In this document: in pieces, positions 1 to 64,000 of the stretch
How the letters are laid out: each line of letters opens with the position of its first letter
How positions within the stretch are numbered: the stretch's first letter is position 1
DNA from: Thermoanaerobaculia bacterium
Lineage (GTDB): Bacteria > Acidobacteriota > Thermoanaerobaculia > UBA5066 > Gp7-AA6
Assembly: GCA_036493875.1 (NCBI GenBank)
Contig: DASXPB010000050.1
Coordinates: 14,577-78,576 of the forward strand
Direction of reading: 5' to 3'
DNA length: 64,000 nt
Program-made: the position numbers and the translations under genes
Notes under the pieces: model-generated
The model's database searches: none
What the model saw: only the letters and a program-made list of their open reading frames with translations
Told to the model about the DNA's origin: nothing

Positions 1-2316
1 GGCGCCGACCAGCAGGAACCGCGCGACCTCGCGCAGGATGAGCCCGCGGACCGCGGCGGGCGCCGCGCCGAGGGCCATGCGGACGCCGATCTCCCGTCGC
101 CGCTGCGCGACCGCGAAGGCCAGAACGCCATAGATGCCGATCGCGGCGAGCAGGGCCGCGAGGACCGCGAAGGAGACCGAGAGCAGCATCGTCAGCCGCC
201 GCGTCAGGAGCGACTCGCGCACCTGCGCCGAGAGAGTCTTCAGGTCCTCGACCGGGAGCTGCGGATCGAGCCGCCGCACGGCGGCGCGGAGGGTCTCGGC
301 GAGGCCGGAGGGGTCCTGCGCGCTGCGTACGTAGAACGTGAGCTCCGAGAGCTTCGGGTTCTGCAGGTACGGGAGGTAGGCGTACGGCGTGGGTTCCTCG
401 TCGACGTCCGAGCCCTTGCTGTCGGCCGCGATGCCCACGATCTCGATGTCCGGCTTGACGTCGGTTCCTCCGGTGCCGAACCTCCGGCCGAGCGCGTTCT
501 GACCCGGGAAGAAGCGGCGGGCGAAGGTCTCGTTCACCACCGCGACCTTGGGCGCAAGCGCGTCGTCGGTCCACGCGATCGAGCGGCCCGCGCGCAGGGG
601 AATTCCGAGCGTCACGAAGTAGTCGGGGCCGATCCGGTTCCGTCGCGAGTAGGCGAGGTCGCGCGGCGGCGCGGGCCCGTCCGTCACGACGCCGCCCCCC
701 GAGTCGTTGCCGGTCATCGTCCCGATCTGCGCCGCGGTCACCGTGCGCACGCCGGGCAGCGCCTGCAGGTCCTCGGTGAGCCGCCGCGCCAGGGTCATCG
801 TCCGATCGGACGGGTAGCCGATCAGCGCCGGGGAGACCGTGAAGGAGAGGACGTTCGTCGTGTTCAGTCCGAGGTCCACGCGGCCCAGGTTGCGCAGGCT
901 CTGCGCGAAGAGCCCGGCCGCGACCAGCAGGACGAGCGTCAGCGCGACCTGCGCGGTCACGAGCCCGCTGCGGAAGCGCAGCGCCTCGCGCCCGGGCGAC
1001 GTGCTGCCCCGGCCCTGCCCGCGCAGCGTCCGCGCCGGATCCAGCCGGGCGGCGCGGTACGCGGGACCGACGCCGAAGAGGACGCCGGCGACGACGGAGA
1101 CGAGCGCGCCGAATCCGAGCACGCGCGGGTCGATCTGGGCCGCGACCAGCCGCAGCTCGGCGCCGGTCGGGAGGGCGGACTGCAGCGCGTTCAAGACCCA
1201 CGACGCGAGCAGGAGGCCGAGCGCTCCGCCGGCGATCGAGAAGACGAGGCACTCGACGACGGACTGCCGGAGCAGCTGCGCGCGCCCGGCGCCGATCGCC
1301 AGGCGGATGCCGTACTCGCGCTGGCGCGCCGCGCCACGCGCCGCGAGCAGGCCCGCGAGGTTCGAGCACGCGATCATGAGGACGAGGAAGACCAGCCCCA
1401 TGAGGGAGACGAGCGGCTTGCGCACGCCCTCCTGGAGGACGAGGCGGCCGCGCGCGCCGGAGAGGAGCTCGAGCTTCCGGTTCAGGAATTCCTTGCGGCG
1501 GACGTCGTCCCAGCCGGTCATGCGGGGGAGCAGGTCCTCGAGCGTCGCCCGGTACGCCGGCGCGAGCGACCGCTCCGCCTCCGCGATCGAGACGCCGGGC
1601 TTCAGGCGGCCGACGATCTGGAGCCAGAAGTCCTTGGGATCGTCCAGACCGTTCCAGAACGGCGTCATCTGCGGCTTCATCATCATCGGCACGAAGACGT
1701 CGACCGGGCGGCCCGCCTGGATGCCGCCGAAGGAGGCCGTCGCGACGCCGACGACCGTGAGCGCCTGGCCGTTGACGATCAGCGGCCTGTCGAGCACCGA
1801 GCGATCGCCGCCGAAGCGCCGCTGCCAGTAGCCGTGCGAGAGGACCGCCACGGGGTGTGCGCCCTGCGTGCGGTCGTCGTCCGCGCCGAGCACCCGGCCG
1901 AGCGCGGGTGGGACGCCGAGGACGCCGAAGTAGTTGCCCGTCACGAGCTCGCCCGCCGCGCGCTCGGTCTCTCCGCGCGCCGCGACGCTGGCGTCGAAGG
2001 GAAGCTCGCCGATCAGCCCGCTGAAGGCGTGCCGGGAGGGCTCGAGGAGGTCGCGGTACAGGGGGTAGGACAGGGACGAGGCGTCGTCGCCGTCGCTCCA
2101 CGCATGTCCCTGGCGCGGTCCCGGCGAGCGGAAGAGGACGAGCTGTTGCGGGTCGCGGATCGGGAGGGCGCGCAGGAGCACCCGGTCCACGAGGGCGAAG
2201 ATGGCGGCGTTGGCGCCGATGCCGAGGGCCAGCGTCGCAATGGCGGCGGCCGCGAACCCGGGGCTCTTGCGGAGCCCGCGCAGCGCGTAGCGGAGGTCCT
2301 GCCAGAGAAACTTCAT
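1..2316 (-). CDS. ADOP-type duplicated FtsX/MacB-like ABC permease, paralog P12 (C-terminus lies beyond window start)
   Basis: Absent from the ORF track because there is no stop in the window. Reverse translation from ATG 2316-2314 reads [62 protein letters not shown]..., the same N-terminal motif as the 11 complete paralogs. The frame is still open at position 1, where it reads ...[49 protein letters not shown] (second FtsX signature). About 772 codons are present. Confidence 0.85.
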
Positions 2317-2332
2317 GGGCGGTTCCTTTCCG

Positions 2333-4759
2333 TCATTCCGCGCGCAGCGTCGTGATCGGGTCGACGCGAAGTGCGCGCCGCACCGGCGCGAGGGCCGAGA
2401 GAAGCGCCACGGCGACGATCAGGACCGACGCGGCGATGAGAACGATCGGGTCGTGAGGATCGACGCGAAAGAGCTGGCCGGCGATCCCTTTCGAGAGCAG
2501 GAGCGAGCCCGCGAGGCCTACGGCGACGCCCGCCAGCGTGAGACGCAGTGTCCGCGCGGAGACCAGCCCGACGATGCTCTGCCGGCTGGCGCCGAGCGCG
2601 ACCCGGATGCCGATCTCGCGCGTGCGCTGGCCCACGAAGCCGGAGAGCACTCCGAAGATTCCGACCGAGGCGAGCAGCGACGCCAGCAGGGCGAAGGCGC
2701 CCAGCAGGCCGGCGGAGAAGCGGTGGGGCGCGGCGGAGCCGGACAGGACGCGCTCCATGGTCGCCACGCGAGTGATGGGCTGGTCGGCATCGATCCGTGT
2801 GATCGCCGCGCGGATGGGGCCCGCGAGCCGATCGGGGTTCGCGGCGCGGACGACGAGCACCATGAAGTTGTCGACGAACTGCGACCGCGGCAAGTAGATC
2901 TGCGGAGTCTCGGGCGCGTCGAGCGCGGTGTGGCGCACGCTGCCCACGACGCCGACGACCGTGCGCCACGGCCCGTCGTTGCCTCCGATCCGGACGCGCT
3001 TGCCAATCGGATCCTCGCCCGGCCAGACCCTGCGGCCGAGGGCGCCGTTGATCAAGACCACCGGCGGAGAGTCCGCGCGGTCCGCCGGCGAGAATCCGCG
3101 GCCCCGGAGGACTGGGATGCCCATCGTGCGGAGATAGTCGGCGCTCACCCCGTACCGGTCGGCGCTCGGGTCCGCGTCCGGATTGGTGGAGGGCTTGTCC
3201 TGCGCGTGGACCCCGTAGCCGTCGAAGTTGCCGCCCAGGGGAAGCTGGCTTACGAGGCCGGCGCTCTGGACGCCGGGGAGCGCGGCCACCCGCTCCAAGA
3301 CCTGGTCCCAGAACGCCGTGACCGCGGGGTCTTCGGCATAGCGGGCGCCCGTCACGTCCACCTCCATGGTCAGCAGACCGGCACTTCGGAAACCAGGATC
3401 CACGCGCAGCAGTCGGGAGGTGCTCTTCAGGAGCAGAAGGGCGCCGCTCAGGAGGATGAGGGCGAGCGCGACGTCGAAGACGACCAGCGAGCCCCCGAAG
3501 CGCCGGGCGCTTCGCCCGGCCGAGGCGCCCGAGGACTCCCGCAGCACCGGCTCGACGTGCAGCCGGCTCATCCGCATCGCCGGCAGGATTCCGAAGAGGA
3601 GGCCCGTGAGCACCGAGACCCCCAAAGTGAACAGCAGAACGGCGCCCTCCAGCCGGACGGCGCCGAGTCGCGGGAGATTGGCCGGTGCCAGGCCGACCAG
3701 GGTCTGCAGGGTCCAGGCAGCGGTCAGGAGCCCGAGCGCGCCTCCCAAGAGCGCGAGAACCAGGGCCTCCACCAGGAAGAGGGCGGTGATTCGGGCCCGC
3801 GACGCTCCGAGTGCCGTGCGCAGGGCGACTTCCTTGCGGCGGCGGCCGGCGCGCGCGAGCAGTAGGCTCGCCACGTTGGCGCATCCGATGAGCAGAACCA
3901 ATCCGACCGCTGCGAACAACGTCCACAGGAGCGGCCGCGCGCGCGCCGTCAAAGCGGCCGCGAACGGCTTCACGAAGACGCCGGTCGCCGAGTACTCGGT
4001 CGGGTATTCACGGAGGAGCGTCGAGGAGATTGCCGTCAACTCGGCCTCCGCCTGCTCCCGCGTCACGCCCGGGCCGAGCCGCGCGATCGTGCGGAGGTGC
4101 CGGCACGTGCGGCAGGCCTGCGGGAGGCCGGCGTCGTAGCCCAATGCGCCGAAGATCTCGGTGGGCTTGGTCGGATCCGCGGCGAAGACGGACTCGAAGT
4201 CGCGCGGGAGCACGCCGGCGACGAGATACGCGTTGTCGCCGAGGCGGACGGTCTTACCCGCGATCCTCGGGTCGGCTGCGAAGCGTCGTCTCCAAAGGCC
4301 GTCGGAGAGGAGCACGACGCGGTTGGCGCCGGGGACGTCCTCGGCGGGCAGGAAGTCGCGCCCCAGCGCGGGACGCACGCCGAGCAGCCGGAAGAAGGCC
4401 TGCGAGACGCGCAGTCCCTCGATACGCTCGGCGGCGGCGCCGGGGCTGGCGGAGAGCTTCGGCATCCAATAGGCCGCCACGGCGATTTCGTCGAAGGAGC
4501 GGCTCCGGCCGCGCCAGTCGCGGTACGTGGCGTAGCCAGTGTTCGTGGCCTCGCCGTCCTGGTCGCGCTCCTGGACCACCACGAGCCGGTCGGGCTGCGC
4601 GAAGGGAAGCGGACGCAGCAGCACGCCCCGCACGACCGAGAAGATGGCGGTGTTGGCGCCGATCGCGAGGGCGAGGGTAGCGACCGCGGTGGCCGTGAAG
4701 CCGGGACTTCGGCGGAGGCCTCGAAGCACGTAGCGCAGGTCCTGCGACAGGAACTTCAT
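2333..4759 (-). CDS. ADOP-type duplicated FtsX/MacB-like ABC permease, paralog P11 (808 aa)
   Basis: Track ORF 2333..4945 trimmed to the in-frame ATG at 4759: [41 protein letters not shown]. Two FtsX signatures ([32 protein letters not shown] and [17 protein letters not shown]). C-terminus [16 protein letters not shown]. Purine-rich SD-like GAAGGAAGA lies upstream. Confidence 0.9.
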
Positions 4760-4781
4760 AGGGGGTCCTTTCGGTCTTCCT

Positions 4782-7253
4782 TCATTCGGTCCGGAGCGCC
4801 ACCATGGGATCGACCCGCGCCGCGCGCCGCGCCGGGAGATAGCTCGCCAGCGCGGCGACGCCGACGAGGAGAACCACGGCCGAGACCAGCGAGACGGGAT
4901 CGTTCGCCGGAAGGCCCACCAGGAGGGCTGCGACCAGTCGCGCAAAGGCGAATACGCCCGCGGCGCCCAGCGCCGCGCCGATCAGGGCGAGCCGCGCACC
5001 CTGCGCGACGACGGCGCGAGCCACCTGCCGGGCGTCCGCTCCGAGCGCCATGCGGATCGCGATCTCGCGCGTCCTCCGGCCGACGGAGTAGGCCAGGAGC
5101 CCGTAGAGGCCGATGGCCGTCAGGAGAAGGGCGATCGCGCCGAGCGCGACGAGGACGGTCCCCGCCACCCGCACGGGCTGGAAGGCGTAGTCGAGCCACT
5201 CCGTCAGAGGCCGGTCCTCGCTGATCGGAACGTTCGGGTCCACGGCCGCGATCTCCTGCCGAATCCGAGGCAGGAGCGCCCGCGGATCGCCGGACACGCG
5301 GACGTGCGTGCGCGAGTCTACGGGGCTCTCGTCGATCGTGGGCAGCTGCCAGAAGCTCCTGTAGACGAAGGGGACCGCGGGCTGGGCGGCGCTGCGGTAC
5401 TGGGCGTCCTGCGCGACACCGACCACCCGGAGCGCGCTCCCATCGACGACCAGGGTTCGTCCGACTCCGCCGCCGTCGGGCCAGAGCGCGTGTGCGAGAG
5501 TCGCGCTGACGATGGCGACCTCGGGCGCTCCGCGGTGGTCGCGCTCGGCGAACTCCCGGCCCTCGAGGAGGCGGACGCCCAGGGTCTCGAAGTATCGCGG
5601 CCCGACCCAGTTGGTCGGGACCTGGAGGGCATTCTCGGGGCGATCCGGCTCGTGACCGGGCAGCCAGAGCGGGACACGGGAACCCCAGTACAGCTTCGCC
5701 GGCATCGAGCCCGGCACGGGCGGCGACTGTGCCGGGCTCGCGGAAACGACTCCGGGGATGTCCGTGAGTCGGCGAAGAACCTCGCGCTGGAACGCCTGCG
5801 CCTTCTGCGGGTCGTACGCCACGAGCGAGGGGCGGAGGCGCAGGAGGACGATCGGCGAGGGATCGAACCCGGGTCCCCGATACACCCGGTCGAGGCTGCG
5901 CAGCAGGAGGCCGGCGCCCGCGGCGAGCATCAGCGAGATCGCGACCTGGGAGACGACGAGGGCGTTGCGGAGGCGCGAGGAGTCCGCACCCTTCGGCGCA
6001 GACTCCTTGAGTGACGCGACGACGGGAAGCCGGACGGCCTGGAACGCCGGAGCCAGCCCGAAGAGGATGCCGGTGAGGACGGTCGTGATCGACGCGACCG
6101 CGAGGACCGCGGGATCGACGGCCAGAGCGAAGTACGCCCGTCTGCCCTCGGAGTCGGCGGAGTAGAGCGCCGCGATGAGGTCCTTGGCCCAGAAAGCGAC
6201 CAGCACGCCGAGGAGGCCGCCGAAGACCGAGAGCAGGAGGCTCTCGCTCAGCAGCTGGCGGAGCAGCCGCCAGCGTCCGGCGCCGAGCGCCGTGCGAATC
6301 GCGATCTCCCGGCGCCGGGTCGTGGCTCGGGCCATGAGCAGGCCGGCCAGGTTCGCGCAGGCGACGGCGAGGATGAGCGCCGCGACGGTCAGGAGGAGCG
6401 GCGCGACGCCGGCGATCTCGCTGCGGTACTCGGGATCCACGCCGCGTGCCGGCGTCACGTGGAGCGCCCGGCCGCCGTTCGTCTTCGGGTAAGCGACCGC
6501 GAGGGCGGCGGCCTCGACGTCGAGCTCTCGCCTCGCCTGGGCGATCGAGCGCCCCGGGGCGAGCCGCCCGAGCATCGTGACGACATTGCAGCCGCGCTCG
6601 AAGGCGTCGCAGTAGCGGTATCCGACGTGAAACATCGCCGTCGGGATCCAGACGTCCGTGGCGAGACCGCCGAGCGGGACGCCGTGAAAGTCCCGAGGCG
6701 CGACGCCCACGATCGTGAAGAGTGTCCCGTTCAGTCGAACGACACGGCCGAGAATCTGCGGGTCCGCGTCGAACGCCTGCCGCCAGAGCCCGTAGCCGAT
6801 CACCGCGACCGCGTCGCGGTCCGGCACTCGGTCCTCCTCGGGCGAGAAGAAGCGTCCGAGGTGGGGCCTCAGGCCGAGGACCTCGAAGTAGCTGGCGGTC
6901 GCGACGCTGCCGTTGATCTCGCGCGACTCCCCGCGCGTCGCGAGATTGATGGGCGCGTGGGAGTAGTGCGCGGCGAGGCCGGAGAAGCTGCGGGTGTGCG
7001 CACGGTATTGCAGGTAGTCGAGGTAGGAGAGGTTGAAATGTTCGCCGGGGTTGCGGGTCTGGTAGATCTCGACGAGCCGCGAGGGATCCTTCGCCGGCAG
7101 CGTCCGCAGGTAGAGCGCGTCGACGAGACTGGCGATCGTCGTGCTCGCACCGATGCCCAGCCCGAGGATGAGCACCGCGATACACGAGAATCCGGGGCTC
7201 TTGCGCATGCCCCGCAGAGCGAACCGGAGGTCTTGCCAGAGCCCCGTCCTCAT
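4782..7253 (-). CDS. ADOP-type duplicated FtsX/MacB-like ABC permease, paralog P10 (823 aa)
   Basis: Track ORF 4782..7619 trimmed to ATG at 7253: [42 protein letters not shown]. Signatures [32 protein letters not shown] and [17 protein letters not shown]. Ends [16 protein letters not shown]. The ATG overlaps the upstream stop (ATGA, 7250-7253). Confidence 0.9.
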
Positions 7254-9745
7254 TCGCTCCTCAGCGTCTCGATCGGATCGATGCGGGCGGCGCGGCGGGC
7301 GGGGAAGTATCCGGCGAGCATCGCGACTGCCGCCATCAGCACGATCCCGCCGGCGAACACGGAGGCGTCGGCGGCGCGCACGCCGAAGAGGATCGACTCG
7401 ATTCCGCGCGCGACGACCCACGCCGCCGGCAGGCCGAGCAGGCCGCCGACGAGCAGCATCCGCCCGACCTCTCCGAGCACCATGCGCCGGACGCGGCGCG
7501 AGTCCGCGCCGAGCGCGATCCGCACGCCGATCTCCCGGCGACGCTGAGCGACGGAGAATGCGAGCACGCCGTAGATGCCGACGGCCGCCAGCAGGGCCGC
7601 CAGCCCGCCGAACGCCCACGAAAGCAGGAACGTCACGCGGTCCGTGAGGAGCGTCTCGTGGACGCGCGACTCGAGGGTGGTCGCGTCGTAAACGGGGATC
7701 CGCGGATCGAGGCGGGCCACCGTCTGCTGCGCGGCCGCGATCAGCGAGGCAGGGGGTGCGGTGGATCGGACGTAGAAGGTCAGCGAGCCGAGCTTGTCCT
7801 GCCCGAACGACTGGGCGTACGGGTGATAGGCGAACGGATGCGCGGGCTCCGCGACCGTGGCGCCCTTGCTGTCCGCGACGACGCCCACGATTTCGATCGT
7901 GGCGGCGGTGCCGCGGAGCCCGATCCGCTCTCCGATAGGAGTCCGGCCGGGGAAGAAGCGCCGCGCGAAGGTCTCGTTGACGATCGCGACGGGAGACGCT
8001 TTCGCGTCGTCTTCGTCACGGAAGTCCCGGCCGGCGAGCAGCGGGATCCCGAGCGTCTTGAAGTACCCGGGGCCGACGAAGTTGCGCCACGTCTCGACGG
8101 TGTCGGCCGGCGCGTGCGACGCAAAGAAGTTGTTGGTCCAGTTGCTGTTTGCCATGTTGGGGACCGCGGCCGCGGAAGCCGACTCGCTTCCCGGAAGGCG
8201 CGAGAGCTCGTCGATGACTCTGTGGCCGAGCCGAACCGTCTCCTCCGGCGAGTAGCCGGCGAGGTCCGGCGAGATCGAGAATGCGGCGACGCCGGACGGC
8301 CGGAACCCCAGGTTGACCTGCAGGAGGTTCCCGAGGCTCTTCGCGAAGAGGCCCGCCGCGACCAGGAGGACCAACGTCAACGCGACCTGCGCGGTCACCA
8401 TCCACGTCCGCAGATGGATGGCCTCCCGGCCGGCCGAGGACCGACCCTCGCCGCGCAGCACGCGGAACGGGTCGAGCCGCGAGACGCGAAACGCCGGCCC
8501 CGCGCCGAACAGCGCGCCGGCCAACAGCGCGAGCGCCGCCGCGAACGCCACGACGCGCAGGTCGATGCCGGCGGATAGCAGCCGCAGGTCGGCGTCGGGC
8601 GGGAAGAGCGAGAGCAGGCCGTGGAGCGTCCACGTGGAGACGGCGAGGCCCAGCGCGCCTCCCAGGACCGAGAACGCCAGGCACTCGACGAGCGACTGGC
8701 GGACCAGCCGGCCGGGGCTCGCGCCCATGGCCACGCGGATCCCGTACTCCCGCTGCCGCGAGACGCCGCGCGCCGCGAGGAGACCGGCGAGGTTGGTGCA
8801 CGCGATGAGGAGCACGACGCCGACCATGCCCATCAGAGCGAGCAGCGGGGTACCGAGCCGGTCGCGCAGCACGGCCCGACCGCCCCCGCCCCGGCGGAGC
8901 TCGATCCGGCGTGCCAGGAAATCGCGCTTCTGTTGATCGTTCCAGTTGTTGATGGTCGGCAGGACCTCGGTGAGCAGCGGCCGATACACGGCGGTCAACG
9001 AGGCCGCGGCCTGGCTCGGGGCGACGCCGGGCCTCAGGCGGCCGATGAGCTGGACCCAATAGTTCTTGGGATCGTCGAGACCATCCCAGGTCGGCGTCAT
9101 CGCGGCCTTCATCGTCATCGGCACGAAGACGTCGGGCCGGCGGCCGGGCTGGACGCCCTCGAAGCGCGGCGCCGCGACGCCGACGACCGTGAGCGGGGTG
9201 CCGTTGACCGAGATCGCCTCGCCGAGGATCGCCTTCGCGGCGCCGAAGCGCCGCGTCCAGTAGCCGTATGAGAGCACGGCCACGGGATGCGCGCCGCGAG
9301 CGGTGTCGTCCGAGGCCGAGAGGACCCGTCCCGCCGCCGCGCCGACTCCGAGGACCGAGAAGAAGTTGCCCGACACGAGCTCTCCGACGGCCCGCTCCGT
9401 GCGGCCCCCGGCCGCGACGCTCGCGTCGAAGGGGTAGGTCGCGAGCAGCCCCGCGAGCACCGTGTTCTGGTCGCGTAGCTCGCGGTAGGCCGGGTAGGAG
9501 AACGACGCCGCCGAGTCGCCGTCGCTCCAGGCCTGCCCCTGGCGCGGCCCGGGCGAGCGCAGGAGCACCAGCTGGCCGGGATCGCGCACGGGCAGCGCGC
9601 GGATCAGCACGCGGTCCACGAGCGCGAAGATCGCGGCGTTTGCGCCGATGCCGAGCGCGAGCGTCGCGACCGCGGCCGCCGCGAACGCCGGGTTGCGCCG
9701 GAGCCCCCGGAGCGCGTAACGCAGGTCCTGGAGAAGGAATGTCAT
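7250..9745 (-). CDS. ADOP-type duplicated FtsX/MacB-like ABC permease, paralog P9 (831 aa)
   Basis: Track ORF 7250..9787 trimmed to ATG at 9745: [52 protein letters not shown]. Signatures [32 protein letters not shown] and [17 protein letters not shown]. Ends [24 protein letters not shown] lies 6 nt upstream. Confidence 0.9.
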
Positions 9746-9820
9746 GCGGCCTCCCTTCGGCGTACGCGGTCCGTCGCCGCGATCCATCGGCCCCTCGCCT
9801 CGCCGGAGCTCATCGCGACC

Positions 9821-12250
9821 TCACTCCGCCCTCAGCGCCTCGCTCGGGTCGATCCGCGTCGCGCGACGGGCGGGAACCCAGACGGCGAGGATCGCCGTTG
9901 CGGCCAGGACCGCGATGACCGCGGCGAACGTCAAGGGGTCGCGCGGCGAGACGCCATGCAGCGCCGCCGACATCAGACGCGTCGCCGCCAGCGCGGCCGC
10001 GGCTCCGGCGGCGAGGCCGACGCCGATGGGAAGGAGACCGTGCCGGGCGGACACGAGGAGGACGTCCCGCGGCGTTGCGCCGAGCGCAATGCGGACGCCG
10101 AACTCCGCCGTGCGCTGCGCGACGAAGTAGGCGATCACGCCGTAGATCCCGATCGCCGCGAGAAGGAGCCCGACCGCTCCGAGCGTGGTCAGCAGAATCG
10201 TCAGGAACCGCTCCTCGGCGAGCGCGGAGCGAAGCCTCTCGCGCATCGTGCGGACGTCGTAGAGCGGCGTCTCGGGCGACGTGCGGCGCAGCGCCTCTCG
10301 CAGAGACGGCGCGAGCGTGTCGGCGTGCCCGTTGGCCGCGCGCGCGACGATCGTCACGGTGCGCTGGACCCAGTCCCAGGCGACGTCCGGAGCCTGCGCC
10401 GCCGGCAGGTAGAACTCCGGATAGATGTCCTCCTCGGGTCCCCGCGAGCGCACGTCGCCGGCGACGCCGATCACGGTCTTGGGACGCGGGTCCTCGGGCG
10501 AGCCTTCGCAGCAGAGCAGCCGCCTGCCGACCGGATCCTGGCCGGGCCAGATCCTCTCAGCCAGAGCGCGGCTGAGGATCACGGAGAGCGGGGCGCCAGC
10601 CCGGTCCGCGTCGGAGAACGCTCGGCCGGCGACGATCGGAACGCGAAGCGCCGAGAAGTAGCCGTCCGTGACGATCCGCAGACGGGCGTCGACGACCCGG
10701 TTCATGTCGAGCCCCCATTCCTCGGCGAGGATGCCGTTCGAGTTGCCGCCCGGCCCGAGCGGGACCTGGGTCGAGATCGCGGCGCGCGAGACGTTCGGCA
10801 CCACCGCAAGCTCCTCGTCGAGCCGCCGGATCGCGAGTCGCATCGAGTCGGCGTCGGCCGAAGGCGGGAGCGTGAGCGAGGCCGTCAGGACGCCGTCCAT
10901 GTCGAAGCCCGGGGCGACCCGCTGGAGGTGGAGGGCCGTGCGGATCAGGAGGCCGGCGCCGACCAGCAGGGTCACCGCGAGCGCGACCTGGGCGGCGACG
11001 AGGACCGTCCGGACGCGGTCGCGGCGCCCGCCGCGTCTCACCCCGCGGCCGCCCTCGCGCAGCGCCCCCTGCATGTCGCGTCGCGCGAGGCTCGCCGCGG
11101 GCAACAGGCCGAAGAGGAGGCTCGCGCCGAGCGACAGCGCCGCCGCGAACGCGAGCACGCCGGCGTCGACTCCCGCCTGCTCGATCCGCGGCACGCCGGC
11201 CGGGCTCGCCGCCACGAGCGCCTGGACGGCGAAAGCGGCGAGCACGACGCCGAGCGATCCGCCCGCGAGCCCGAGCACGACACACTCCGTCAGGAGCAGC
11301 CGGGCGATCCGCCCCCTCGAGGCGCCGAGCGCCGCGCGGACGGTGAGCTCGCGCGCGCGGGTGGCGCCGCGGGCGAGCAGCATGTTCGACACGTTGGTGC
11401 ACGCGATGAGCAGGACCAGGCCCACGGCGCCCATGAGGATGAGAAGTCGGGTCCGGTAGTCCTCGACCAGGAGGTCGCGGACCCGCTCGAGACGGAAGCC
11501 GCGCCCGCTCATGTCCTTGGGGTAGCGCGTGCGCAGCTCCGCGGCGATCGCGTCCGCCTCGAGGTTCGCCTGCGCCAGGGTCACGCCCGGCCCGAGCCGC
11601 CCGAGCACGGTCCGGTTGTGGCGGTCGTGGTCGGCGAAGTCCTCCGGCGTCAGTCCGGCGGGGACCCAGAGCTGCTCGTTGTCCGCGGTGTAGTCGAACG
11701 CCTCGGGCGTGACGCCGACGACCGTGTGCGGTTGGCCGTCGATCCGGATGGTCCGTCCCACGACGTCGGGAGCCCCGCCGAACCGCGCCCGCCAGAGACG
11801 GTGGCTGAGGACGACGACCGGGGCCCCGCCCGGACGGTCCTCGTCGGCGGCGAAGACGCGGCCCCGGATCGGCGAGACGCCGAACACGCGGAAGAAGTCG
11901 GACGTGACCCGCGCGCCCTGGACGCGCTCCGGTTCGCCGGACTCGGCGAGATTGAAGCTGCCGTAGCGGGCGGCGGCCAGGGCCTCGAACGAGCGCGCCG
12001 AACGCTTCAGGTCGGTGAAGTTGCCCGCCGCGACGCCGCCGCGCCGCCCGTTCCAGGTCTCGACGACGAAGACGACGCGGTCGGGCTGATCGAACGGAAG
12101 CGGGCGGAGGATCACGGCCTCGACGAGACCGAAGATCGCGGCGTTCGCGCCGATGCCGAGCGCGAGCGTCGCGACCGCGGCCGCGGCGAACGCGGGGTTG
12201 CGACGAAGTCCGCGGAGGGCGTAGCGAAGGTCCTGCATCAGCGCGCCCAT
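9821..12250 (-). CDS. ADOP-type duplicated FtsX/MacB-like ABC permease, paralog P8 (809 aa)
   Basis: [41 protein letters not shown]. Signatures LLIACTNVSNMLLARGATRARELTVRAALGAS and [17 protein letters not shown]. Ends ARRATRIDPSEALRAE. Starts 4 nt after the stop of the ATPase gene at 12255. Confidence 0.9.
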   Translation of the reverse strand: MGALMQDLRYALRGLRRNPAFAAAAVATLALGIGANAAIFGLVEAVILRPLPFDQPDRVVFVVETWNGRRGGVAAGNFTDLKRSARSFEALAAARYGSFNLAESGEPERVQGARVTSDFFRVFGVSPIRGRVFAADEDRPGGAPVVVLSHRLWRARFGGAPDVVGRTIRIDGQPHTVVGVTPEAFDYTADNEQLWVPAGLTPEDFADHDRHNRTVLGRLGPGVTLAQANLEADAIAAELRTRYPKDMSGRGFRLERVRDLLVEDYRTRLLILMGAVGLVLLIACTNVSNMLLARGATRARELTVRAALGASRGRIARLLLTECVVLGLAGGSLGVVLAAFAVQALVAASPAGVPRIEQAGVDAGVLAFAAALSLGASLLFGLLPAASLARRDMQGALREGGRGVRRGGRRDRVRTVLVAAQVALAVTLLVGAGLLIRTALHLQRVAPGFDMDGVLTASLTLPPSADADSMRLAIRRLDEELAVVPNVSRAAISTQVPLGPGGNSNGILAEEWGLDMNRVVDARLRIVTDGYFSALRVPIVAGRAFSDADRAGAPLSVILSRALAERIWPGQDPVGRRLLCCEGSPEDPRPKTVIGVAGDVRSRGPEEDIYPEFYLPAAQAPDVAWDWVQRTVTIVARAANGHADTLAPSLREALRRTSPETPLYDVRTMRERLRSALAEERFLTILLTTLGAVGLLLAAIGIYGVIAYFVAQRTAEFGVRIALGATPRDVLLVSARHGLLPIGVGLAAGAAAALAATRLMSAALHGVSPRDPLTFAAVIAVLAATAILAVWVPARRATRIDPSEALRAE

Positions 12251-12254
12251 GGCG

Positions 12255-12920
12255 TCAGTCGTTCACGATCCATCCATCGCGTAGACGGACGATCCGGTTG
12301 CCGTAGGTCGCGTTCTCCTCGGAGTGGGTGACCTGGACGATGGTCATTCCCTCGCCATTGAGCCTCTTGAAGAGGCGCATGATCTCCCGGCCCTGGTCCG
12401 AGTGGAGGTTTCCGGTCGGCTCGTCCGCGAGCAGGAGCTTCGGCTTCGCGATGAGCGCGCGCGCGACGCCGACCAGCTGCTGCTGGCCTCCCGAGAGCTG
12501 GTTGGGGAAGAGGTCCTTCTTGCCCACGATCTGGAAGCGGTCGAGCGTGTCCGCCACGATCGCGGCCCGCTCCGAGCCCTTCACGTTGCGATACGAGAGC
12601 GGGATGTCGAGGTTCTCGGCGACCGTCAGGTTGTCGAGCAGGTGGTACTGCTGGAAGACGAAGCCGACGTACTTCTTGTTGAGCTCGCTGCGCTCGCGAG
12701 GCTTCATCCGATGGACCTCGTTCTCGAGGAGCCGGTACTCGCCGGCCCAGTCGTGGTCGAGCATTCCGAGGATGGAGAGAAGCGTCGACTTGCCGGCGCC
12801 GGACGGGCCCATGATGGTCACGAACTCGCCGGGCTCGATCTTCATCGAGACGCGGCGCAGGACGAAGGTCTGGCCGGCCTTGGTCGCGAAGCTCTTCTCG
12901 ACGTTGGACAGTTGGATCAT
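12255..12920 (-). CDS. Stand-alone ABC transporter ATP-binding protein (MacB/LolD/FtsE-type NBD), copy 2 (221 aa)
   Basis: Only the last 221 codons of track ORF 12255..17606 are real. ATG at 12920: MIQLSNVEKSF... Walker A GPSGAGKST, Q-loop FVFQQYHLL, signature LSGGQQQLVGVARAL, Walker B LLLADEPTGNL, H-loop QVTHS. Confidence 0.93.
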   Translation of the reverse strand: MIQLSNVEKSFATKAGQTFVLRRVSMKIEPGEFVTIMGPSGAGKSTLLSILGMLDHDWAGEYRLLENEVHRMKPRERSELNKKYVGFVFQQYHLLDNLTVAENLDIPLSYRNVKGSERAAIVADTLDRFQIVGKKDLFPNQLSGGQQQLVGVARALIAKPKLLLADEPTGNLHSDQGREIMRLFKRLNGEGMTIVQVTHSEENATYGNRIVRLRDGWIVND

Positions 12921-12928
12921 TTTCCACC

Positions 12929-15349
12929 TCAATCGCGAAGGGCGGTGTTGGGATCGACGCGCAGGGCGCTGCGCGCCGGGAAGACGCAGGCGGCCAGGAC
13001 GACCGTCCCGAGGAGCGCCGCGACGGCGCCGAAGGTCGCCGGATCCGAGGGACCGATGCCGAAGAGGAGGCTCGAGAGGAAGCGCGAGAGGCCCAGGGCG
13101 GCGACCGCGCCCACCGCCATTCCGACGGCCGCGAGGCGAAGGGCGCCTTTGACGACCAGCGCGAGCACGTCGGCCGGCTGCGCACCGAGCGCGGTGCGGA
13201 TCCCGATCTCCCGCCGCCGCTCGGCGACCCCATAAGCCACCACGCCGTAGATGCCGACGGAGGCCAGGACGAGCGCGAGCGCGGCAAAGAAGCCCAGGAG
13301 GAGCGTCGTGAAGCGCCGGTCGGCGACGGAATCGCTCAGGTATCCGGTCAGCGGCATCACGTTCGAGACCGACTGGTCGGGGTCGACCGAGCGCACGGCC
13401 GCGATCGCGGCTCGTTCGACGGAACGCGGCGAGCCGGCGACGCGCACGAGCAGCGTCATCGAATTCATCGGGTTCTGCGTCCAGGGGATGAAGACCTCGG
13501 GAAGCGCGGGAGTGTCGAGGCCGTCCTGGCGGACGTCGCCGACCACGCCGACGATCTCTCGATACGGCGTCTGGTCCTTGGGCCAACCCTGCTTGACGCT
13601 CTTTCCGAGCGCGCCACCGTTCGGCCACCATTTCTTCGCGAAGCTCTCGTTGACGATCACGACCTTCGCCGAGTCCGCGCGATCGGCCTCGGTGAACAGG
13701 CGGCCCTCGCGCAGCGGAATCGTGAGAGTCGAGAAATAGCCTGGCTCGATCACGTTCCAGTGGGCGCTGGGGAGCTCGGCCTGAGCCGGCGCGGGCCGGT
13801 CGGAGAGGAGATAGATCGAGCCCCAGCATTTGCCGATCAGCGGCGTGCAGTAGACCGCGCTCGCGGACTGGACGCCGGGCAGGGGGCGCAGCGCGTCCAC
13901 CGCGCGGCGGTAGAACAGCGCGCGCGCCTCGTCGGTCGGATACCGGGCATCCGGCACCGAGACGTCGAGGGCCAGGACGTGCTCGGCGTTGAAGCCCGGG
14001 GAGACGGCCCGCAGCTGGGCGAGGCTTCGGATCAGCAGCCCCGATCCGATGACCAGGACGAAGGCGAGCGCAACCTCGGACACGAACAGCAGCGTGCGGA
14101 AGCGCTGCCGGGAGCGCCCCGCGGTCGAGCCCCGGCTGCCGTCTCCCAGGGCGGCCTGGGGATCGGGACGCGACGCGGAGATCGCCGGCGTGAGGCCGAA
14201 GAGAATTCCGGTCGCGAGGGAGACGGCGAGGGTGAAGAGGAGGACGCCGGGATCGATGCGCGTCTCGGCAAGCCGGGGGATCGCGGTCGGCGCGAGGCGC
14301 ACGAGCGGGCCGATCGACCACGAGGCGACCAGCAGTCCGAGCGCGCCGCCGATCCCGGAGATCAGGATGCTCTCCGTCACGAGCTGCCGCACGATGCGTC
14401 CCCGTCCCGCTCCGAGCGCGGCCCGGATCGCCAGCTCCTTCTGGCGGCCCGCCGAGCGCGCGAGCTGGAGGTGGGCGACGTTGACGCAGGCGATGAGGAG
14501 CACGACGGCGACGGCCGCGAGGAGCGTCCAGAGCGCCGGCTGATAGTCCTGGAAGAGCTCCTCGGCGAGGGGGGCGACCGTCGCGAACTGGCCGGCGTTG
14601 GTGTCGGGATACTGCCGTTCGAGCTGCCGCATGATGCCGGCGATCTCGCTGCGGGCGCCCCCCAGCGTGGCGCCGGGCGCGAGGCGCGCCAGGACGCGCA
14701 TGCCCGAGTGGTTGCCGCGGTTGAGCCAGGATCGCTCCGCCCCGTAGAGTCCGATCGGGCGATAGAGCTCGGCGCGGCGGGGGAAGAAGCCGAAGCCGCG
14801 CGGGAGCACTCCCACGACCGTATGGGGGACTGCGTCCAGCCGGATGGCCTTTCCGACGATCTCCCGGTCGGAGCCGAAGCGGCTCCGCCAGAGCTCGTCG
14901 CTCAGGACGACGGTCGGGGGCGCCTCGGGACGATCGTCGGATTCCACGAAGACGCGCCCGAGGGCAGCCCTGGCGCCGAGAAGCGGGAAGAGGGAGGCCG
15001 ACACCTCGCCGATGCGAAGCACCTGGGGCTCGCGCGTGTCGCTGATCGTCATCTCGTTGGCGCGATACCCGGCGGGCGAGGAGAACGTGCGGCTCTGCGC
15101 CCGCAGGTCCAGGAAGGTGGGCCAGGCGACGCCCATCTTCCCGATTCGTTTCTGTTCCTCGTGCAGCACGACGAGGCGGCCGGGCTCGGGGTAGGGAAGC
15201 CGGCGCAGCAGCACCGCGTGCACGACGCTGAAGATCGCGGTGTTGGCCCCGATGCCGAGCGCGAGCGTCGCGACGGCTATGGCCGTGAAGCCCGGCGCCT
15301 TGAGGAGCGTCCGGAGCCCGTAGCGAAGGTCCTGAATCAGCGTGGTCAT
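12929..15349 (-). CDS. ADOP-type duplicated FtsX/MacB-like ABC permease, paralog P7 (806 aa)
   Basis: [41 protein letters not shown]. Signatures [32 protein letters not shown] and [17 protein letters not shown]. Ends [15 protein letters not shown]. Confidence 0.92.
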
Positions 15350-15352
15350 ACC

Positions 15353-17818
<2,466 letters not shown>

Positions 17819-17827
17819 GAGGACTCC

Positions 17828-20248
17828 CTATTCGGCCCGCAGCGCGCGCCACGGGTCGAGCCGCGCGGCGCGCCGCGCGGGAATCCAGCAGGCGGCGAGG
17901 ACGACGCCCAGGAGAATCAGCGCGACGCCCGCGTGGGTCACGAGGTCCGTCGGCGGAACCTCGTAAAGCAGCCCGCGGAGCAACCGGGTCAGGGCGAATG
18001 CGGCGATCAGGCCCAGCCCGAGGCCCGCCCCCGCCAGGCGCAGGCCATCGCGCAGCACGAGCCCCCGGACGCTGCGCCCGTCGGCGCCGAGCGCCATGCG
18101 GATGCCGAGCTCGCGCGTGCGCTGGGAGACGGCATACGCGGTGACGCCGTAGATCCCGACCGCCGAGAGCAGGAGTGCGGTCGCCGCGAAGACGAGCAGG
18201 AGCGACATCGTGAAGCGGGGCCCCGCGATCGAGCGCGAGACCACCTCCGCCATCGGCTCGAGCTGGGTCACCGGCAGCTCGGGGTCGATCGTCTGGATCG
18301 CGCCGCGCACCGCGGCGGCGAGCGTGCCCGGCTCCTGCGTCGTGCGGAGAACGACGGTGAAGAAGCCGACCGGCGACTGATCGAGGCTGGCATAGAACTC
18401 GGGCGTGTTCCCGTTCGCCAGCCCCTCGTCGTGCACGTCGCCGACGATGCCGATGATCTCGCCCTGGATGCGCTTGTTGCCGGGCCGCGCGCCGAACCGC
18501 AGGCGCTGCCCGATCGCGTCGCCGGCCGGGAAGAACTTCGCGGCCGCGGCCTGGCTTGCGAGGATCACGACCGGCGCTCCCCGCACGTCCTGCGGCATGA
18601 AGGAACGGCCGGCCAGGAGTGGCAGGCGGACCGTCTGGAAGTAGTCGCGGCTGGCGATCCGCAGCTGAGCGGAGGCCTCGTGTGCCGGGTCTTCCGGCCG
18701 GCCCTCCACGCGGAAACTGCTGCTGAAGCGGAAATCGGTCAGCGGCAGGCCGAACGTCGCCCCCGCCGACTGGACGCCCGGGAGGGCCCGCACGGCGCCG
18801 AGCACCCTGTCCGTGAGGTCGCCGATCCGCTCGTCGTCCGGATAGCGCGCGCTCGGCAGTGAGAGGTCGAAGCGTAGGACGCGATCGGCCGAGAAGCCCG
18901 GGTCGACGGCCGCGAGGCGCGCGAGGCTGCGCACGAGGAGGCCCGCTCCGACCAGGAGGAGCAGCGCGAGGCCGAGCTCGCCGACGACGAGCAGCCGGCG
19001 AAGGCGTGCTGGCCCGGGCTGCGCGCCGGAGTCGGCGCCGGCGACCTTGAGCGCGGCCATGGGCGCGCGCGCGAAGACGCCCGCGACGGGCGCGAGGCCA
19101 CAGAGGATCACGGCGGCGACGGTCCAGATCGCGGTGAACGCGAGGACGCCGCCGTCGACGCCGACCTCCGCGAGCCGCGGGATGTCGCCAGGGCTCCAGC
19201 GCACGATGGCCTCCACGGCGATCTCCGCCAGGAAGATTCCCAGCCCGGCGCCGCAGGCGGCGAGCACGAACGTCTCGGTCAGGAGTTGGCGCGCGATGCG
19301 CCACCGTCCCGCCCCGAGCGCGGTCCGGATCGCGAGCTCCGCGCCGCGGTGCGACGCGCGGATCAGCATGAGGTTGGCGACGTTCGCGCAGGCGATCAGC
19401 GTCACGAACGCAACCGCACCGAGGAGAGTCAGGAGCGCGGGGCGGACCGACCGCACCAGCATCTCCCGCAGCGGCGTGACGACGGCGGAGTGGCCCTCGT
19501 TGGTGTCGTGGTACTGGCGTTCGAGGGTCCCCGCGATCGCGTGCATCTCGGCCGACGCCTGCTCGCGCGTCGTGCCCGGCGCGAGCCGCGCGACGACATC
19601 GAGGTAGTGCGCGCCGCGCTGGGTCGCGACGTTCTCCGGGAACGTGAGCGGCACCCAGGCGTCGGGCCCGGCCTCCGGGAAGCGGAAGTTCGCGGGCATC
19701 ACGCCGACGACGAGGTACGGCTCGCCCTCGAGCCGGATGGTCTTTCCGACGAGCGCGGGATCGCTCCCGAACCGCCGCCGCCACACGCCATGGCTCAGGA
19801 CGGCGACGTGGTCGTTGCTCGTCGAGAACTCGCCCGGCGCGAAGACGCGGCCGGAGGCGGGCGCGACGCCGAGCGCCTCGAAGAACCCGGCGGTGACGGT
19901 CGTGCCGCGGAGGCGCTCGGGCTCGCGGCCCTCCGAGAGGGCGAGGTCGGCGGTGTTGTACGCACCCATCACGGCGAAGCTCTTGCTCTGCGCCTTCCAG
20001 TCCAGGTAGTTCGGCGGCGAGGCCACCATGAGCGGATAGCCCTTGGCGGGGTAGCTCTCGCTGACCGCGACGAGCCGCTCGGGCGCGGGGAACGGAAGCG
20101 CGCGGAAGAGGACGCCGCGCACGAGGCTGTAGACGGCGGTGTTCGCGCCGATGCCGAGGGCGAGCGTCGCGACGACCGCGATGGAGAAGCCGGGGCTCCG
20201 CGACAGCGACCGGACGGCGTAGCGGAAGTCCTGGAGGAGGGTTCTCAT
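17828..20248 (-). CDS. ADOP-type duplicated FtsX/MacB-like ABC permease, paralog P5 (806 aa)
   Basis: Track ORF 17828..20596 trimmed to ATG at 20248: [41 protein letters not shown]. Signatures [32 protein letters not shown] and [17 protein letters not shown]. Ends ARRAARLDPWRALRAE. AAGGAG SD overlaps the upstream TAA. Confidence 0.9.
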   Translation of the reverse strand: MRTLLQDFRYAVRSLSRSPGFSIAVVATLALGIGANTAVYSLVRGVLFRALPFPAPERLVAVSESYPAKGYPLMVASPPNYLDWKAQSKSFAVMGAYNTADLALSEGREPERLRGTTVTAGFFEALGVAPASGRVFAPGEFSTSNDHVAVLSHGVWRRRFGSDPALVGKTIRLEGEPYLVVGVMPANFRFPEAGPDAWVPLTFPENVATQRGAHYLDVVARLAPGTTREQASAEMHAIAGTLERQYHDTNEGHSAVVTPLREMLVRSVRPALLTLLGAVAFVTLIACANVANLMLIRASHRGAELAIRTALGAGRWRIARQLLTETFVLAACGAGLGIFLAEIAVEAIVRWSPGDIPRLAEVGVDGGVLAFTAIWTVAAVILCGLAPVAGVFARAPMAALKVAGADSGAQPGPARLRRLLVVGELGLALLLLVGAGLLVRSLARLAAVDPGFSADRVLRFDLSLPSARYPDDERIGDLTDRVLGAVRALPGVQSAGATFGLPLTDFRFSSSFRVEGRPEDPAHEASAQLRIASRDYFQTVRLPLLAGRSFMPQDVRGAPVVILASQAAAAKFFPAGDAIGQRLRFGARPGNKRIQGEIIGIVGDVHDEGLANGNTPEFYASLDQSPVGFFTVVLRTTQEPGTLAAAVRGAIQTIDPELPVTQLEPMAEVVSRSIAGPRFTMSLLLVFAATALLLSAVGIYGVTAYAVSQRTRELGIRMALGADGRSVRGLVLRDGLRLAGAGLGLGLIAAFALTRLLRGLLYEVPPTDLVTHAGVALILLGVVLAACWIPARRAARLDPWRALRAE

Positions 20249-20259
20249 CGTCTGACTCC

Positions 20260-22644
20260 TTACTCGGAACGCAGCACGACCATGGGGTCGACTCGCGAGG
20301 CGCGCCGCGCCGGGATCCAGCACGCGAGCAGCGCGGCCGCCCCGAGGAGGAGCGCCACGCCGAGGAAGGTCGCGGGATCCGTGGGTGTCACGCCGAAGAG
20401 GAGGCTCGACATCAGCCGCGTCAGCCCGAAGGCCGCGACCAGTCCGATCACGATGCCGAGCCCGATCAGCCGCAGGCCGTCGGCCACGATCTCGCGGACG
20501 ACGCGGGACGGGCCCGCGCCGAGCGCCATGCGCACGCCGATCTCGGCGCGGCGCCGGCGCACGGTGCTCCACATGACGCCGAAGATCCCGACGCACGCGA
20601 GCCCCAGCGCGGACGCCGCGAAGATCGTGAGCAGCTCGGCGTTGAACCGCTGGCGGGTCAGGGAATCGCCGACGACCTGGTCCATCCAGCGGATCCTCGC
20701 GATCGGGAGGAGCGGGTCGATGCCGCGGACCGAGCGGCGCACGAGCTCACCGAGGCCCTTCGAGCCGCCAGGGCCGCCGACGACCAGCTCCGACCAGCGT
20801 TTCCAGTCCTGAGCCGACTGCACGTACGGCGAGTAGACGGCGGGCTGCTCGCCGTCGGCGAGGCCGAAGTGGCGCACGTCGCCGACGACCCCGACGATGG
20901 TGATCCACTGGGGCTTCTCCTGCCGCGCCCACCGCAGCCTGCGGCCGACGGGATTCGAGTGCGGGAAGTAGCGCCGGACCATACTCTCGTTGACGACGCC
21001 TACGAACTCGGTGTTCTCGCGGTCGCCCTCGTTCAGCAGCCGGCCCGCGCGCAGCGGGATCCGCATCACGCCGAAGTAGTCGCCCATCACGCTGCGGGAG
21101 TAGATCGAGGGCTCGTCGCCGGGGGCCAGGGCCGGCTCCCCCTGGATCACGAAGTCGTGGTCGAGAGCGTCTCCGGACAGGGGGATCTCGCTGATGAAGG
21201 CAGCCCTGACGCCGGGCTGCTCGTTCAGCGTCTGGAGCAGGCGCCGCCGGAAGACGGACTGCGTCGCCTTGTCGTCGTAGCGGGATTGCGGCAGGTCGAT
21301 GTGCGCGGCCAGAACGCCCCGCGTCTCGAAGCCGGGCGGGACGCTCTGGAGACGCCAGAGGACGCGCAGCAGGAGCCCGGCGCCGACCAGGAGCACCATC
21401 GCGAGCGCGATCTCCGAGACGACGAGCGCGCCTCGCGCCCGTCCGTCCCGCAGCCCTCCCGAGCGGGCGCGGCCGAGAAGGCCCGCGAACCGTCCGCTCG
21501 CCGCCCGCCAGGCGGGAACGATCCCGAACAGGATGCTCGTGACGAGGGACGCGAGGAAGGTGAATCCCGCGACGCGCAAGTTCGCGCCGACGTTGCCCAG
21601 GCGCGGCAGCGCCGCCGGGAACCGCGAGAGCAGCCCACCCACGCCCCACGCGCTCAACAAGAATCCGAGCCCGCCTCCGAGCACGGAGAGCAGGGCACTC
21701 TCCACCAGGATCTGGGACACGATTCTCGGCCGCGACGCGCCGAGGGCCGCGCGGATCGAGAGCTCGGAATTGCGCGCGGACACGTTGGTCAACTGGAGAT
21801 TGGCGAGGTTGGCGCAGGCGATCAGCAGCACGAGCCCGACGGCGCCGATCAGGATGGCGAGCGAGCGGCGGCTGTCGCCGACGACTTCGTCGAGCAGCGG
21901 GACGAGGTTCGGATCCAGCCCCTTGTCGCTCTCGGGATGGAGCCGCCCGAGCTCCGCGAACACGCCGGCCAGATCGGCGCGCGCCGCGGCCATCGTGACG
22001 CCGGGCTTGAGCCGGAACACCGACCGGAGGAAGTGCACGCCCCGCTCGGGGGCGGCGACGGGGTAGGCCACCCACAGCGGGACGTAGAGGTCGACCTTCT
22101 GCTCGGGAAGCGCGAACTCGGGGCCCATCACGCCGACCACGGTCCATGGGGCGCCGCCGAGAAGGATCGTCTTGCCGACGATGGACGAATCGCCGCCGAA
22201 GTCGCGTTTCCAGATCGCGTGGCCCAGGACGACCACGCGCTCGCCGCCCTTCACGTCGTCGCTCTTCGTGAGCGTCCGGCCCAGCATGGCCCGGACGCGG
22301 AGCGTCTCGAAGAGCGCGCCGCTCGCCATCGCGGACATTCCCTGGACGGGCTCATCGCCCACCTTGAGGTCGAAGGGCTGCAGGGCCGCGCCGCCCACGC
22401 TCTCGAACGACCGATTCATGGCCGCGACGTCCGCCTGCTCCGGCGGGGAGAGGTTGTGCTCCCTCGTGACCAGCCGGCCCGGGTCGGCGTACGGCAGAGG
22501 CCGCAGCAGCACCCCGTCGACGACGCTGAAAATCGCGGTGTTGGCGCCGATGCCGAGGGCCAGCGTGGCGACGGCCACCGCGGTGAACCCCGGGTTGCGG
22601 AAGAGCCCCCGGAGCGCGTAGCGCAGGTCCCGCAGGAGAGCCAT
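20260..22644 (-). CDS. ADOP-type duplicated FtsX/MacB-like ABC permease, paralog P4 (794 aa)
   Basis: [40 protein letters not shown]. Signatures [32 protein letters not shown] and [17 protein letters not shown]. Ends [16 protein letters not shown]. Confidence 0.92.
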
Positions 22645-22669
22645 GGCGTCCGTCCTTTCCCTCTGAAGG

Positions 22670-25084
22670 TCACTCGGTTCGGATCGCGGTGATCGGATCG
22701 ATTCGCGAGGCGCGCCAGGCCGGCACGGACGCCGCGGCCAGACCGCTCACCGCGAGCACGAGCGTGGCGGCGCCGAAGCTGATCGGATCGACCGGCGCCA
22801 CGCCGTAAAGGAACCCGGCCAGCAGTCGCGCGGCGGCCGCGGCCAGCGCGATCCCGACGGCGAGCCCCACCAGGATCGGGGCCGCGCTCTGACGCACGAC
22901 CAGGCCGCGGACCTCCGACGGCCGGGCCCCCAGCGCGATACGAATCCCAACCTCGCGCGTGCGCTGCGCGACGGCACACGACACCACGGCGTAGATGCCG
23001 AACGCGGCGAGCAGCAGCGAGAGCGTGCCGAACAGGGCCACGAGCGCGGCCCCGGCGCGTTGCGGCAGGAGGCGCGCGGCGATGAGATCGTCGTAGGACG
23101 AGAGCTCCGTCACGGGAAGGGCCGGATCGAGGGCCCGGATCTCGGAGCGGATCAAGGCGGCGGCGGCGGTCGGATCCGGTTCGGCGCGCACCAGGAGGGT
23201 CTGCTGGTCGAGAGCCGCTGTCTGCATCTGGAGGACCGGCGCGTAGGCGAGGGGAGTGGCGGGATCCGACAGCCCGGCGAAGCGCGAGTCCCGCGCGATC
23301 CCCACGATGCGGCGCGGAACGTCGATCGTGAGTTGGCGGCCGATCGGGCTGCCGCCGGGCCAGTAGCGCTTCGCCATCGCCTCGTTCACGACAGCGACCG
23401 GCTGCGCCCCGGCACGGTCACCGCTTTCGAACTCCCGCCCCGCAACCATCGGAATGCCGAGCGTGCGGAAGTAGCCGGCGCCGACGCCCGCCACCTCGGC
23501 CTCGGGCCGCTCGCCCTTGGCGGGCGAGTAGCCCTCTGCCTCGAACGTCTCGATCGACCTTTCCCCCGACAGCGGGACGAGACCCGTCCAGCTCACGGAA
23601 GCGATGCCGGGCCGGCTCTCCAGGCGCCGCGGAAGCTCCTCGACGAACGCCGCGGCGTGGGGGAGGTCGTAGCGCTGAAGTCCGAGTCGGACTTGCGCCA
23701 GGGTTACTCCGGCGGGGTGGAAGCCGACGTCGGTGGCGAGAGCGTTCACGAGACTCCGGCCGAGCAGTCCCGCGCAGGCAAGGAGCGCGAGGCAGAGGGC
23801 GACCTGGGCGCCGAGGAAGACTGCGCGGGCGGCCGAGCGCGGCGCGATCGAGGAGGCGGTCGACCGCAGGACGGCGTCGATCGAGACGCGGGAGGCCTGG
23901 AGGGCCGGGAGGATGCCGAAGGCGACGCCCGTCAGCGCCGACACGAAGAGCGCGAAAGCGAGCGCGCGTGTTCCGAGCTCGGGCCGGAAGAGGGCAAGGG
24001 TGAATCCCCCGGGCAGGTCCAGGTGTGTCATCGCCGAGATGGTCCAGCTCGCGGCGAGCAGCCCGATGCCGCCGCCGCACAGCGCGAGAAGCACGCTCTC
24101 GGTCAGCATCTGGCCGACCAGCCGTCCCTTCGACGCGCCGAGCGCGCGGCGGATCGCGATCTCCCGCGCGCGGCCCGCGGCGCGCGCGAGCAGGAGGTTC
24201 GCCAGGTTCGCGCAGGCGATCAGGAGCGCCGCCGCAACGGCGGCGGCGAGGATACCGAAGAGCTGGCCCGGCGAGGGCTCGTTTCCGAGGCCGGCCGCCA
24301 CGCGCAGGGTCGGCACCAACGACCAGGGGGCGGCGTCGAACTCCTCGCCGTGCGCCGCCGCGTCCCGCGCGAGGATCGTCACGACCGCCGCGCGGGCTCC
24401 CGAGAGGGTCACACCCGGCTCGAGCCGCCCGAAGGGCCTCAGCCAGCCCCAGTGGCGCGATTCGATGTTGAGCCGGGCGAGGCCGCCCGTGGCGAGGCTC
24501 GGCATCGCGCCGATGGTGACCCAGAGATCGGGGTAGTCGCCGAACCGCACTCCGCGGAAGCCCTCGGGGGCGATCCCGATGACCGTGAACGGGACGCCGT
24601 TCAGCCGGACCGACCGGCCGAGAACGGAGGCGTCCGCGCCGAACTGGCTGCGCCACAGAGAGTGGGACAGGACGACGACGGGATGTCCTGGCCCCTCCTC
24701 GGAGGGCCCGAAGAACCGGCCCAGGGCTGGCCGAGCCTGGAGCACGTCGAAGTAGTTGCCGGACGCGAGCGCGCCGCCGACGATGCTCGGCTCGCCCGAG
24801 CCCGTCAGGCTCATCGCGCGAGTCTGCGACGCCGCCAGCCGCAGCGTCCCTCGCGCGTCGGCGGCGAGGGTGCGGTACTGGGGATAGGAAACGGTCTCGC
24901 CCTTCAGGTTCACGAGCGCGGCGGGCGCCCCCACCGCCGGGAGCGGGCGGAGGACGACGGCGTCCATCAGGCTGAAGATCGCGGTGTTGGCGCCGATGCC
25001 GAGCCCCAGCATCAGGATCGCCGCTGCGGAAAACCCGGGCGCACGGCGGAGCGTCCGGAACGCGTGGCGAACGGTCGGTCCCAT
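22670..25084 (-). CDS. ADOP-type duplicated FtsX/MacB-like ABC permease, paralog P3 (804 aa, divergent N-terminal motif)
   Basis: Track ORF 22670..27229 (1519 aa) trimmed to ATG at 25084: [38 protein letters not shown]. Signatures [32 protein letters not shown] and [17 protein letters not shown]. Ends [16 protein letters not shown]. The upstream part of the long ORF overlaps P2 out of frame. Confidence 0.88.
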
Positions 25085-25086
25085 GG

Positions 25087-27516
25087 TCAGACCTCCACCC
25101 TCAGGGCCTCCTGGGGATCGAGGTTCGCCGCGCGCCGCGCCGGGATCGCGCACGCGAGCAGCGCGACGAGCAGGAGCAGCACGCCGACGACGGCGAGTGT
25201 CACCGGATCGTGCGTGCGCGTCTCGAAGAGGACGCTCGACAGGACCCGGGAGAGCGCGAGCGCGGCGACGAGCCCGAGGGCGAGACCCGAGAGCGCCAGG
25301 GCCATGCCCTCGCGGAGCACGAGCCGACGCACCGCCGCGCGGTCCGCGCCGAGCGCGATCCGCACGCCGATCTCCCGCGTGCGCCGCGCGACCGAAAAGG
25401 AGATCACGCCGTAGACGCCGATGGCCGCGAGCAGCAGGGCCGCGGCGCCGAACACGCCGACGAGGAGGGTCAGGAAGCGCGGACCCGCGACCGTCTCGGC
25501 GACCACCTCCGTGAGGGGCTGCATGTCCGAGATGGCCTGGTTCGGGTCCAGGCGGTGGATCGCGGCGCGCGCGGACGCGGCGAGGGCGGTCGGGTCGCCC
25601 TGCGTGCGCAGGTAGAACTTGAGCGAGCCGCGCGGGAAGATCGACATGGGGACGTACATCGTGGCGAACGGCGTCTGGCCGAGCCCCTCCTGCCGGACGT
25701 CGCCGACGACGCCGATGACCTCGAGGCGCTGCTTCCCCCCGAAGACCAGGCCCTTGCCGATGGGATCGGCATCGCCCCAGAGCGTGCGCGCGAGCTTCCG
25801 ATTGACGAGCAGGACGGTCTTCTCCGTCTCGATGTCCGAGTCGGTGAAGTCGCGTCCCCGGAGGATGGGGATGCCCAGGGCGGAGAAGTACCCCGGGCTC
25901 ACGATGATCGCACCGCCCGGCGCCTTGTACTTCTCGAGGTCGGGCCGGCCCTCGACGAGCACGGGGTAGGGCTCGCCCCCGCCGTGCAGCGGGAGGGTCT
26001 TGCTGAGGCCCGCCGCGGCGACGCCGGGGAGGGCGCGGAGCGCCGCGAGCATCCGCGCGCGGTACGGCCCGTCCTTCTCCGCGTTGTACACGTCCGACGG
26101 CACGACGACCGAGAGCGTCAGCACGGATTCCGCGCGGAGGCCCGGGTCCGCGTGAGTCAGGCGCCAGAAGCTGCGCACGAGGAGTCCGGCGCCGACGAGG
26201 AGCGCGACGGCGAGCGTGATCTCGCCGACGACCAGCCCTCGCCGCAGCGAGCGCGCGGCGCGGGAGTCGGTGCCTCCGCGGGCACCGGAGCCCTCGAGAG
26301 CACCGCGCACGCTGCCGCGAGCGGCGGCGAGCGCGGGGAGCAGGCCGAACGCGATGCCGGTCGCGACGGAGAGGAGGACGGCGAAGAGAACGACGCCGGA
26401 GTCCATGCGGATCCCCGAGGCGCGGGGGACGTGACCGCCGGCGAAACTCATCAGCCCGTCGATCCCCCAGCGGGCGAGGAGCAGGCCGAGCAGGCCGCCG
26501 GTGAAGGACAGCAGCAGGCTCTCGGTGAGCAGCTGCCGGACCAGGCGGCCGCGCCCGGCGCCGAGCGCCGCGCGGATGGCGATCTCGCGCCGGCGCACGC
26601 TCGCGCGGGCGAGCAGCAGGTTGGCGACGTTGACGCAGCCGATCAGCAGGACGAGGGAGACCGCGCCGAGGAGGAGGGCGATCGGCTTGCGGACGTCGCC
26701 GGTCACGGCGGTCGCGAGCGGAACGACGAGCGCGTGCTCGAAGCCCTTGTTGCTGTCCGGGTATTGCTGCGCGAGCCGCGCATAGAGCGCCTCGATGCCC
26801 GCGCGCGCCTGCGGGAGCGTCGCCCCGGGCGCCAGCCGCCCGACGACGTCGAGCCAGCGGATCTCGCGCCGGTGCGGCGTCGAGTCCTCGCCCAGGTTGG
26901 AGAGCGGCATCCAGAGGTCGACCTCGGCCGACGGGAACTCGAAGCCCGGCGGCATCACGCCGACGACCTCGAACGGCGTCCCATCGAGGACGAGCGGCCG
27001 GCCGATCATCGAGCGGTCCCCGCCGAAGCGGCGCTTCCAGAGCGACGTCGAGATGACCGCGACGTGATTCTTGCCCTCCCGGTCGTCGTCCGCGGTCAGG
27101 AACCGCCCCGCGGCGGCCGGCATCCCGAGCGTCTCGAAGAATGCTCCGTCGACATTGGCGGCCGGCAGCCGCTCGGGCTCCCCGGCGCCGGTCAACGAGG
27201 CCGTGGAGAGCCCGGGGAAGTACGTCCACGCCGACGCCGAGGCGAGTCCCGGGTGCGCGGCCTTCAGGTCCTCGATGTCCTGAGGCGAGAACGTCGGGCG
27301 CGCGACGACCGTGTCGGGACGGACGTGTCCGATGCGGACGAGACGGTCGGGGTCGCGGAAGGGGAGCGGTCGGAGCAGGACGCCGTTCGCGATGCTGAAG
27401 ATCGCCACCACCGATCCGATGCCGAGCGCGAGCGTCGCGAGAACCAGGGCGGTGAACCCGGGATTCTTGGCAAAGGCGCGCCGTGCGTAACGGAGGTCGT
27501 CCATCAGCGTGGTCAT
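25087..27516 (-). CDS. ADOP-type duplicated FtsX/MacB-like ABC permease, paralog P2 (809 aa)
   Basis: Track ORF 25087..27693 trimmed to ATG at 27516: [41 protein letters not shown]. Signatures [32 protein letters not shown] and [17 protein letters not shown]. Ends ARRAANLDPQEALRVEV. Strong GAAGGAGGA SD upstream. Confidence 0.9.
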   Translation of the reverse strand: MTTLMDDLRYARRAFAKNPGFTALVLATLALGIGSVVAIFSIANGVLLRPLPFRDPDRLVRIGHVRPDTVVARPTFSPQDIEDLKAAHPGLASASAWTYFPGLSTASLTGAGEPERLPAANVDGAFFETLGMPAAAGRFLTADDDREGKNHVAVISTSLWKRRFGGDRSMIGRPLVLDGTPFEVVGVMPPGFEFPSAEVDLWMPLSNLGEDSTPHRREIRWLDVVGRLAPGATLPQARAGIEALYARLAQQYPDSNKGFEHALVVPLATAVTGDVRKPIALLLGAVSLVLLIGCVNVANLLLARASVRRREIAIRAALGAGRGRLVRQLLTESLLLSFTGGLLGLLLARWGIDGLMSFAGGHVPRASGIRMDSGVVLFAVLLSVATGIAFGLLPALAAARGSVRGALEGSGARGGTDSRAARSLRRGLVVGEITLAVALLVGAGLLVRSFWRLTHADPGLRAESVLTLSVVVPSDVYNAEKDGPYRARMLAALRALPGVAAAGLSKTLPLHGGGEPYPVLVEGRPDLEKYKAPGGAIIVSPGYFSALGIPILRGRDFTDSDIETEKTVLLVNRKLARTLWGDADPIGKGLVFGGKQRLEVIGVVGDVRQEGLGQTPFATMYVPMSIFPRGSLKFYLRTQGDPTALAASARAAIHRLDPNQAISDMQPLTEVVAETVAGPRFLTLLVGVFGAAALLLAAIGVYGVISFSVARRTREIGVRIALGADRAAVRRLVLREGMALALSGLALGLVAALALSRVLSSVLFETRTHDPVTLAVVGVLLLLVALLACAIPARRAANLDPQEALRVEV

Positions 27517-27556
27517 CGGTCCTCCTTCGAAACCTCGTCGGGAAGCACGCCGATCC

Positions 27557-30118
27557 TCATTCGGTGCGTAGGGCGACGATCGGATCGACCCGCGCCGCGC
27601 GGCGGGCGGGGAGAAACGCGGCCAGCGCGGCGATCGCCAGAAGGAGAGCCGACACCGAGAGCAGCGTGACGGGATCGTCGGCGCGGATGCCATAGACCAT
27701 GCTCGCGACGGTCCGGCCGAGCGCGAGGGACGCGCCCAGACCCAGGATCAGGCCGAGCGCCGCCGGTCGCATCCCCTGCGCGACGATCATGCGGACCACG
27801 TCGTCCCCGCGGGCGCCGAGCGCCATTCGGATTCCGATCTCGTTGGTGCGCTGCGCGACCGAGTACGCCAGGATGCCGAACAGGCCGATCGCGGCGAGGG
27901 CGAGCGCCAGCGCACCGAAGAACGTCAGAATCTCCGCGTACACGCGCTCGCGGGCCAGGGTCGACCGCGACCGCGCCGTCTGGGTCCCGATCTCGGTGAC
28001 GGGGAGATTGGGGTCCAGATCCCTCACGGCGGCCTGCACGCCGGCAGCCAGGCTCGCCGGGTCCTGAGCGGAACGGAGCGCGAAGTACATCTCGTCGACC
28101 ATGTCGGACTCCGACTCCTGACGCCAGGGCGTGTAGAGCAGCGGCGCAATCTCGCTCCGCTGGTTCTCGTACTTCGTGTCGGCGACGACTCCGACGATCT
28201 CGACTTCGCGTTTCTCGTCGGCGTCCTGGATCCGCTGGCCGACCGGGTCGGCGTTCGGAAAGTAGCGGCGCACGAACTCCTGATTGACGACGGCGACGCC
28301 CGGCGCCTTCTCGCCGTCGCGGGCGTCGAAGGCGCGTCCCCGGAGCTTCGGGATCTCGAGGGCCTGAAAGTAGTTCTCGCGGATCGCCTGCCGGTTGACG
28401 TTGTGGAACGGGGCGGTCTGGGCGTTCTCTCCCGGCAGCAGGACGTTGACGTTCCAGCTGTACTCGGCGATTGGAGGAATGCGGCTGAACGTCGCCTCGC
28501 GCACGCCCGGCAAAGCGTCCAGCCGCGCCAGGAGGCGGTCGTCGAACTGCAGGAGGCGCGCGCCGGTGTATCCGACCTGCCCCGGCCGGAGCGTGAAGAC
28601 GAGCAGCTGTTCCTGGTTGAAGCCGAGGGGGACACGGCTCAGGTTGTGGAGGGTTCGGAGCAGCAGTCCCGCGCCCGCGAGGAGGAGCACGGACAGGGCG
28701 ACCTGAACGACCACCAGCCCGCCTCCGAGGCGGGTGCGTGTCACGGTGCGGCGGTTCTGTTTGAGCGCGGTGACCAGGTCAATGTCGCTCGCGCGCCAGG
28801 CGGGAGCCGATCCGAAGAGCAGAGCGGTCAGTCCGGTCAGCCCCACGGTGAAGCCGAGGACGGACCAGGTCAGCCCGCCCGAGATGCCGCTCGGAAGAAT
28901 CCCGACTTCGCCTTCGGAGAGCGCGGCCATAGCGCTCGTGCCCCAGAGCGAAAAGATCACTCCCGCAACGCCGGCGAGGGCCGCGATGAGGAAACTCTCC
29001 GTGAGAAGCTGACGGACCAGGCGTCCCCGGCTCGCGCCCAGGGCGAGGCGGGTGCGGATCTCGGCGGAGCGCAGCGCCGAGCGGGCGAGCATCAGGTTCG
29101 CGAGGTTGGCGCAGGCGATCAGCAGCACGACGCCGACGACCGCGAAGAGCGCCGCGATGCCGGTCGAATAGCGCTGACGGCGCTCCATCAGTCCCTGTCC
29201 GCCGGCGCGTACGATCAGCCGCGGGTAGTCCTTCGGCGCGAGGCGCGCGGGCTCGTTGTCTCGGGTAGGCGGCGGCATGACGTCCAGCGCGGCAACCTGG
29301 AAGACGCCGGCGAGGCTCTCGAGCGCCTGCTCCTCCGTCGCGCCGGGCGCGAGGCGTCCCATGACGTTGAGAAACCACCGACTCCGTCCGTCCTTCGGGG
29401 TCAGGGCGCTCGCATCGCCCAGCAGGGCCGATTCGAACGCGAGCGGCACCGTGACCTCGGCGCGATAGTCCACCTGCAGGGTGCCGACGAACGCGGAGGG
29501 ATTCACGCCGACGACCGTGAACGCCAGACGGTTGAGCGTCAAGGGACGTCCGACGACCGCCGGGTCGCCGCCGAATTGTTCCTGCCAGAACCGGTGACTG
29601 ATCACGACGACCGGAGCGGCGCCGGGCCGGTCGTCGGACTCGACGATCTCGCGGCCCAGAATCGGCCGGACGCCGACGCCCTCGAAATAGGTGCCCGTGA
29701 CCGCCTGACCCCGGACGACCTGCGCGCGATCGTGCGCGACGGCCGTGATCTCGTAGAGCGGCGCGAACGCGAAGAAGTCGGCGAGCGGACCGTTCGGCGC
29801 CGCGGCGCGCGCCTGGCGCATGCGGTCGAAGACGTCGTACCGGAAGATCGACGCGCCCGTCGTGCCGGGCGGCGTCTTCGTGGAGGGGCCGCGCCGTCCG
29901 GACGTCCGGAAGGGCTCGCCGGCCCTCCACTCGAACAGGACCAGCCGCGCGGGCTCCCGAACCGGCAGCGAACGGAGAAGGACCGTCTCGCAGACGCCGA
30001 AGAGCGCGGTGTTGGCGCCGATGCCGAGGCCGAGCGTGAGGACCGCGAGCGCCGTGAACCCGGGATTGCGAACGAGCCAGCGCGCCGCGTAGCGCAGATC
30101 CTGGACTACGCCGCTCAT
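27557..30118 (-). CDS. ADOP-type duplicated FtsX/MacB-like ABC permease, paralog P1 (853 aa, largest)
   Basis: [41 protein letters not shown]. Signatures [32 protein letters not shown] and VAQRTNEIGIRMALGAR. Ends [16 protein letters not shown]. The ATG shares one base with the stop of the ATPase gene (TGATG at 30116-30120). Confidence 0.92.
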   Translation of the reverse strand: MSGVVQDLRYAARWLVRNPGFTALAVLTLGLGIGANTALFGVCETVLLRSLPVREPARLVLFEWRAGEPFRTSGRRGPSTKTPPGTTGASIFRYDVFDRMRQARAAAPNGPLADFFAFAPLYEITAVAHDRAQVVRGQAVTGTYFEGVGVRPILGREIVESDDRPGAAPVVVISHRFWQEQFGGDPAVVGRPLTLNRLAFTVVGVNPSAFVGTLQVDYRAEVTVPLAFESALLGDASALTPKDGRSRWFLNVMGRLAPGATEEQALESLAGVFQVAALDVMPPPTRDNEPARLAPKDYPRLIVRAGGQGLMERRQRYSTGIAALFAVVGVVLLIACANLANLMLARSALRSAEIRTRLALGASRGRLVRQLLTESFLIAALAGVAGVIFSLWGTSAMAALSEGEVGILPSGISGGLTWSVLGFTVGLTGLTALLFGSAPAWRASDIDLVTALKQNRRTVTRTRLGGGLVVVQVALSVLLLAGAGLLLRTLHNLSRVPLGFNQEQLLVFTLRPGQVGYTGARLLQFDDRLLARLDALPGVREATFSRIPPIAEYSWNVNVLLPGENAQTAPFHNVNRQAIRENYFQALEIPKLRGRAFDARDGEKAPGVAVVNQEFVRRYFPNADPVGQRIQDADEKREVEIVGVVADTKYENQRSEIAPLLYTPWRQESESDMVDEMYFALRSAQDPASLAAGVQAAVRDLDPNLPVTEIGTQTARSRSTLARERVYAEILTFFGALALALAAIGLFGILAYSVAQRTNEIGIRMALGARGDDVVRMIVAQGMRPAALGLILGLGASLALGRTVASMVYGIRADDPVTLLSVSALLLAIAALAAFLPARRAARVDPIVALRTE

Positions 30119-30879
30119 CAGCTCACCCGGTACCCGCTCTCCTTGAGCTGCTCCTCCGAGTGGGCGCGCTCCTCGCCCTTCTCCTCCTCGACGACGCGCC
30201 CGTCGAAGAGGTGGATCGAGCGTCCGGCGTGTTTGGCGAATCGCTGATCGTGCGTGACCATGCAGATCGTGGCGCCCGCGCGGTGCAGGTCCTGGAGCAG
30301 GCTCATCACGGCCTCGCCGTTGACCGAGTCCAGGTTTCCGGTCGGCTCGTCGGCGAGAAGGATGAGCGGCGAGCCCGCGATGGCGCGGGCAACCGCGACG
30401 CGCTGCTGCTGACCTCCCGAGAGCTGCGACGGGAAGTGCTTCATGCGGTGCGCCATGCCGACCTTCTCGAGGGACTCCTGCACGCGCTTCTTGCGCTCGT
30501 GCGCCGGCATCCCGCGGTAGGTCAGCGGCAGCTCCACGTTCTCGTACACCGAGAGGTCGCCGATCAGGTTGAAGCTCTGGAAGATGAAGCCGATCTCGCG
30601 GTTGCGGATGCGCGCCCGCTCCGACAGCGAGAGCGACTCCGCGGGCTTGCCGTTCAACCAGTACTTGCCCTCCGTCGGCGAGTCGAGAAGCCCCAGCAGG
30701 GACAGCAGCGTGGACTTGCCGCAGCCCGAGGGACCTGCGATCGAGACGTACTCCCCGTGGGCGATCTCCAGGTGAACGCCCGAGAGCGCGTGCGTCTCGA
30801 CCTCGTCGGTGAAAAACACCTTCGTCACACCGTCCAGCTTGATGACCGGATGTCCGTTAGAGCTCATGCCTTCCCTCAC
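30118..30879 (-). CDS. Stand-alone ABC transporter ATP-binding protein (MacB-type NBD), copy 1 (253 aa from GTG 30879; alternative ATG at 30867)
   Basis: Walker A GPSGCGKST, Q-loop FIFQSFNLI, signature LSGGQQQRVAVARAI, Walker B LILLADEPTGNLD, H-loop MVTHD. Unusual charged C-terminal tail EEEKGEERAHSEEQLKESGYRVS. Starts 6 nt after the stop of the adaptor gene. Confidence 0.93.
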   Translation of the reverse strand: MREGMSSNGHPVIKLDGVTKVFFTDEVETHALSGVHLEIAHGEYVSIAGPSGCGKSTLLSLLGLLDSPTEGKYWLNGKPAESLSLSERARIRNREIGFIFQSFNLIGDLSVYENVELPLTYRGMPAHERKKRVQESLEKVGMAHRMKHFPSQLSGGQQQRVAVARAIAGSPLILLADEPTGNLDSVNGEAVMSLLQDLHRAGATICMVTHDQRFAKHAGRSIHLFDGRVVEEEKGEERAHSEEQLKESGYRVS

Positions 30880-30885
30880 TTCTCC

Positions 30886-32190
30886 TCACTTCAGGCGGAC
30901 CCTGTCGTATGCGTCCCACGCGCTCATGTCCGAGAGAATCACCTTGTCGCCGGGCTTCAGCCCCTCGACGATCTCCACCGTGTTCACCGAACTCTTCCCG
31001 AGCTTGACCTTCACCCGCGTCGCCTCGTCGCCGTCCTCGTTCACCCGGAACAGGCCGACCTGGCTCTTCTCCTGCCCGAACGCCGGCCGCCCCACGTAGA
31101 GCACGTCCTTCAGCCGGTCCAGCTCGATGGTCCCGTCCACCGAGAGGTCGGGGCGGGCGCCCATCGGGAGCTCGCCCTCGAGAGTGACGTCGACGGTGAC
31201 CGTTCCGTTCTGCACAGCCGGGTCGATGCGCGCGACTTTTCCGGCCACGAGGCCGTTGCGGGTGTCGATCGAGGCCGGCTGGCCGATCTGGACGTCCTTC
31301 GCCTGGGTCTCGGCGATCTTGAGCTGCGCCTTCAGGTGGGTCGGCTCGGCGACCTTGGCGATGGTCGTGCCGGGGGCGACCTGCTGGCCGACCTGCACGG
31401 GCAGCTCCTGGAGGACGCCCGGGATCCCCGCCCGCACGTGAAGCGCCTCCTTCTGCTCCCGCTTGAGGTTCGCGAGGGCCCGAAGCTGATCGACCGTCGC
31501 CTCCTGGACCGCGACCTGCGCCTTGGCGGACTCGTCGACGGTCGCGACGCGCTTCTCCTCGATGGCGTTGCGCGTGGCGAGCTCCTCGGCGCGGACCTTC
31601 GAGAGCTTCAGGATGAGCGCGGCGACGAGGCCCTCTTTGTAGAGTCCCTCGTTCGTCTCGGCCTGCAGCTCGGCCTGGTGGTAGTCGGAGCGTACGGTGG
31701 CCGCCGCCGCCTGCTGGTCCATGACGTCGCGCTGGGCCTTCGCCTTCACGTTGGCGAGCTCGGCCTGGGCGGCGCGGAACTGCGACTCGGACTCGAGCGC
31801 CAGGCGCTCGACCTCCGGGTTCGACATCTCGACGAGGATCGAGTCGGGCTTGACCGGCGCGCCCGGCAGGATGACGAGCCGCTCCACGCGCCCGTTGGTC
31901 TCGGCGGAGATGTACCGGATCTCCTGGGGCACGAGGGTGCCGGGTCCGCGAACCTGGCGCAGCATCGGTCCCCGCTTGACCGTATCCATCCAGACCGTGC
32001 TCTTCTCGACCGTCGGCGCGGCGGGCTTCAAGCGGGAGAGACCCAGGGTGATGAGGAGAACCGCGACCGCTCCGGCGGCCGCGAGCACGAGCCGCTTCTT
32101 GCGGCGCTTCTCGGAAACGTCTTCGCGGATGATGTCCACGGGGATCCCTAAGGGCGAGAAGCGTGCCAGCCGTCGTTCATCGTAAGTCAT
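30886..32190 (-). CDS. MacA/HlyD-family periplasmic adaptor (membrane fusion protein)
   Basis: Track ORF 30886..32199 starts at TTG; ATG at 32190 (MTYDERRLARF...) is more likely. Single N-terminal TM (LVLAAAGAVAVLLITLGL). Lipoyl-like segment (GRVERLVILPGAPVKPDSILVEMSNPEV). Long coiled-coil (ESESQFRAAQAELANVKAKAQRDVMDQQAAAATVRSDYHQAELQAE...KVRAEELATRNAIEEKR). C-terminal beta-barrel/MP-like part. Sits directly upstream of the NBD plus FtsX-type permeases. Confidence 0.88.
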   Translation of the reverse strand: MTYDERRLARFSPLGIPVDIIREDVSEKRRKKRLVLAAAGAVAVLLITLGLSRLKPAAPTVEKSTVWMDTVKRGPMLRQVRGPGTLVPQEIRYISAETNGRVERLVILPGAPVKPDSILVEMSNPEVERLALESESQFRAAQAELANVKAKAQRDVMDQQAAAATVRSDYHQAELQAETNEGLYKEGLVAALILKLSKVRAEELATRNAIEEKRVATVDESAKAQVAVQEATVDQLRALANLKREQKEALHVRAGIPGVLQELPVQVGQQVAPGTTIAKVAEPTHLKAQLKIAETQAKDVQIGQPASIDTRNGLVAGKVARIDPAVQNGTVTVDVTLEGELPMGARPDLSVDGTIELDRLKDVLYVGRPAFGQEKSQVGLFRVNEDGDEATRVKVKLGKSSVNTVEIVEGLKPGDKVILSDMSAWDAYDRVRLK

Positions 32191-32281
32191 TGGGGCCAAA
32201 GGGGTCCGAGCCTCGGAGTCCTCCCCGCCCTGGCCGCTCCCGGGACGCGGGTGTCCGATTCCGAACGCCTGGGCGCTTCCT

Positions 32282-33337
32282 TCAGCTCCGCCCGTGGATC
32301 TTCATGTCCACGAGGTCGTCGACCGACACGTTCTTGTAGGCGGCCTTCATCTTCTTCACGTAGTCGATCGAGACGCCGTGAATCTTCATGCTCACCAGAT
32401 CGTCCGCGGGGACGTCGCGGTATCCCAGGCCCTGGAGCTCGCGGACGTAGTCCGGCGTCACGCCGTGGATCCGCATGCTGACGAGGTCGTCGACGGAGAG
32501 GCTCTTGTAGCCGAGGGACTGGAGCTCCCGGACGAACTCGGGGGTGGCCTCGTGGATCCGCATGCTGACGAGATCGTCGGCCGGGAGATTCGCGTAGCCG
32601 AGCGCCTTCAGAGCGCGCACGAACTCGGGGGTCGCCTCGTGGATTCGCATGCTGACGAGGTCGTCCGCCGTGAGGTTCGTGTATCCCAGGGACTTCAGCT
32701 CTCGGATGAAGTCGGGGGTCGCCTCGTGGATGCGCATGCTCACGAGGTCGTCGACGGGGAGAGAGGAATAGCCCAGCGCCGTGAGCTCCCGGATGAACGC
32801 CGCGTCCGCGCCGTGGATCCGCATCGAGAGCAGGTCGTCGAGCGGGACCTTCTTGTAGCCGAGCGCGTCCAGCTCCTGGATGAACGCGCGAGAGACGTCG
32901 TGGACCGCGAGCGAGAAGAGCTCGTCCGCGTCGGGCTTCCGGTAGCCCATCTTCGTCAGCGCGGCGAGGTACTCGGGATTCTCCGAGAAGGAGAAGCTGC
33001 CCGAGCCCCCCGAGGCGCCGAGCGCGCCGTCGAAGGTGATCGTCCCGGCGTCGCGCACGAGCTGGAAGTGCGCCGGAGCCTCGGCGGTTCCGGCGGGCCG
33101 CGTCAGGCCCTGGAAATCGGAGAGCTTGTAGTCGTCGGAGCTCGACCAGTTCCCATGCCCGTCGGCGCGCCGCTTCATCGTGAGCTCGATCCAGCCGTCC
33201 TTGTCGAAATCCAGGATCCAGCGGCCGCTCGTGCTCGTGCTCGAGGGAGGCGCTGGCGAGCCGGTGGGGAGTCCCGCGACCGTCAGGGGCGCGGCGAGCA
33301 GGAGCAGGGCGAGTCCGAGGCGGAGGGGCGTCTTCAT
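32282..33337 (-). CDS. Secreted protein (351 aa) with an N-terminal unknown domain and 7.5 copies of a 29-aa DDLVSMRIHGxTPEFVRELxxLGY repeat
   Basis: Track ORF 32282..35098 trimmed to ATG at 33337, which overlaps the blaR1-like stop as ATGA. Signal peptide MKTPLRLGLALLLLAAPLTVAG. The repeats share their consensus with the C-terminal domain of the upstream M56 protein. I recognise no known family for the repeat. Confidence 0.8.
   Translation of the reverse strand: MKTPLRLGLALLLLAAPLTVAGLPTGSPAPPSSTSTSGRWILDFDKDGWIELTMKRRADGHGNWSSSDDYKLSDFQGLTRPAGTAEAPAHFQLVRDAGTITFDGALGASGGSGSFSFSENPEYLAALTKMGYRKPDADELFSLAVHDVSRAFIQELDALGYKKVPLDDLLSMRIHGADAAFIRELTALGYSSLPVDDLVSMRIHEATPDFIRELKSLGYTNLTADDLVSMRIHEATPEFVRALKALGYANLPADDLVSMRIHEATPEFVRELQSLGYKSLSVDDLVSMRIHGVTPDYVRELQGLGYRDVPADDLVSMKIHGVSIDYVKKMKAAYKNVSVDDLVDMKIHGRS
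32285..32926 (-). repeat. In-frame tandem 87-nt (29-aa) coding repeats, 7 full units plus 1 truncated
   Basis: Units: DELFSLAVHDVSRAFIQELDALGYKKVPL / DDLLSMRIHGADAAFIRELTALGYSSLPV / DDLVSMRIHEATPDFIRELKSLGYTNLTA / DDLVSMRIHEATPEFVRALKALGYANLPA / DDLVSMRIHEATPEFVRELQSLGYKSLSV / DDLVSMRIHGVTPDYVRELQGLGYRDVPA / DDLVSMKIHGVSIDYVKKMKAAYKNVSV / DDLVDMKIHGRS. Confidence 0.9.
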
Positions 33338-35256
33338 GGGGCGTTCTCCTCTTCTTTGTCTCCGGTCGACCAGCGGCGCGCGTGGATGCGCCGCTCGACC
33401 AGGTCGTCGGGCGAGAGCCGCTCGCCCGCGCGTTGGTTCGTGGAACGGATCCATTCCGGCGTGACGCCGTGGATGCGGAATGCCACCAGATCGTCGGGCT
33501 CGAGCGAGGCGTAGCCGAGTGCGCGGATCGCCGCGACGAACTCGGGCGTCACGCCGTGGATGCGGAAGGCGACGAGGTCGTCCGCCGAGAGATCGCCGAG
33601 GCCCTGGCTGCGCAGGGCGCGCGCGAACTCCGGGGTCGCGCCGTGGATGCGCAGAGCGACCGCGTCGTCCGCCGACAGGCGTTCGTAGCCGGCCTCGCGG
33701 AAGCCCTGGACGAATTCCGGGTCGGCGCCATGAATGCGCAGCGCGACCGCGTCGTCGGGCGAGAGCGTCCCGAAGTAGGCCTGGAGACTCCGCGCCGACT
33801 CCGGCGTCACACCGTGAATGCGGAGGGCGACGAGGTCGTCGAGCGGGACCTGGCCGTAGCCGAAGATCGCCGACATCTCCTTCGCGTACTCGGGGGTCAC
33901 GCCGTGGATGCGCAGGGCGACGAGCTGGTCCGGCGAGGAGCGCGCATAGCCGAGCGCGGCGATCTCGGCGATGAACTCGGGCGTCACGCCGTGGATGCGG
34001 AACGCGACGAGATCGTCCGGCGACAGGAGTCCTCGCACGGCCGGAGCAGGGCTGGCCTCGCCGCCCCGGGGCGCAGGCGCCGGCCTCCCGGTCCGCGAAG
34101 TCGCGGGAGCCGCCGGAGTCGGAGCCGTCGAAGAGGCCGCCGGCGTGGGAGAAGACGGGGGAGCCGGTGCGGCCGCGGGCGCCGTCTCCGGCGTCGGAAC
34201 CCGGGCGGCCGCTCCCAGGGCCAGGACCGCGCCCGCGATGAGGAGGCCGGCCGACGCCACGAGGCGGGGCGTGGCGGCCCCGGCGAGCTCGCGTCCCCGG
34301 GTCCCGCCGGGCGCGACGAGACGCGCGATGCGGTTCCAGAGGCGTCCGCCGTCCGCGGCGGCGGTGAGGACGGGGGCGATCACGGCGCGTCTTTGGGCCA
34401 GCTCCAGGAGCGCCCTCGCGTGGGCCGCGGCGTCGCCCGTGGCCTCGACCGCGAGGTCGTCGCAGGCGTTCTCGCGCTCGACCCGGATGCAGGAGGAGAC
34501 CCACCAGATCGCGGGGTGGTAGAAGAGCAGCGTCTCGGCGGCCGCCTGAAGCAGGCTGACCAGGGCGTCCCTTCGCCGGATGTGCGCGAGCTCGTGCGCG
34601 AGGAGCGACTCGAGCTGGCAGGCCGGCATCCCCGTCGCGATCCCGGCCGGGATCAGCACGATCGGCCGGACCACGCCGACGACCGTGGGGACGCGGACCG
34701 CGGCCGACTCGAGCAGCCGGATCCCGCGGCGAATGCCGAGAGTCCGCGCCAGCCGGGCGAGCCGCTCCTCCCAGGCCGAGTCCGCGCGGGCGGTCTGCCG
34801 GCGGGTCAGACTTCGCGCGGCCACGCAGCCCCCGAAGAGGCGCAGCGAGAAGGCGCAGACGCCGGCGAGCCAACCGGCCACGATCCACGGGGCGGCCTCG
34901 GCCAGGGCATCCGTCGACGGCGCCGGCGCCGTCGAGGAGTCGGGCGCAGGGGAGGCCTCGGGTGCGCCGCCCACGGCTCCCCGCGTCGCGCGAGATCCCG
35001 GGACCGCAAGGGCGACTCCAGCGGCGGCGGCCTCCCTCGACCGGAGTCGGGCGAACGTAGCGACGGGAAGCGTGCACAGGATCGCGAGCGCCGCGCACGC
35101 GGCGGAGTACCGCGCCCGGGCCGACGCGCGGCGGAGAAGTCGGTTCGCGATCGCGAGCAGGACGGCGACCCCGGCTCCCTGCCAGAGGAAGTGGATCAAC
35201 GCGAGCGCGGCCGAACGGGATGCCGGGTGGGTGGCGAAGGCGGCGAGCAGTCTCAT
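33334..35256 (-). CDS. BlaR1/MecR1-family M56 zinc-metalloprotease signal transducer with a non-canonical repeat sensor domain (640 aa)
   Basis: N-terminal TMs, HEXXH in LLAHELAHIRRRDALVSLL, and downstream FYHPAIWW...ERENACDD typical of Peptidase_M56. An Ala/Pro-rich linker is followed by 7.5 repeats (DDLVAFRIHGVTPEF...LGY) in place of a penicillin-binding sensor domain. ATGA overlaps with blaI upstream and the repeat protein downstream. Confidence 0.88.
   Translation of the reverse strand: MRLLAAFATHPASRSAALALIHFLWQGAGVAVLLAIANRLLRRASARARYSAACAALAILCTLPVATFARLRSREAAAAGVALAVPGSRATRGAVGGAPEASPAPDSSTAPAPSTDALAEAAPWIVAGWLAGVCAFSLRLFGGCVAARSLTRRQTARADSAWEERLARLARTLGIRRGIRLLESAAVRVPTVVGVVRPIVLIPAGIATGMPACQLESLLAHELAHIRRRDALVSLLQAAAETLLFYHPAIWWVSSCIRVERENACDDLAVEATGDAAAHARALLELAQRRAVIAPVLTAAADGGRLWNRIARLVAPGGTRGRELAGAATPRLVASAGLLIAGAVLALGAAARVPTPETAPAAAPAPPSSPTPAASSTAPTPAAPATSRTGRPAPAPRGGEASPAPAVRGLLSPDDLVAFRIHGVTPEFIAEIAALGYARSSPDQLVALRIHGVTPEYAKEMSAIFGYGQVPLDDLVALRIHGVTPESARSLQAYFGTLSPDDAVALRIHGADPEFVQGFREAGYERLSADDAVALRIHGATPEFARALRSQGLGDLSADDLVAFRIHGVTPEFVAAIRALGYASLEPDDLVAFRIHGVTPEWIRSTNQRAGERLSPDDLVERRIHARRWSTGDKEEENAP
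33337..34023 (-). repeat. In-frame tandem about 87-93-nt coding repeats (7 full units plus 1 truncated) forming the BlaR1-like C-terminal domain
   Basis: SPDDLVAFRIHGVTPEFIAEIAALGYARSSP / DQLVALRIHGVTPEYAKEMSAIFGYGQVPL / DDLVALRIHGVTPESARSLQAYFGTLSP / DDAVALRIHGADPEFVQGFREAGYERLSA / DDAVALRIHGATPEFARALRSQGLGDLSA / DDLVAFRIHGVTPEFVAAIRALGYASLEP / DDLVAFRIHGVTPEWIRSTNQRAGERLSP / DDLVERRIHARR... Confidence 0.9.
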
Positions 35257-35642
35257 TTCTTTTCCCCCTCGAGCGAGTCCAGGTAGGCCCGGATCCGCGA
35301 GATCTCTTCGGCGGAGGTCTTCCGGGAGCTCAACGCCTGCTGCACGAGCAGCGCCGCCGACCCGCCGAAGGCGCGCTCGAGGAGATCCCCGAGCAGCTGA
35401 CGCTGAGTCTGCTCGGCGGGGATCCGCGCCGCGTAGACGTGGGCCCGCTGGCTCTCGTCGCGGCGAACGAGGCCCTTCTCGGCCATGATCTGCAGGAGCT
35501 TCAGAACGGTGGTGTAGCCGAGCTCCCGGCCGCGGGCCAGGCGGTCGTGGACCTCGCGGACCGTGCTGGGGCCGCGCTCCCAGAGAACCCCCAGGATCTC
35601 GAGCTCCGCACCGGTCGGTCGCACCGTGGTCTTGCGCGTCAC
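35253..35642 (-). CDS. BlaI/MecI/CopY-family winged-helix transcriptional repressor (129 aa)
   Basis: Track ORF 35253..35846 trimmed to the in-frame GTG at 35642, preceded by GGAGGA at 4-nt spacing. VTRKTTVRPTGAELEILGVLWERGPSTVREVHDRLARGRELGYTTVLKLLQIMAEKGLVRRDESQRAHVYAA... matches the Penicillinase_R fold pattern. The stop overlaps the blaR1-like ATG (ATGA). Confidence 0.88.
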   Translation of the reverse strand: MTRKTTVRPTGAELEILGVLWERGPSTVREVHDRLARGRELGYTTVLKLLQIMAEKGLVRRDESQRAHVYAARIPAEQTQRQLLGDLLERAFGGSAALLVQQALSSRKTSAEEISRIRAYLDSLEGEKK

Positions 35643-35675
35643 GCGTTCCTCCGAATCCTTATACGAACGAGTTAG

Positions 35676-35691
35676 TACGAGGTTTTTCGTA
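35676..35691. promoter_or_regulatory. Candidate BlaI-family operator: dyad TACGA-N6-TCGTA, with an extra TACGA half-site at 35662-35666
   Basis: Read directly from the sequence: ATACGAACGAGTTAGTACGAGGTTTTTCGTAGACT. It sits 34-49 nt upstream of the blaI GTG, in the locally AT-richer divergent intergenic region. BlaI/MecI/CopY repressors bind TAC(A/G)-type inverted repeats. Confidence 0.4.
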
Positions 35692-35749
35692 GACTGGGAG
35701 AAAATCCGCGACGCCGGGCGGTGAGGGCGCGCGGCGGGGCCCGGGCCCC

Positions 35750-35755
35750 TATAAT
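35750..35755 (+). promoter_or_regulatory. Possible -10 box (TATAAT) for the divergent membrane-protein gene
   Basis: Perfect TATAAT 12 nt upstream of ATG 35768, which would give a very short or near-leaderless transcript. There is no convincing -35. Confidence 0.25.
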
Positions 35756-35767
35756 CGACGCACCCGA

Positions 35768-37324
35768 ATGAAGGAGCTCGCCGAGCACTGGCGGTTCCGG
35801 CCCCGCTGGGTCGAGACCGTGTTCCTGCTGCTGGTCTGCTCCGCACTGGCGGCGGCTGCCGCGGGCGCCTTTCCGACCCTCGACGACGCGTACCTGAACC
35901 TGCTTCTCCGGGAGCACGGCTCGCAGGGCGTCTTCCTGGGGCACCAGGACCGACCGGTGCTGGCCATTCTCCTGCGCGACGCCGCGACCACCTTCGGGAG
36001 CCACTTCTGGACGTTCGCGTTCCTCGCGAACGTGGTCCTCTGGACGACGGTCGGGATCCAGACCTGCATCCTGTGGCGGATGATGATGCCGGCCTGGTCG
36101 CAGTACGCGATCGTCGCCGGGCTCCTCTCGGTCGCGCCCATCGTGGTGAGGATCCAGCTGGTGACGGCCACCGTCACGCTCTTCGGGGTGCTGAGCGTCG
36201 TCCAGGTCTACGGCGGGCTGCTGACGCTGGTGGGTGCGCTCGGACGCAACAGCCGAGGCGGCATCGCGCTCGGGCTCCTGCTGTGCGCGCTCGGCGTGCT
36301 CCTGACCGAGTACGCCGTGGCCGCGAGCTGTGCGGTCGCCGTCCTCCTCATTTTCGCCTTCCCCGAGGTCTACCGGGGCGAGCGGCGGTTCTTCCTCCGC
36401 TGCGCGGTGGCGATCCTGGCGATCGCCGCGCTGGCCTACGTCTTCTTTCTGGTGATCTCGGATCTCGGGCAGCGGCCCGAGGTGGACCCGCGCCAGCGCC
36501 TGGATCGCGCCTCGATCGAGGGGTTCCCGTTCTCGCTCCTGACGTCTCTGTGGCAGGTTCTGGTCGGCGCGTACGGCACCAGCCTCGGAAGGATCGTCCT
36601 GGAGCGGGATTCGGCCAGCTCGATCGCGGCGGTCGTCGTCGGGCTCGTCGTCGCGGCGGCCGTCGGATGGATCCTCCGGCGCAAGGAGGCGGGGGGCCTC
36701 CCGGATCCGAGACGCATCCGGATGCTTCCCCTCTTCGCGGCGGTGGTCGCGGGCGTCGTGCCCGTCGCGCTCATGCGGCCCTACTCGCCGATCGCGTTCG
36801 CGACGCGGTTCTACCTCCCGATCCTCCCGACGGCGGTCGTCCTGACTCTCGGCGCGCTGCTCTGGTGCGTGAAGCCGCGCTTCCGCCGCGTTTCGGTGCT
36901 GTCGCTCGCCTTCCTCGGCGGTACGGCCCTCTTCACCGACTCCTTCGATGCGTGGCGGCACCAGCGGCGAATGGACGCGGCCGGCCGCGTGATCCGGGGA
37001 TCGCTGGCGCCCGAGGGGCTGACCGCGGTCGTCGTGTCGTCGGAGAAGATCTGCGAGGCGCCGGACTGGTGCACCGGGCAGGCCACGCGCGCGTGGCCCG
37101 TGGAGCTCGAGGAGCGCGTATGGATCTTCGACCCGGTGGAGGGCCGTCGGATCTTCGGGAGCCGCCACGGCGCCCCGTTTCCGCCGCCCCTCGACATCGA
37201 CGTGCGGTCGGTGCGCCGAGTCGGCGTGCCAAGCCGCGTGCTGTGGCTCGAGCCGGATGGCCGGGACTTTCGCCTCGAGCCGTATTACGGGAACGGGATC
37301 GAGCCGGGCTCTCCCCAGCCGTAG
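35768..37324 (+). CDS. Polytopic integral membrane protein, possible GT-C-like glycosyl/lipid transferase (518 aa); paralog of 40037..41698
   Basis: Many hydrophobic helices. A DD pair after TM1 (AFPTLDDAYLNLLLRE), then a C-terminal soluble domain of about 130 aa. Shares blocks with the 40037..41698 product (FP..DD, DRP, LPILP, RIFGxR, RLEPY). No family is firmly recognised. Confidence 0.7.
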   Translation: MKELAEHWRFRPRWVETVFLLLVCSALAAAAAGAFPTLDDAYLNLLLREHGSQGVFLGHQDRPVLAILLRDAATTFGSHFWTFAFLANVVLWTTVGIQTCILWRMMMPAWSQYAIVAGLLSVAPIVVRIQLVTATVTLFGVLSVVQVYGGLLTLVGALGRNSRGGIALGLLLCALGVLLTEYAVAASCAVAVLLIFAFPEVYRGERRFFLRCAVAILAIAALAYVFFLVISDLGQRPEVDPRQRLDRASIEGFPFSLLTSLWQVLVGAYGTSLGRIVLERDSASSIAAVVVGLVVAAAVGWILRRKEAGGLPDPRRIRMLPLFAAVVAGVVPVALMRPYSPIAFATRFYLPILPTAVVLTLGALLWCVKPRFRRVSVLSLAFLGGTALFTDSFDAWRHQRRMDAAGRVIRGSLAPEGLTAVVVSSEKICEAPDWCTGQATRAWPVELEERVWIFDPVEGRRIFGSRHGAPFPPPLDIDVRSVRRVGVPSRVLWLEPDGRDFRLEPYYGNGIEPGSPQP

Positions 37325-37351
37325 CCCCGGGCGTAGCGCTCGCGAATCGGA

Positions 37352-39043
37352 TCAGCGCGCGTCCATCCTCCACCAGGCGGGATCCACGTCCTTCGGCGCG
37401 CGAGCCAGGGCGTAGCCCGCCATCATCTTGAGGCGCTCGGGCAGCGAGTACGGACCGACCCAGCAGTGGGGCTGCCGCGGCCCGAACACGATCGTGCTCC
37501 CCGAGGCGGGACTCGCGGTCGAGAGAAATCCGTCGAGGAGATGGACGGCGTCGTTCAGGTAGTACGTGTCCATGTCGCCGGTCCAGATGTGAATCTTGCC
37601 GGCGAGCTTGGGGGCGAGCTGCGCCCAGTTCTTCTGGAGGTAGGCGTTCAGGTCCGTGTGCTCCTTCCAGTACGCCGCGGTCCCGTGGTCGATCGCGCCC
37701 GTCGCGGGATCGAAGACCGGCTGGAAGTAGCCGTCCTTCCCCATCGGCCCGTAGACGGCCTGCCAGCAATCCCAGTCCTCGCCCGACCGGCCGTGGTTGC
37801 CCATCGTGCGCTCGTACTTGAGCTGCTGCTTCATCGTCGAGAGGACCATCCCGTCGGGGGCGCGCTCGCCCGGGATCGGGACGGCGAGCCAGCCACCCTT
37901 GTCCGTCTTCGCCCACGCGTTATCCCACTCGTAGACGTTGACCATCTCGAAGTAGTGGAAGTCGACGGGATCGGGGCAGTAGGTGAACGTGCCGCCGAAG
38001 ACGTCCGGATAGAAGACCTGGAGGGCGAGGGACTCCCAGCCTCCGGTCGAGCCTCCCGAGAGGATCCGCGCCCAGGGCTGCGGGATCGCGCGAAAGTGGC
38101 TCTCGATGTACGGAATCAGCTCCTCGGTGATCGCGCGCCCGTAGGGGCCCATGTTGGGGGAGTCGATCGCGTAGGAGTCGTCGTAGTACGGCGTCGGATG
38201 CTGGAAGGTGACGAACAGCATGCGCGGGAAGTGGTCCGACTTCCAGGTCGAGACGAACTCGTCGCGCTGCCGCGCGCGTTCCTTCTGGCGCTCGGTCGTG
38301 TCTCCCTCGGGCTCCGTCGGCTCGCCGAAGCCGCCGGGGGCGGACAGGGTGAAGTGGCCCTGTTCGTAGTTCACGGGATAGGAGGTCGTCGTCTTGTCGT
38401 AGTCCCGGGGAAGCAGGATCGTCGCGCCGATCAGAATCGGGCGGCCCCAGAACTTCGACAGGAGCGGGCTCTCGAAGCGGATGCGCTTGACGTATTCGGT
38501 GTCGGGCGGCATCGCGATCGGGGCGATGACGCGGTCGAGCGTGAGCCGCACCGTTCCGCCGGCGCGGGGATCGAGCGAGATCTTCTTCGGCTCGCTGTAC
38601 AGGTTCCCGGGCGAGCGGGGGAAGTCCTGGCCCTCCCACTGGTCCATGTGGAGCTTCACGTCGTGCCCGTCCGCGCGATGAAAGGTCGTGTAGACGTTCA
38701 GCACCGCCTGGACGAAGTAGTCGCCCGGCGGGAGGTCCGAGAGATGGTCGAGGGGATAGCCCTCGCTGTTCGCGTCGATGGCGGCGGTCTGGCCCGGAGC
38801 GAATCCGGTGACGTCCTCGCCGAAGAAGGGGACCGAGCGGTACTGGCCGCCGGTCTTGCCGAACTGGAGTCGCGGCTCGCGCTTTCCGTCGCGGGTGATC
38901 ACGACGAAGACGCGCCCGTCGACGGGCTCCTTCCGGACCGATGCGGGGTACGAGAGCTCGAAGCGCAACGGGGCGGCGGCGAGCAGAGCCGAATAGAATA
39001 AGGAAAAAAGTAAGATAAAGCTAATTTTATTAGACATACGCAC
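37352..39043 (-). CDS. Secreted alpha/beta-hydrolase of the 'putative esterase' (esterase D/enterochelin-esterase-like) type (563 aa)
   Basis: Signal peptide MRMSNKISFILLFSLFYSALLAAAP. Nucleophile elbow G-G-S-T-G in RILSGGSTGGWESLALQ. GGAGGAGG SD. Start is GTG 39043 or ATG 39037. Only 12 nt downstream of the folD stop. Confidence 0.75.
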   Translation of the reverse strand: MRMSNKISFILLFSLFYSALLAAAPLRFELSYPASVRKEPVDGRVFVVITRDGKREPRLQFGKTGGQYRSVPFFGEDVTGFAPGQTAAIDANSEGYPLDHLSDLPPGDYFVQAVLNVYTTFHRADGHDVKLHMDQWEGQDFPRSPGNLYSEPKKISLDPRAGGTVRLTLDRVIAPIAMPPDTEYVKRIRFESPLLSKFWGRPILIGATILLPRDYDKTTTSYPVNYEQGHFTLSAPGGFGEPTEPEGDTTERQKERARQRDEFVSTWKSDHFPRMLFVTFQHPTPYYDDSYAIDSPNMGPYGRAITEELIPYIESHFRAIPQPWARILSGGSTGGWESLALQVFYPDVFGGTFTYCPDPVDFHYFEMVNVYEWDNAWAKTDKGGWLAVPIPGERAPDGMVLSTMKQQLKYERTMGNHGRSGEDWDCWQAVYGPMGKDGYFQPVFDPATGAIDHGTAAYWKEHTDLNAYLQKNWAQLAPKLAGKIHIWTGDMDTYYLNDAVHLLDGFLSTASPASGSTIVFGPRQPHCWVGPYSLPERLKMMAGYALARAPKDVDPAWWRMDAR

Positions 39044-39055
39044 GTTTCCTCCTCC

Positions 39056-39991
39056 TTATTGCCTTTTCCGAAGCCCCGCGGCGAGGACCGTATTCTCCAA
39101 CAGCTTCGCCACCGTCAATGGTCCGACTCCACCGGGGACGGGAGAGAGCCAGCGGGCGACCGGCACCGCGTCGTCGAAGTCGACGTCGCCGACGATCGCG
39201 CGGCCCTTCTCCCGCAGGATCCCGCGGATTCGCTCCGAGGCCCGGAGATTCGCGGGCGCGGACTCGAGCGAATCCAGGCGGTTGATGCCCACGTCGACGA
39301 CGGCGGCGCCCTCGCGGAGGAACTCGCGCGTGACGAAACCCGGGCGTCCGATGGCCGCGACGAGGATGTCCGCCTCGCGGCACGTCGCAGCGAGGTTCCG
39401 GGTTTTCGAGTGGCAGATCGTGACCGTGGCGTCGCGCGCCGTCAGGAGCGAAGCGACCGGTTTGCCGACGATGTCGCTCCGTCCGAGCACGACCGCCCGG
39501 GCCCCGGCGATCGGCACGCCGTAAGCCTCGAGAAGAGCCATGATTCCCGCGGGCGTGCACGGAACGAAGCGCGGCCGTCCCTGTTGAAGGAGCCCGACGT
39601 TCTCGGGGTGGAAGCCGTCGACGTCCTTCAACGGGTCGATCGCGTCGAGCACGCGCGCCGCGTCGTGTGCGGACGGAAGGGGAAGCTGGACCAGGATCCC
39701 GTCGACCCCCGGATCGGCGTTGGCCCGAGCGACCTCGGCGAGGAGTCCCTCCGGGGAGATGTCGCCCGGCAGCCGGAGCGTCTCGGCGTCGATGCCCGCC
39801 TCGAGCGCGGCCTTCGCCTTCGAGCCCACGTAGGCCATGGACGCCGGGTTCTCGCCGACGAGGAGCACTCGAAGGAAGGGAGTTGCGCCCCGGGCGGCGA
39901 TCTCCGCGGCCGCCACGCGCGCTCGCTCGCGGAGCGTCTTGGCCAGTGAAGCGCCGTCGAGAGACATGGCGCGCGACGAGGTCTCCGGCAT
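39056..39991 (-). CDS. folD: Bifunctional 5,10-methylene-tetrahydrofolate dehydrogenase/5,10-methenyl-tetrahydrofolate cyclohydrolase
   Basis: LLVGENPASMAYVGSKAKA, DGILVQLPLP, DPLKDVDGFHPENVGLL, VVLGRSDIVGKPVASLL, ICHSKT, SPVPGGVGPLTVAKLLENT are all classic FolD blocks. The alternative start at 39967 (MSLDGASLAK) is probably the true one. Confidence 0.95.
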   Translation of the reverse strand: MPETSSRAMSLDGASLAKTLRERARVAAAEIAARGATPFLRVLLVGENPASMAYVGSKAKAALEAGIDAETLRLPGDISPEGLLAEVARANADPGVDGILVQLPLPSAHDAARVLDAIDPLKDVDGFHPENVGLLQQGRPRFVPCTPAGIMALLEAYGVPIAGARAVVLGRSDIVGKPVASLLTARDATVTICHSKTRNLAATCREADILVAAIGRPGFVTREFLREGAAVVDVGINRLDSLESAPANLRASERIRGILREKGRAIVGDVDFDDAVPVARWLSPVPGGVGPLTVAKLLENTVLAAGLRKRQ

Positions 39992-40036
39992 CGGCGCGAG
40001 GATACCGAATCCGCGTGAGCGGCTGCGCGTGCGAGC

Positions 40037-41698
40037 CTAGCGCGGCGCCGCGACCGCGCCGTCCATCGCCGTGACGACGCAGTAGGGCTCCAGGCGCACC
40101 TCGCCCTCCACGGTGCGGTAGGCCCAGAGCATCTGGTTGATGGGGCCCTCGCGCCCGATGGTCCGCAGCGTGGCGGGGATCTCGAGGCGGTCGGTGCCGC
40201 GGCAAGCGCCGCGCGGTCCGAAGATCCGCGCCGCATTGCCATCCGAGAGCGCCCAGGTGCGCTTCTCGTCGTCGAGGCCGTAATGGGCCTGCAGCTTGGC
40301 CCAGGGCACCGAGTAGCCCGGATCCGCCAGGACCACGACGGTCAGGCCCTGCGAGGCGCGCGCGATCGGCCGGACGCGCTGCGCGATTTCGTCGTACAGA
40401 GCCTGGACGCGTCGCACCTGGAACGCGGTCGTCACTGCGGTGAAGCCGGCCAGGAAGGCGAGGAGCGTCCCCGGGACGAAGCGCCAGCGCGGCCGCGCGA
40501 CCCGGTCCGCGGCATAGGCGGTCGCCAGGACCGCAAAGGGGAGGATGGGCAGGCGGAAACGCGATTGGAAGTTGCCGGCGTCGGGGATCCGGCTGGCGAG
40601 GACCGTCGTCGCGATCCCGACGGCCACGGCCGCGCAGAGCCCGCAGAACTCGCGCTTGCGCGCAGAATGCCCGCCCGGGGGCTCGCGTCGATAGGCCCAC
40701 GCGACCGCGACGGCGCAGCCGAGCCCGACCGCGGCCCCGAGGATCGAAGAGAGGGTGGCGAGGTCGAGCTTCATCGCGCCGGCCGCCGACCCGTAGGCAC
40801 CGACCAGGGTGTACCAGAACCCCGACAGCCAGCGCGCCGGCAGCTGCGCGAGACGGCCGGCGAGGCGCGCGGCTTGAACGGCGGGCATGGTGTCCGGGCG
40901 CGCCTGGAGATCGGCGATCGCCCGAAACCCTAGCAGCCCGATGCCGGCGCCCACCGAGAGCGCCGCGGCGGCGCGGAAGCGCGCAAGCACCGCCAGGAAG
41001 ACCGCGGCGGGGACGATCACGGCGACCGAGTACTCGGAGACGAGCGCTCCGGCGGCCACGAGCGACGCGGCGAACGCCAGCCTCCAGAGCCTGAGGTCGC
41101 GATCCCTCCCGGGTCGCAGCGTCAGGAGGAGCGCCTCGAACGCGAGCACGACGGGCAGGATCGCGGCGAACACGAACGTCAGCGTGGTGTGCTGCATCTC
41201 GACGACGAGCGGAGCAAGCACGAGGAGCGCGCAGAGACCCGGGAGGCCGGAGTCTTCCGGGAACACGCGGCGCGCGAGGCGAGCGGTCTGGCAGGCGAAG
41301 ATCGCCCAGAAGACCGCCGCCGTCGCCACCCAGAGACGCGGCCGCTCGCCGAGGAGGCCGTACGACGTGTGGATGAGCCAGGCGTTGATCGGACGGTCGC
41401 GGTTGGTCGAAATGAGCGCGGCCGGACCCGCCTCGCGGGCGGTCGTCAACAGCTCGCCGTCGTCCATCACCGGGAATCCGGAGATCGCGCCGTAGGCGTT
41501 GACGGCCAGGAGAACGACGGCGGCCAGCGCCAGCAGCACGTCCGAACGCTTCATTTCAGCGAGTTCTCTCTCCGGCCGAAGCCTACCATCTCGATCTCGC
41601 CATTCCGTGGAATCGGCGTCTGGAACCCGCGACGGCTCAAGAGTATCCGAGCGGGGCCCGGCGGCGTCGAAGGTGAGGGAGCGGTCCATCGGAAGCAT
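40037..41698 (-). CDS. Polytopic integral membrane protein, possible GT-C-like transferase (553 aa); paralog of 35768..37324
   Basis: Hydrophobic helices throughout. GFPVMDDGELLTTARE after TM1, and a C-terminal soluble domain ending EGEVRLEPYCVV. A possible later start is MKRSDVLLALAAVVLL at 41554. Confidence 0.7.
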   Translation of the reverse strand: MLPMDRSLTFDAAGPRSDTLEPSRVPDADSTEWRDRDGRLRPERELAEMKRSDVLLALAAVVLLAVNAYGAISGFPVMDDGELLTTAREAGPAALISTNRDRPINAWLIHTSYGLLGERPRLWVATAAVFWAIFACQTARLARRVFPEDSGLPGLCALLVLAPLVVEMQHTTLTFVFAAILPVVLAFEALLLTLRPGRDRDLRLWRLAFAASLVAAGALVSEYSVAVIVPAAVFLAVLARFRAAAALSVGAGIGLLGFRAIADLQARPDTMPAVQAARLAGRLAQLPARWLSGFWYTLVGAYGSAAGAMKLDLATLSSILGAAVGLGCAVAVAWAYRREPPGGHSARKREFCGLCAAVAVGIATTVLASRIPDAGNFQSRFRLPILPFAVLATAYAADRVARPRWRFVPGTLLAFLAGFTAVTTAFQVRRVQALYDEIAQRVRPIARASQGLTVVVLADPGYSVPWAKLQAHYGLDDEKRTWALSDGNAARIFGPRGACRGTDRLEIPATLRTIGREGPINQMLWAYRTVEGEVRLEPYCVVTAMDGAVAAPR

Positions 41699-41803
41699 CG
41701 TTCCGTGGTAAATTTGTAGGTTCTCGAGGCAACCGGGCGGAGGTAGCCGCCCACGGAGGAAAACCCCTATGGATCGGCCGGTTCGTGGAGTCGAGTTTCG
41801 CGG

Positions 41804-42811
41804 ATGAGGACGACCCGCTGGGCGCTCAGAGTCGCCGTCGCGTCAGGCCTCTTCGTCGGGTTCTTCTCGAGCGCGCAGGCCCTCGGACCCGGCTCGGACG
41901 ATTTCAACTATCAACGACTGCAGGAAGGCCGTATGGCATTCCAGCAGAAGAGGTTTGGAGAGGCGATCAACCAGTTTCGAGTGGCCGCGTTCGGATCTCT
42001 GGACGAGCCCACGGTGCTCACCGAGTGCCTCGTGCGTCTGGCCCTGGCGCAGTCCGCGGCGGGCAAGACCTCCGACACCGATGAGACGCTGGCTCGCTTC
42101 GTCGACGTCGAGAAGCGATTCGGCGGCTTCGCCAGGGCGAGCCTCGACGCCGAGACTCGGGTCGAGTTCCAGGCGCTCCTGAAGAAGCGCATCGCGCCAG
42201 CGACGCTCGCGAGCGTGCCCTCTCTCTCCGGCGAGTCCTTGGCAGCCGCCGCGGGCAGGGCCTCGCCGTCGACCCCGGCTGCCCCGAAGGCTCCGGCTCC
42301 CTCGGCCGCTCCGGCTACGGCGACCGCCTCCTCGAAGGCTGCGAAGCCGGGCTCCCCGGTGCCGCCGCCGTCTTCGGGTTCGGCGTCGGGTTCGGCCTCG
42401 GCTTCGTCCTCCATGAAGGCTCCTCCGCCGCCGGCGTCGTCGGGCCCGACTCTCGCCGAGCGCAGCCGCCAGGCGATGGCGGAAGGGCGCCGCCTGATCA
42501 ACGCGAGCCGGGCCGGCGAGGCCGAGCGCCTCCTGTCGCAGGCGCTCGCCGCGGATCCGGGAAACCGCGAGCTGCGCCTCTCGTTGCTCGAGGCGTCGTG
42601 CCTCAACCGCTCGTATACGACCTCGATTGCGCAGGTCTCCGCCGTGTCGCCCTTCGGAGAGGGGGAGAGCGTTTCGATGTTCTACGCCGCGGTCGCCCTC
42701 TACGAAGTCGGCCGGCTGCCCGAGGCGCGCGACCTGATGCGGCGCGCCGACTCGCGCGTCTCGGGTCCGCTGGTGGACGAGTACGCGAAGAAGATCATGG
42801 GGCAGCCGTGA
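41804..42811 (+). CDS. Secreted TPR-like protein with a central Ala/Pro/Ser low-complexity linker (335 aa)
   Basis: Signal peptide MRTTRWALRVAVASGLFVGFFSSAQA. TPR-like helical pairs at both ends (GRMAFQQKRFGEAINQFRVAAFG; AGEAERLLSQALAADPGNRELRLSLLEA; FYAAVALYEVGRLPEARDLMRRA). First gene of the plus-strand polysaccharide block. Confidence 0.7.
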   Translation: MRTTRWALRVAVASGLFVGFFSSAQALGPGSDDFNYQRLQEGRMAFQQKRFGEAINQFRVAAFGSLDEPTVLTECLVRLALAQSAAGKTSDTDETLARFVDVEKRFGGFARASLDAETRVEFQALLKKRIAPATLASVPSLSGESLAAAAGRASPSTPAAPKAPAPSAAPATATASSKAAKPGSPVPPPSSGSASGSASASSSMKAPPPPASSGPTLAERSRQAMAEGRRLINASRAGEAERLLSQALAADPGNRELRLSLLEASCLNRSYTTSIAQVSAVSPFGEGESVSMFYAAVALYEVGRLPEARDLMRRADSRVSGPLVDEYAKKIMGQP

Positions 42812-44073
42812 GGCGCGCCGCCCTCCTGTTCTTCTCGGGAGCGCTCGTCGCTGCAGCGGCGCGAGCGCAACTGACCTCGGACGACGTGCCGCAGGGGCGG
42901 ACGATCCCCGCCAAGGAGGAGGTCGACGCGGACATGCAGGCCGCGCGCTTCCGCCTGGGACCGATCCGCATGATTCCCACGATCTCGGTGAGGGACGCCG
43001 GATACGACAACAACGTGTTCGGCACCACGGAGAATCCGGTCAGCGATTGGTCCTTCACGATCCGCGGCGGCTTTCGTTTCATCGTGCCCTTCGGGGCGAA
43101 GGTGTACCTGCGCGCCTCCGCGCTTCCCGAGTACACCTGGTACGACAAGCTCGAGGAGCGGCGAGGCTGGGGCGGGCTGTACGAGGCCACTCTCCTCGGC
43201 TTCTTCAACCGCATGACGGCGCAGCTGCGGGCGTACGACCAGGAGACGTTCGCGACCTACAGCTCCGAGATCCCGACGCGCGTCCTGACGCGCACGCAGG
43301 ACGCATCGGGCGGGTTCGAGGTGGAGCTGCTGAAGCGGCTCACGTTCTTCGCGAAGGCCGAGGGAATGCGCGTCCGCTACGACACCAATGGGCAGCTCCC
43401 CGGGGATCCGGTCAACCTGAACGACCGCACCGACACGTCGATACGGGGAGGGCCACGCTACTACCTCACGCCGGAATGGAGCGTCTCGGCCGCGGTCGAG
43501 CAGACGTGGAGCGACTTCGTCAACGACCCGGAGACCCGGGACAACCAGAGCCGGGCGTATCTGCTGGGCGTCCAGTACACGCGCCCGAGGCTCTACCTCA
43601 ACCTCTCCGGCGGATACCGCACGGGCGACCCGCGCGACAGCTCGACGTTCCCCGCCTACTCCACCGGCACGGGCTCGTTCTTTGCATCGTTCTTCGCGAT
43701 CCGCTGGCTGGAGCTCCAGGCCTACGGACACAGACGCGTGCAGTACAGCTTGACCTCGGACAACCCGTACTACTTCGAGAACCGCATCGGCGGCGCGATC
43801 AACCTCGAGGTCCTCGGCCGCGTCCTCCTGCGCGGGTACGGGGAGGCCGGGCCCAACCAGTACCCGGTCGGACAGGCGGAAAACGGCGTGGTGACGCACC
43901 GCCGCGACCAGATCACGCTCTTCGGGGGAGGCGCCTCGATGATCGTGGTGCGCCCGGTGGTTCTGACGGCGCTCGTCACCCGGACGGAGTACAACTCGAA
44001 CATCGCCGGTCAGGACCGGACGATCACGCGTTTCACGATCAACCTCGCGTTTACGGGGGAGTTGGTTCGATGA
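42808..44073 (+). CDS. Outer-membrane beta-barrel protein of polysaccharide-export loci (Wzp/EpsL-like porin candidate, 421 aa)
   Basis: Track ORF 42598..44073 trimmed to GTG 42808 (GTGA overlap with the upstream stop). Signal peptide VRRAALLFFSGALVAAAARAQ. Alternating-hydrophobicity strands with aromatic girdles (FRFIVPFGAKVYLRASALPEYTWY, AYLLGVQYTRPRLYLNLSGGYR, RFTINLAFTG). Immediately precedes the OPX gene. Confidence 0.6.
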   Translation: MRRAALLFFSGALVAAAARAQLTSDDVPQGRTIPAKEEVDADMQAARFRLGPIRMIPTISVRDAGYDNNVFGTTENPVSDWSFTIRGGFRFIVPFGAKVYLRASALPEYTWYDKLEERRGWGGLYEATLLGFFNRMTAQLRAYDQETFATYSSEIPTRVLTRTQDASGGFEVELLKRLTFFAKAEGMRVRYDTNGQLPGDPVNLNDRTDTSIRGGPRYYLTPEWSVSAAVEQTWSDFVNDPETRDNQSRAYLLGVQYTRPRLYLNLSGGYRTGDPRDSSTFPAYSTGTGSFFASFFAIRWLELQAYGHRRVQYSLTSDNPYYFENRIGGAINLEVLGRVLLRGYGEAGPNQYPVGQAENGVVTHRRDQITLFGGGASMIVVRPVVLTALVTRTEYNSNIAGQDRTITRFTINLAFTGELVR

Positions 44074-44903
44074 AGAGAATGGCGATCCTCGCGGTTCTTC
44101 TCCTCCTCCTCGCCGCCGGCTCGGCGCGGGCGCAGGAGCCGGCCGGCGACTACCGTGTCGGCCCCAAGGATCTGCTGGAGATCAAGGTGATCGAGCTCCC
44201 GGAGTTGAACGTCGAGCGCCGCATCTCCGACAGCGGCTCGATCGAGCTGCCGCTCGTCGGCCCGATGCCGGTCGGGGGCCTGACGGCCGCCGAGGTCCGG
44301 GATCGGCTGGAAACCACGCTCACCGCGAAATACGTCAACCGCGCCAACGTTTCGGTCGTCGTGAAGGAGTTCGCCAACAAGCCCGTGTCGGTGCTGGGGG
44401 CCGTGCTGAAGCCCGGAACTCTCAGCATCTCCGGGAGATGGACGCTGATGAACGCGATCACGGCGGCGGGTGGCCTGACGGAGCGGGCGGGGCGCAAGAT
44501 CTACGTTCTTCGACGGGCGGACAACGGCCTCTCCGATACGCTGGAGATCGACACGGCCGATCTGTTCCAGTCCGCGACGCCGTACTGGAACATTCCGATC
44601 CAGCCCGCGGACGTCATCAACGTGCGCGCCCGTTCGTCGATCACCGTCTATTGCCTGGGCGAGGTGAAGACGCCGGGGGCCATCCAGTTCGACAGCGAGG
44701 ATCGCGTGTCGCTGCTCTCCGTGATCTCCAAGGCCGGAGGCCTGACGGATCGCGCGTCCAAGACCATCCGCGTCAAGCGCAAGGGCAAGGACGGCAAGGA
44801 TTCGGAGACGGTCTACGAATTCGGGCGCATCATGTCGGGTAAGGATCCGGACCCTGTCATCGACCCGGATGACGTGGTCGTGGTGAAGGAGTCGTTCTTC
44901 TGA
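44070..44903 (+). CDS. wza: Short outer-membrane polysaccharide export (OPX, Wza-like) protein lacking lipobox and C-terminal OM helix (277 aa)
   Basis: In frame of track ORF 43047..44903; ATG 44070 overlaps the upstream stop (ATGA). Signal peptide MKRMAILAVLLLLLAAGSARA with no Cys. Poly_export motif YRVGPKDLLEIKV...SGSIELPLVGPMPVGGLTAAEV, then SLBB-like VSVLGAVLKPG and VYCLGEVKTPG. Confidence 0.85.
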   Translation: MKRMAILAVLLLLLAAGSARAQEPAGDYRVGPKDLLEIKVIELPELNVERRISDSGSIELPLVGPMPVGGLTAAEVRDRLETTLTAKYVNRANVSVVVKEFANKPVSVLGAVLKPGTLSISGRWTLMNAITAAGGLTERAGRKIYVLRRADNGLSDTLEIDTADLFQSATPYWNIPIQPADVINVRARSSITVYCLGEVKTPGAIQFDSEDRVSLLSVISKAGGLTDRASKTIRVKRKGKDGKDSETVYEFGRIMSGKDPDPVIDPDDVVVVKESFF

Positions 44904-47152
44904 TGACCCAGACACCGCCCCGTTCGTTCGAGGAGTTCACCGAGGAGACTCGCGAGCCCGAGGTCCATCTCTCGGATTACTGGGCGATCGTCCTCAAGCA
45001 CCGGCGGATGATCCTGGCCTGCCTCGTGGTGGCGCTGCTCGCCGGGATCCTGGTCACCGTGCTGTCCAAGCCGATGTATCGCGCGACGGTCGTCCTCGAC
45101 ATCGTGCATTCGACCAACAATCCCCTGGGCCTCTCCGTGTCGATGCCGAACGCGGCCGGAGACGGCGAGGCCGAGTTCCTGCCCAGCCAGATCGAGCTGC
45201 TCGAGAGCCGCGACGTCGCCGAGCGCGTCGTCAAGAAGCTCAACCTGCTGGCCGATCCGGCCTTCAACCCTCCGGACCCGGCGATGTTCGCCGGGCGCAA
45301 GGCGCCGGTCAAGCGCACCCCGACCGACGAAGAGATCGCGGCGGCGGCGCTCGCGGTCAAGGGAAACGCCTCGGCCACGATCGTCCGCGGCACGAGCCTC
45401 GTCGAGGTCTCCTACAAGGCCTCCTCGCCGAGGCTCGCGGCGCGCGTCGCCAACGGCATCGCGGACGCGTACATCGAGTGGAACATCGAGTCGCGGTTCC
45501 GCCAGATCGGGCAGTCGGCGGAGTTCCTGGCGACCCAGATCGAGCAGGCCAAGCGCGAGATCGAACAGAAGGAAAGGGCCCTCCTGTCCTTCGCGCGGCG
45601 CAACGACATCATCGCGGACCCCAAGGCGAGCAACATGCACAGCCTGGAGTCGATCGGCCAGGACTACAACACGGCGGTCGCGGAGCGCGTCGGCAAGGAG
45701 GCGCGCTACCAGGAGCTGCAGAACACCCCCTCGGAGACGATCGCCGAATCGGCGGTGGCGGGCATTCTGAGCACGCTGCGGACGGAGCAGTCCCGGATCG
45801 AGCGGGAGTACGCCGAGAAGCTCGGCACCTACAAGCCCGAGTTCCCGGCGATGCAGCAGCTCAAGAAGCAGATCGACGACGGGCGCGCACGCATCGCGTC
45901 GGCGATCCAGGAGACGGCGACGAAGTCGCGGGAGGCGGCGCGCAGCGACTACCTGACGGCCCTCCGGCGGGAGAGCAGCCTGAAGGAGATGATGCGCGCG
46001 CAGCAGACCGAGGCGCTCAACCAGGGGACCTCCGAGTACAGCAACCTCCGCGTCGAGATCGACACCAAGCGCGCGCTGCTCGACAGCCTGCTCAAGCAGC
46101 AGGGCGAGACCGAGGTGCTCTCGCGGCTGCGGGAAACGCAGCTCATCAACATCCGCGTCGTGGACCAGGCGCTCCCGCCGGGGAGGCCGTTCCGTCCGTC
46201 CGCGACGAAGAACCTGGCCATCGCGCTCGTCCTCGGCCTCGGCGGGGGACTCGCTTTCGCGTTCCTCCTGTCCTACCTGGACCGGAGCCTGCGGACGACG
46301 GACCAGGTCGAGACCTACCTCCAGCTCCCCAATCTCGGCGCCATCCCGCTGGTCGGCGGCACGAAGACGTATGCCTTCCGGCGCGACAAGGCGCCCACGG
46401 GGCCGTCGGGCGCCGCGACGGGACCCACCGTGGACCTCATGCCGCACGTCGCTCCTCGGTCGGCGATCGCCGAGGCGTACCGCGCGTTCCGCACCGCGCT
46501 CCTGTTCTCGCGAGCGGGAGGCGTCCGGATCGTCGCCATCACCTCGGTCGTCCCCGAGGAGGGCAAATCCTCGACGGCCGTCAACCTCGCCGTCGTGCTC
46601 GCACAGCTGGGCCGCCGCGTGCTGCTCGTGGACGCGGATCTGCATCGCGGACGCCTCCACAAGGTCCTCGACGTGTCGAACCGGCTCGGCCTGGTGTCGA
46701 TCCTGGCCGAGGGCATGGAGCCCTCGCGGGTGATCTCGAAGACTTCCGTGCCGGGCGTCTTTCTCGTCCCGGCGGGGCCCGAGACGCCGAATCCGTCCGG
46801 TCTTCTGTCCTCGGACGACATGCGCCGCTTCCTGGAGTTGGCGGCTTCGAACTTCGATCACGTGGTGGTCGATACGCCGCCGGTCCTCGCGACGTCGGAC
46901 GTCCTCGTGTTCGGCCAGCATACGGACGGCGTCGTGATCTGCGTACGCGCCGGCCGGACGCCGCGCGAGCAGGTGCGGAGCGTCCGCGACAAGCTCCTCC
47001 GGGGCGGCGTCTCGATCCTGGGCGTTCTCCTCTCCGGGCTCGAGCTCGACTCGGACTACTACGGAGGCTACGAATACCGCCACCTGAACTACGGGGAGCG
47101 CGTCCTGGCGGCGGATCCGGCACAGAAAGTGGAGGCGAGCGGAACCAGCTGA
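44903..47152 (+). CDS. wzc: Polysaccharide co-polymerase (PCP-2a) with C-terminal BY-tyrosine kinase domain (Wzc/GumC/EpsB-like, 749 aa)
   Basis: N-terminal TM plus Wzz-like region and a long coiled-coil periplasmic part. Kinase Walker A VVPEEGKSS, A' VLLVDADLHRG, B HVVVDTPP. Tyr-rich tail DSDYYGGYEYRHLNYG. Confidence 0.9.
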   Translation: MTQTPPRSFEEFTEETREPEVHLSDYWAIVLKHRRMILACLVVALLAGILVTVLSKPMYRATVVLDIVHSTNNPLGLSVSMPNAAGDGEAEFLPSQIELLESRDVAERVVKKLNLLADPAFNPPDPAMFAGRKAPVKRTPTDEEIAAAALAVKGNASATIVRGTSLVEVSYKASSPRLAARVANGIADAYIEWNIESRFRQIGQSAEFLATQIEQAKREIEQKERALLSFARRNDIIADPKASNMHSLESIGQDYNTAVAERVGKEARYQELQNTPSETIAESAVAGILSTLRTEQSRIEREYAEKLGTYKPEFPAMQQLKKQIDDGRARIASAIQETATKSREAARSDYLTALRRESSLKEMMRAQQTEALNQGTSEYSNLRVEIDTKRALLDSLLKQQGETEVLSRLRETQLINIRVVDQALPPGRPFRPSATKNLAIALVLGLGGGLAFAFLLSYLDRSLRTTDQVETYLQLPNLGAIPLVGGTKTYAFRRDKAPTGPSGAATGPTVDLMPHVAPRSAIAEAYRAFRTALLFSRAGGVRIVAITSVVPEEGKSSTAVNLAVVLAQLGRRVLLVDADLHRGRLHKVLDVSNRLGLVSILAEGMEPSRVISKTSVPGVFLVPAGPETPNPSGLLSSDDMRRFLELAASNFDHVVVDTPPVLATSDVLVFGQHTDGVVICVRAGRTPREQVRSVRDKLLRGGVSILGVLLSGLELDSDYYGGYEYRHLNYGERVLAADPAQKVEASGTS

Positions 47153-47154
47153 GC

Positions 47155-47236
47155 AGGGACTCCAGAAACCTGTCCTCAGGGACAGTTTCGGGACCTGTCC
47201 CAAGGGACCGGTCGCCCGAAAACGGACGGCGGTCCC
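47155..47236 (+). promoter_or_regulatory. Structured leader: cluster of GGGAC/GTCCC motifs forming alternative hairpins upstream of the NusG-like gene
   Basis: GGGAC at 47156, 47179, 47190 and 47204; GTCCC at 47197 and 47232. Hairpins: CTGTCC-tcag-GGACAG (47170-47185), GGGAC-ct-GTCCC (47190-47201), GGGACCG-19 nt-CGGTCCC (47204-47236). Confidence 0.35.
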
Positions 47237-47317
47237 TGTGGTATCATTGCCGCTCACACAATCAAGGGTTTGCCTCTCCCGGTGAGGGTGTCGGGCAAAC
47301 GAAGGAGACCCGGGGCA

Positions 47318-47902
47318 ATGCCGCTCCTCAAGCGCGGAACGGAGATCTTTCCCAGGGAGATCTTCGAATTGTCTCAGGGAGTCGCTCCCTGGTGGGTGGC
47401 CCACACCCGCAGCCGGCAGGAGAAGGAGCTGGTCCGGTATCTCCTGCCGCGGGGCGTCCCTTTCTACCTGCCCAACGAGGAGCGGGCGACCCGCCGCGCG
47501 GGGCGCACCTTCCGGTCCTATCCGCCCCTCTTTCCGGGCTACGTGTTCTTCCGCGGAGGGGCGGATGTCCGGCACACCGTCCTCCGCAGTCATCAGCTCG
47601 TGCGAATCCTCGACGTTCCGGACCAAGAGCTTCTGAATCAAGAGCTTCTGCAGCTCCGGCAGCTGCAGCTCTCGGGCGCGCCGCTGGTGCCCCTCGACGA
47701 AGTCGAGCCCGGGGATCCCGTGCGAATCGTCCGCGGGCCGTTCCAGGGCTACACCGGGATCGTCCTTCGGGGACGCGCCCGGCTCGTCGTTTCGATCACG
47801 ATGTTGCGCAAGGCCGTGGCCGTCGAGCTCGAGAGGGACATGGTCGTCCCCCTCGTCTCCTCGGCAGAGGCCCGAAGAGACTCGAGAAGCGCCGTCGCCT
47901 AG
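47318..47902 (+). CDS. NusG-family specialised transcription (anti)termination factor (RfaH/UpxY-like; NGN + KOW, 194 aa)
   Basis: Track ORF starts at TTG 47270; ATG 47318 with AAGGAGA 9 nt upstream is preferred. NGN block WWVAHTRSRQEKELVRYLLPRGVPFYLP...LFPGYVFF. KOW block GDPVRIVRGPFQGYTGIV. Embedded in the polysaccharide locus. Confidence 0.85.
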   Translation: MPLLKRGTEIFPREIFELSQGVAPWWVAHTRSRQEKELVRYLLPRGVPFYLPNEERATRRAGRTFRSYPPLFPGYVFFRGGADVRHTVLRSHQLVRILDVPDQELLNQELLQLRQLQLSGAPLVPLDEVEPGDPVRIVRGPFQGYTGIVLRGRARLVVSITMLRKAVAVELERDMVVPLVSSAEARRDSRSAVA

Positions 47903-48037
47903 TTCGGGAGGAGGCGCTTCTCTCCAAATGATGCGATCCGAGTCGGTGAGCGGCCCTTTTCCGGCGTACACCGAAAGGGGCGAAGCCTGAGCGATGAACG
48001 GAACGAAGTCAAAGGCGACGAAGGGAAGTCAAACGCC

Positions 48038-49399
48038 GTGAAGCAAGTGAATGAACCCGTGACGGCCGAACGAGCGGCGCAGGCGTTGGCCGAGCATCTC
48101 CGGCGGCGCATCGCGGACCGCACCGCCACGGTCGGGGTCATCGGTCTCGGGTATGTCGGGTTGCCTCTCATTCTGACCTTCTCGGAGGCGGGGTTCCCCA
48201 CGGTCGGATTCGACGTCGACGGCAGGAAGGTCGAATCCCTGCGCGGGGGGCGGATGTACATCCAGCACTTGGATGGCACCCGCCTGACCCGCGCGCTCTC
48301 GGGCGGACGCTTCCAGGCAACCGAGGACTTCGGACGGCTCGCCGGGGCGGACGTCGTGATCATCTGCGTTCCCACCCCCCTGACACCACAGCGCGAGCCC
48401 GACATGAGCTACGTCACGAGCACCGTGCGCCAGGTCGCGGCGCACCTGCGCGAGGGACAGCTCGTCATCCTCGAGTCGACCACTTACCCGGGAACCACCG
48501 ACGAGCTCGTCCGCGGACTCCTCGAGGAGACGGGGCTCAAGTGCGGCGAACAGTTCTTCCTGGCGTTCTCGCCCGAGCGCGAGGACCCGGGCAACCCGTC
48601 TTTCTCGACCGGCACCATCCCGAAGGTGGTCGGCGGCGTCGACCAGCTCGCCGGCGACCTCGCCCAGGCCGTCTACGACACGGTGGTCAAGCGGACGGTC
48701 CGCGTGCGCAACGCCCGGACCGCCGAGGCGACGAAGCTCGTCGAAAATATCTTCCGGGCCGTGAACATTGCCCTCGCGAACGAGCTCAAGATGGTCTTCG
48801 ACCGCATGGGCATCGACGTGTGGGAGGTCCTCGACGCCGCCTCGACGAAGCCCTTCGGCTTCATGCGCTTCGATCCGGGCCCCGGCTGGGGCGGCCACTG
48901 CATTCCGCTCGACCCCTTCTACCTGTCGTGGAAGGCGCGAGAGTACGGCGTCGCCCCGCGCTTCATCGAGCTCGCCGGCGAGATCAACGTGCAGATGCCG
49001 CACTACGTCATCGAAAAGTTGCAGCTCGCGCTGAACGACCGCGGCCGTCCCCTTCGCGACAGCCGCGTGCTCCTCATGGGCCTCGCCTACAAGCGGGACA
49101 TCGACGATCCGCGGGAGAGCCCGGCCTTCGAGATCCTGGAGCGGTTGCTGGGTCTGGGAGTGCGCGTCTCGTACCACGACCCGCACATCCCGCTCGCGCC
49201 GAAGATGAGGACCTGGCCGAAGCTGCCCGCGCTCGCGTCGCAGCCCCTCGAGCCCGAGATGTTGGCGGAGCAGGACGCCGTCCTCATCGTGACCGACCAC
49301 ACCGCGGTCGACTATCCCAGGATCCTCGAGCACGCGCGCCTCATCGTCGACACGCGCGGCGTCTACCGAGAGCCGCACCGGAAAGTCGTCAAGGCGTAG
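48038..49399 (+). CDS. Nucleotide-sugar 6-dehydrogenase (UDP-GlcNAc/UDP-ManNAc dehydrogenase type; WbpO/TviB/Cap5O-like, 453 aa)
   Basis: GTG start. Rossmann VGVIGLGYVGLPL, ICVPTP, catalytic-region GGHCIPLDP, C-terminal UDP-binding LGLAYKRDIDDPRESPA. Confidence 0.9.
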   Translation: MKQVNEPVTAERAAQALAEHLRRRIADRTATVGVIGLGYVGLPLILTFSEAGFPTVGFDVDGRKVESLRGGRMYIQHLDGTRLTRALSGGRFQATEDFGRLAGADVVIICVPTPLTPQREPDMSYVTSTVRQVAAHLREGQLVILESTTYPGTTDELVRGLLEETGLKCGEQFFLAFSPEREDPGNPSFSTGTIPKVVGGVDQLAGDLAQAVYDTVVKRTVRVRNARTAEATKLVENIFRAVNIALANELKMVFDRMGIDVWEVLDAASTKPFGFMRFDPGPGWGGHCIPLDPFYLSWKAREYGVAPRFIELAGEINVQMPHYVIEKLQLALNDRGRPLRDSRVLLMGLAYKRDIDDPRESPAFEILERLLGLGVRVSYHDPHIPLAPKMRTWPKLPALASQPLEPEMLAEQDAVLIVTDHTAVDYPRILEHARLIVDTRGVYREPHRKVVKA

Positions 49400-49407
49400 A
49401 GGCCCGC

Positions 49408-50460
49408 ATGGACTTGAGCTCGGAATCACAACCGGCGACCGCGCCGCGGACCCTTCGGCCCGAAGACTTTCGCGGCCGCTCGGTGCTCGTCACCGGCGCC
49501 GCGGGGTTCATCGGCTCGCATCTCGTCGACGCGCTGGTGGAGCGAGGCGCGCGCGTGCGTGCGCTCGACAACCTCGCGACCGGAAAGCGGGAGAACCTGA
49601 GCGCCTCGGCCGGATCGATCGAATTTCTCGAGGGAGACCTGCGCGACGCCGAGACGTGTCGCCGCGCGTGCGCGGGGGTGTCCTGGGTGTTCCACCAGGC
49701 GGCCCTGGGCTCGGTGCCGCGCTCGATGAAGGATCCGGCGACGACCTTCGCGGTGAACGTCTCGGGAACCGCGAACGTCCTCGCGGCCGCGCGGGACGCC
49801 GGCGCGACCCGGGTCGTGTATGCCTCCTCGTCCAGCGTGTACGGCGACAGCGCGCGGCTTCCCAAGCGGGAGGGCGAGGAGGGGAGGCCCGTTTCGCCCT
49901 ACGCGCTCTCGAAGAAGATGAACGAGCAACTGGCGGAGATCTTCGCCTCGTGCTTCGGCATGGAGACGGTCGGGCTCCGCTACTTCAACGTCTACGGCCC
50001 GCGCCAGGATCCGGACGGTCCGTACGCCGCGGTCATTCCGCTGTTCTTCCGCGCGGCGCTGCGCGACGAGCCGGCGCTGATCCATGGAGACGGAACCCAG
50101 ACGCGCGACTTCACGTTCGTCGGCGACGCGGTGGCGGCCAATCTCCTCGCCGCGACGGCGCCTCCGGCGGCGTGCGGACGCGCCTACAACGTGGCCGCCG
50201 GACGCCGGACGAGTCTCCTCGACCTCTCCCGCGCCATCCGCGAGATCGTGGGCGGCGCGCCCGCTCCGCGGCACGGTGCGCCGCGGCCGGGCGACGTCCC
50301 GCACTCGCTCGCCGACCTCTCGGATGCCGGCCGTCTGCTCGGCTACGGCCCGAGCGTCCAACTCGAGGACGGCCTGCGCCGGAGCCTGTCTCACTATCGG
50401 AGTCTCGTCGCCGACGTCGAGCGGCCGACGCCGGCCGCCGGATCCAGGAAGGACGCCTGA
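49408..50460 (+). CDS. NAD-dependent UDP-sugar 4-epimerase (WbpP/TviC-like SDR, 350 aa)
   Basis: In frame of track ORF 48541..50460. VLVTGAAGFIGSHL, ASSSSVYG, catalytic YALSK, RYFNVYGPRQDP. Pairing with the upstream dehydrogenase is the classic UDP-GalNAcA-type module. Confidence 0.88.
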   Translation: MDLSSESQPATAPRTLRPEDFRGRSVLVTGAAGFIGSHLVDALVERGARVRALDNLATGKRENLSASAGSIEFLEGDLRDAETCRRACAGVSWVFHQAALGSVPRSMKDPATTFAVNVSGTANVLAAARDAGATRVVYASSSSVYGDSARLPKREGEEGRPVSPYALSKKMNEQLAEIFASCFGMETVGLRYFNVYGPRQDPDGPYAAVIPLFFRAALRDEPALIHGDGTQTRDFTFVGDAVAANLLAATAPPAACGRAYNVAAGRRTSLLDLSRAIREIVGGAPAPRHGAPRPGDVPHSLADLSDAGRLLGYGPSVQLEDGLRRSLSHYRSLVADVERPTPAAGSRKDA

Positions 50461-51326
50461 TGAGCGCCACGCATCCCGCCGAACCCGTTTCCCCGATGGT
50501 GGTGATCCGGCCGACCAAGGGCTGGGCCGCCTTGCGTCTCAACGAGGTGTGGGAGTACCGGGAGCTCCTGTTCTTCCTGGCCTGGCGCGACGTCAAGATC
50601 CGCTACAAACAGACCGCCCTGGGCGCAGCCTGGGCCGTCCTCCAGCCGCTCCTGACGATGGTCGTGTTCACGATCTTCTTCGGCAACCTCGCGAAGGTCG
50701 GCTCGGACGGGCTGCCGTATCCGATCTTCTCGTACACCGGACTGCTTCCGTGGACGCTGTTCGCGCAGGCGCTGACGCTGTCCTCGGCGAGCCTGGTGAC
50801 GTCGTCCAACCTGATCAAGAAGGTTTACTTCCCGCGCATCGTGATCCCGATGGCCGCCGTGCTGTCGGGGGTCATCGACTTCGGCGTGTCGATGGTCGCG
50901 CTCCTCGGTCTCATGGCCTACTACAAGATCTGGCCGTCCTTCCTGGTGATCTGGATTCCCGCGATCTTCCTCCTCGCGTTGGCGGCGTCGCTCGGCGCCG
51001 GCCTGTGGCTCGCGACTCTGAACGTCGAGTACCGGGACGTGCGCTACGTGGTCCCGTTTCTGGTTCAGATCTGGCTCTTCGTGACGCCCGTCATCTATCC
51101 CGCGAGCCGCGTCACCGCGAAGCTCGCCGAGCACGGGCTGCCGGGCTGGATCTACGGGCTGAACCCGATGGCGGGCGTGGTCGAGGGATTCCGCTGGGCT
51201 CTCCTCGGCCGCACGCCGTTTCCGGCGCAGCTGCTCGCCACGAGCGTGGTGGTCACCCTCGTCCTGCTCGTTACGGGTTCGTTCTACCTCCGTCGCATGG
51301 AAGCGACCTTCGCGGACATCGTCTGA
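50460..51326 (+). CDS. wzm: ABC-2 type polysaccharide/O-antigen export permease (288 aa)
   Basis: In frame of track ORF 49656..51326; the ATG shares a base with the upstream TGA. WEYRELLFFLAWRDVKIRYKQTALGAAWAVLQPLL is the characteristic ABC-2 N-terminal block. Six hydrophobic helices. Confidence 0.9.
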   Translation: MSATHPAEPVSPMVVIRPTKGWAALRLNEVWEYRELLFFLAWRDVKIRYKQTALGAAWAVLQPLLTMVVFTIFFGNLAKVGSDGLPYPIFSYTGLLPWTLFAQALTLSSASLVTSSNLIKKVYFPRIVIPMAAVLSGVIDFGVSMVALLGLMAYYKIWPSFLVIWIPAIFLLALAASLGAGLWLATLNVEYRDVRYVVPFLVQIWLFVTPVIYPASRVTAKLAEHGLPGWIYGLNPMAGVVEGFRWALLGRTPFPAQLLATSVVVTLVLLVTGSFYLRRMEATFADIV

Positions 51327-52684
51327 TGAGCCGACTCGCCATCCGGGTCAAGGACCTGGGCAAGCAATACACCCTGGGGCGCTCGCGCGCGAGCTACCGG
51401 ACGCTGCGCGAGACGCTCATGGAGGCCGTCGCGCGTCCGTTCGAGCGCGTCAAGATCGGCCGTAGCGGCGGGCGGCCTCCAGCCGAGACGATCTGGGCGC
51501 TCCGGGACGTCAGCTTCGAGGTGGGCGACGGCGAGGCAGTGGGCGTCATCGGGCGAAACGGCGCCGGCAAGAGCACGCTCCTGAAGATCCTCTCGCGCAT
51601 CACGATGCCGACGCAGGGGCGAGCGGAGATCCACGGCCGCGTGGGATCGCTGCTCGAGGTGGGCACCGGGTTCCATCCCGAGTTGACCGGCCGCGAGAAC
51701 ACGTACCTGAACGGCGCGATCCTCGGCATGCGCAACCGCGAGATCGACAAGCGCTTCGACGACATCGTGCAGTTCGCGGAGCTCGAAAAGTTCGTCGACA
51801 CTCCCGTCAAGCACTACTCGAGCGGCATGTACATGCGGCTGGCGTTCGCGGTCGCGGCGCACCTCGAGACCGAGATCCTGCTGATCGACGAGGTCCTCGC
51901 GGTGGGCGACCTCGCGTTCCAGAAACGCTGCCTCGGCAAGATGGAGGAAGTCGCCGCCGCGGGCCGGACCGTCCTCTTCGTGAGCCACAACATGACCGCT
52001 GTGTCCGCGCTCTGCGGGCGCGCGATCTGGATCGAGTCCGGAAGCCTCGGAGCGGACGGGCCCGCCGACGAGGTCACGGGGCTTTACCTCCAGGCGCTCG
52101 CGTCGGGGGAATTTCAGTTCGTCAACGCGGAGCACGGGCTCAAGATCGAGAGCGTCACGCTGCGCAACGGAGCCGGCGAGCGCACGCAGTTCTTCAATCC
52201 CGGCGACGACCTGTGCGTCCAGATCGCCTTCGAGGCGGAGAAGCCACTGCCGGGCGTCTACGTCCGCCTCCTGATCGAGAGCCTCCAGGGCTCCTGCTTC
52301 TCGGCGAACATGCTGCTCGACGGCCAGCGGCCGGATGCGCTCGAGGGCAAGGGCGTCCTCGCGTGCAAGTTCAAGTCGCTGCCGCTGCTGCCGCAGTCCT
52401 ACACGGTAAAGATGGCGGTCGTCGGACCCGACGCGCGCGAGCCGATCGTCCGCGTCCAGGAGGTCGCCTCCTTCACCGTGAACGGCCAGGCGGAGGACTA
52501 CGGCTTCTCCGGCGAGTTCTTCCACCGGTTCGTGGCGCATGCCACATCGGTCGTCGTCCCCTATGAATGGATCATGCCCGACGGAACCGTGAAGCCCGTC
52601 TTCGTCAGAGACGGCGTGTCGGTTCCACCGGACGAGCGGGGCTCGGCGCTCGGCGTCGGCGCGCCCGGAGAGGTGAAACGATGA
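51326..52684 (+). CDS. wzt: Polysaccharide/O-antigen export ABC ATPase with an extra C-terminal domain of about 190 aa (452 aa)
   Basis: In frame of track ORF 50084..52684. Walker A GRNGAGKST, FHPELTGRENTYLNG, signature YSSGMYMRLAFAVA, Walker B ILLIDEVLAVGD, H-loop FVSHN. A beta-rich C-terminal extension (KIESVTLRNGAGERTQFFNPGDDLCVQIAFEAEK...) resembles Wzt carbohydrate-binding domains. Confidence 0.9.
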   Translation: MSRLAIRVKDLGKQYTLGRSRASYRTLRETLMEAVARPFERVKIGRSGGRPPAETIWALRDVSFEVGDGEAVGVIGRNGAGKSTLLKILSRITMPTQGRAEIHGRVGSLLEVGTGFHPELTGRENTYLNGAILGMRNREIDKRFDDIVQFAELEKFVDTPVKHYSSGMYMRLAFAVAAHLETEILLIDEVLAVGDLAFQKRCLGKMEEVAAAGRTVLFVSHNMTAVSALCGRAIWIESGSLGADGPADEVTGLYLQALASGEFQFVNAEHGLKIESVTLRNGAGERTQFFNPGDDLCVQIAFEAEKPLPGVYVRLLIESLQGSCFSANMLLDGQRPDALEGKGVLACKFKSLPLLPQSYTVKMAVVGPDAREPIVRVQEVASFTVNGQAEDYGFSGEFFHRFVAHATSVVVPYEWIMPDGTVKPVFVRDGVSVPPDERGSALGVGAPGEVKR

Positions 52685-53733
52685 CGGCGAGTCCCGAACC
52701 GCGATTCGACTGGTCCGACAAGTCCGTGCTGGTGACCGGCGGCACCGGCTCCTTCGGCAGGAAATTCATCGAGATCATGCTGAAGGAGTTCCGGCCTGCG
52801 CGGCTCATCGTGTTCTCGCGCGACGAGCTCAAGCAGCACGACATGCGCCAGGTGTTCTCCGACCGCGAGGGCAAGCCGATGCGCTACTTCATCGGCGACG
52901 TCCGGGACACGGAGCGGCTCCGCCGCGCGTTCCAGGGCGTCCAGATCGTGGTCCATGCCGCCGCGATGAAACAGGTGCCCGCCTGCGAGTACAACCCGAT
53001 CGAGGCCGTCATGACGAACGTCAACGGCGCGCGCAACGTCATCTCGGCGGCTCTCGACGCGGGTGTGCAGAAGGTGCTTGCGCTCTCGACCGACAAGGCC
53101 GTCAACCCGGTCAATCTCTACGGGGCGACGAAGCTCGTCGCGGAGAAGCTCTTCACGCAGGGCAACGCGTACAGCGGCAGCAGCCCCACGCGCTTCTCCT
53201 GCGTTCGGTACGGCAACGTGATCGGCAGCCGGGGAAGCGTCATCCCGCTGTTCCAGCAGCAGCGGAAGAACGGGTTCGTCACCGTGACCGACCTGCGGAT
53301 GACGCGGTTCTGGATCAGCCTCGAGCAGGGCGTGCGCTTCGTCATCCGCAGCATCGAGCGGATGCACGGGGGAGAGGTCTTCGTGCCGAAGCTGCCGAGC
53401 GCCGCGCTGCGGAGCCTGGCCGAGGCGGCGGCGCCGGGGTGCCGCATCGAGACCATCGGAATCCGACCCGGCGAGAAGCTGCACGAGGTCCTGGTCTCGC
53501 AGGACGAGGCGCGGAACACGCTCGAGTTCGACGACATGTTCGTCGTGAAGCCGGCGCCGCGCTGGCTCTTCGGGGCGGACCCGTGGACGCTCGGCCGGCC
53601 CCTGCCGGAGGGCTTCACCTACGCGAGCGACAACAATCCGGAGATGCTGACGACCGAGGAGATCCGCGAGATGGTCGAGGAGACGACCGCGCGGCCGACG
53701 CCCATTCATCCGACGCCCGTGACGACGACCTGA
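52681..53733 (+). CDS. pseB: UDP-N-acetylglucosamine 4,6-dehydratase (inverting), PseB/FlaA1-type (350 aa)
   Basis: In frame of track ORF 52567..53733; ATGA overlap with wzt. VLVTGGTGSFGRKF, FIGDVRD, HAAAMKQVP, LSTDKAVNPVNLYGATKL, RYGNVIGSRGSVIPLF are hallmark PseB/CapD-short blocks. Confidence 0.92.
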   Translation: MTASPEPRFDWSDKSVLVTGGTGSFGRKFIEIMLKEFRPARLIVFSRDELKQHDMRQVFSDREGKPMRYFIGDVRDTERLRRAFQGVQIVVHAAAMKQVPACEYNPIEAVMTNVNGARNVISAALDAGVQKVLALSTDKAVNPVNLYGATKLVAEKLFTQGNAYSGSSPTRFSCVRYGNVIGSRGSVIPLFQQQRKNGFVTVTDLRMTRFWISLEQGVRFVIRSIERMHGGEVFVPKLPSAALRSLAEAAAPGCRIETIGIRPGEKLHEVLVSQDEARNTLEFDDMFVVKPAPRWLFGADPWTLGRPLPEGFTYASDNNPEMLTTEEIREMVEETTARPTPIHPTPVTTT

Positions 53734-53786
53734 GCACATCCATGGCGCGTACTCCGACCCCCGCCGCCCCGCCCAAGGCAGAGACC

Positions 53787-54932
53787 ATGATCCCCTATGG
53801 CCGCCAGTGGATCGACGACGACGACGTCGCCGCGGTCGACGCGGTGCTGCGGTCCGACTGGCTGACGACGGGACCGAACGTCGAGCGCTTCGAGCGCGCC
53901 TTCGCGGCCGCCGTCGGATCGCGCGAGGCCGTGGCCGTCAGCAACGGCACGGCCGCCCTGCACACGGCCATGCACGCGCTCGGCATCGGCCCGGGCGACG
54001 AGGTCGTGGTGCCTCCGATGACCTTCGCGGCGACCGCCAATGCCGTGGTGTACCAGGGCGGCACGCCCGTCTTCGCGGACGTAGACCCCGAGACCCTGCT
54101 CCTCGACCCGCAGGCGGCCGCGGCCCGCATCACGCCGCGGACGAAGGCGATCGCCGCCGTCGACTACGCCGGGCAGCCCTGCGACTACCGCCCGCTCCGG
54201 AACCTCGCGGAGCGCCAGGGCCTGCGCCTCGTCGACGACGCCTGCCACGCGCTGGGCGGCCGCGACGGAGACCGGGCGGTCGGGACTCTCGCCGACCTCA
54301 ACACGTTCAGCCTTCACCCCGTCAAGCCCATCACGTCCGGAGAGGGCGGCATGATCACGACGGAGGATCCGGAGCTCGCGCGCCGCATGCGCGTGTTCCG
54401 CAACCACGGCATCACGACGGACCACCGCCAGCGTGAGGCCGAGGGTTCCTGGTTCTACGAGATGGTCGACCTGGGATTCAACTACCGGCTGACCGACTTC
54501 CAGTGCGCGCTCGGCGAGAGCCAGCTGCGCAAGCTCACCGCGTGGGTGGAGCGCCGGCGAGCGATCGCGCTGCGGTACGACGAGGCGTTCTCCGGAAACG
54601 GTCTGTTCACCCCGCTCGCCGTGCGGCCCGGCGTCACGCACGCGTACCACCTCTACGTCGTCCAGCTGCGCCTCGACCGGCTGCGGGCGGGGCGCCGCGA
54701 GGTGTTCGCCGCGCTGCGGGCCGCCGGCCTCGGCGTCAACGTCCACTATGTCCCGGTCCACCTGCACCCCTACTACCGGAAGCGCTTCGGCACCGGTCCG
54801 GGCCTGTGCCCGAGGGCCGAGGCCGCCTACGAGCGGATCCTGACGCTGCCCCTCTTCGCCCGCATGACGGACGAGCAGGTGCGGACGGTGATCGAGGCGA
54901 CCCTCGAGGTAACCGCCTCCTTCGCCGCCTGA
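53787..54932 (+). CDS. pseC: DegT/DnrJ/EryC1-family PLP aminotransferase, PseC-type (UDP-4-amino-4,6-dideoxy-N-acetyl-beta-L-altrosamine transaminase)
   Basis: MIPYGRQWIDDDDVAAVDAVLRSDWLTTGP, SNGTAALH, the PLP-Lys region FSLHPVKPITSGEGGMI, and FRNHGIT...FNYRLTDFQCALGESQL. An upstream in-frame ATG at 53742 is possible. Confidence 0.88.
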   Translation: MIPYGRQWIDDDDVAAVDAVLRSDWLTTGPNVERFERAFAAAVGSREAVAVSNGTAALHTAMHALGIGPGDEVVVPPMTFAATANAVVYQGGTPVFADVDPETLLLDPQAAAARITPRTKAIAAVDYAGQPCDYRPLRNLAERQGLRLVDDACHALGGRDGDRAVGTLADLNTFSLHPVKPITSGEGGMITTEDPELARRMRVFRNHGITTDHRQREAEGSWFYEMVDLGFNYRLTDFQCALGESQLRKLTAWVERRRAIALRYDEAFSGNGLFTPLAVRPGVTHAYHLYVVQLRLDRLRAGRREVFAALRAAGLGVNVHYVPVHLHPYYRKRFGTGPGLCPRAEAAYERILTLPLFARMTDEQVRTVIEATLEVTASFAA

Positions 54933-54942
54933 GGAATCTCCG

Positions 54943-56427
54943 ATGAAGAAGTTCAAGGACGTCGAGACGACGCGGATCCAGGCGCACAGGGACCCTGCGC
55001 GCGACTCGGTCCACCGCGCCTCGCTACTCGTCCCGGAGCTGCCGGGGGCGGTCGCCGAGATCAGCTTCGTCAACCACTTCCTGCTGAAACGGGGATATCC
55101 GCACGTCGCCTGCCGAATCACCGCCATCGACGCGCAGGGGCAGCGCATCGAGGCGCGCCTCCATCGAATCGAGGAGCCGAGGGTTTATCGATTCCGGCTC
55201 ACCGGCAGCGTGGACGCCCCGGTCGAGACGTATATGGTCGAGTTCTTCGCGGCCGACAATCTCTTCATCCCGTTCCCGGCGGTGATGGTCAACCACCACG
55301 GGCCCGGCTTCTACAACACCGTCCACGCCTTCAACCGGGTGCTCAACGACGTCTTCGAGAACGACGCCATCAACGCCCAGCAGGGCGCGGAGGCGTCGAT
55401 CGACGTCGACCTCTCGGGGGGCCGCGACACCTTCGCCGTGTTCACCTCCGGGCCCACGGCGTGCCGCGGGGAGCTGGCGCTCGACCTCGCGACTCCGGGC
55501 CGCGCGTACGAGGCCGCCGTGGCACTGGACCGGCCGCGGTTGACCCAGCAGTTCCTGTCCGTGCGCGAGATCTTCCCGGACCTCGACGGCGCGACCTCGG
55601 GCGTGCTCCGGATCCGCCAGCCCGAGCAATTCCTCTTCTACGGAAGGATGCTGGCGGGCATCCGAGCGCCTGACGGCTCGTTCAGCGCGAACCACAGCTA
55701 CTACGACTGCTCGGGATTGCCCGAGTACTGGGAGGACGGCCGCGGCTCGTACCGGAGCTATCCGCACTTCGCGTCGTTCCGGAGCGCGATTCGCATGTAT
55801 CCGGTTCAGTCGCCGGGCGGACTCCAGCTGAGCGTGGGCCTCCACGACGCGGACGGGAAGGAGCTCGCGCGGGCCACGGCCGGCTGCGTGGAGAGCCCCG
55901 GCCCGCGGGTGCTCGAGGCCGACGTGGAGACGCTCGCGCGCGGCGCCGGCGTCGCGCCGGAAGACGTGCGCACGTTCGTCGTGTACGCCGATTCCCCGGG
56001 CGGCGCCGTGCCGTGCCGCGCGAATCATCAGCTGGCCTACTCGAGCGGCGGCCTCTCCTCGTCGATCAACGTCTCCCTCTTCAACCCGAACGTGTACACG
56101 CCGAAGCGGCCCGGACTCACCTGGGCGCAGTCGATCGTCGGCGACGGGATCGATTCGCGCTTCGCCATCGTCGGCAACTCGCCGTCCGCGGACGCCTGCG
56201 ACGTCGAGATGGCGTTCTACGACGAGTCCGGCCACGTGGCGGACCTGACCCGCCGTCTCACCGCGGGCGGCGCGGTGGAGATCGACCCCGCGCGCGACCT
56301 CGCCCTCGGCGGAGGCGAGCCGCGGCCGGTCTGGGTGATCGCGCGATGTGCTCGGCCCGACGTCTCGATCTTCGGGGTGACCCGGGACCGCTCGACCGGA
56401 AACTGCAGCGGGGAGCATGGGTTCTAG
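54943..56427 (+). CDS. Hypothetical protein, 494 aa, no recognisable family; embedded in the nonulosonic-acid gene set
   Basis: Clean ORF 10 nt after pseC, with coding-like composition and no signal peptide or TM visible. I recognise no catalytic motif. Overlaps the downstream methyltransferase by 11 nt. Confidence 0.6.
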   Translation: MKKFKDVETTRIQAHRDPARDSVHRASLLVPELPGAVAEISFVNHFLLKRGYPHVACRITAIDAQGQRIEARLHRIEEPRVYRFRLTGSVDAPVETYMVEFFAADNLFIPFPAVMVNHHGPGFYNTVHAFNRVLNDVFENDAINAQQGAEASIDVDLSGGRDTFAVFTSGPTACRGELALDLATPGRAYEAAVALDRPRLTQQFLSVREIFPDLDGATSGVLRIRQPEQFLFYGRMLAGIRAPDGSFSANHSYYDCSGLPEYWEDGRGSYRSYPHFASFRSAIRMYPVQSPGGLQLSVGLHDADGKELARATAGCVESPGPRVLEADVETLARGAGVAPEDVRTFVVYADSPGGAVPCRANHQLAYSSGGLSSSINVSLFNPNVYTPKRPGLTWAQSIVGDGIDSRFAIVGNSPSADACDVEMAFYDESGHVADLTRRLTAGGAVEIDPARDLALGGGEPRPVWVIARCARPDVSIFGVTRDRSTGNCSGEHGF

Positions 56428-57163
56428 GAGCTCCGAGATCGGGCCTCCCCCGACGCGGCCCGAGCTGCAGGCGGCGATGGTCGACCCCGCGAACTACGGG
56501 TCGGCGTACTTCGCGCACCGGCAGAAGAACGACCCGGTCCGCCTGGCCGCGTTCGCCATCGAGAGGCGGCTGCTCGAGGAGCGTCTGGACCCGAGTGTCT
56601 TTCTCAAGGGGCGCGTCCTCGACGTCGGATGCTCCACGGGCGAGTTCCTCGAGACGATCGGATGGGACCTCTCGCAGGCCTTCGGGATGGAGGTCTCGGA
56701 TTTCGCGCGGCAGCGCGCGCAAAGCGCCGGGATCTCGTTCGCGAAGACGATCTTCGACGAGGAGAATTTCTTCGACCTGGTGGTCTTTCGCGGAACGATC
56801 CAGTACCTGCCGAATCCGTTCGAGTACCTCTACGCGGCGTACCGGGCCCTGAAGCCCGGCGGCACGCTCTTCCTCCTGGCTCCCAACACGAACTCACCGT
56901 ACTACCGCGCGTTCGGGACGCTGCCGTACCTCGAGGAGCACCTCCACTTCTGGATCCCGAGCGACGCGTCGCTCCGGATGGTGCTGCGCAACTGCGGGTT
57001 CCGGAGGATCGACGTCACCTTCCCGTACCTCGGCTCGCCTTACGCGCGGCCGGTCCGGGACCACCTCAAGTTCTTGGTGAAGCGTCTCTTCCGGACCGGG
57101 CACAAGTTCGCGTTCTGGCGAAACAGCATGTACGTCTTCGCCGAGAAGCCGGCGGATCAGTGA
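56417..57163 (+). CDS. Class I SAM-dependent methyltransferase (248 aa)
   Basis: Motif I RVLDVGCSTGEF. Post-I and motif II/III-like DLVVFRGTIQYLPNP and LKPGGTLFLLAPN. Confidence 0.8.
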   Translation: MGSRSSEIGPPPTRPELQAAMVDPANYGSAYFAHRQKNDPVRLAAFAIERRLLEERLDPSVFLKGRVLDVGCSTGEFLETIGWDLSQAFGMEVSDFARQRAQSAGISFAKTIFDEENFFDLVVFRGTIQYLPNPFEYLYAAYRALKPGGTLFLLAPNTNSPYYRAFGTLPYLEEHLHFWIPSDASLRMVLRNCGFRRIDVTFPYLGSPYARPVRDHLKFLVKRLFRTGHKFAFWRNSMYVFAEKPADQ

Positions 57164-57936
57164 TGGGAAGTCTCGGCGGAAACACGGTCGCCATCATCCA
57201 GGCGCGCGTGGGCTCGCGGCGGCTGCCGGGCAAGGTCCTGGCGCCCATCGTGGGCCGCTCCATGCTCGAGCGCGTCGTCGAGCGCGTCCAAGCCGCCACC
57301 CGGGTGGACCGGGTCGTCGTCGCGACCTCCGACGATCCGCGCGACGACGCGGTCGAGGCGATCTGCCTTCGGAGGCGATTCGACTGCTTCCGGGGCAGCG
57401 AGTCAGACGTGCTCGGCCGCTACGTCGGCGCGGCCGCGCGATACTCGGCCGACCCGATCCTGCGGATCACGGCGGACTGCCCGCTGATCGACCCGGAGGT
57501 GATCGACCGCGTCGTGGACGCCTTCGCGGGAAAGGGACTCGACTACGCCTCGAACATCAACCCGTCGACCTTCCCCCACGGGCTCGACACCGAGATCCTC
57601 TCGGCGGAGGCGCTCGGGCACGCGGATCGCGACGCCCGGTGGCAGTCGGAGCGCGAGCACGTCACGCTTCACATCCGCCAGCACCCGGAGCGCTTCCGCA
57701 GCGTCAACGTGACTCACACGCCGGACCTGTCGGGCCGGCGCTGGGTCGTGGACGAGGCGACCGACCTCGAGTTCGTCCGGGCCGTCTACGAACGGCTGGG
57801 GGATCGGCCCTTCGGCATGGCGGACGTGCTCGCCCTGCTCTCGTCGGAGCCCGAGCTCGCGCGCATCAACGCGGGCATCCCGCGAGACGAAGGCCTCAAG
57901 AAGTCGCTCGCCGAGGACCAGCTGGTGCGCCCATGA
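57163..57936 (+). CDS. Cytidylyltransferase-family protein (SpsF/PseF-like, CTP_transf_3; 257 aa)
   Basis: In frame of track ORF 56629..57936. VAIIQARVGSRRLPGKVLAPIVGRSMLERVVERV..., ITADCPLIDPEVID. Located between the methyltransferase and pseG. Confidence 0.8.
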   Translation: MGSLGGNTVAIIQARVGSRRLPGKVLAPIVGRSMLERVVERVQAATRVDRVVVATSDDPRDDAVEAICLRRRFDCFRGSESDVLGRYVGAAARYSADPILRITADCPLIDPEVIDRVVDAFAGKGLDYASNINPSTFPHGLDTEILSAEALGHADRDARWQSEREHVTLHIRQHPERFRSVNVTHTPDLSGRRWVVDEATDLEFVRAVYERLGDRPFGMADVLALLSSEPELARINAGIPRDEGLKKSLAEDQLVRP

Positions 57937-59027
57937 GGTCCCCGTCGGCAGCGTCTTCGATGCTCGGCACGCCGACGCAGGGTTCGCTGCTCGTCCGCGT
58001 CGAGGCGGACGCGAAGGGCGGCACGGGGCACGCCATGCGCTGCATCGCGCTCGCCCAGGCCTGGCAGGACGCCGGCGGCGGTCCCGTCCGCTTCCTGATG
58101 ACCCACTGCGGCGAGGGGCTCGCCGCGCGGATGCGGCGCGAGGAGATCGCGCTGGAGCGCGTCGAGGGGGCACCGGCGCCGGGGAGTCAGGCGGATGCGG
58201 CGCAGACGCTCGCACTCGCGCGGGCGGGGCTCACCTCCTGGATCGTGGTCGACGGCTATTGGGCGGACGCGGCCTACACGACGAGCCTGTGCGGCCAGGG
58301 CCCCGGACTCCTCTGCATCGACGACCTCGGCGAGGCGGGTCCTTATGCGGCGGACCTCGTGCTGAACCAGAACCTGTATGCGGAGCCGAAGATGTACGCC
58401 GACCGAGCGTCCCACACCGAGCTCTTGCTCGGCGCGGACTTCGCGCTGCTTCGGCGCGAGTTCTCGGCGTACCGGGGGTTCCCGCGGACGATCCCCGCAC
58501 AGGCGCGGCACATCCTCGTCACGCTCGGCGGCAGCGATCCTGCGAACCTCACGCGGCTCGCGCTGCGGGCTCTCGCGGGGTTCGCCGGCGCCGCCGAGGT
58601 CCGCGTCCTGGTCGGGCCCGAGAATCCCCGCGGGGAGGCGCTCCGTGCCGAGGCGGCGAAGGCCGGGCTCGCGGGGAGTCTCCTCACCGGCGTCGAGGAC
58701 GTTCCGGGACTGCTCGCGTGGAGCGACCTCGCGGTGACCGCGGCCGGCAGCACGTGCTGGGAGCTCGCGTTCCTCGGCGTGCCCGCGCTCACGATCGCGG
58801 TGGCGCCGAACCAGGGTCCCATCGCCGAGAGCCTGTCCCGCGCCGGAATCGCGCGGAACCTGGGCTGGTACGGCGGCGTGAACGAGGAGGGCCTGACGCG
58901 CGCGGTCGCGGAGCTGTCGCGCGACCACGCGGCCCGCGCTCGTCTTTCGGAGGCGGGACGGCGGCTCGTCGACGGCGCCGGTGCCGAGAGGGTGGCTCGC
59001 CGGCTGGCCACGGCGCAGGCGGCCTGA
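57933..59027 (+). CDS. pseG: UDP-2,4-diacetamido-2,4,6-trideoxy-beta-L-altropyranose hydrolase (PseG/SpsG-type GT-B fold, 364 aa)
   Basis: In frame of track ORF 57639..59027; ATGA overlap. RVEADAKGGTGHAMRCIALAQAW, HILVTLGGSDPANLT, SDLAVTAAGSTCWELAFLGVPAL. Confidence 0.82.
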   Translation: MRSPSAASSMLGTPTQGSLLVRVEADAKGGTGHAMRCIALAQAWQDAGGGPVRFLMTHCGEGLAARMRREEIALERVEGAPAPGSQADAAQTLALARAGLTSWIVVDGYWADAAYTTSLCGQGPGLLCIDDLGEAGPYAADLVLNQNLYAEPKMYADRASHTELLLGADFALLRREFSAYRGFPRTIPAQARHILVTLGGSDPANLTRLALRALAGFAGAAEVRVLVGPENPRGEALRAEAAKAGLAGSLLTGVEDVPGLLAWSDLAVTAAGSTCWELAFLGVPALTIAVAPNQGPIAESLSRAGIARNLGWYGGVNEEGLTRAVAELSRDHAARARLSEAGRRLVDGAGAERVARRLATAQAA

Positions 59028-59048
59028 GGAGAAGAGGAAGAGGAAGCC

Positions 59049-59807
59049 GTGCGCGTCGTCCTGTTCGCCAACAACCGCCTGGGCGCGAGCGTCGCGGAGT
59101 TCCTGCGCGCTCGCGGCGAGAACATCGTCGGGCTCGTGGTGCACCCGCCGGCGCGCCGCAGGCTCGGGGACGAGATCCTCGCGGCGAGCGGCGTGCGGCC
59201 CGGCGACGAGCTTGACGGGTCGGCGCTCGCCCGCGAAGACGTCCGGGCCGCGATCGCGGCGCGCGGCGCCGAGGTCGGCGTCTCGGTGATGTTCGGCTAC
59301 ATGCTGCGCCCGCCGATCCGGAGCCTGTTTCCCCGCGAGTGCATCAATCTCCACCCGGCGTACCTGCCCTGGAACCGGGGCGCCTACCCGAACGTGTGGA
59401 GCATCGTCGAGGGCACGCCCGCCGGGACGACGCTGCACTACGTCGACGACGGCGTCGACACGGGCGACATCATCGCGCAGCGCCGCGTCGAGGTGGCGCC
59501 GCACGACACGGGAAAAACGCTCTACGGGAAGCTCGAGTCGGCGAGCCTCGAGCTCTTCCGGGACACGTGGCCGCTCTTCGTCGCCGGCCGCGCGGGACGC
59601 ACGCCGCAGTCCGGGGAGGGGAGCTATCACCGAGTTCGCGACGTCGAGACGATCGACGCGATCGATCCCTCCCGCGCCTACGCGGCGGGCGAGCTGGTCG
59701 ACATCCTGCGGGCGCGGACGTTCCCGCCCCACGCCGGGGCATACCTCACCGCGGGGAGCCGGCGCATCCACGTCCGCGTCGATCTCGAGGAGGCCGAGGC
59801 GCCATGA
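59049..59807 (+). CDS. Formyltransferase (Fmt/PurN N-terminal-domain family, sugar N-formyltransferase candidate, 252 aa)
   Basis: GTG start. MRVVLFANNRLG..., catalytic block INLHPAYLPWNRGAYPNVWSIVEGTPAGTTLHYVDDGVDTGDII (the HxxxLP...D pattern of N10-formyl-THF-dependent transferases). Confidence 0.82.
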   Translation: MRVVLFANNRLGASVAEFLRARGENIVGLVVHPPARRRLGDEILAASGVRPGDELDGSALAREDVRAAIAARGAEVGVSVMFGYMLRPPIRSLFPRECINLHPAYLPWNRGAYPNVWSIVEGTPAGTTLHYVDDGVDTGDIIAQRRVEVAPHDTGKTLYGKLESASLELFRDTWPLFVAGRAGRTPQSGEGSYHRVRDVETIDAIDPSRAYAAGELVDILRARTFPPHAGAYLTAGSRRIHVRVDLEEAEAP

Positions 59808-61975
59808 GCCGCGTGAGCCGACTCCCCGCGGGCGCCGGCGGCGCCGACTACGGCCGCGACAACCTGCTTGCCGGCCTGCGGGCGGTCGGGATCGGCGCCG
59901 GCGACCTCGTGTTCGTGCACGCCTGCGCCGAGGCCCTGGGCCAGGCGGACGGCGTCACGGACGAGGCGGGCCTCGCCGCGCTCCTGTACGAGGCCGTACG
60001 CGAGGCGGTGGGTCCGAAGGGCACCGTCCTCGTGCCGACCTTCACGTTCTCCTTCTGCCGGCAGGAGGTCTTCGATCCGGTGCGCTCGCCGGCGATCCGC
60101 GGACTCTGGAACACGTTCCCGGCGTTTCCCGAGCACGTGCGCACGCTGCCGGGAGCGATCCGCTCGCGGGACCCGATCTTCTCCGTCGCGGGCGTGGGGC
60201 CGCGCGCCCAGGAGCTTCTGACCGCGCTGCCGCCGGTGTGTCTCGGCGACGACAGCGTTTTCGCCCGGCTCCGGAAGGCGGGCGGGAAGATCGTCCTCTT
60301 CGGCGTCGGACTGTACGAGGCCACGTTTCGCCACTACGTCGAGTCGGTCTGCCGGGTGCCCTGGCGGTTCGACAAGCTCTTCACCGGCCGCATCCGTGAG
60401 GACGGCCGGGAGCGCAAGGAGGGCTGGCTGTACAACGTCCGGATCGCTTCGCCCGAGGCGGACCCGAAGGGCGACGCGCTCGAAGCGCTGGCGCGAGACC
60501 GCGGCGTCCGCCGCGCGGCGCCCGTCGGCAAGGACGAGGTCGTGGCGGCCGATGCCCAGGCGTTCTACGAGCTGACGGTCGACGCGCTGTCCCGCGACCC
60601 CTGGTTCTCGGCCCGGGGTCCGGCCTCGGATCCCCTCGCCCTCGAAGACGCCCGGACCGGCGGCAGCGCGCAGGCGGCGCCGCTGCCCGAGTCGGCGACG
60701 ATGGGGCAGATCATCGACGGTCTGTGGCGATTGCCGCGGGACCTCGTGTCGCGCGGATTCGACGAGGCGATGCTCGCGCTCGCGGAGCAGGTGCCGATGA
60801 CCGTGCACGAGTATCCGAGCGGCGCCGAATGCTGGACCTGGATCCTGCCCGAGAAATGGTCCTGTCAGGAGGCGTACCTCGAGAGCCTCGACGGGCGGCG
60901 TCTGTTCTCCTACGCCGATCACCCGCTACACGTCGTGTCGTATTCGCTGCCCTTCGAGGGGATCGTGTCGCGCGAGGAGCTGTTGCGGCACCTGCACGTC
61001 CATCCGCGGATTCCGGAGGCGATTCCCTTCATCTTCAAGTACTACGACCGCGACTGGGGCCTCTGCTGCTCGCAGGCGCAGCGTGAGACGCTCACCGACG
61101 AGAAGTACCGCGTCGTGATCCGGAGCGCGTTCAGCTACGGCACGCTCAAGGTGGGGGAGATCGTGATTCCGGGCCGGACCGAGGAGACGATCGTCCTGGC
61201 CGCGCACCTCTGCCATCCCACGATGGTGAACGACGATCTGACGGGCGTGGCGGTGGCGATCGACGTGGCCCGCGCGCTCCGCGAGCGACGGAACCTTCGC
61301 TACACGTACCGGATCCTCATCGTCCCGGAGACCGTCGGAACCGTCGCGTACCTCGCCAGCCACGAGCACGTCATCCCGAAGATGCGCGGGGGCCTGTTCC
61401 TCGAGATGCTCGGCAAGGATCATCCGCACTCGCTCCAGAGCTCGCTCTTCGGCGGAACGGTCGTCGACTCCTGCTTCGAGGAGGCCCTCCGCGAACGGGA
61501 CCCCGAGGCGTGGGTCGGCGCTTACCGGAAGGTCATCGGCAACGACGAGAAGCAGTTCAATGCCCCGGGCGTCCGCGTTCCGTTCCTGTCGCTCTCGCGG
61601 GTCCTGCCGATGGACCATCCCGACCATCCGTACCGCGAATACCACTCGAGCCACGACAACCCCTCGATCCTGTCGCTCCCGAAGCTCGAGGCCTCCCGCG
61701 ACCTGGTGCTGCGGATGGTCGAGATCCTCGAGCAGAACCGCACGCCGCGGAACCGCTTCCGCGGGGAAGTCTTCTGCTCCCGCTACGGGATCCACCGCGA
61801 CTGGTACACGGACCGCGAGGGCCATCGCGCGCTCTTCGCCACCATGGAGCGCATCGACGGCACGCGCTCCATCGTCGAGATCGCCCGAGACGCGGGGGTG
61901 CCGTTCCGGGAGGCGTACCGCACCGTCGTCGAGATGGAGAGCCACGGCCTGGTCGACTGGGGCGAGGGCGCATGA
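59804..61975 (+). CDS. Fusion protein (723 aa): N-terminal AAC(3)-like N-acetyltransferase domain plus a C-terminal aminopeptidase-like (M28-like/DUF4910-type) domain with a terminal winged helix
   Basis: In frame of track ORF 59339..61975; ATGA overlap. N-terminus: GDLVFVHACAEALG...GTVLVPTFTFSF...IRSRDPIFSVAGVG...VLFGVGLYEATFRHYVE follows the aminoglycoside 3-N-acetyltransferase fold pattern. C-terminus: WTWILPEKW..., TIVLAAHLCHPTMVNDDLTGVAV, RILIVPETVGTVAYL and DEKQFNAPGV are typical of the COG4310-type polysaccharide-cluster aminopeptidase-like proteins. Confidence 0.75.
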   Translation: MSRVSRLPAGAGGADYGRDNLLAGLRAVGIGAGDLVFVHACAEALGQADGVTDEAGLAALLYEAVREAVGPKGTVLVPTFTFSFCRQEVFDPVRSPAIRGLWNTFPAFPEHVRTLPGAIRSRDPIFSVAGVGPRAQELLTALPPVCLGDDSVFARLRKAGGKIVLFGVGLYEATFRHYVESVCRVPWRFDKLFTGRIREDGRERKEGWLYNVRIASPEADPKGDALEALARDRGVRRAAPVGKDEVVAADAQAFYELTVDALSRDPWFSARGPASDPLALEDARTGGSAQAAPLPESATMGQIIDGLWRLPRDLVSRGFDEAMLALAEQVPMTVHEYPSGAECWTWILPEKWSCQEAYLESLDGRRLFSYADHPLHVVSYSLPFEGIVSREELLRHLHVHPRIPEAIPFIFKYYDRDWGLCCSQAQRETLTDEKYRVVIRSAFSYGTLKVGEIVIPGRTEETIVLAAHLCHPTMVNDDLTGVAVAIDVARALRERRNLRYTYRILIVPETVGTVAYLASHEHVIPKMRGGLFLEMLGKDHPHSLQSSLFGGTVVDSCFEEALRERDPEAWVGAYRKVIGNDEKQFNAPGVRVPFLSLSRVLPMDHPDHPYREYHSSHDNPSILSLPKLEASRDLVLRMVEILEQNRTPRNRFRGEVFCSRYGIHRDWYTDREGHRALFATMERIDGTRSIVEIARDAGVPFREAYRTVVEMESHGLVDWGEGA

Positions 61976-64000
61976 GCGCGGCGACCTTCCCGCAGGCGCC
62001 GCGCCGGACGTGGCTCGTCTACACCGCGGCCACTCTGCTGAGCTTCCCGGTCTTCGAGATGCTGATCTCCGGCACCGGCGCGCGGGTCTTCGCGCGCGAC
62101 GTCTTCGACGACGGAGCGGTCTCTCGTCTCGGCGCGCTGCGGCTCGACTGGTCGGCGTTCGGGCCCGTGCTCTGGAACCGCCACCTGATGTCCGGCAACG
62201 CGTACTTCGGCCAGTTCAACGCGAGCCCTCTGGCGCTCGACAACCTCCTCTCGCTCGCGGCGACGCCCTTCCTCGCGTTCGCCGCCTGCAGCGCCCTGCT
62301 CGCGTTTCTGGCGGGCCTTTCGATGCACCTCTTCCTCGAACAGTCGGTGCGCCTGCCCCGGCAGGCCGCGCTCGCCGGCGGTCTGATCTACGGCCTCGCG
62401 TTCTGGCACTACACGTTCGGGTTCTCGGCGGCCCTGCTGCCCCTGGCGCTCTGGATCGCCGATCGTGTCGAGGCGTGGCCCGGCGGCCGACTCCGGCGTC
62501 TCGTCCCCGTCGCCGTATGCGCCGCCTTCCTGCTCTACAACTTCAGCCCCCAGCCGGCGGTGTTGACCGCGGTCCTCGGAGCCGGCTACGCGGTCGTCGC
62601 CGCGGACACACCGTCGGAGCGCCGCTCCCGCTTGCTCACCTGGGCCGGCGGCTGGGTGCTCGCGTTCGCGCTCTACGCTCCGGTGCTCTTCACCCTCCTG
62701 CGCCTGCTGCCGGATTCGCAGCGCTCGATCCGGAACAATCTCGCGTGGATTCCGGACGCCGGAACCGCGCTTCGCCTCTGGCCGCAGTACTACTTCGAGG
62801 CGATCGCCGGGCGGCCCGTCGTGGCGGCCCTCGGCGCGCGTCTCCGGGAGGCGTCGGTCGGGACCTGGTACGTCGGGTTCCTGGGAATCGGACTGCTCGC
62901 GCTGTCCATCGGGCTGCCTCGGGTCAACCGGCGGGAGAGAGCCATCCTCTGGCTGCTTGCTGCGGTGCCGCTGATCGATCTCACGGCGATGCTCCTCGTC
63001 CCCTACCAGAGTCACTTCGGCGTGCTGCGGAGCTTCGAGCTTGACCGCATTCGCCTGTTCGTGCCCTTTGTGATGGCCGCCAACGTGGCGATCGCCCTGG
63101 CAGCCCTCGGCCGCGAGAAGACGACGGAGACGCAGAGCTCTCGGGCGAGGACGCTGAGATCCGCGGCGTGCACGGCCGTGCTCGTTCTCTTCCTGGCCGG
63201 CCTCGTGGCCTGCGCCCGGGTCGCGGGCTACCTCCTGCGCCGCAGCGGCTGGCCGTCGACCGCGGCGGGGCGAGAGCGGCTGGCGGGCTGGGTCCTCGCG
63301 ACCCTCTACTACGGCATCGCCATGCTCGTCGGTGTCGCGTTTCTCTGGCGGCGCCGGCGAGCCGAGGGTGCCGCGGAGGTCGTCTCCCGAGGGGCCGTCG
63401 CCGCGCTCCTCGCCGTCCTGGCCTTCGAGCGTCTGGCCTCGTCGCGTATCGAACGCTGGATCGAGAACGAAACGCTGGCCTCTTTCGACGAGGCGCTCGG
63501 AGAGACGCCGGCGATCCGCTTCCTGCAGACGCAGCCGAATGCCGGATCGCAGCGCGTGCTGCTGCTCGGCGATACGACCCGGGCCAATCCGGGCAGCCAT
63601 CCGAATCGCCTGATGTCCCAGGGTCTCTTCTCCGCGGACGGCTATCAGCTGGTCTACCCGCTGAGGTACCACGACCTCTTCGGTCTGCTCACCAAGCCCC
63701 ACCTCGACAAGGATCCGGACCGGCGCCGGTACTTCGAGAACTGGGGGCAGCGGGCGTACGCGTTCGGGCCCGAGCTCAACCGGGACCTCGCGAGCCTCAT
63801 GGGAATCCGGTGGCTTCTGGTGCGCGGGCTTCCCTTCGCCGACGAGCACTGGCGGCTCGTTTTCGAGAAGGGCGACGAGCGCGTGTTCGAGAACCCGGAC
63901 GTCCTTCCGCGTGGATTCGTCGCGACTCGGGAGCGGCGCTATCCGAGCCACGCGGAGCTCTTCGCCGCGCTCGGCTCCGCACCCCTCGAAGAGCTGCGGC
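61972..64000 (+). CDS. Large polytopic membrane protein, YfhO-like/GT-C-like (N-terminal 676 codons; continues beyond the window end)
   Basis: Absent from the ORF track because there is no stop before the window end. ATG 61972 overlaps the upstream stop (ATGA). My translation: MSAATFPQAPRRTWLVYTAATLLSFPVFEMLISGTGARVF...GLIYGLAFWHYTFGFSAALLPLALWIADRVEAW... Near the end it reads RDLASLMGIRWLLVRGLPFADEHWRLVFEKGDERVFENPDVLPRGFVATRE, which resembles the C-terminal end of YfhO-type proteins. Confidence 0.65.
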   Translation, partial: MSAATFPQAPRRTWLVYTAATLLSFPVFEMLISGTGARVFARDVFDDGAVSRLGALRLDWSAFGPVLWNRHLMSGNAYFGQFNASPLALDNLLSLAATPFLAFAACSALLAFLAGLSMHLFLEQSVRLPRQAALAGGLIYGLAFWHYTFGFSAALLPLALWIADRVEAWPGGRLRRLVPVAVCAAFLLYNFSPQPAVLTAVLGAGYAVVAADTPSERRSRLLTWAGGWVLAFALYAPVLFTLLRLLPDSQRSIRNNLAWIPDAGTALRLWPQYYFEAIAGRPVVAALGARLREASVGTWYVGFLGIGLLALSIGLPRVNRRERAILWLLAAVPLIDLTAMLLVPYQSHFGVLRSFELDRIRLFVPFVMAANVAIALAALGREKTTETQSSRARTLRSAACTAVLVLFLAGLVACARVAGYLLRRSGWPSTAAGRERLAGWVLATLYYGIAMLVGVAFLWRRRRAEGAAEVVSRGAVAALLAVLAFERLASSRIERWIENETLASFDEALGETPAIRFLQTQPNAGSQRVLLLGDTTRANPGSHPNRLMSQGLFSADGYQLVYPLRYHDLFGLLTKPHLDKDPDRRRYFENWGQRAYAFGPELNRDLASLMGIRWLLVRGLPFADEHWRLVFEKGDERVFENPDVLPRGFVATRERRYPSHAELFAALGSAPLEELR

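Follow-up and report, generated by a model that had tools for sequence, protein, structure and literature searches.

An array of thirteen ADOP permease genes, one adaptor gene and two ATPase genes that may encode a shared motor

The window, a stretch of 64,000 nucleotides from a Thermoanaerobaculia bacterium, carries on its minus strand twelve ADOP (TIGR03434) genes arranged head to tail, together with one gene for a periplasmic adaptor (MFP) and two genes for MacB/LolD-type ATPases. The array extends beyond the start of the window. An overlapping contig (L001), which is 99.99% identical to window positions 1-11905, completes P12 (835 aa) and reveals a 13th ADOP (P13, 828 aa), followed by msrB, a sigma-54 response regulator and a histidine kinase. 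All twelve genes of an earlier note on this DNA are real, but the array comprises 13. The features are listed from the promoter element onwards.

32154..32168, minus strand: sigma-54 type promoter element (-24 TGGCAC, N5, -12 TCGC), directly upstream of the MFP start
30886..32139, minus strand: MFP (periplasmic adaptor), about 417 aa, N-terminal TM helix (Pfam HlyD_D23, HlyD_3; NCBIfam RND_mfp)
30118..30867, minus strand: NBD1, stand-alone MacB/LolD-type ABC ATPase, 249 aa (Pfam ABC_tran; canonical motifs)
27557..30118, minus strand: ADOP P1, 853 aa (TIGR03434, 854 bits)
25087..27516, minus strand: ADOP P2, 809 aa (TIGR03434, 941 bits)
22670..25084, minus strand: ADOP P3, 804 aa, divergent N-terminal motif (TIGR03434, 806 bits)
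20260..22644, minus strand: ADOP P4, 794 aa (TIGR03434, 893 bits)
17828..20248, minus strand: ADOP P5, 806 aa (TIGR03434, 934 bits; 77% ortholog in L084)
15353..17818, minus strand: ADOP P6, 821 aa (TIGR03434, 973 bits; 59% identical to P7)
12929..15349, minus strand: ADOP P7, 806 aa (TIGR03434, 983 bits)
12255..12920, minus strand: NBD2, second stand-alone ABC ATPase, 221 aa (Pfam ABC_tran; 43% identical to NBD1)
9821..12250, minus strand: ADOP P8, 809 aa (TIGR03434, 903 bits)
7250..9745, minus strand: ADOP P9, 831 aa (TIGR03434, 882 bits; 58% identical to P12)
4782..7253, minus strand: ADOP P10, 823 aa (TIGR03434, 815 bits)
2333..4759, minus strand: ADOP P11, 808 aa (TIGR03434, 918 bits)
1..2316, minus strand: ADOP P12, N-terminal 771 residues in the window, 835 aa as a whole (full-length TIGR03434, 888 bits)
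beyond the window start (L001): ADOP P13, 828 aa (TIGR03434, 950 bits)

The 13 proteins P1-P13 score 806-983 bits against the NCBIfam model TIGR03434 (curated cutoff 622.3 bits) and are aligned across profile positions 1-803. A Pfam scan resolved P1, P8, P11 and P12 each into two MacB_PCD and two FtsX domains within one chain. The array is not a chance pattern, as it consists of 13 intact ORFs of 794-853 aa that all match the curated TIGR03434 model over its full length. Family and gene content (tandem ADOP paralogs with one adaptor and two ATPase genes) had been assigned correctly from the outset. The nearest homologs carry the names Thermoanaerobaculia or Acidobacteriota, with 13 ADOP paralogs in this single locus. 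Two of the signatures that had been ascribed to every protein need amendment. The coupling-helix motif E(I/L)xIRxALGA does occur twice per chain, but LLIACANxANLLLAR occurs only once, in TM2. The N-terminal QDLRY motif is missing from P3, which has a different stretch of 18 residues at this position.

The MFP is above the cutoff of the NCBIfam model RND_mfp, has a weak match to DarC and is 73-78% identical to its orthologs in L002, L003 and L084. Its start had been placed at 32190; upon alignment with orthologs, which have 418-419 aa, the GTG at 32139 is most likely the correct start codon, and positions 32154-32168 represent the conserved sigma-54 element. Intergenic distances in the array range from -4 to 75 nt, and neither terminators nor sigma-70 promoters were found between the array genes. 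As had been noted before, there is no outer-membrane-factor (OEP) gene among the window ORFs scanned. An OEP gene is found in L008 upstream of the MFP-NBD frame, and the outer-membrane factor for the window system may be encoded elsewhere in the genome. A gene for a PF00756 esterase is found near the array; in L084, the esterase gene adjoins the MFP gene.

The element at 32154-32168 is the sole sigma-54 match in the window when up to one mismatch is allowed. An equivalent element is found upstream of the MFP gene in L002, L084, L004, L008, L009, L076, L026, L029, L030, L034 and L041. It was matched in 10 of 34 MFP loci, compared to 0.009 expected per locus (about 30-fold enrichment). The far end of the operon codes for a sigma-54 (NtrC-type) response regulator and a histidine kinase, which has two TM helices joined by ~10 residues and is devoid of a periplasmic sensor domain. 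From this arrangement, we infer that the adjacent two-component system controls the operon. [quoted passage not shown] The two systems differ in their regulator, which is an NtrC-type sigma-54 activator here rather than OmpR-type, and in BceB, with its 10 TM helices and a single extracellular domain. The promoter, the two-component system and P13 had been overlooked in the earlier note, as had the possibility that the two NBD genes jointly encode a single heterodimer (see below).

The genes are part of a conserved frame with the order sigma-54 promoter, MFP, NBD1, (ADOP)n, NBD2, (ADOP)m, regulator, kinase. This frame recurs in loci from Thermoanaerobaculia, Pyrinomonadaceae, Terriglobia, Bryobacteraceae, Acidiferrales, Gemmatimonadales and Opitutia. 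When synteny was checked across Acidobacteriota, as had been proposed, the succession MFP-NBD1-...-NBD2 proved to be conserved both within and outside this phylum, the number of inserted ADOPs ranging from 0 to at least 7. Across 22 metagenome loci, n is 0 in six, 1 in eleven, 2 in three and 3 in one, while m is 0 in 19 of 21; the commonest arrangement is one ADOP between NBD1 and NBD2. The array in the window (n=7, m=6) is an extreme expansion relative to these sampled loci. Some frames have no permease within 10 kb. MFP-NBD1-NBD2, with or without the regulator and kinase, is found in L008, L009, L093, L120 and L130 without any FtsX-type ORF in the sampled flanks, and L010 and L012 have only MFP-NBD1, without an ADOP within 10 kb. 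Such operons, with ATPase and adaptor but devoid of a permease within 10 kb, would imply that the permeases are encoded elsewhere. L085, from a 9.5-Mb genome, codes for PadR and at least six ADOPs, with no NBD in the locus. A literature search revealed no published account of this frame (sigma-54 promoter, NBD1, NBD2, regulator and kinase) around ADOPs.

The AF2 model of P1 (pLDDT 85, pTM 0.79) shows two periplasmic domains and 8 TM helices; the coupling helices are located between TM2 and TM3 and between TM6 and TM7. [quoted passage not shown] The best match to the P1 fold is YbbP, and other Foldseek matches are MacB, LolC/E, BceB and HrtB. The 13 paralogs are 56-62% identical in their cytoplasmic elements (N-terminal helix with TM1, both coupling helices and the C-terminal tail) and 31-32% identical in their periplasmic domains. 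A conserved NBD interface combined with divergent periplasmic domains had been predicted, and this is what was found. The pattern is, however, to some extent common to the MacB/FtsX family as a whole. As a control, 115 P1 orthologs were analyzed, and their periplasmic domains are 59-60% identical. The contrast between paralogs and P1 orthologs indicates that these domains are constrained within a subfamily but differ between subfamilies.

NBD1 has canonical motifs (GPSGCGKST, LSGGQQQR, DEPTGNLD and VTHD), and its best relatives in a PDB sequence search are Spr0694, MJ0796, MacB, LolD and YbbA. It is 83-94% identical to 120 homologs, and NBD1 and NBD2 are equally hyper-conserved among database homologs. 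Between the window and L084, NBD1 is 97% identical, compared to 78% for the MFP, 75% for FolD and 70% for both the esterase and P1. For L002, the values are 86% for NBD1, 86% for NBD2 and 69% for FolD, and no ADOP exceeds 41%. Judged by these identities, the NBDs are under hub-like constraint and far more conserved than neighbouring genes. NBD2 has clade-specific motifs (LSGGQQQL, D-loop TGNLH, VTHS), which are present in all eight NBD2 orthologs from genome loci; among 120 database homologs, 119-120 share LSGGQQQL and TGNLH. At the corresponding positions, R and D are retained in NBD1 and in the other MacB-type NBDs listed. In established ABC architecture, the signature/D-loop face completes the ATP site of the partner. 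Motif inspection revealed no classic degenerate ATP site in NBD1 or NBD2, no catalytic residue being lost. Taken together, the fixed variant motifs of NBD2 and the commonest layout, NBD1-one ADOP-NBD2, fit a 1:1:1 complex. A heterodimer is not required, because Bacteroidota loci and L013 have ADOP-like permeases with a single NBD gene, so that a homodimer is enough in principle.

The closest structural precedent is E. coli YbbAP-TesA (PDB 9GE6-9GE8), whose permease likewise combines two FtsX/MacB units in a single chain, each with a periplasmic Porter/Sabre domain and a coupling helix, and is served by stand-alone NBDs. Two YbbA NBDs are bound per single-chain duplicated YbbP (PMC12646458). 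YbbP differs from ADOPs in having 10 TM helices, including two linker helices, rather than 8 (direct fusion), and sequence identity is 14%. Also, YbbAP is encoded by a single permease gene and a single NBD gene, and it lacks an MFP but has TesA as hydrolase partner; a TesA-like gene was not found in the window. MacAB-TolC resembles the window system by its MacB-type NBD, the FtsX 4-TM unit with a periplasmic domain and the MacA-like adaptor gene upstream, and the mechanotransmission mechanism of MacB-type systems (PMC5985334) would be expected here. In MacB, however, NBD and permease form one 4-TM chain, encoded by a single gene, and two such chains make up a homodimer, while the array has separate NBD genes and 13 genes for fused pseudo-heterodimeric permeases, and the window lacks a TolC-like gene. 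LolCDE places two non-identical FtsX-type halves on a stand-alone LolD-type ATPase, but LolD forms a homodimer, LolC and LolE are not fused to each other, an MFP is missing, and the system is dedicated to lipoproteins. NBD1 scores 220 bits against the LolD model, which is below the equivalog cutoff. The darobactin exporter DarBCD (NCBIfam NF038007, NF038008 and NF038010) has a similar layout of models (ATPase, adaptor and long permease). DarD is the top NCBIfam model for both NBDs (about 248 bits) and P1 has a weak match to DarB, but the scores all fall well short of the equivalog cutoffs (375, 450 and 700 bits), and the scanned window ORFs include neither a RiPP precursor nor a radical-SAM gene.

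Based on these comparisons, we consider it probable, at about 60%, that one trans-acting NBD1/NBD2 motor, possibly a heterodimer, drives many substrate-specific pseudo-dimeric ADOPs. The locus would be a sigma-54-dependent operon of a soil acidobacterium, coding for a Type VII (MacB-like, mechanotransmission) ABC system. Its conserved core, one MFP, NBD1 and NBD2, would serve as motor and conduit, with 13 ADOP genes inserted into the frame. Each ADOP is predicted to be a single-chain 8-TM pseudo-dimer with two FtsX/MacB units, two periplasmic domains and two coupling helices, and would therefore need two NBDs. The simplest motor would be a 1:1 heterodimer that sits on the two non-identical ADOP halves. 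Upon ATP-driven closure, the NBDs would push the coupling helices, so that the stalk helices zip up and the periplasmic domains shift. Thereby, substrates in the periplasm or in the outer leaflet of the inner membrane would be expelled or extracted, passing through the MFP and an outer-membrane channel encoded at another locus. The motor would be common in trans to all 13 permeases and, in other Acidobacteriota, would serve ADOPs scattered around the genome. Because each paralog represents an old subfamily with its own periplasmic domains, the array would provide different substrate specificities on a common engine. That interchangeable permeases share the NBDs had already been proposed; the frame with variable n, the hyper-conserved NBDs and the conservation contrast support this proposal, while the sharing itself is inferred from sequence comparison. 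Among the points against it are that a single MFP would need to dock on periplasmic domains that are only about 31% identical, and that the window lacks a gene for an outer-membrane factor.

A shared motor could also operate without a heterodimer. NBD1 homodimers would then be the general engine, and NBD2 would be specialised or regulatory, either as a homodimer for a subset of the ADOPs or as a modulator of NBD1. We regard this as rather unlikely, even though NBD1-only loci exist both with an ADOP within 10 kb (L013 from Steroidobacteraceae and L076) and without one (L010 and L012). The single-copy NBDs from Bacteroidota are closer to NBD1 (52-58% identity) than to NBD2 (48-52%). Moreover, neither NBD of the window has lost the Walker A and Walker B motifs, the catalytic Glu or the H-loop His. 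However, NBD1 and NBD2 co-occur in most of the sampled Acidobacteriota-type loci, often adjoining each other or flanking a single ADOP; they are conserved to the same extent; and the fixed changes of NBD2 sit on the signature/D-loop face.

It is somewhat less likely still that the ATPases act only on their neighbours. In that case, (NBD1)2-P1 with the MFP and (NBD2)2-P8 would be two conventional MacB-like pumps, and the other eleven ADOPs would be true orphans that rely on ATPases from other genomic loci, or on none. The gene junctions could indeed mean cis-specific pairs: the P1 start overlaps the NBD1 stop by 1 nt, and P8 starts 4 nt past NBD2 without a Shine-Dalgarno-like motif of its own, which most other ADOPs have. 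L084 keeps the NBD1-P1 overlap, with a 70% P1 ortholog. In L002 and L003, however, NBD1 is followed by a gene other than a P1 ortholog (identity of 41% or less), and the ADOP types occur in a different order. The ADOPs between NBD1 and NBD2 in loci with n=1 do not form one orthogroup (median identity 37%), and frames lacking any permease in the sampled flanks exist. In addition, both coupling-helix motifs are kept in all 13 paralogs, not just in P1 and P8.

It is highly improbable that the array results from redundant tandem duplication, with copies that have not diverged in function and some of which are decaying. The tandem layout, the copy number variation between relatives and a fragmented ADOP called in L003 would be consistent with this, but L003 is from a long-read assembly, and its fragments may reflect sequencing errors. 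None of the 13 ORFs is disrupted, the pairwise identities of 33-44% (except for P6/P7 and P9/P12 with 58-59%) indicate that the duplications are old, and P1 orthologs are 56-70% identical across Acidobacteriota with conserved periplasmic domains.

In the MsmX/MsiK sugar importers and the group II ECF transporters, a common energising module works with many membrane-bound specificity components whose genes are located elsewhere. These systems differ from the shared NBD1/NBD2 motor proposed here in being importers and in belonging to other ABC types. To our knowledge, a shared ATPase has not been demonstrated for Type VII/MacB-like systems. The name of the TIGR03434 family underlines the "orphan" character of ADOPs, meaning that no ATPase gene adjoins them. 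This does not apply to the window, where NBD1, NBD2 and the adaptor gene are located inside the operon. Orphan status is a description of the first genomes studied and not a sequence criterion. The claim that such an organisation is foreign to characterised ABC systems must also be toned down, because multi-ADOP loci are common among the sampled loci from Acidobacteriota and Bacteroidota, and because Psychroflexus torquis has a 42-kb cluster, published in 2014 and highly translated, in which ten ADOP paralogs occur in tandem together with ATP-binding transporter genes, as in the window (PMC3914696). The conserved frame suggests that the MFP, NBD1 and NBD2 may be the long-missing shared motor of the "orphan" ADOP family.

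The G+C content of the window (68-74%) results in many long spurious ORFs; the gene models of the array were anchored on motifs. The array and its associated genes are as follows.

1-30118, minus strand: twelve co-directional genes for duplicated MacB/FtsX-type permeases without an ATPase domain of their own (ADOPs), 794-853 aa each
12255-12920, minus strand: NBD2, a stand-alone 221-aa ABC ATPase encoded between the seventh and the eighth ADOP
30118-30867, minus strand: NBD1, a stand-alone 249-aa ATPase encoded upstream of the ADOPs
from 30886, minus strand: MFP, a periplasmic adaptor encoded upstream of the ADOPs

TIGR03434 (NCBIfam) is matched end to end by the array members P1-P11 and by full-length P12 (806-983 bits, cutoff 622), which bears out the family assignment made in the earlier note. 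Pfam assigns two MacB_PCD and two FtsX domains to every ADOP copy scanned. Also as described, the block contains two stand-alone ATPase genes (ABC_tran in NBD1 and NBD2) and one adaptor gene (HlyD-type domains), and no OEP-type outer-membrane factor is found among the window ORFs scanned. The number of twelve tandem ADOPs is correct for the window, but not for the array as a whole. A JGI contig (L001), 99.99% identical to positions 1-11905, reaches beyond the window start. There, P12 is completed to 835 aa; next come a thirteenth ADOP gene (P13, 828 aa, 950 bits), msrB and the genes for an NtrC-type sigma-54 response regulator and a histidine kinase. The 33-kb array thus has 13 members. Some motif details had to be revised. 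LLIACAN, thought to occur twice per protein, is found once, in TM2, and a duplication holds for the coupling-helix motif E(I/L)xIRxALGA alone; P3 lacks the QDLRY start attributed to every paralog; and the adaptor gene, given as extending to 32190, most likely starts at a GTG at 32139, as aligned with its orthologs. Intergenic gaps in the array range from -4 to 75 nt. Intrinsic terminators and sigma-70 promoters are predicted at or below the level of chance, and none falls into any of these gaps, which is compatible with a single long transcript.

Loci centered on NBD1 orthologs were collected from GTDB species genomes, the closest Thermoanaerobaculia genomes being added by way of contigs that encode such proteins, and were scanned with purpose-built HMMs for ADOP, NBD, MFP, regulator and kinase. 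A frame recurs: MFP, NBD1, (ADOP)n, NBD2, (ADOP)m, sigma-54 response regulator (RR), histidine kinase (HK).

Gene order in related loci
L002 (4.3-Mb contig): folD, MFP, NBD1, ADOP, NBD2, at least three ADOPs
L084 (closest relative): folD, esterase, MFP, NBD1, P1 ortholog, at least five ADOPs
L004 (Pyrinomonadaceae): seven ADOPs around NBD2-MFP-NBD1
L007 (Gemmatimonadales): MFP, NBD1, ADOP, NBD2, ADOP, RR, HK
L076 (Opitutia): RR, HK, MFP, NBD1, ADOPs
L008 (Terriglobia) and L009 (Bryobacteraceae): MFP, NBD1, NBD2, RR, HK

In L008 and L009, the 10 kb to each side of the frame are free of FtsX-type ORFs, and two further loci (L010, L012) have MFP-NBD1 without a permease in the sampled flanks. In an independent sample of 80 metagenome loci centered on NBD2, n is 0 in six loci, 1 in 11, 2 in three and 3 in one, while m is 0 in 19 of 21 loci; a few large arrays (L141, L145, L149) fill the whole 10-kb flanks. 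The array described here, with n = 7 and m = 6, is a common frame in extremely expanded form. A conserved "core" ADOP between NBD1 and NBD2 in the loci with n = 1 was considered and rejected (median identity 37%). In L085 (a 9.5-Mb genome), a PadR gene is followed by at least six ADOPs without any NBD, which is the classical "orphan" layout. A PemK/MazE toxin-antitoxin pair is encoded inside this array (9324-9951); the figure of an ADOP cluster from Psychroflexus also includes an addiction module (PMC3914696). Some related loci are long-read assemblies with probable frameshifts. One ADOP called as three fragments (L003, 5604-8016) may reflect frameshift errors of a long-read metagenome assembly and not a pseudogene, and two adjacent ADOPs called as one 1606-aa protein (L086, 2711-7531, also a long-read metagenome) may be due to a frameshift and not to a fusion.

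All ADOPs of the array are intact. Their pairwise identity is 33-44%, with two exceptions (P6/P7, 59%; P9/P12, 58%). P1 shares 35-39% with its array neighbors, far below the identity to its orthologs, which is 67-70% in Thermoanaerobaculia and 56-61% for proteins named Blastocatellia, Pyrinomonadaceae, Acidoferrales and Terriglobales. The paralogs are old, differentiated subfamilies. Two clades, one of ADOPs encoded after NBD1 and one of those after NBD2, were looked for and rejected: of the ADOPs after NBD2, P11 and P13 fall in with P2 and P4-P7, and P9 and P12 with P1, all of these partners being encoded after NBD1. Fast permease divergence, which might account for the weak similarity of the window ADOPs to those of L002 or L003, was rejected as well: P1 orthologs are kept at 56-70% across the phylum, so that the difference is one of gene content turnover among old subfamilies.

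Sequence identity by ADOP region (among the 13 paralogs; P1 versus 115 orthologs)
N-terminal helix and TM1: 62%; 64%
Coupling helix 1: 57%; 70%
Coupling helix 2: 56%; 77%
C-terminal tail: 60%; 77%
Periplasmic domain 1: 32%; 59%
Periplasmic domain 2: 31%; 60%

The predicted contrast between conserved coupling helices and divergent periplasmic domains is thus evident among the 13 paralogs (56-57% versus 31-32%). It is more than a generic family property, because the periplasmic domains are kept at 59-60% in the control with P1 orthologs. These values, high at the cytoplasmic face and low in the periplasmic domains among paralogs, indicate a cytoplasmic constraint common to all paralogs and periplasmic domains that are constrained inside a subfamily but different between subfamilies. 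This is the pattern expected for one common intracellular partner and different ligands outside.

ADOPs have eight TM helices in two 4-TM units according to hydropathy and conservation mapping; in each unit, the first helix is followed by a periplasmic domain of ~230 aa and the second by a conserved cytoplasmic helix. P1 was modeled with AlphaFold2 from 45 orthologs and 10 paralogs (pLDDT 85, pTM 0.79). The first half of the model begins with an amphipathic helix at the N terminus, which leads into TM1, the first periplasmic domain and a long TM2; a short coupling helix (351-359), TM3 and TM4 come next. After a poorly ordered linker, the pattern repeats, with the second coupling helix at 758-766. 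When the model is compared to the PDB by Foldseek, E. coli YbbP is the top match, aligned over the whole length (E 3e-20), followed by MacB, Spr0695, LolC/E, BceB, YtrF and HrtB; a PDB sequence search did not reveal a closer solved relative. Among solved structures, YbbP alone is a duplicated FtsX permease in a single chain with two periplasmic domains; two coupling helices mediate its binding to two YbbA ATPases (PMC12646458). It has, however, 10 TM helices, while ADOPs have eight. A direct 8-TM fusion is not among the known topologies in a 2018 review of the MacB family (PMC5985334).

NBD1 and NBD2 are 43% identical and belong to two separate orthologous groups. Closest to both are the Type VII ATPases Spr0694, MJ0796, MacB, LolD, YbbA and BceA. 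The best 120 database relatives are 83-94% identical for NBD1 and, save one, 86-100% for NBD2. Such high conservation is expected for a protein constrained to fit many partners.

Identity of window proteins to those of two relatives
L084: NBD1 97%, FolD 75%, esterase 70%, MFP 78%; NBD2 outside the range; ADOPs P1 70%, P5 77%, P3 50%; two L084 ADOPs without a counterpart in the window
L002: NBD1 86%, NBD2 86%, FolD 69%, MFP 74%; esterase absent; no ADOP above 41%

The catalytic motifs are intact in both ATPases. NBD2 has two fixed changes, from LSGGQQQR to LSGGQQQL and, in the D-loop, from TGNLD to TGNLH. These variants occur in all eight genome orthologs and in 119-120 of the 120 best database homologs. 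The D of the D-loop and the R after the signature are kept in 120 of 120 NBD1 homologs and in every other MacB-type NBD compared (E. coli MacB and LolD sequences served for motif alignment only). In the established geometry of ABC dimers, each ATP site is completed by the signature and the D-loop of the partner NBD. As two NBDs are required per ADOP chain, the two halves of which are unequal, and as the commonest locus arrangement is NBD1, one ADOP, NBD2, the simplest reading would be a 1:1:1 complex, with an NBD1/NBD2 heterodimer on one ADOP. This is not proven; a single NBD gene accompanies ADOP-like permeases in Bacteroidota systems and in one Steroidobacteraceae locus, and NBD1-only loci exist. 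Among NCBIfam models, both ATPases score highest against DarD, the darobactin exporter ATPase (~248 bits, cutoff 375); MFP aligns weakly, over the full length, to DarC, and P1 weakly to DarB.

The sigma-54 consensus TGGCAC-N5-TTGC (up to one mismatch) has its sole window match at 32168-32154 on the coding strand. This predicted element precedes by 14 nt the GTG to which the MFP starts of the orthologs align. The same element precedes the MFP gene in L002, L084, L004, L008, L009, L076 and in loci from Xanthomonadales and Sphingomonas; a match lies in the 280-nt zone of 10 of the 34 MFP loci, with 0.009 expected per locus. Next to the frame, loci from Acidobacteriota, Gemmatimonadales, Opitutia, Bacteroidota and Xanthomonadales encode a sigma-54 response regulator and a kinase. 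The kinase at the end of the frame was inspected in three loci:

L001, 16411-17736: histidine kinase
L008, 13175-14485: histidine kinase
L009, 13085-14407: histidine kinase

It has two N-terminal TM helices with ~10 residues between them, followed by HAMP and PAS-like regions. BceS, an intramembrane-sensing kinase, monitors how active its Type VII transporter is. The frame kinase resembles BceS in topology, having two close TM helices and no periplasmic sensor domain, and Bce-like sensing of transporter activity may be considered a lead, not a result.

MFP-NBD loci from Bacteroidota (L016-L025, L032) have two to four tandem duplicated permeases of ~800 aa, and others are from Xanthomonadales and other Proteobacteria (L026, L029, L030), with two separate half-permease genes in Xanthomonadales. 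These loci carry the sigma-54 response regulator and kinase, many with a sigma-54 promoter before MFP; the distribution of the regulatory module is therefore much wider than Acidobacteriota.

Several neighboring genes deserve a comment.

32282-33337, minus strand: secreted 351-aa protein, encoded after the M56 peptidase, with seven copies of the repeat described next
33334-35256, minus strand: BlaR1-like M56 peptidase; its C-terminal half is eight copies of a 29-residue repeat (xDDLVxxRIHGVTPEFxxxLxxLGYxxL)
35253-35678, minus strand: BlaI-type repressor (Penicillinase_R)
37352-39043, minus strand: 563-aa protein with a weak match to PF00756 ("putative esterase"), adjoining folD
44903-57163, plus strand: polysaccharide export/biosynthesis cluster (Wzz/tyrosine-kinase-like protein, NusG-like protein, UDP-glucose dehydrogenase, Wzt-type ABC ATPase with Wzt_C, epimerase/dehydratase, methyltransferase)
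59339-61975, plus strand: 878-aa ORF, the longest call there, with Antibiotic_NAT (aminoglycoside 3-N-acetyltransferase-like) and DUF4910/DUF2172/M28 peptidase-like domains

The repeat has no Pfam match. The BlaI/M56/repeat block (32282-35678) lies between the esterase and MFP genes and looks like an insertion, as it is absent from L084, where the same esterase-like protein (6137-7831) is encoded directly upstream of MFP. Since YbbAP works with the hydrolase TesA, it is conceivable that this protein is a periplasmic hydrolase partner of the ADOP system. A Wzz/Poly_export block like that of the window flanks folD in L002 and L084. Given the high GC content, the 878-aa ORF may join two separate genes.

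The data support a Type VII ABC system with a conserved two-ATPase engine, an adaptor and a dedicated sigma-54 two-component circuit, which would serve a variable set of single-chain permeases; the permeases differ in their periplasmic domains. Action in trans is suggested because permease-less frames and NBD-less ADOP arrays both occur, because n, m and the ADOP subfamily at each position vary freely, and because the NBDs are conserved in a hub-like manner and the cytoplasmic face is common to all paralogs. The main rival explanation, cis-specific pairs of NBD1 with P1 and of NBD2 with P8, rests on translational coupling and is contradicted by relatives, which carry non-orthologous genes at the P1 and P8 positions. 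For the trans-acting motor, it is tempting to speculate that MFP-NBD1-NBD2 is a universal engine for the orphan ADOPs of Acidobacteriota and of some Gemmatimonadota and Verrucomicrobiota. NBD1 and NBD2 would form an obligate heterodimer, asymmetric in its D-loop/signature face, and this heterodimer would dock on any ADOP, the two halves of which are unequal; substrate-specific permeases would compete by the dozen for one motor; and the sensor-less kinase and the sigma-54 regulator would read transporter activity (Bce-like flux sensing) and set expression. We give this joint reading a probability of roughly one in three (0.35). The nearest named relatives, DarBCD (below cutoff), MacAB, LolCDE, YbbAP-TesA and BceAB, point to peptides, lipids or lipophilic toxins as candidate substrates, handled on the periplasmic side.

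In Acidobacteriota, a dominant soil phylum, few paralogous families are as large as that of the ADOPs, and ADOP-annotated genes are abundant in Bacteroidota, too. We know of no partner, substrate or function assigned to any ADOP. Literature searches for the family and for MacB/FtsX in Acidobacteria yielded only papers that mention the ADOPs in passing, and descriptions of the recurring frame, of paired NBD1 and NBD2 with a signature diagnostic of NBD2, of frames without a permease or of sigma-54 control were not found. The first description of the family, from acidobacterial genomes, was by Ward et al. 2009, as cited in PMC3914696, and 28-33 ADOP-annotated copies are present in Dyadobacter genomes (PMC11573002). 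An ADOP array as such is not a new kind of object: the family has a curated model, and for Psychroflexus torquis a cluster of ten paralogs, accompanied by ATP-binding transporter genes and abundant at the protein level, was already reported (PMC3914696).

Candidate ADOP partners can now be named: one adaptor and two ATPases, of which NBD2 is recognizable by its diagnostic signature, along with a two-component system and a sigma-54 promoter. The related loci provide a natural series of frames with 0 to 13 permeases. Together, the frame, the NBD pair, the permease-less frames and sigma-54 control make the "orphan permease" question testable. If the universal engine is real, it would be the first Type VII ABC system with many permeases to one motor, and it would explain why ADOP genes have looked ATPase-less since their first description. 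If one motor serves many specificity modules, the shared-energizer principle of ECF and MsmX-type importers would extend to envelope mechanotransmission machines, which would bear on how soil bacteria face diverse antimicrobials or export diverse products.

Follow-up and report, generated by a model that had tools for sequence, protein, structure and literature searches.

The three genes described here, from a 64,000-nucleotide stretch of Thermoanaerobaculia DNA ('the window'), may well form an autoregulated proteolytic switch of the BlaI/BlaR1 type with a split receptor. The receptor would comprise a β domain and a solenoid of 29-residue repeats, and would be divided between a membrane protease of the M56 family and a secreted protein, termed here 'sec'. 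We put the chances of this reading at about even. BlaI-type switches with M56 partners ('BlaIR' systems) are a broad family, and most of their ectodomains are not identifiable (PMC13492132). The general BlaR1 mechanism and the diversity of M56 ectodomains have been published (PMC9834060; PMC13492132), as has the general idea that BlaIR systems are re-wired to signals other than β-lactams (PMC13492132). To these, the operon adds structure, a module that can be named, and a conserved genetic logic for a large block of unassigned BlaIR ectodomains, amounting to thousands of clusters in soil phyla. It also suggests a design that has not been described for the family: one portion of the receptor would be secreted as a protein of its own.

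The operon core and its membrane protease

The core comprises three minus-strand genes in the order blaI-like repressor, M56 protease, sec, chained by ATGA overlaps at both junctions, just as originally predicted. The genes and their principal features are:

35253..35642, minus strand: blaI-like winged-helix repressor, 129 aa (Penicillinase_R, E = 5.6e-28)
33334..35256, minus strand: M56 membrane metalloprotease-transducer, 640 aa (Peptidase_M56, E = 1.7e-29)
34582..34596, minus strand: HEXXH zinc-binding motif of M56, HELAH, residues 221-225 (HELAHIRRRD)
34459..34473, minus strand: ExxxD motif of the M56 active site, ENACD, residues 262-266
34024..34206, minus strand: Ala/Pro/Ser/Thr-rich linker past the last transmembrane helix, M56 residues 351-411 (AF2 pLDDT 38-50)
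33337..34023, minus strand: M56 ectodomain solenoid, residues 412-640 (7 full units and 1 truncated)
32282..33337, minus strand: sec, secreted β-domain and solenoid protein, 351 aa (ATGA overlap with the M56 stop)
33269..33337, minus strand: predicted Sec signal peptide of sec, residues ~1-23 (read from the sequence; no lipobox cysteine)
32984..33235, minus strand: six-stranded β domain of sec, residues 35-118 (AF2 model)
32285..32983, minus strand: solenoid array of sec, residues 119-351 (net charge -10)

The stop codon of the blaI-like gene overlaps the M56 start, and the two genes are adjacent in all of the related loci (80/80). The M56 protein matches Peptidase_M56 (PF05569) over residues 30-310, scoring 103.4 bits where the cut-off is 31. 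Four transmembrane helices would fit both its hydrophobic segments and the helices of its AF2 model, and the two motifs lie between helices 3 and 4. H221, E222 and H225 of the first motif, and E262 and D266 of the second, are invariant in 56 M56 homologues; ExxxD is a named active-site feature of BlaR1 (bioRxiv 10.64898/2026.08.03.742534). A profile search with the protein matched BlaR1 of Staphylococcus aureus (8EXS, E = 3.7e-9), and Foldseek matched the AF2 model to the BlaR1 cryo-EM structures 8EXQ, 8EXS and 8EXR (E = 1.4e-4). The alignment to 8EXR_A has TM 0.58 and rmsd 3.0 over 165 columns. The structural match is confined to the membrane/protease part.

The system resembles BlaR1–BlaI and MecR1–MecI (S. 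aureus, Bacillus licheniformis) in several respects: the gene for a winged-helix repressor adjoins that for a four-helix M56 zinc protease bearing the HEXXH and ExxxD motifs, a palindromic candidate operator lies at the system's own promoter, the sensor follows the last transmembrane helix and lies outside the cell, and the predicted membrane/protease fold matches that of BlaR1. It differs in that it lacks both a penicillin-binding transpeptidase domain and a β-lactamase or PBP2a target, blaI comes first in the gene order, and the ectodomain, a β domain and an α-solenoid, is shared out over two proteins, the protease and the secreted sec. That this is a BlaI/M56 relay lacking a penicillin-binding domain agrees with the original prediction and with Pfam and NCBIfam: Pfam finds no match to PF00905 or similar in the M56 protein, and the NCBIfam BlaR1 model NF000326 reaches 66.6 of the 400 bits that its cut-off demands, over residues 125-274 only. 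Identity as a β-lactam sensor-transducer (NF000326, NF033108, NF033109) was rejected, there being no transpeptidase-fold C-terminal sensor.

Other pairs of M56 and BlaI-family proteins that do not sense β-lactams are CenIR of Clostridioides difficile, BlaIR of mycobacteria and PvmSR of Pseudomonas aeruginosa. Their architecture is the one that InterPro lists most often, 'M56 followed by no identifiable domain' (PMC13492132; bioRxiv 10.64898/2026.08.03.742534). The C-terminal region in them is short, disordered or missing altogether, and a secreted partner is not described for them. The present ectodomain, in contrast, is a large and confidently folded repeat structure, represented by thousands of clusters, with what looks like an obligatory partner in trans.

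The repeat array and the secreted protein

In each of the two proteins the DDLVxxRIH motif occurs eight times at intervals of 28-30 residues (M56 residues 414-617; sec residues 138-340), the last unit being truncated, and the motif count upholds the 7 full and 1 truncated units that had been claimed for both. Tandem Repeats Finder reports an 87-nt period in both genes. AF2 confidently predicts the array to be an α-solenoid of helix-turn-helix units. The M56 ectodomain, of net charge -12, is modelled as 16 helices at pLDDT 93-98, and sec as a whole at pLDDT 92 and pTM 0.82; values above 95 in the arrays favor a fold, as anticipated, rather than a disordered linker. Every unit has near-invariant positions, and sequence conservation is strong.

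The repeat family comprises 5,285 clusters at 50% identity, mostly from Acidobacteriota, and it cannot be assigned to a known one, as the original prediction held. Pfam returned summed sub-threshold fragments alone, no single stretch passing, and NCBIfam gave no match to the array. The sole match in a PDB sequence search was a designed protein, HeliScrew4 (E = 0.0044). Foldseek against the PDB found nothing for sec at E <= 0.001, and for the M56 array found only the designed repeat proteins 8V2D and 4YXZ, at TM 0.14-0.25. TPR, Sel1, HEAT, PG_binding and TALE/mTERF-like helical repeats were considered and rejected, none giving a significant Pfam or PDB profile or fold match.

The two arrays align collinearly (46% identity, E = 4e-69), and by this comparison are old paralogues. 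Recent copying from one gene to the other does not fit, each array being 63-79% identical to its orthologues. Nor do the identical repeat counts support the constraint on length that was first proposed. Across 77 genomes the number of units ranges over 2-11 for M56 and 1.5-9 for sec; the two agree in just 13 and are uncorrelated (Spearman -0.13, p = 0.25), and orthologues of the window's M56 protein have one or two additional units.

Freely variable repeat number is common for spacers, and the arrays might then be structural spacers or anchors rather than ligand sensors, for instance fastening the protease and sec to the outer membrane or the cell wall, with M56 regulated from within the cell or through the state of the membrane. 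Control of this kind has already been proposed for BlaR homologues that lack an ectodomain, and M56 proteins without one are still paired with BlaI: a 326-aa protein in one of our loci (L232), and the mycobacterial and Pseudomonas cases (bioRxiv 10.64898/2026.08.03.742534). We nevertheless consider this explanation very unlikely: the very high predicted order, the near-invariance within each unit and the tight retention of the β domain, whether in cis or in trans, all speak for a specific function.

The sec protein begins MKTPLRLGLALLLLAAPLTVAG. Its predicted signal peptide (~1-23) is followed by a short Ser/Pro stretch, the β domain (35-118) and then the array; AF2 pLDDT is below 50 for residues 1-27. 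The N-terminal domain of about 115 residues noticed at the outset therefore exists, but is in fact a composite of the first three of these segments. The β domain bears a conserved signature, G-x-W ... RDAGT..F.G ... G.G.F.F. Directly behind it, at residues ~119-131, is an extra half unit, NPEYLAALTKMGY, because of which sec has eight 'TPEF-type' helices to the seven of M56. No Pfam or NCBIfam family matches sec, and no catalytic or known binding motif was found in it by Pfam, NCBIfam or Foldseek against the PDB.

Cis and proposed trans forms of the receptor

The order blaI, repeat-bearing M56, sec occurs in all classes of Acidobacteriota and in Myxococcota, the cultured carriers including Paludibaculum fermentans, Myxococcus eversor and Archangium minus. 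Co-conservation of sec with M56, on which the original prediction depended, is accordingly strong. Indeed, none of the outcomes named in advance as counting against that prediction was found: the array matches no characterised domain of known ligand specificity, sec accompanies M56 in related genomes, and the array is not predicted to be disordered.

One point had been missed. The N-terminal domain of sec had been called unrelated, whereas the β domain and array together constitute the ectodomain of many other M56 proteins. Profile searches show such M56–β–solenoid fusions to be widespread; among our loci and proteins they include L018, L061, L084-L096 and P0242-P0271. The fused ('cis-type') loci have the same blaI and the same operator as the others ('trans-type'), and differ in what follows. 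A sec gene lies downstream of none of the 12 M56 genes with a β domain in cis, and of 76 of the 85 without one (Fisher p = 4e-10, in which the 12 cis and 85 trans cases share phylogeny and are not independent). From this complementarity we read sec as the half of a split receptor that is supplied in trans.

Two other roles for sec deserve consideration. It could be a feedback partner, either a decoy that takes up the ligand of the M56 solenoid and damps the response or itself the thing sensed, the M56 solenoid binding free sec and so controlling its level. The homology and collinearity of the arrays suit this idea, as does the fact that, of the operon's conserved products, sec alone is not regulatory; the sec-like family is also abundant, and is found alone as well, as expected of proteins with a function of their own. 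But a decoy or homeostat ought to be equally useful to cis-type proteases, yet accompanies 0/12 of them, and sec differs from the M56 ectodomain by its β domain rather than by its array. We think this role unlikely.

Alternatively, sec could be the effector that is induced, neutralising the inducer as a binding or protective protein of the periplasm and leaving the M56 solenoid as the sole sensor. There is a formal analogy to bla operons, in which sensor and effector both bind the inducer (PMC13492132), β-lactamase sharing ligand recognition with the BlaR1 sensor domain. In most genomes, moreover, nothing besides blaI, M56 and sec appears to belong to the transcription unit, and in Blastocatellia there are two sec paralogues downstream, as would be expected of amplified effectors. 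Cis-type systems would then have no effector in the operon, however, and sec has no catalytic or known binding motif; this role, too, seems to us improbable. Counting against our own reading, about half of the closest sec-like genes found in reference genomes (36 of 78) have no M56 gene within 5 kb, and so the module can act without an adjacent protease.

The split receptor that we favor has a formal parallel in envelope signalling, where RseB is an accessory periplasmic protein that acts on the anti-sigma factor RseA. In both, a soluble periplasmic protein from the same operon is proposed to bind a membrane signaller and gate proteolysis of a regulator. The two are unrelated in sequence and fold, and here the sensor itself would cleave the repressor, whereas there a protease cascade frees a sigma factor.

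Repressor, candidate operator and exporter genes

The blaI-like gene starts with GTG, 6 nt downstream of GGAGGA. Residues 10-122 of its product correspond to positions 2-114 of the 115 in the Penicillinase_R profile (PF03965), which is to say its full length, at 98 bits against a cut-off of 22.6. NCBIfam CopY/BlaI models also match, but below their equivalog cut-offs. A further point against the proposed switch is that the N-F cleavage site of S. aureus BlaI is not conserved; in our own alignment the window protein has Q-A at that position. Upstream of this gene, and downstream of sec, lie the following:

35662..35691, minus strand: two tandem putative BlaI operator palindromes, TACGAAAAACCTCGTA and TACTAACTCGTTCGTA, overlapping by one base
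30886..32199, minus strand: MacA/HlyD-type periplasmic adaptor (Pfam HlyD_D23, HlyD_3), 82 nt downstream of sec
30118..30879, minus strand: MacB-type ABC ATPase (Pfam ABC_tran, E = 7.9e-34)
1..30118, minus strand: 12 tandem ADOP-type permease genes (duplicated MacB_PCD and FtsX), paralogues; the array continues past the window edge
12255..12935, minus strand: second ABC ATPase, within the ADOP array

The palindromes precede blaI, 20-49 nt away from its start codon, and each is one mismatch from TACGAA-N4-TTCGTA. When TACGAANNNNTTCGTA was sought in the 64-kb window with <=2 mismatches, these two sites were the only matches, 0.31 being expected by chance. Of the 80 related loci, 73 have a perfect TACGAA-N4-TTCGTA upstream of blaI, accompanied by a tandem second site in L001, L008 and L011, and in 72 loci the palindrome has a TTGACA box on one side and a TAnnnT box on the other. 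The window promoter, unlike most, has no TTGACA box, which also counts against the proposed reading. To judge from this conservation, the palindrome is a candidate operator at blaI's own promoter; its half-site, TACGAA, differs from the TACA of BlaR1–BlaI and MecR1–MecI.

In the mechanism that we propose, BlaI dimers would occupy both tandem TACGAA-N4-TTCGTA sites at rest and keep the operon repressed. The M56 protease would display the solenoid alone, on a flexible tether of ~60 residues, and sec, exported as a soluble protein, would dock on it and supply the missing β domain in trans. Binding, or loss, of a periplasmic ligand would change the state of this two-part receptor and send a signal across the membrane, whereupon the zinc protease, facing the cytoplasm, would inactivate BlaI, presumably by cleavage, and derepress the operon. 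In the window's lineage, transcription would probably run on into macA, the MacB-type ATPase and the ADOP (acidobacterial duplicated orphan permease) genes.

The interval between sec and macA contains no terminator-like site that we could find, and macA is directly behind sec in L008, L011 and L154 also. The association of the operon with MacA and ADOP genes holds only in the window's own lineage. Beyond it the genes behind sec are heterogeneous, and a pump output therefore cannot be generalised; the ADOP array is lineage-specific cargo outside the conserved operon core. Where the operon does continue into these genes, the most likely output is accordingly extrusion of a noxious compound from the periplasm to the outside. 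Somewhat doubtful, and offered tentatively, is a more far-reaching view: that the system represents a receptor class of new fold, in which a secreted subunit docks solenoid-to-solenoid on M56 and gates repressor proteolysis, and that it doubles as a master switch for a large set of ADOP/MacB exporters in Thermoanaerobaculia-like Acidobacteriota.

It is unusual for a single BlaI-type switch to be followed by twelve tandem ADOP copies; ADOP genes are usually described beside PadR-type regulators. For the many ADOP exporters of Acidobacteriota the operon provides a regulatory handle, a defined promoter with a candidate operator that could be used for reporters. The exporter genes themselves resemble MacAB-type and ADOP transporters, although here they are operon cargo in the window's lineage only, and they encode everything by which a MacB/ADOP exporter is recognised: duplicated permeases with MacB_PCD and FtsX domains, an ABC ATPase and an HlyD-type adaptor. 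In an 853-aa ADOP protein, for example, Pfam recognises MacB_PCD twice and FtsX twice, and where starts could be placed the gaps within the array are 3-75 nt.

A BlaI/M56 operon with a secreted partner

Three genes on one strand of the window make up the locus:

35253..35642, minus strand: blaI-like gene, 129 aa (Pfam Penicillinase_R, E = 5.6e-28)
33334..35256, minus strand: M56 gene, 640 aa (Peptidase_M56, E = 1.7e-29, residues 30-310)
32282..33337, minus strand: sec, the gene 3' of the M56 gene, 351 aa, with a typical N-terminal signal sequence

The blaI-like and M56 proteins are members of the Penicillinase_R and Peptidase_M56 families. Both the blaI/M56 and the M56/sec junctions are ATGA stop/start overlaps. 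The M56 protein and sec each terminate in eight DDLVxxRIH motifs, spaced 28-30 residues apart and with the final unit truncated, and both genes show an 87-nt period in Tandem Repeats Finder. Aligned unit by unit, the arrays are 46% identical; that of sec has an additional half unit at its start, right after an N-terminal domain in which the signal peptide is joined by a short Ser/Pro stretch to a six-stranded beta domain (residues 35-118). The original observation of three genes joined by ATGA overlaps, two of them with matching arrays, is thus confirmed, as are the stated positions. No tRNA or Rfam elements were found in the window.

The membrane part of the M56 protein is a genuine BlaR1-type protease, and not a beta-lactam sensor. 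Its HELAH (residue 221) and ENACD (residue 262) motifs are invariant among 56 homologues, and the profile of these homologues matches Staphylococcus aureus BlaR1 (8EXS, 8EXP) at E = 3.7e-9. The AlphaFold2 model (mean pLDDT 83) matches the cryo-EM structures of BlaR1 in Foldseek at E = 1.4e-4 (8EXR_A: TM 0.58, rmsd 3.0 Å). The last transmembrane helix (approximately residues 331-350) is separated from the array (pLDDT 93-98) by an Ala/Pro-rich stretch of about 60 residues with a pLDDT near 40. Whereas BlaR1 and MecR1 possess a penicillin-binding sensor domain, the M56 protein of the window has a folded repeat array instead: Pfam and NCBIfam searches found no penicillin-binding domain, and the 66.6 bits reached with the NCBIfam BlaR1 model lie far below its cut-off of 400. 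Because this defining domain was tested for and is absent, such proteins are not BlaR1/MecR1 equivalogs. By analogy with the topology of BlaR1, the array would be periplasmic, and the signal peptide on sec agrees with this placement.

The idea of a BlaR-type relay that responds to something other than beta-lactams is not new: Kurtz et al. 2026 (PMC13492132) conclude that BlaIR systems sense diverse unknown signals. In their survey, only some 6% of M56 proteins have a transpeptidase domain, proteins with no identifiable domain at the C terminus form the commonest architecture, and a BlaI gene lies near 96% of M56 proteins (PMC13492132). The re-wired relay originally proposed for this locus stands insofar as BlaI and an M56 protein without a penicillin-binding domain are present, but its general principle was already published. 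Our literature search found no paper on the 29-aa repeat or the blaI-M56-sec type of operon, nor any on the folded ectodomain family, the cis/trans split with a secreted partner, or the link to the array of ADOP genes (acidobacterial duplicated orphan permeases) discussed later. The BlaI/M56/sec finding is real, robust and more general than was first thought, and the beta-domain/solenoid receptor module is probably new.

Fold, distribution and age of the repeat module

The sec model (pLDDT 92, pTM 0.82) comprises the beta domain followed by 16 helices, forming eight helix-turn-helix units. In both proteins the repeats are thus predicted to be a folded array rather than a disordered linker. Searched against Pfam and NCBIfam, the array gives only summed sub-threshold fragments, and a sequence search of the PDB gives nothing natural. 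In Foldseek searches of the PDB, sec has zero matches at E <= 0.001, and the M56 array matches only computationally designed helical repeat proteins (TM 0.14-0.25). Weak lipocalin-like matches to the beta domain (E = 0.065, TM about 0.1-0.17) were dismissed as noise. Used alone as a query, the beta domain retrieved only short, frameshifted fragments, and no new architecture. The array is folded according to these models and has no known relative in Pfam, NCBIfam or the PDB, as the first reading of the sequence had suspected.

The module is widespread. At E <= 0.001, a profile search of 1.84 billion representative proteins gave 5,285 clusters, of which 1,978 also pass E <= 1e-30. Homologues of sec number over 1,500, nearly all of them called hypothetical; those of the M56 protein that share its M56-plus-array design exceed 1,300 and are annotated only as M56 peptidase or blaR1. 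Carriers occur in all classes of Acidobacteriota and, by genome label, in Gemmatimonadota, Zixibacteria, Eisenbacteria, Krumholzibacteria, Rhodothermia/Rhodothermales and Myxococcota; cultured examples include Paludibaculum fermentans, Myxococcus eversor, Archangium minus and Cystobacter fuscus. One Lys/Asn-rich M56 protein (P0245, 904 aa) has an EHEKIH motif, a beta domain, an IHNV repeat core and many more units than the window arrays; its composition and array indicate that the module reaches well beyond high-GC Acidobacteriota.

Distant M56 arrays are without the RIH motif. Metal binding by the single His of each unit was set aside because myxobacterial and Eisenbacteria arrays have Asn, Ala, Gln or Thr in its place. 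M56 genes with such divergent arrays (L072 9896..12322, from an Eisenbacteria MAG, and L073 9599..11920, from C. fuscus) have no downstream sec; in L072 the next gene encodes an L,D-transpeptidase that carries a peptidoglycan-binding domain. The arrays are mildly acidic (net charge -2 to -5 per 100 residues), a real but mild feature to which we give little weight as a pointer to cationic ligands.

The equal repeat number of the two window proteins had been taken to signify a length constraint, and this fails. Among 77 M56/sec pairs, the M56 arrays have 2-11 units and the sec arrays 1.5-9; no more than 13 pairs have equal counts (within half a unit), the two counts show no correlation (Spearman -0.13, p = 0.25), and orthologues of the window M56 protein have one or two units more. 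Judged by these counts, the equality seen in the window genome does not reflect a conserved constraint. Recent copying and gene conversion were ruled out for the two arrays, their mutual identity being 46%, versus 63-79% to their orthologues. Paralogue signatures, Ser-Met in sec and Ala-Phe/Leu in M56, are kept across genomes. By these measures, the duplication behind the two arrays is old.

Conserved core, gene neighbours and putative operator

The M56 alignment was used to retrieve 80 genomic loci. Where the M56 gene bears repeats, it almost always stands between blaI on its 5' side and a gene for a stand-alone repeat protein on its 3' side, all on the same strand; sec is thus strongly co-conserved with M56. 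In Blastocatellia two stand-alone repeat proteins follow (L002, L003, L004, L006, L013, L030, L066 and L081 have two sec paralogues 3' of M56), the second of which has largely lost the RIH motif and kept the repeat profile. The genes after sec are mixed—Ser/Thr kinase, S15 peptidase, glycosidase, aldehyde dehydrogenase, L,D-transpeptidase or a convergent gene. A conserved downstream target gene was rejected for this reason, and the conserved unit is blaI-M56-sec.

In the window, 82 nt without a terminator-like site separate sec from an HlyD/MacA-type adaptor gene, which is followed by a MacB-type ATPase gene and the permeases:

1..30118, minus strand: twelve tandem ADOP-type duplicated MacB/FtsX permease genes; the array reaches the window edge and may be longer
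12255..12935, minus strand: second ABC ATPase, within the ADOP array

All pump genes lie on the same strand, with gaps of 3-75 nt where starts can be placed. The order blaI-M56-sec-macA-ABC-ADOP recurs in the closest relatives (L001, L008, L011, L154), and in L028 and L045 an ADOP gene directly follows sec (gaps of 22 nt and 52 nt, from ORF coordinates). Most other genomes have no ADOP gene after sec. From this gene order we infer that the switch controls an extrusion battery in the lineage of the window; such an output fits an envelope-stress or xenobiotic signal.

A 16-bp palindrome, TACGAA-N4-TTCGTA (only 12 specified bases), occurs 20-60 nt upstream of blaI in 73 of the 80 loci. In 72 loci it is framed as TTGACA-N-TACGAAnnnCTTCGTAGTAnnnT, and so sits in the spacer of a sigma-70-type promoter. 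Across 72 loci of different classes, and even phyla (L001-L081; ~25-60 nt upstream of blaI), the context TTTCGTTGACA-N-TACGAAnnnCTTCGTAGTAnnnT hardly varies, an unusual degree of conservation for non-coding DNA. In the window, two copies lie next to each other (35662..35691, one mismatch each), a tandem form shared with its closest relatives L001, L008 and L011, and the promoter is without the TTGACA box. No further copies with up to 2 mismatches occur in the 64-kb window (0.31 expected by chance), and there are no extra copies within 10 kb of the system in 81 loci. Within the stretches searched, this confinement to the blaI promoter supports autoregulation of the operon through the putative operator.

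Upstream of blaI, and divergent from it, lies a 518-aa polytopic membrane ORF (35768..37324, plus strand) without a Pfam match; the two share a 125-bp intergenic region that contains the operator. This ORF is absent in the closest relatives L001 and L154, where an esterase-like gene directly precedes blaI. This gene, conserved in the closest relatives immediately upstream of blaI and on the same strand, encodes about 563-565 aa:

37352..39043, minus strand: window (weak Pfam Esterase match)
7819..9510: L001 (ORF matched by size and position only)
7827..9524: L154 (weak Pfam Esterase match)

The beta-solenoid module in cis, in trans and alone

The N-terminal domain of sec, originally considered unrelated, belongs with the array to the ectodomain of other M56 proteins. 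The M56 proteins of loci L018 and L061 carry, as their ectodomain, a sec-like beta domain and then the array, and these loci are without a separate sec gene. The full sec profile, with its beta domain, also matches many proteins of 700-1,100 aa, starting at about their residue 360, and Pfam identifies these as M56 peptidases. A second locus search was enriched for this 'cis' type, and unique M56 genes were then counted in 153 loci.

M56 ectodomain type and sec genes downstream
Beta domain plus array (cis): 12 genes; sec downstream in 0 of 12
Array only: 85 genes; sec downstream in 76 of 85 (some of the other nine are truncated by the end of a contig)

The genes counted are not independent of one another phylogenetically, and so the associated probability (Fisher's exact test, p = 4e-10) overstates the evidence. 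Cis-type loci share blaI and the operator with the array-only loci. On the simplest reading, the beta domain is required and can come in cis or in trans, with sec as the other half of the M56 ectodomain. The order in fused proteins is M56-beta-array, not M56-array-beta-array, so simply splitting a fused gene would not yield the window arrangement. We propose, from comparative genomics, that the split receptor would gate proteolysis of BlaI.

Searching with the sec alignment gave 78 new loci (L156-L232) with the closest sec-like genes in reference genomes.

Context of sec-like genes in the 78 loci
Sec adjoining an M56 gene: 36
Sec without M56 within 5 kb: 36
Cis type: 2
Unclassified: 4

Some orphans (L156, L169, L177) are 60-62% identical to the window sec, and nearer to it than many operon copies. 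An adjacent M56 gene is thus not required for the beta-solenoid protein to function, a point that weakens the co-receptor reading somewhat and leaves room for feedback and effector models. In one recurrent orphan context (L232 6175..10841, L083, L210, L225, L231), the sec-like gene is convergent to a cluster of blaI, a 326-aa M56-like protease without an ectodomain, and an outer-membrane barrel of the CarboxypepD_reg/TonB-dependent type; this arrangement may represent a third form of the sensor, split completely. Duplicated forms also occur: L090 (5956..9898) has two tandem cis-type M56-beta-solenoid genes, and P0262 (569 aa) carries two complete beta-domain-plus-solenoid modules in one secreted protein.

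Follow-up and report, generated by a model that had tools for sequence, protein, structure and literature searches.

A pseudaminic acid-type gene cluster with a PseJ-like formyltransferase and candidate tailoring genes in an acidobacterial polysaccharide operon

Gene content and setting of the operon

The stretch of DNA analysed here (the window, 64,000 nucleotides) carries, in its last third, an exporter followed by genes for a nonulosonic acid pathway. GC3 frame plots and the junction table place every gene from 48 kb onward on the + strand. The relevant genes, including the first two to extend past the window end, are as follows.

50460-51326, + strand: Wzm, ABC-2 permease (PF01061)
51326-52684, + strand: Wzt, ABC ATPase with a Wzt_C glycan-binding domain (PF00005 + PF14524)
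52681-53733, + strand: PseB, UDP-GlcNAc 4,6-dehydratase (inverting), 350 aa (TIGR03589; PF02719)
53742-54932, + strand: PseC, UDP-4-amino-4,6-dideoxy-AltNAc aminotransferase, 396 aa (TIGR03588)
54943-56427, + strand: X494, all-beta protein, 494 aa (no Pfam or NCBIfam match)
56417-57163, + strand: SAM-dependent methyltransferase, 248 aa (PF13489, Methyltransf_23, 67 bits)
57163-57936, + strand: SpsF-type cytidylyltransferase (PF02348, CTP_transf_3, 115 bits)
57933-59027, + strand: PseG, UDP-sugar hydrolase, 364 aa (TIGR03590)
59049-59807, + strand: PseJ-like sugar N-formyltransferase, 252 aa (PF00551, Formyl_trans_N + PF18216, N_formyltrans_C)
59804-61975, + strand: fusion of an AAC(3)-type N-acyltransferase (aa 18-262), a DUF4910/DUF2172 zinc-site domain (aa 303-645) and HTH_47 (aa 651-717), domains from Pfam
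61972-64000, continuing to window-equivalent 64401, + strand: DUF6044 multi-pass membrane protein (PF19510)
64402-65487 (window-equivalent; L007:2979-4064), + strand, 402 nt past the window end: PseI (TIGR03586; PF03102 + PF08666, SAF)

From wzt through pseI every junction either overlaps or nearly abuts. Wzt overlaps pseB by 4 nt, X494 overlaps the methyltransferase gene by 11 nt, and the junctions from pseB to the window end range from -11 to +21 nt; no terminator-like site was detected between 49.5 and 63.1 kb. The original prediction had listed pseB, pseC, an SpsF/PseF-like cytidylyltransferase and pseG as present and coupled, interspersed with a 494-aa protein, a methyltransferase, a formyltransferase and an AAC(3)-like domain, and domain scores, equivalog scores and junctions bear this out, as do Pfam and NCBIfam in finding no GNAT or NeuB domain within 52.7-62 kb.

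Judged by their domains, Wzm and Wzt are the polysaccharide exporter, and we think it likely that the pse genes form the nucleotide-sugar part of a surface-polysaccharide operon of ~65 kb in an uncultured soil acidobacterium (Thermoanaerobaculia-like). The far end of the cluster holds a second 4-amino-sugar set, composed of a PglF-like dehydratase, a DegT aminotransferase and a Bac_transf initiating transferase (L008:6977-11018). The sugar of this trio might likewise depend on an N-acyltransferase; an ATP-grasp protein and an AMP-binding enzyme lie alongside the trio and could serve that sugar.

The core pathway and the position of the synthase

Equivalog assignments were made where a protein scored above the curated NCBIfam cut-off. 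This holds for PseB (TIGR03589, 479.6 bits against 407.75, model positions 3-323 of 324), PseC (TIGR03588, 466.4 against 423.5), PseG (TIGR03590, 173.4 against 153.55) and PseI (TIGR03586, 478.4 against 340.25, model positions 2-327 of 327). The DUF6044 protein that precedes PseI is 809 aa at full length, with ~9 hydrophobic segments, and ends at L007:2978; the pseI ATG is the very next base (L007:2979), and no N's or gaps intervene between the window end and the gene. Since the same operon runs on past the window end and reaches pseI after 402 nt, the pathway "lacking PseI" of the original prediction was a window-edge effect. Its suggestion that the synthase might lie beyond the window proved correct, while the companion suggestion of a non-orthologous synthase gives way to a canonical one. 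A pathway truly without PseI, in which X494 for instance supplied the condensation, would fit the absence of a NeuB domain inside 52.7-62 kb, but it is refuted by the downstream sequence, X494 moreover accompanies pseI or neuB in most longer loci, and we regard it as virtually untenable. The case is a reminder that "missing gene" calls near the end of a sequence stretch need flanking sequence.

The cytidylyltransferase is less conventional. With TIGR03584, the PseF model, the SpsF-type protein gives only 26 bits, and a second cytidylyltransferase at L007:6522-7211 reaches 156 bits, also below the cut-off of 205.7. In many related, complete-looking Pse-type loci the SpsF type is the sole cytidylyltransferase detected, and from context only it is likely to be the functional PseF, or CMP-Pse synthetase, of this locus. 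Two genes after pseI lies a BFO_1060-family transferase (NF046086, 246 bits against a cut-off of 200). A NeuC/NeuB set is also present downstream, followed by a weaker BFO_1060 relative.

The acylation step usually assigned to PseH

The genome's best match to PseH (TIGR03585) reaches 60.5 bits against a cut-off of 93.1, on contig C60, and no GNAT occurs among the genes scanned from 41.9 kb in the window to L008:11018. The earlier reading of no recognisable PseH thus stands for the assembled part of a source MAG that is 73.6% complete, and absence from the genome as a whole is not proven. Of canonical pseH and pseI, which the original prediction had named as evidence against it if both lay immediately downstream, pseI was found there and pseH was not. 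Gene identities, their order and coupling, the presence of pseI and the lack of a PseH equivalog in the assembled part can all be read directly from the sequence.

The gene directly following pseG points to how the step may be carried out. Compared with the PDB, the formyltransferase has PseJ as its top match (6ci2/6ci4, E 2e-33, 128 residues aligned at ~43% identity); dTDP-sugar formyltransferases, 4nv1 among them, rank lower. The alignment with PseJ covers the catalytic core only (residues 73-200), within which the INLH and DTGDII segments fall. It reaches no NCBIfam equivalog cut-off, and its assignment to the PseJ type follows from its closest characterised relative, its core motifs and its place in a pse cluster. 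The position directly after pseG recurs in L017-L019 and L106. Of the fetched loci that carry both pseG and the complete AAC(3)-DUF4910 fusion, six have a formyltransferase and no GNAT, three a GNAT and no formyltransferase, two neither and none both, a tally that rests on few, mutually related loci; in those with a GNAT, it is either fused to PseG, adjacent to it or nearby. L019 holds both a formyltransferase and a GNAT, so the alternation is not strict. Since one or the other accompanies pseG and rarely both, the formyltransferase most likely performs the PseH step, and is thus likely to take PseH's place in the N-4 acylation of the UDP-sugar. Such a swap has already been described, with PseJ filling the Pse5Ac7Fo pathway (PMC11040635).

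The original prediction had offered the formyltransferase, the AAC(3)-like domain or both for N-4 acylation; the former is best supported, its nearest solved relative being PseJ, while the latter is probably not an alternative PseH, because there are clusters without a formyltransferase in which the fusion is accompanied by a GNAT. An AAC(3) domain acting as PseH to give the N7-acetyl group, with the formyltransferase working elsewhere, for example at N5 after deacetylation by the DUF4910 domain to yield Pse5Fo7Ac, nevertheless draws on several observations. Formyltransferase and fusion are immediate neighbours here and in L017-L019, L102, L106 and L148; the fusion directly follows the DegT aminotransferase in many Leg-like loci; and in G071 its two halves form a split adjacent pair beside pseB/pseC, with no formyltransferase detected. 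Against this, L130, L132 and L170, which have the fusion but no formyltransferase, carry a PseH-like GNAT at pseG that makes the AAC(3) domain dispensable for the step. We also know of no natural Pse5Fo7Ac, and the PseJ precedent concerns the 4-amine of the UDP-sugar (PMC11040635). We consider this arrangement unlikely.

Still less probable, and in our view only a slim prospect, is that the formyltransferase, the fusion or both serve a bacillosamine-type 4-amino sugar made by the trio 40 kb downstream, Pse being acylated by an unlinked PseH. No acetyltransferase was identified adjoining that trio, a PseH could sit in the unassembled 26% of the genome, and contig C60 does encode a weak PseH-like GNAT. 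That protein, however, is the one falling short of the PseH cut-off, and the ATP-grasp and AMP-binding enzymes could serve the distal sugar. Formyltransferase and fusion, moreover, are wedged between pseG and pseI, and unrelated metagenome loci (L106, L102, L148) again place both among Pse genes.

Tailoring genes, predicted product and related systems

The AAC(3) domain of the fusion scores 108.7 bits on PF02522 (Antibiotic_NAT; gathering score 25), and its RHYVE motif corresponds in the alignment to LHYAE (AAC(3)-VIa) and LHHAE (AAC(3)-IIIb), keeping the H-x-x-E residues that, from the AAC(3)-VIa literature, we take to be catalytic. The resistance-family scores do not support calling it an aminoglycoside-resistance gene (NF033082, 87 bits against 270; subfamily models far below their cut-offs). 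Matches to PF16254 (221.6 bits), PF09940 (99.4 bits) and, weakly, PF16221 (19.2 bits) give the three-domain DUF4910/DUF2172/HTH_47 architecture. Residues 302-703 match CA_C2195 (3k9t) at E 1e-61, and the zinc ligands of that protein, H189, D195 and H324, are identical in the fusion; the full M28 catalytic set is absent from DUF4910 (PMC4000134). The fusion has >1,550 homologs. Among 80 fetched loci, most metagenome loci of at least 8 kb place it together with NeuB/PseI, cytidylyltransferase, dehydratase and DegT genes, and it recurs in nonulosonic acid loci with either PseH-type enzyme, formyltransferase or GNAT, and as two adjacent genes beside pseB/pseC in G071; standalone DUF4910 genes of other Acidobacteriota lie outside such loci. 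In Campylobacter jejuni, Cj1295 (DUF2172, M28-like) is genetically required for an N5-exchanged Pse, the 5-N-(2,3-di-O-methylglyceroyl) form, and the authors of that work propose cleavage of the C5 acetamido group by Cj1295 (PMC3068675; PMC6321876), while its neighbour Cj1296/7 is annotated as an aminoglycoside N3'-acetyltransferase (PMC3025981). The fusion is probably a fused form of this pair and a tailoring enzyme; by analogy it may carry out N5 acyl exchange, a role to which we give somewhat less than even weight.

X494 matches no Pfam family, ASRT included, and no NCBIfam model. It nonetheless belongs to a widespread, unnamed all-beta family tied to nonulosonic acid loci: its 479 homologs are all annotated "hypothetical", the family has 522 representatives at 50% clustering, and 43 genome loci across many phyla have Pse genes nearby, with X494 accompanying pseB, pseC, pseG, pseI and an SpsF-type cytidylyltransferase. 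A GNAT is present in eight of the nine X494 loci that have pseG but no complete fusion. Given its company with pseI or neuB and with GNATs, X494 replaces neither PseI nor PseH. Its AF2 model (pLDDT 89) comprises four beta domains with ~68 invariant residues, no clear sequence repeat being found among the domains. The second (residues 144-256) superposes on TM1070, the best fold match (Z 11.0, rmsd 3.1 Å, 104 of 116 residues); fold comparison returned only generic beta-sandwiches for the others (Z 5-6.5) and no close match for the whole-protein shape. A methyltransferase adjoins X494 in 18 further loci, and in L103 a homolog 66% identical to the methyltransferase here lies directly upstream of the fusion.

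Taken together, the genes of the locus probably form a complete route by which a pseudaminic acid derivative is made and activated as its CMP-sugar, with a formyltransferase for PseH and extra tailoring modules. PseB and PseC would make UDP-4-amino-4,6-dideoxy-L-AltNAc, the 4-amine of which, later N7 of Pse, would be formylated by the PseJ-like enzyme instead of PseH; PseG would remove UDP, PseI condense the sugar with PEP, and the SpsF-type enzyme form the CMP-sugar, for transfer onto a glycan by the BFO_1060-family transferase and export by Wzm/Wzt. Within the fusion, the zinc domain would most likely strip the N5 acetyl group and the AAC(3) domain add another acyl, and the methyltransferase and X494 may add or direct methylation. 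What results is likely to be a Pse formylated at N7 and further tailored at N5 and by methylation, made for a polysaccharide that an ABC transporter exports. The fuller scheme, a bifunctional N5 de-N-acetylase/re-acylase yielding a Pse5(acyl)7Fo-type sugar with the formyltransferase, and X494 and the methyltransferase as a further, undescribed tailoring pair, is put forward tentatively, as somewhat less likely than not. A comparable sugar, Pse7Fo5(3RHb), has been made synthetically in work on the pilin glycan of P. aeruginosa 1244 (PMC11040635).

For the core pathway the locus offers nothing new; it extends the PseJ-type solution to soil Acidobacteriota polysaccharide loci. Pseudaminic acids decorate many bacterial surfaces, and N-acyl variation influences how phages, antibodies and hosts recognise them. 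The enzymes installing most Pse N-modifications are described as largely unknown (PMC11040635). One tight operon here packages two recurrent components, the Cj1296/7-Cj1295-type fusion and the X494 family, both good in vitro candidates for Pse diversification; if the reading is true, a soluble, single-chain Cj1296/7-Cj1295 version would make the enzymology of N5 diversification directly testable.

The canonical CMP-Pse5Ac7Ac route of H. pylori and C. jejuni (PseB, PseC, PseH, PseG, PseI, PseF) shares PseB, PseC, PseG and PseI with this locus at equivalog level; here there is no PseH equivalog, an SpsF-type enzyme stands instead of TIGR03584 PseF, and tailoring genes are added. Closer is the PseJ pathway (6ci2, 6ci4, 6ci5, 6edk; Reimer et al., ACS Chem Biol 2018, as cited in PMC11040635), which likewise has a stand-alone sugar N-formyltransferase at PseH's place, predicting Pse5Ac7Fo. 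The acidobacterial enzyme, however, is longer (252 aa) and has the N_formyltrans_C dimerisation domain known from dTDP-sugar formyltransferases, its host is a diderm acidobacterium, its sugar is destined for an exported polysaccharide, and its cluster adds the AAC(3)-DUF4910 fusion, X494 and the methyltransferase. C. jejuni NCTC 11168 combines the same two domain families within a Pse locus, as Cj1295 (DUF2172/DUF4910 "aminopeptidase") and Cj1296/7 (PMC3068675, PMC3025981), whereas here they form one polypeptide, AAC(3) N-terminal, without phase-variable G tracts and with no acyl-donor-making (ACP or FkbH-type) genes in the core cluster; the target here is polysaccharide and there flagellin. 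CA_C2195 of Clostridium acetobutylicum (DUF4910 + DUF2172 + HTH_47; Das et al. 2014, PMC4000134) has the same His/Asp/His zinc site and a similar gene context (spsE/neuB, spsF, methyltransferase, N-acetyltransferases) but is a stand-alone protein of 434 aa. For X494, the likeness to the TM1070/Anabaena sensory rhodopsin transducer (ASRT) beta-sandwich sugar-binding superfamily (PMC2739507) concerns one of its four domains. Finally, the Tannerella forsythia nonulosonic acid locus (PMC5378307) has in common with ours a BFO_1060-family transferase (NF046086); it belongs to another phylum, and the glycan here, instead of being a protein O-glycan, is probably a polymer exported by Wzm/Wzt.

The pseudaminic acid operon and its synthase

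At roughly 70% G+C, the window renders raw ORF lists useless; genes were called from third-position GC frame plots together with inspection of start codons. These place the + strand genes in one unbroken run that starts at about 41.9 kb and continues up to the window's end. Within the operon, neighbouring genes overlap by up to 11 nt or stand at most 21 nt apart, and no terminator-like sites were found between 49.5 and 63.1 kb. By gene calls, family scores and junctions, the inventory originally drawn up for 52.7-62 kb proved accurate.

Genes of the operon within the window
52681-53733, + strand: PseB, above the NCBIfam equivalog cut-off
53742-54932, + strand: PseC, above the NCBIfam equivalog cut-off
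54943-56427, + strand: unassignable 494-aa protein (hereafter X494), no Pfam/NCBIfam match
56417-57163, + strand: methyltransferase, Methyltransf_23
57163-57936, + strand: SpsF-type cytidylyltransferase, CTP_transf_3
57933-59027, + strand: PseG, above the NCBIfam equivalog cut-off
59049-59807, + strand: sugar N-formyltransferase
59804-61975, + strand: AAC(3)-type domain fused to DUF4910/DUF2172/HTH_47, 723 aa (the fusion)
61972-64000, on to L007:2978 in the fetched continuation past the window's end, + strand: 809-aa DUF6044 protein, about nine hydrophobic segments

The original prediction described a pseudaminic acid (Pse) pathway without a recognisable PseH or PseI. The window is C50:14577-78576 of the source MAG (3.13 Mb, 73.6% complete). 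A search of this MAG returned a PseI model match of 478.4 bits against a cut-off of 340.25, on the same contig and strand (C50:79044-80024). The last base of the DUF6044 gene is L007:2978, and the pseI ATG begins at the next, L007:2979, equivalent to window position 64402 and thus 402 nt beyond the window, with no gaps between the window's end and pseI. The apparent lack of PseI is therefore an edge effect, as the fallback suggestion of a synthase beyond the window had rightly allowed; the observation was accurate within the stretch it covered, but half of its headline was an artefact, and the interpretation built upon it is partly supported. Between the fusion and pseI stands the DUF6044 protein, which may be a membrane enzyme of glycan processing; two related loci (L017 and L018) have it in the same place.

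The operon is best read as encoding the full route to CMP-activated 7-N-formyl pseudaminic acid, which would be tailored further at N5 and by methylation, and we regard the core pathway as very probable. The pathway itself is of moderate-to-low interest; its uncharacterised parts, the fusion and X494, are of more.

The PseH step

The lack of a recognisable PseH has held up: in the MAG, which is 73.6% complete, no equivalog was found, the best match (on another contig) reaching 60.5 bits against 93.1, and there is no GNAT among the scanned genes of the locus. The best solved relative of the formyltransferase is 'formyltransferase PseJ' (6ci2/6ci4; E 2e-33, ~43% identity over residues 73-200), a match that outranks dTDP-sugar formyltransferases such as 4nv1. 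According to PMC11040635, it is PseJ that fills the Pse5Ac7Fo pathway. Among the fetched loci having pseG and a complete fusion, six carry a formyltransferase without a GNAT, three a GNAT without a formyltransferase, two neither and none both. The GNAT is fused to PseG in L132 (556 aa), adjoins PseG in L130 and, in L170, forms part of a WbqC-GNAT protein close to PseG. Strict mutual exclusion fails, in that L019, where the fusion is cut by the locus end, carries both enzymes. The alternation, seen in few and mutually related loci, is supportive rather than proof, and would favour the formyltransferase at the PseH step.

We consider it likely that the formyltransferase performs this step. N-4 acylation had been tentatively assigned to the formyltransferase and/or the AAC(3)-type domain; the PseJ relative and the locus pattern support the former, whereas the latter is disfavoured by its coexistence with GNATs. 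Replacement of PseH by a formyltransferase is an already known solution, to which the window enzyme adds one more case.

The surrounding polysaccharide locus

Upstream are genes for a TPR protein, a beta-barrel porin, Wza-like and Wzc-like proteins, a NusG paralog, a UDP-sugar dehydrogenase, an epimerase, Wzm, and Wzt with a Wzt_C glycan-binding domain. The NusG paralog (PF02357; window 47318-47902) has wzc on one side and the sugar genes on the other, and probably acts as an antiterminator of the UpxY/RfaH kind dedicated to this locus. Downstream are GT4 and GT2 transferases, three Polysacc_deac_1 proteins, a DUF2334 protein, a Wzy_C protein and AMP-binding, ATP-grasp and PHP proteins, followed by DegT, Bac_transf and a PglF-like dehydratase; the ATP-grasp, AMP-binding and PHP proteins stand just upstream of this distal trio.

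Further features beyond the window
After pseI: GFO/IDH/MocA oxidoreductase
After pseI: BFO_1060-family transferase, 246 bits against a cut-off of 200
L007:6522-9506 (window-equivalent 67945-70929), same operon: second nonulosonic acid (NulO) set of cytidylyltransferase, NeuB and NeuC
L008:6977-11018 (C50:102976-107017), distal end of the locus: DegT aminotransferase, 227-aa Bac_transf initiating transferase and 648-aa PglF/CapD-like dehydratase

In the second NulO set, the PseF/NeuA-like cytidylyltransferase (156 bits) falls under the PseF cut-off and NeuB (352 bits) under that of NeuB_NnaB, while NeuC (388 bits) exceeds its own. The 492-aa protein that follows has a weak TIGR04396/BFO_1060-like match and may be the transferase of this set. 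A legionaminic acid route was considered for the NeuB/NeuC pair and rejected, since the 73.6% complete MAG holds no LegC equivalog (best match 227 bits against 420); for the same reason a Neu5Ac-type route would be the simplest reading of the set.

The distal trio implies that the first residue of the glycan is a bacillosamine-type 4-amino sugar. Taken as a whole, this is a surface-polysaccharide locus of about 65 kb from a diderm bacterium and not a flagellin glycosylation island. On the minus strand of window 1-35700, a long series of very large genes is read in one direction; it has no connection with the glycan locus.

X494 and the AAC(3)-DUF4910 fusion

Homologs of X494 number 479, each about 500 aa long and none of them named, and clustering at 50% gives 522 representatives, including a more distant subgroup of 520-530 aa. 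It has no Pfam, NCBIfam or ESM Atlas annotation, the Atlas yielding only unannotated clusters. The 43 genome loci that carry it span Acidobacteriota, Elusimicrobiota, many Alphaproteobacteria (Pelagibacter, SAR116), SAR86, Actinomycetota, Myxococcota, Spirochaetia and Nitrososphaeria archaea. Its nearest counterparts, in L017 (92%) and L018 (87%), come from Acidobacteriota/Thermoanaerobaculia MAGs; in a sample of 24 further genomes of its genus, X494 is present in only 2, as expected for a variable glycan locus.

Throughout the 43 loci, pseB, pseC, pseG, pseI or other NulO genes are nearly always nearby. In 18 loci a TylF-like methyltransferase lies directly upstream, which makes it the commonest immediate neighbour; in the present locus the Methyltransf_23 enzyme lies directly downstream. 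Other neighbours recur in X494 loci of other phyla (L019, L024 and others): a cytidylyltransferase fused to or adjoining a class-III aminotransferase in 12 loci, a MaoC-dehydratase and SDR fusion in 11, FkbH-like proteins in nine and pyruvate kinase in four. These recurrent neighbours point to diverse N-acyl donors. One 761-aa homolog, P0011 (72% identity across 78% of the query), carries a fused CTP_transf_3/NTP_transf_3 cytidylyltransferase domain, a hint of X494 acting close to CMP activation. A role as PseH or PseI substitute was rejected: pseI or neuB is present in most of the longer X494 loci, and a GNAT in eight of the nine that have pseG but no complete fusion.

The AF2 model of X494 (pLDDT 89, pTM 0.88) is all-beta with four sandwich domains, of which only the second has a clear structural neighbour, TM1070 (Z 11), a member of the ASRT sugar-binding superfamily (PMC2739507). 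A four-fold ASRT repeat was not borne out, as hhalign of the four domain slices revealed no convincing internal sequence repeat and nothing beyond a weak signal between D3 and D4 (33% probability, E 4.5e-4); Foldseek returned only loose Ig/macroglobulin arrays (TM ~0.12). In the family 68 columns are invariant, with His, Asn, Asp or Arg in many of these, a pattern that would fit either an enzyme or a protein that binds sugar tightly.

The fusion has more than 1,550 homologs, with the same domain set in all of the best 120. Around its homologs 80 metagenome loci were fetched, and in most of those of at least 8 kb it lies among NeuB/PseI, cytidylyltransferase, 4,6-dehydratase and DegT genes; only a minority of the fetched loci hold a formyltransferase. 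X494 has no match in these fusion-centred loci; the two are independent modules, co-resident here by chance. In G071, from the phylum sample, the two halves of the fusion are adjacent separate genes beside pseB/pseC, and more distant stand-alone DUF4910 genes lie outside NulO loci. The Leg-like locus L090 of a genome of the same family, also in that sample (G393:C2:1827000-1846999), contains two fusion paralogs in tandem, both immediately preceded by a DegT aminotransferase of their own, along with a distant formyltransferase. In the Pse locus L132 (3433-6610), the fusion is accompanied by a 396-aa protein, HisH-like and HisF-like genes and a methyltransferase, a set that resembles the one for an acetamidino group, although the 396-aa protein has no Pfam match.

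As a PseH replacement the fusion is disfavoured, since loci that lack a formyltransferase contain it alongside PseH-like GNATs; because it is found with either enzyme, it would be an extra tailoring step rather than a PseH substitute. The H-x-x-E segment of AAC(3) enzymes is retained in the N-terminal domain; because this domain scores far under every resistance-family cut-off, its reading as an aminoglycoside-resistance gene was rejected. Over its C-terminal 400 residues the fusion aligns with CA_C2195 (3k9t; E 1e-61), whose zinc ligands His189, Asp195 and His324 (Das et al., PMC4000134) are all identical in the fusion.

In C. jejuni, the DUF2172, M28-like protein Cj1295 (PMC6321876) is required for flagellin Pse bearing 5-N-(2,3-di-O-methylglyceroyl); the proposal of its authors is that cleavage of the C5 acetamido group by Cj1295 lets another acyl group be installed (PMC3068675). 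Cj1296/7, the adjoining gene, carries the annotation aminoglycoside N3'-acetyltransferase (PMC3025981). The most economical mechanism for the fusion would have the zinc domain remove the N5 acetyl and the AAC(3) domain re-acylate; we put forward this N5 exchange only tentatively, at somewhat less than even likelihood. The tightly packed core contains no ACP or FkbH genes to supply an acyl donor. Domain matches and the C. jejuni literature together therefore identify the window protein as the fused form of a pair, Cj1296/7 and Cj1295, that C. jejuni encodes as adjacent genes.
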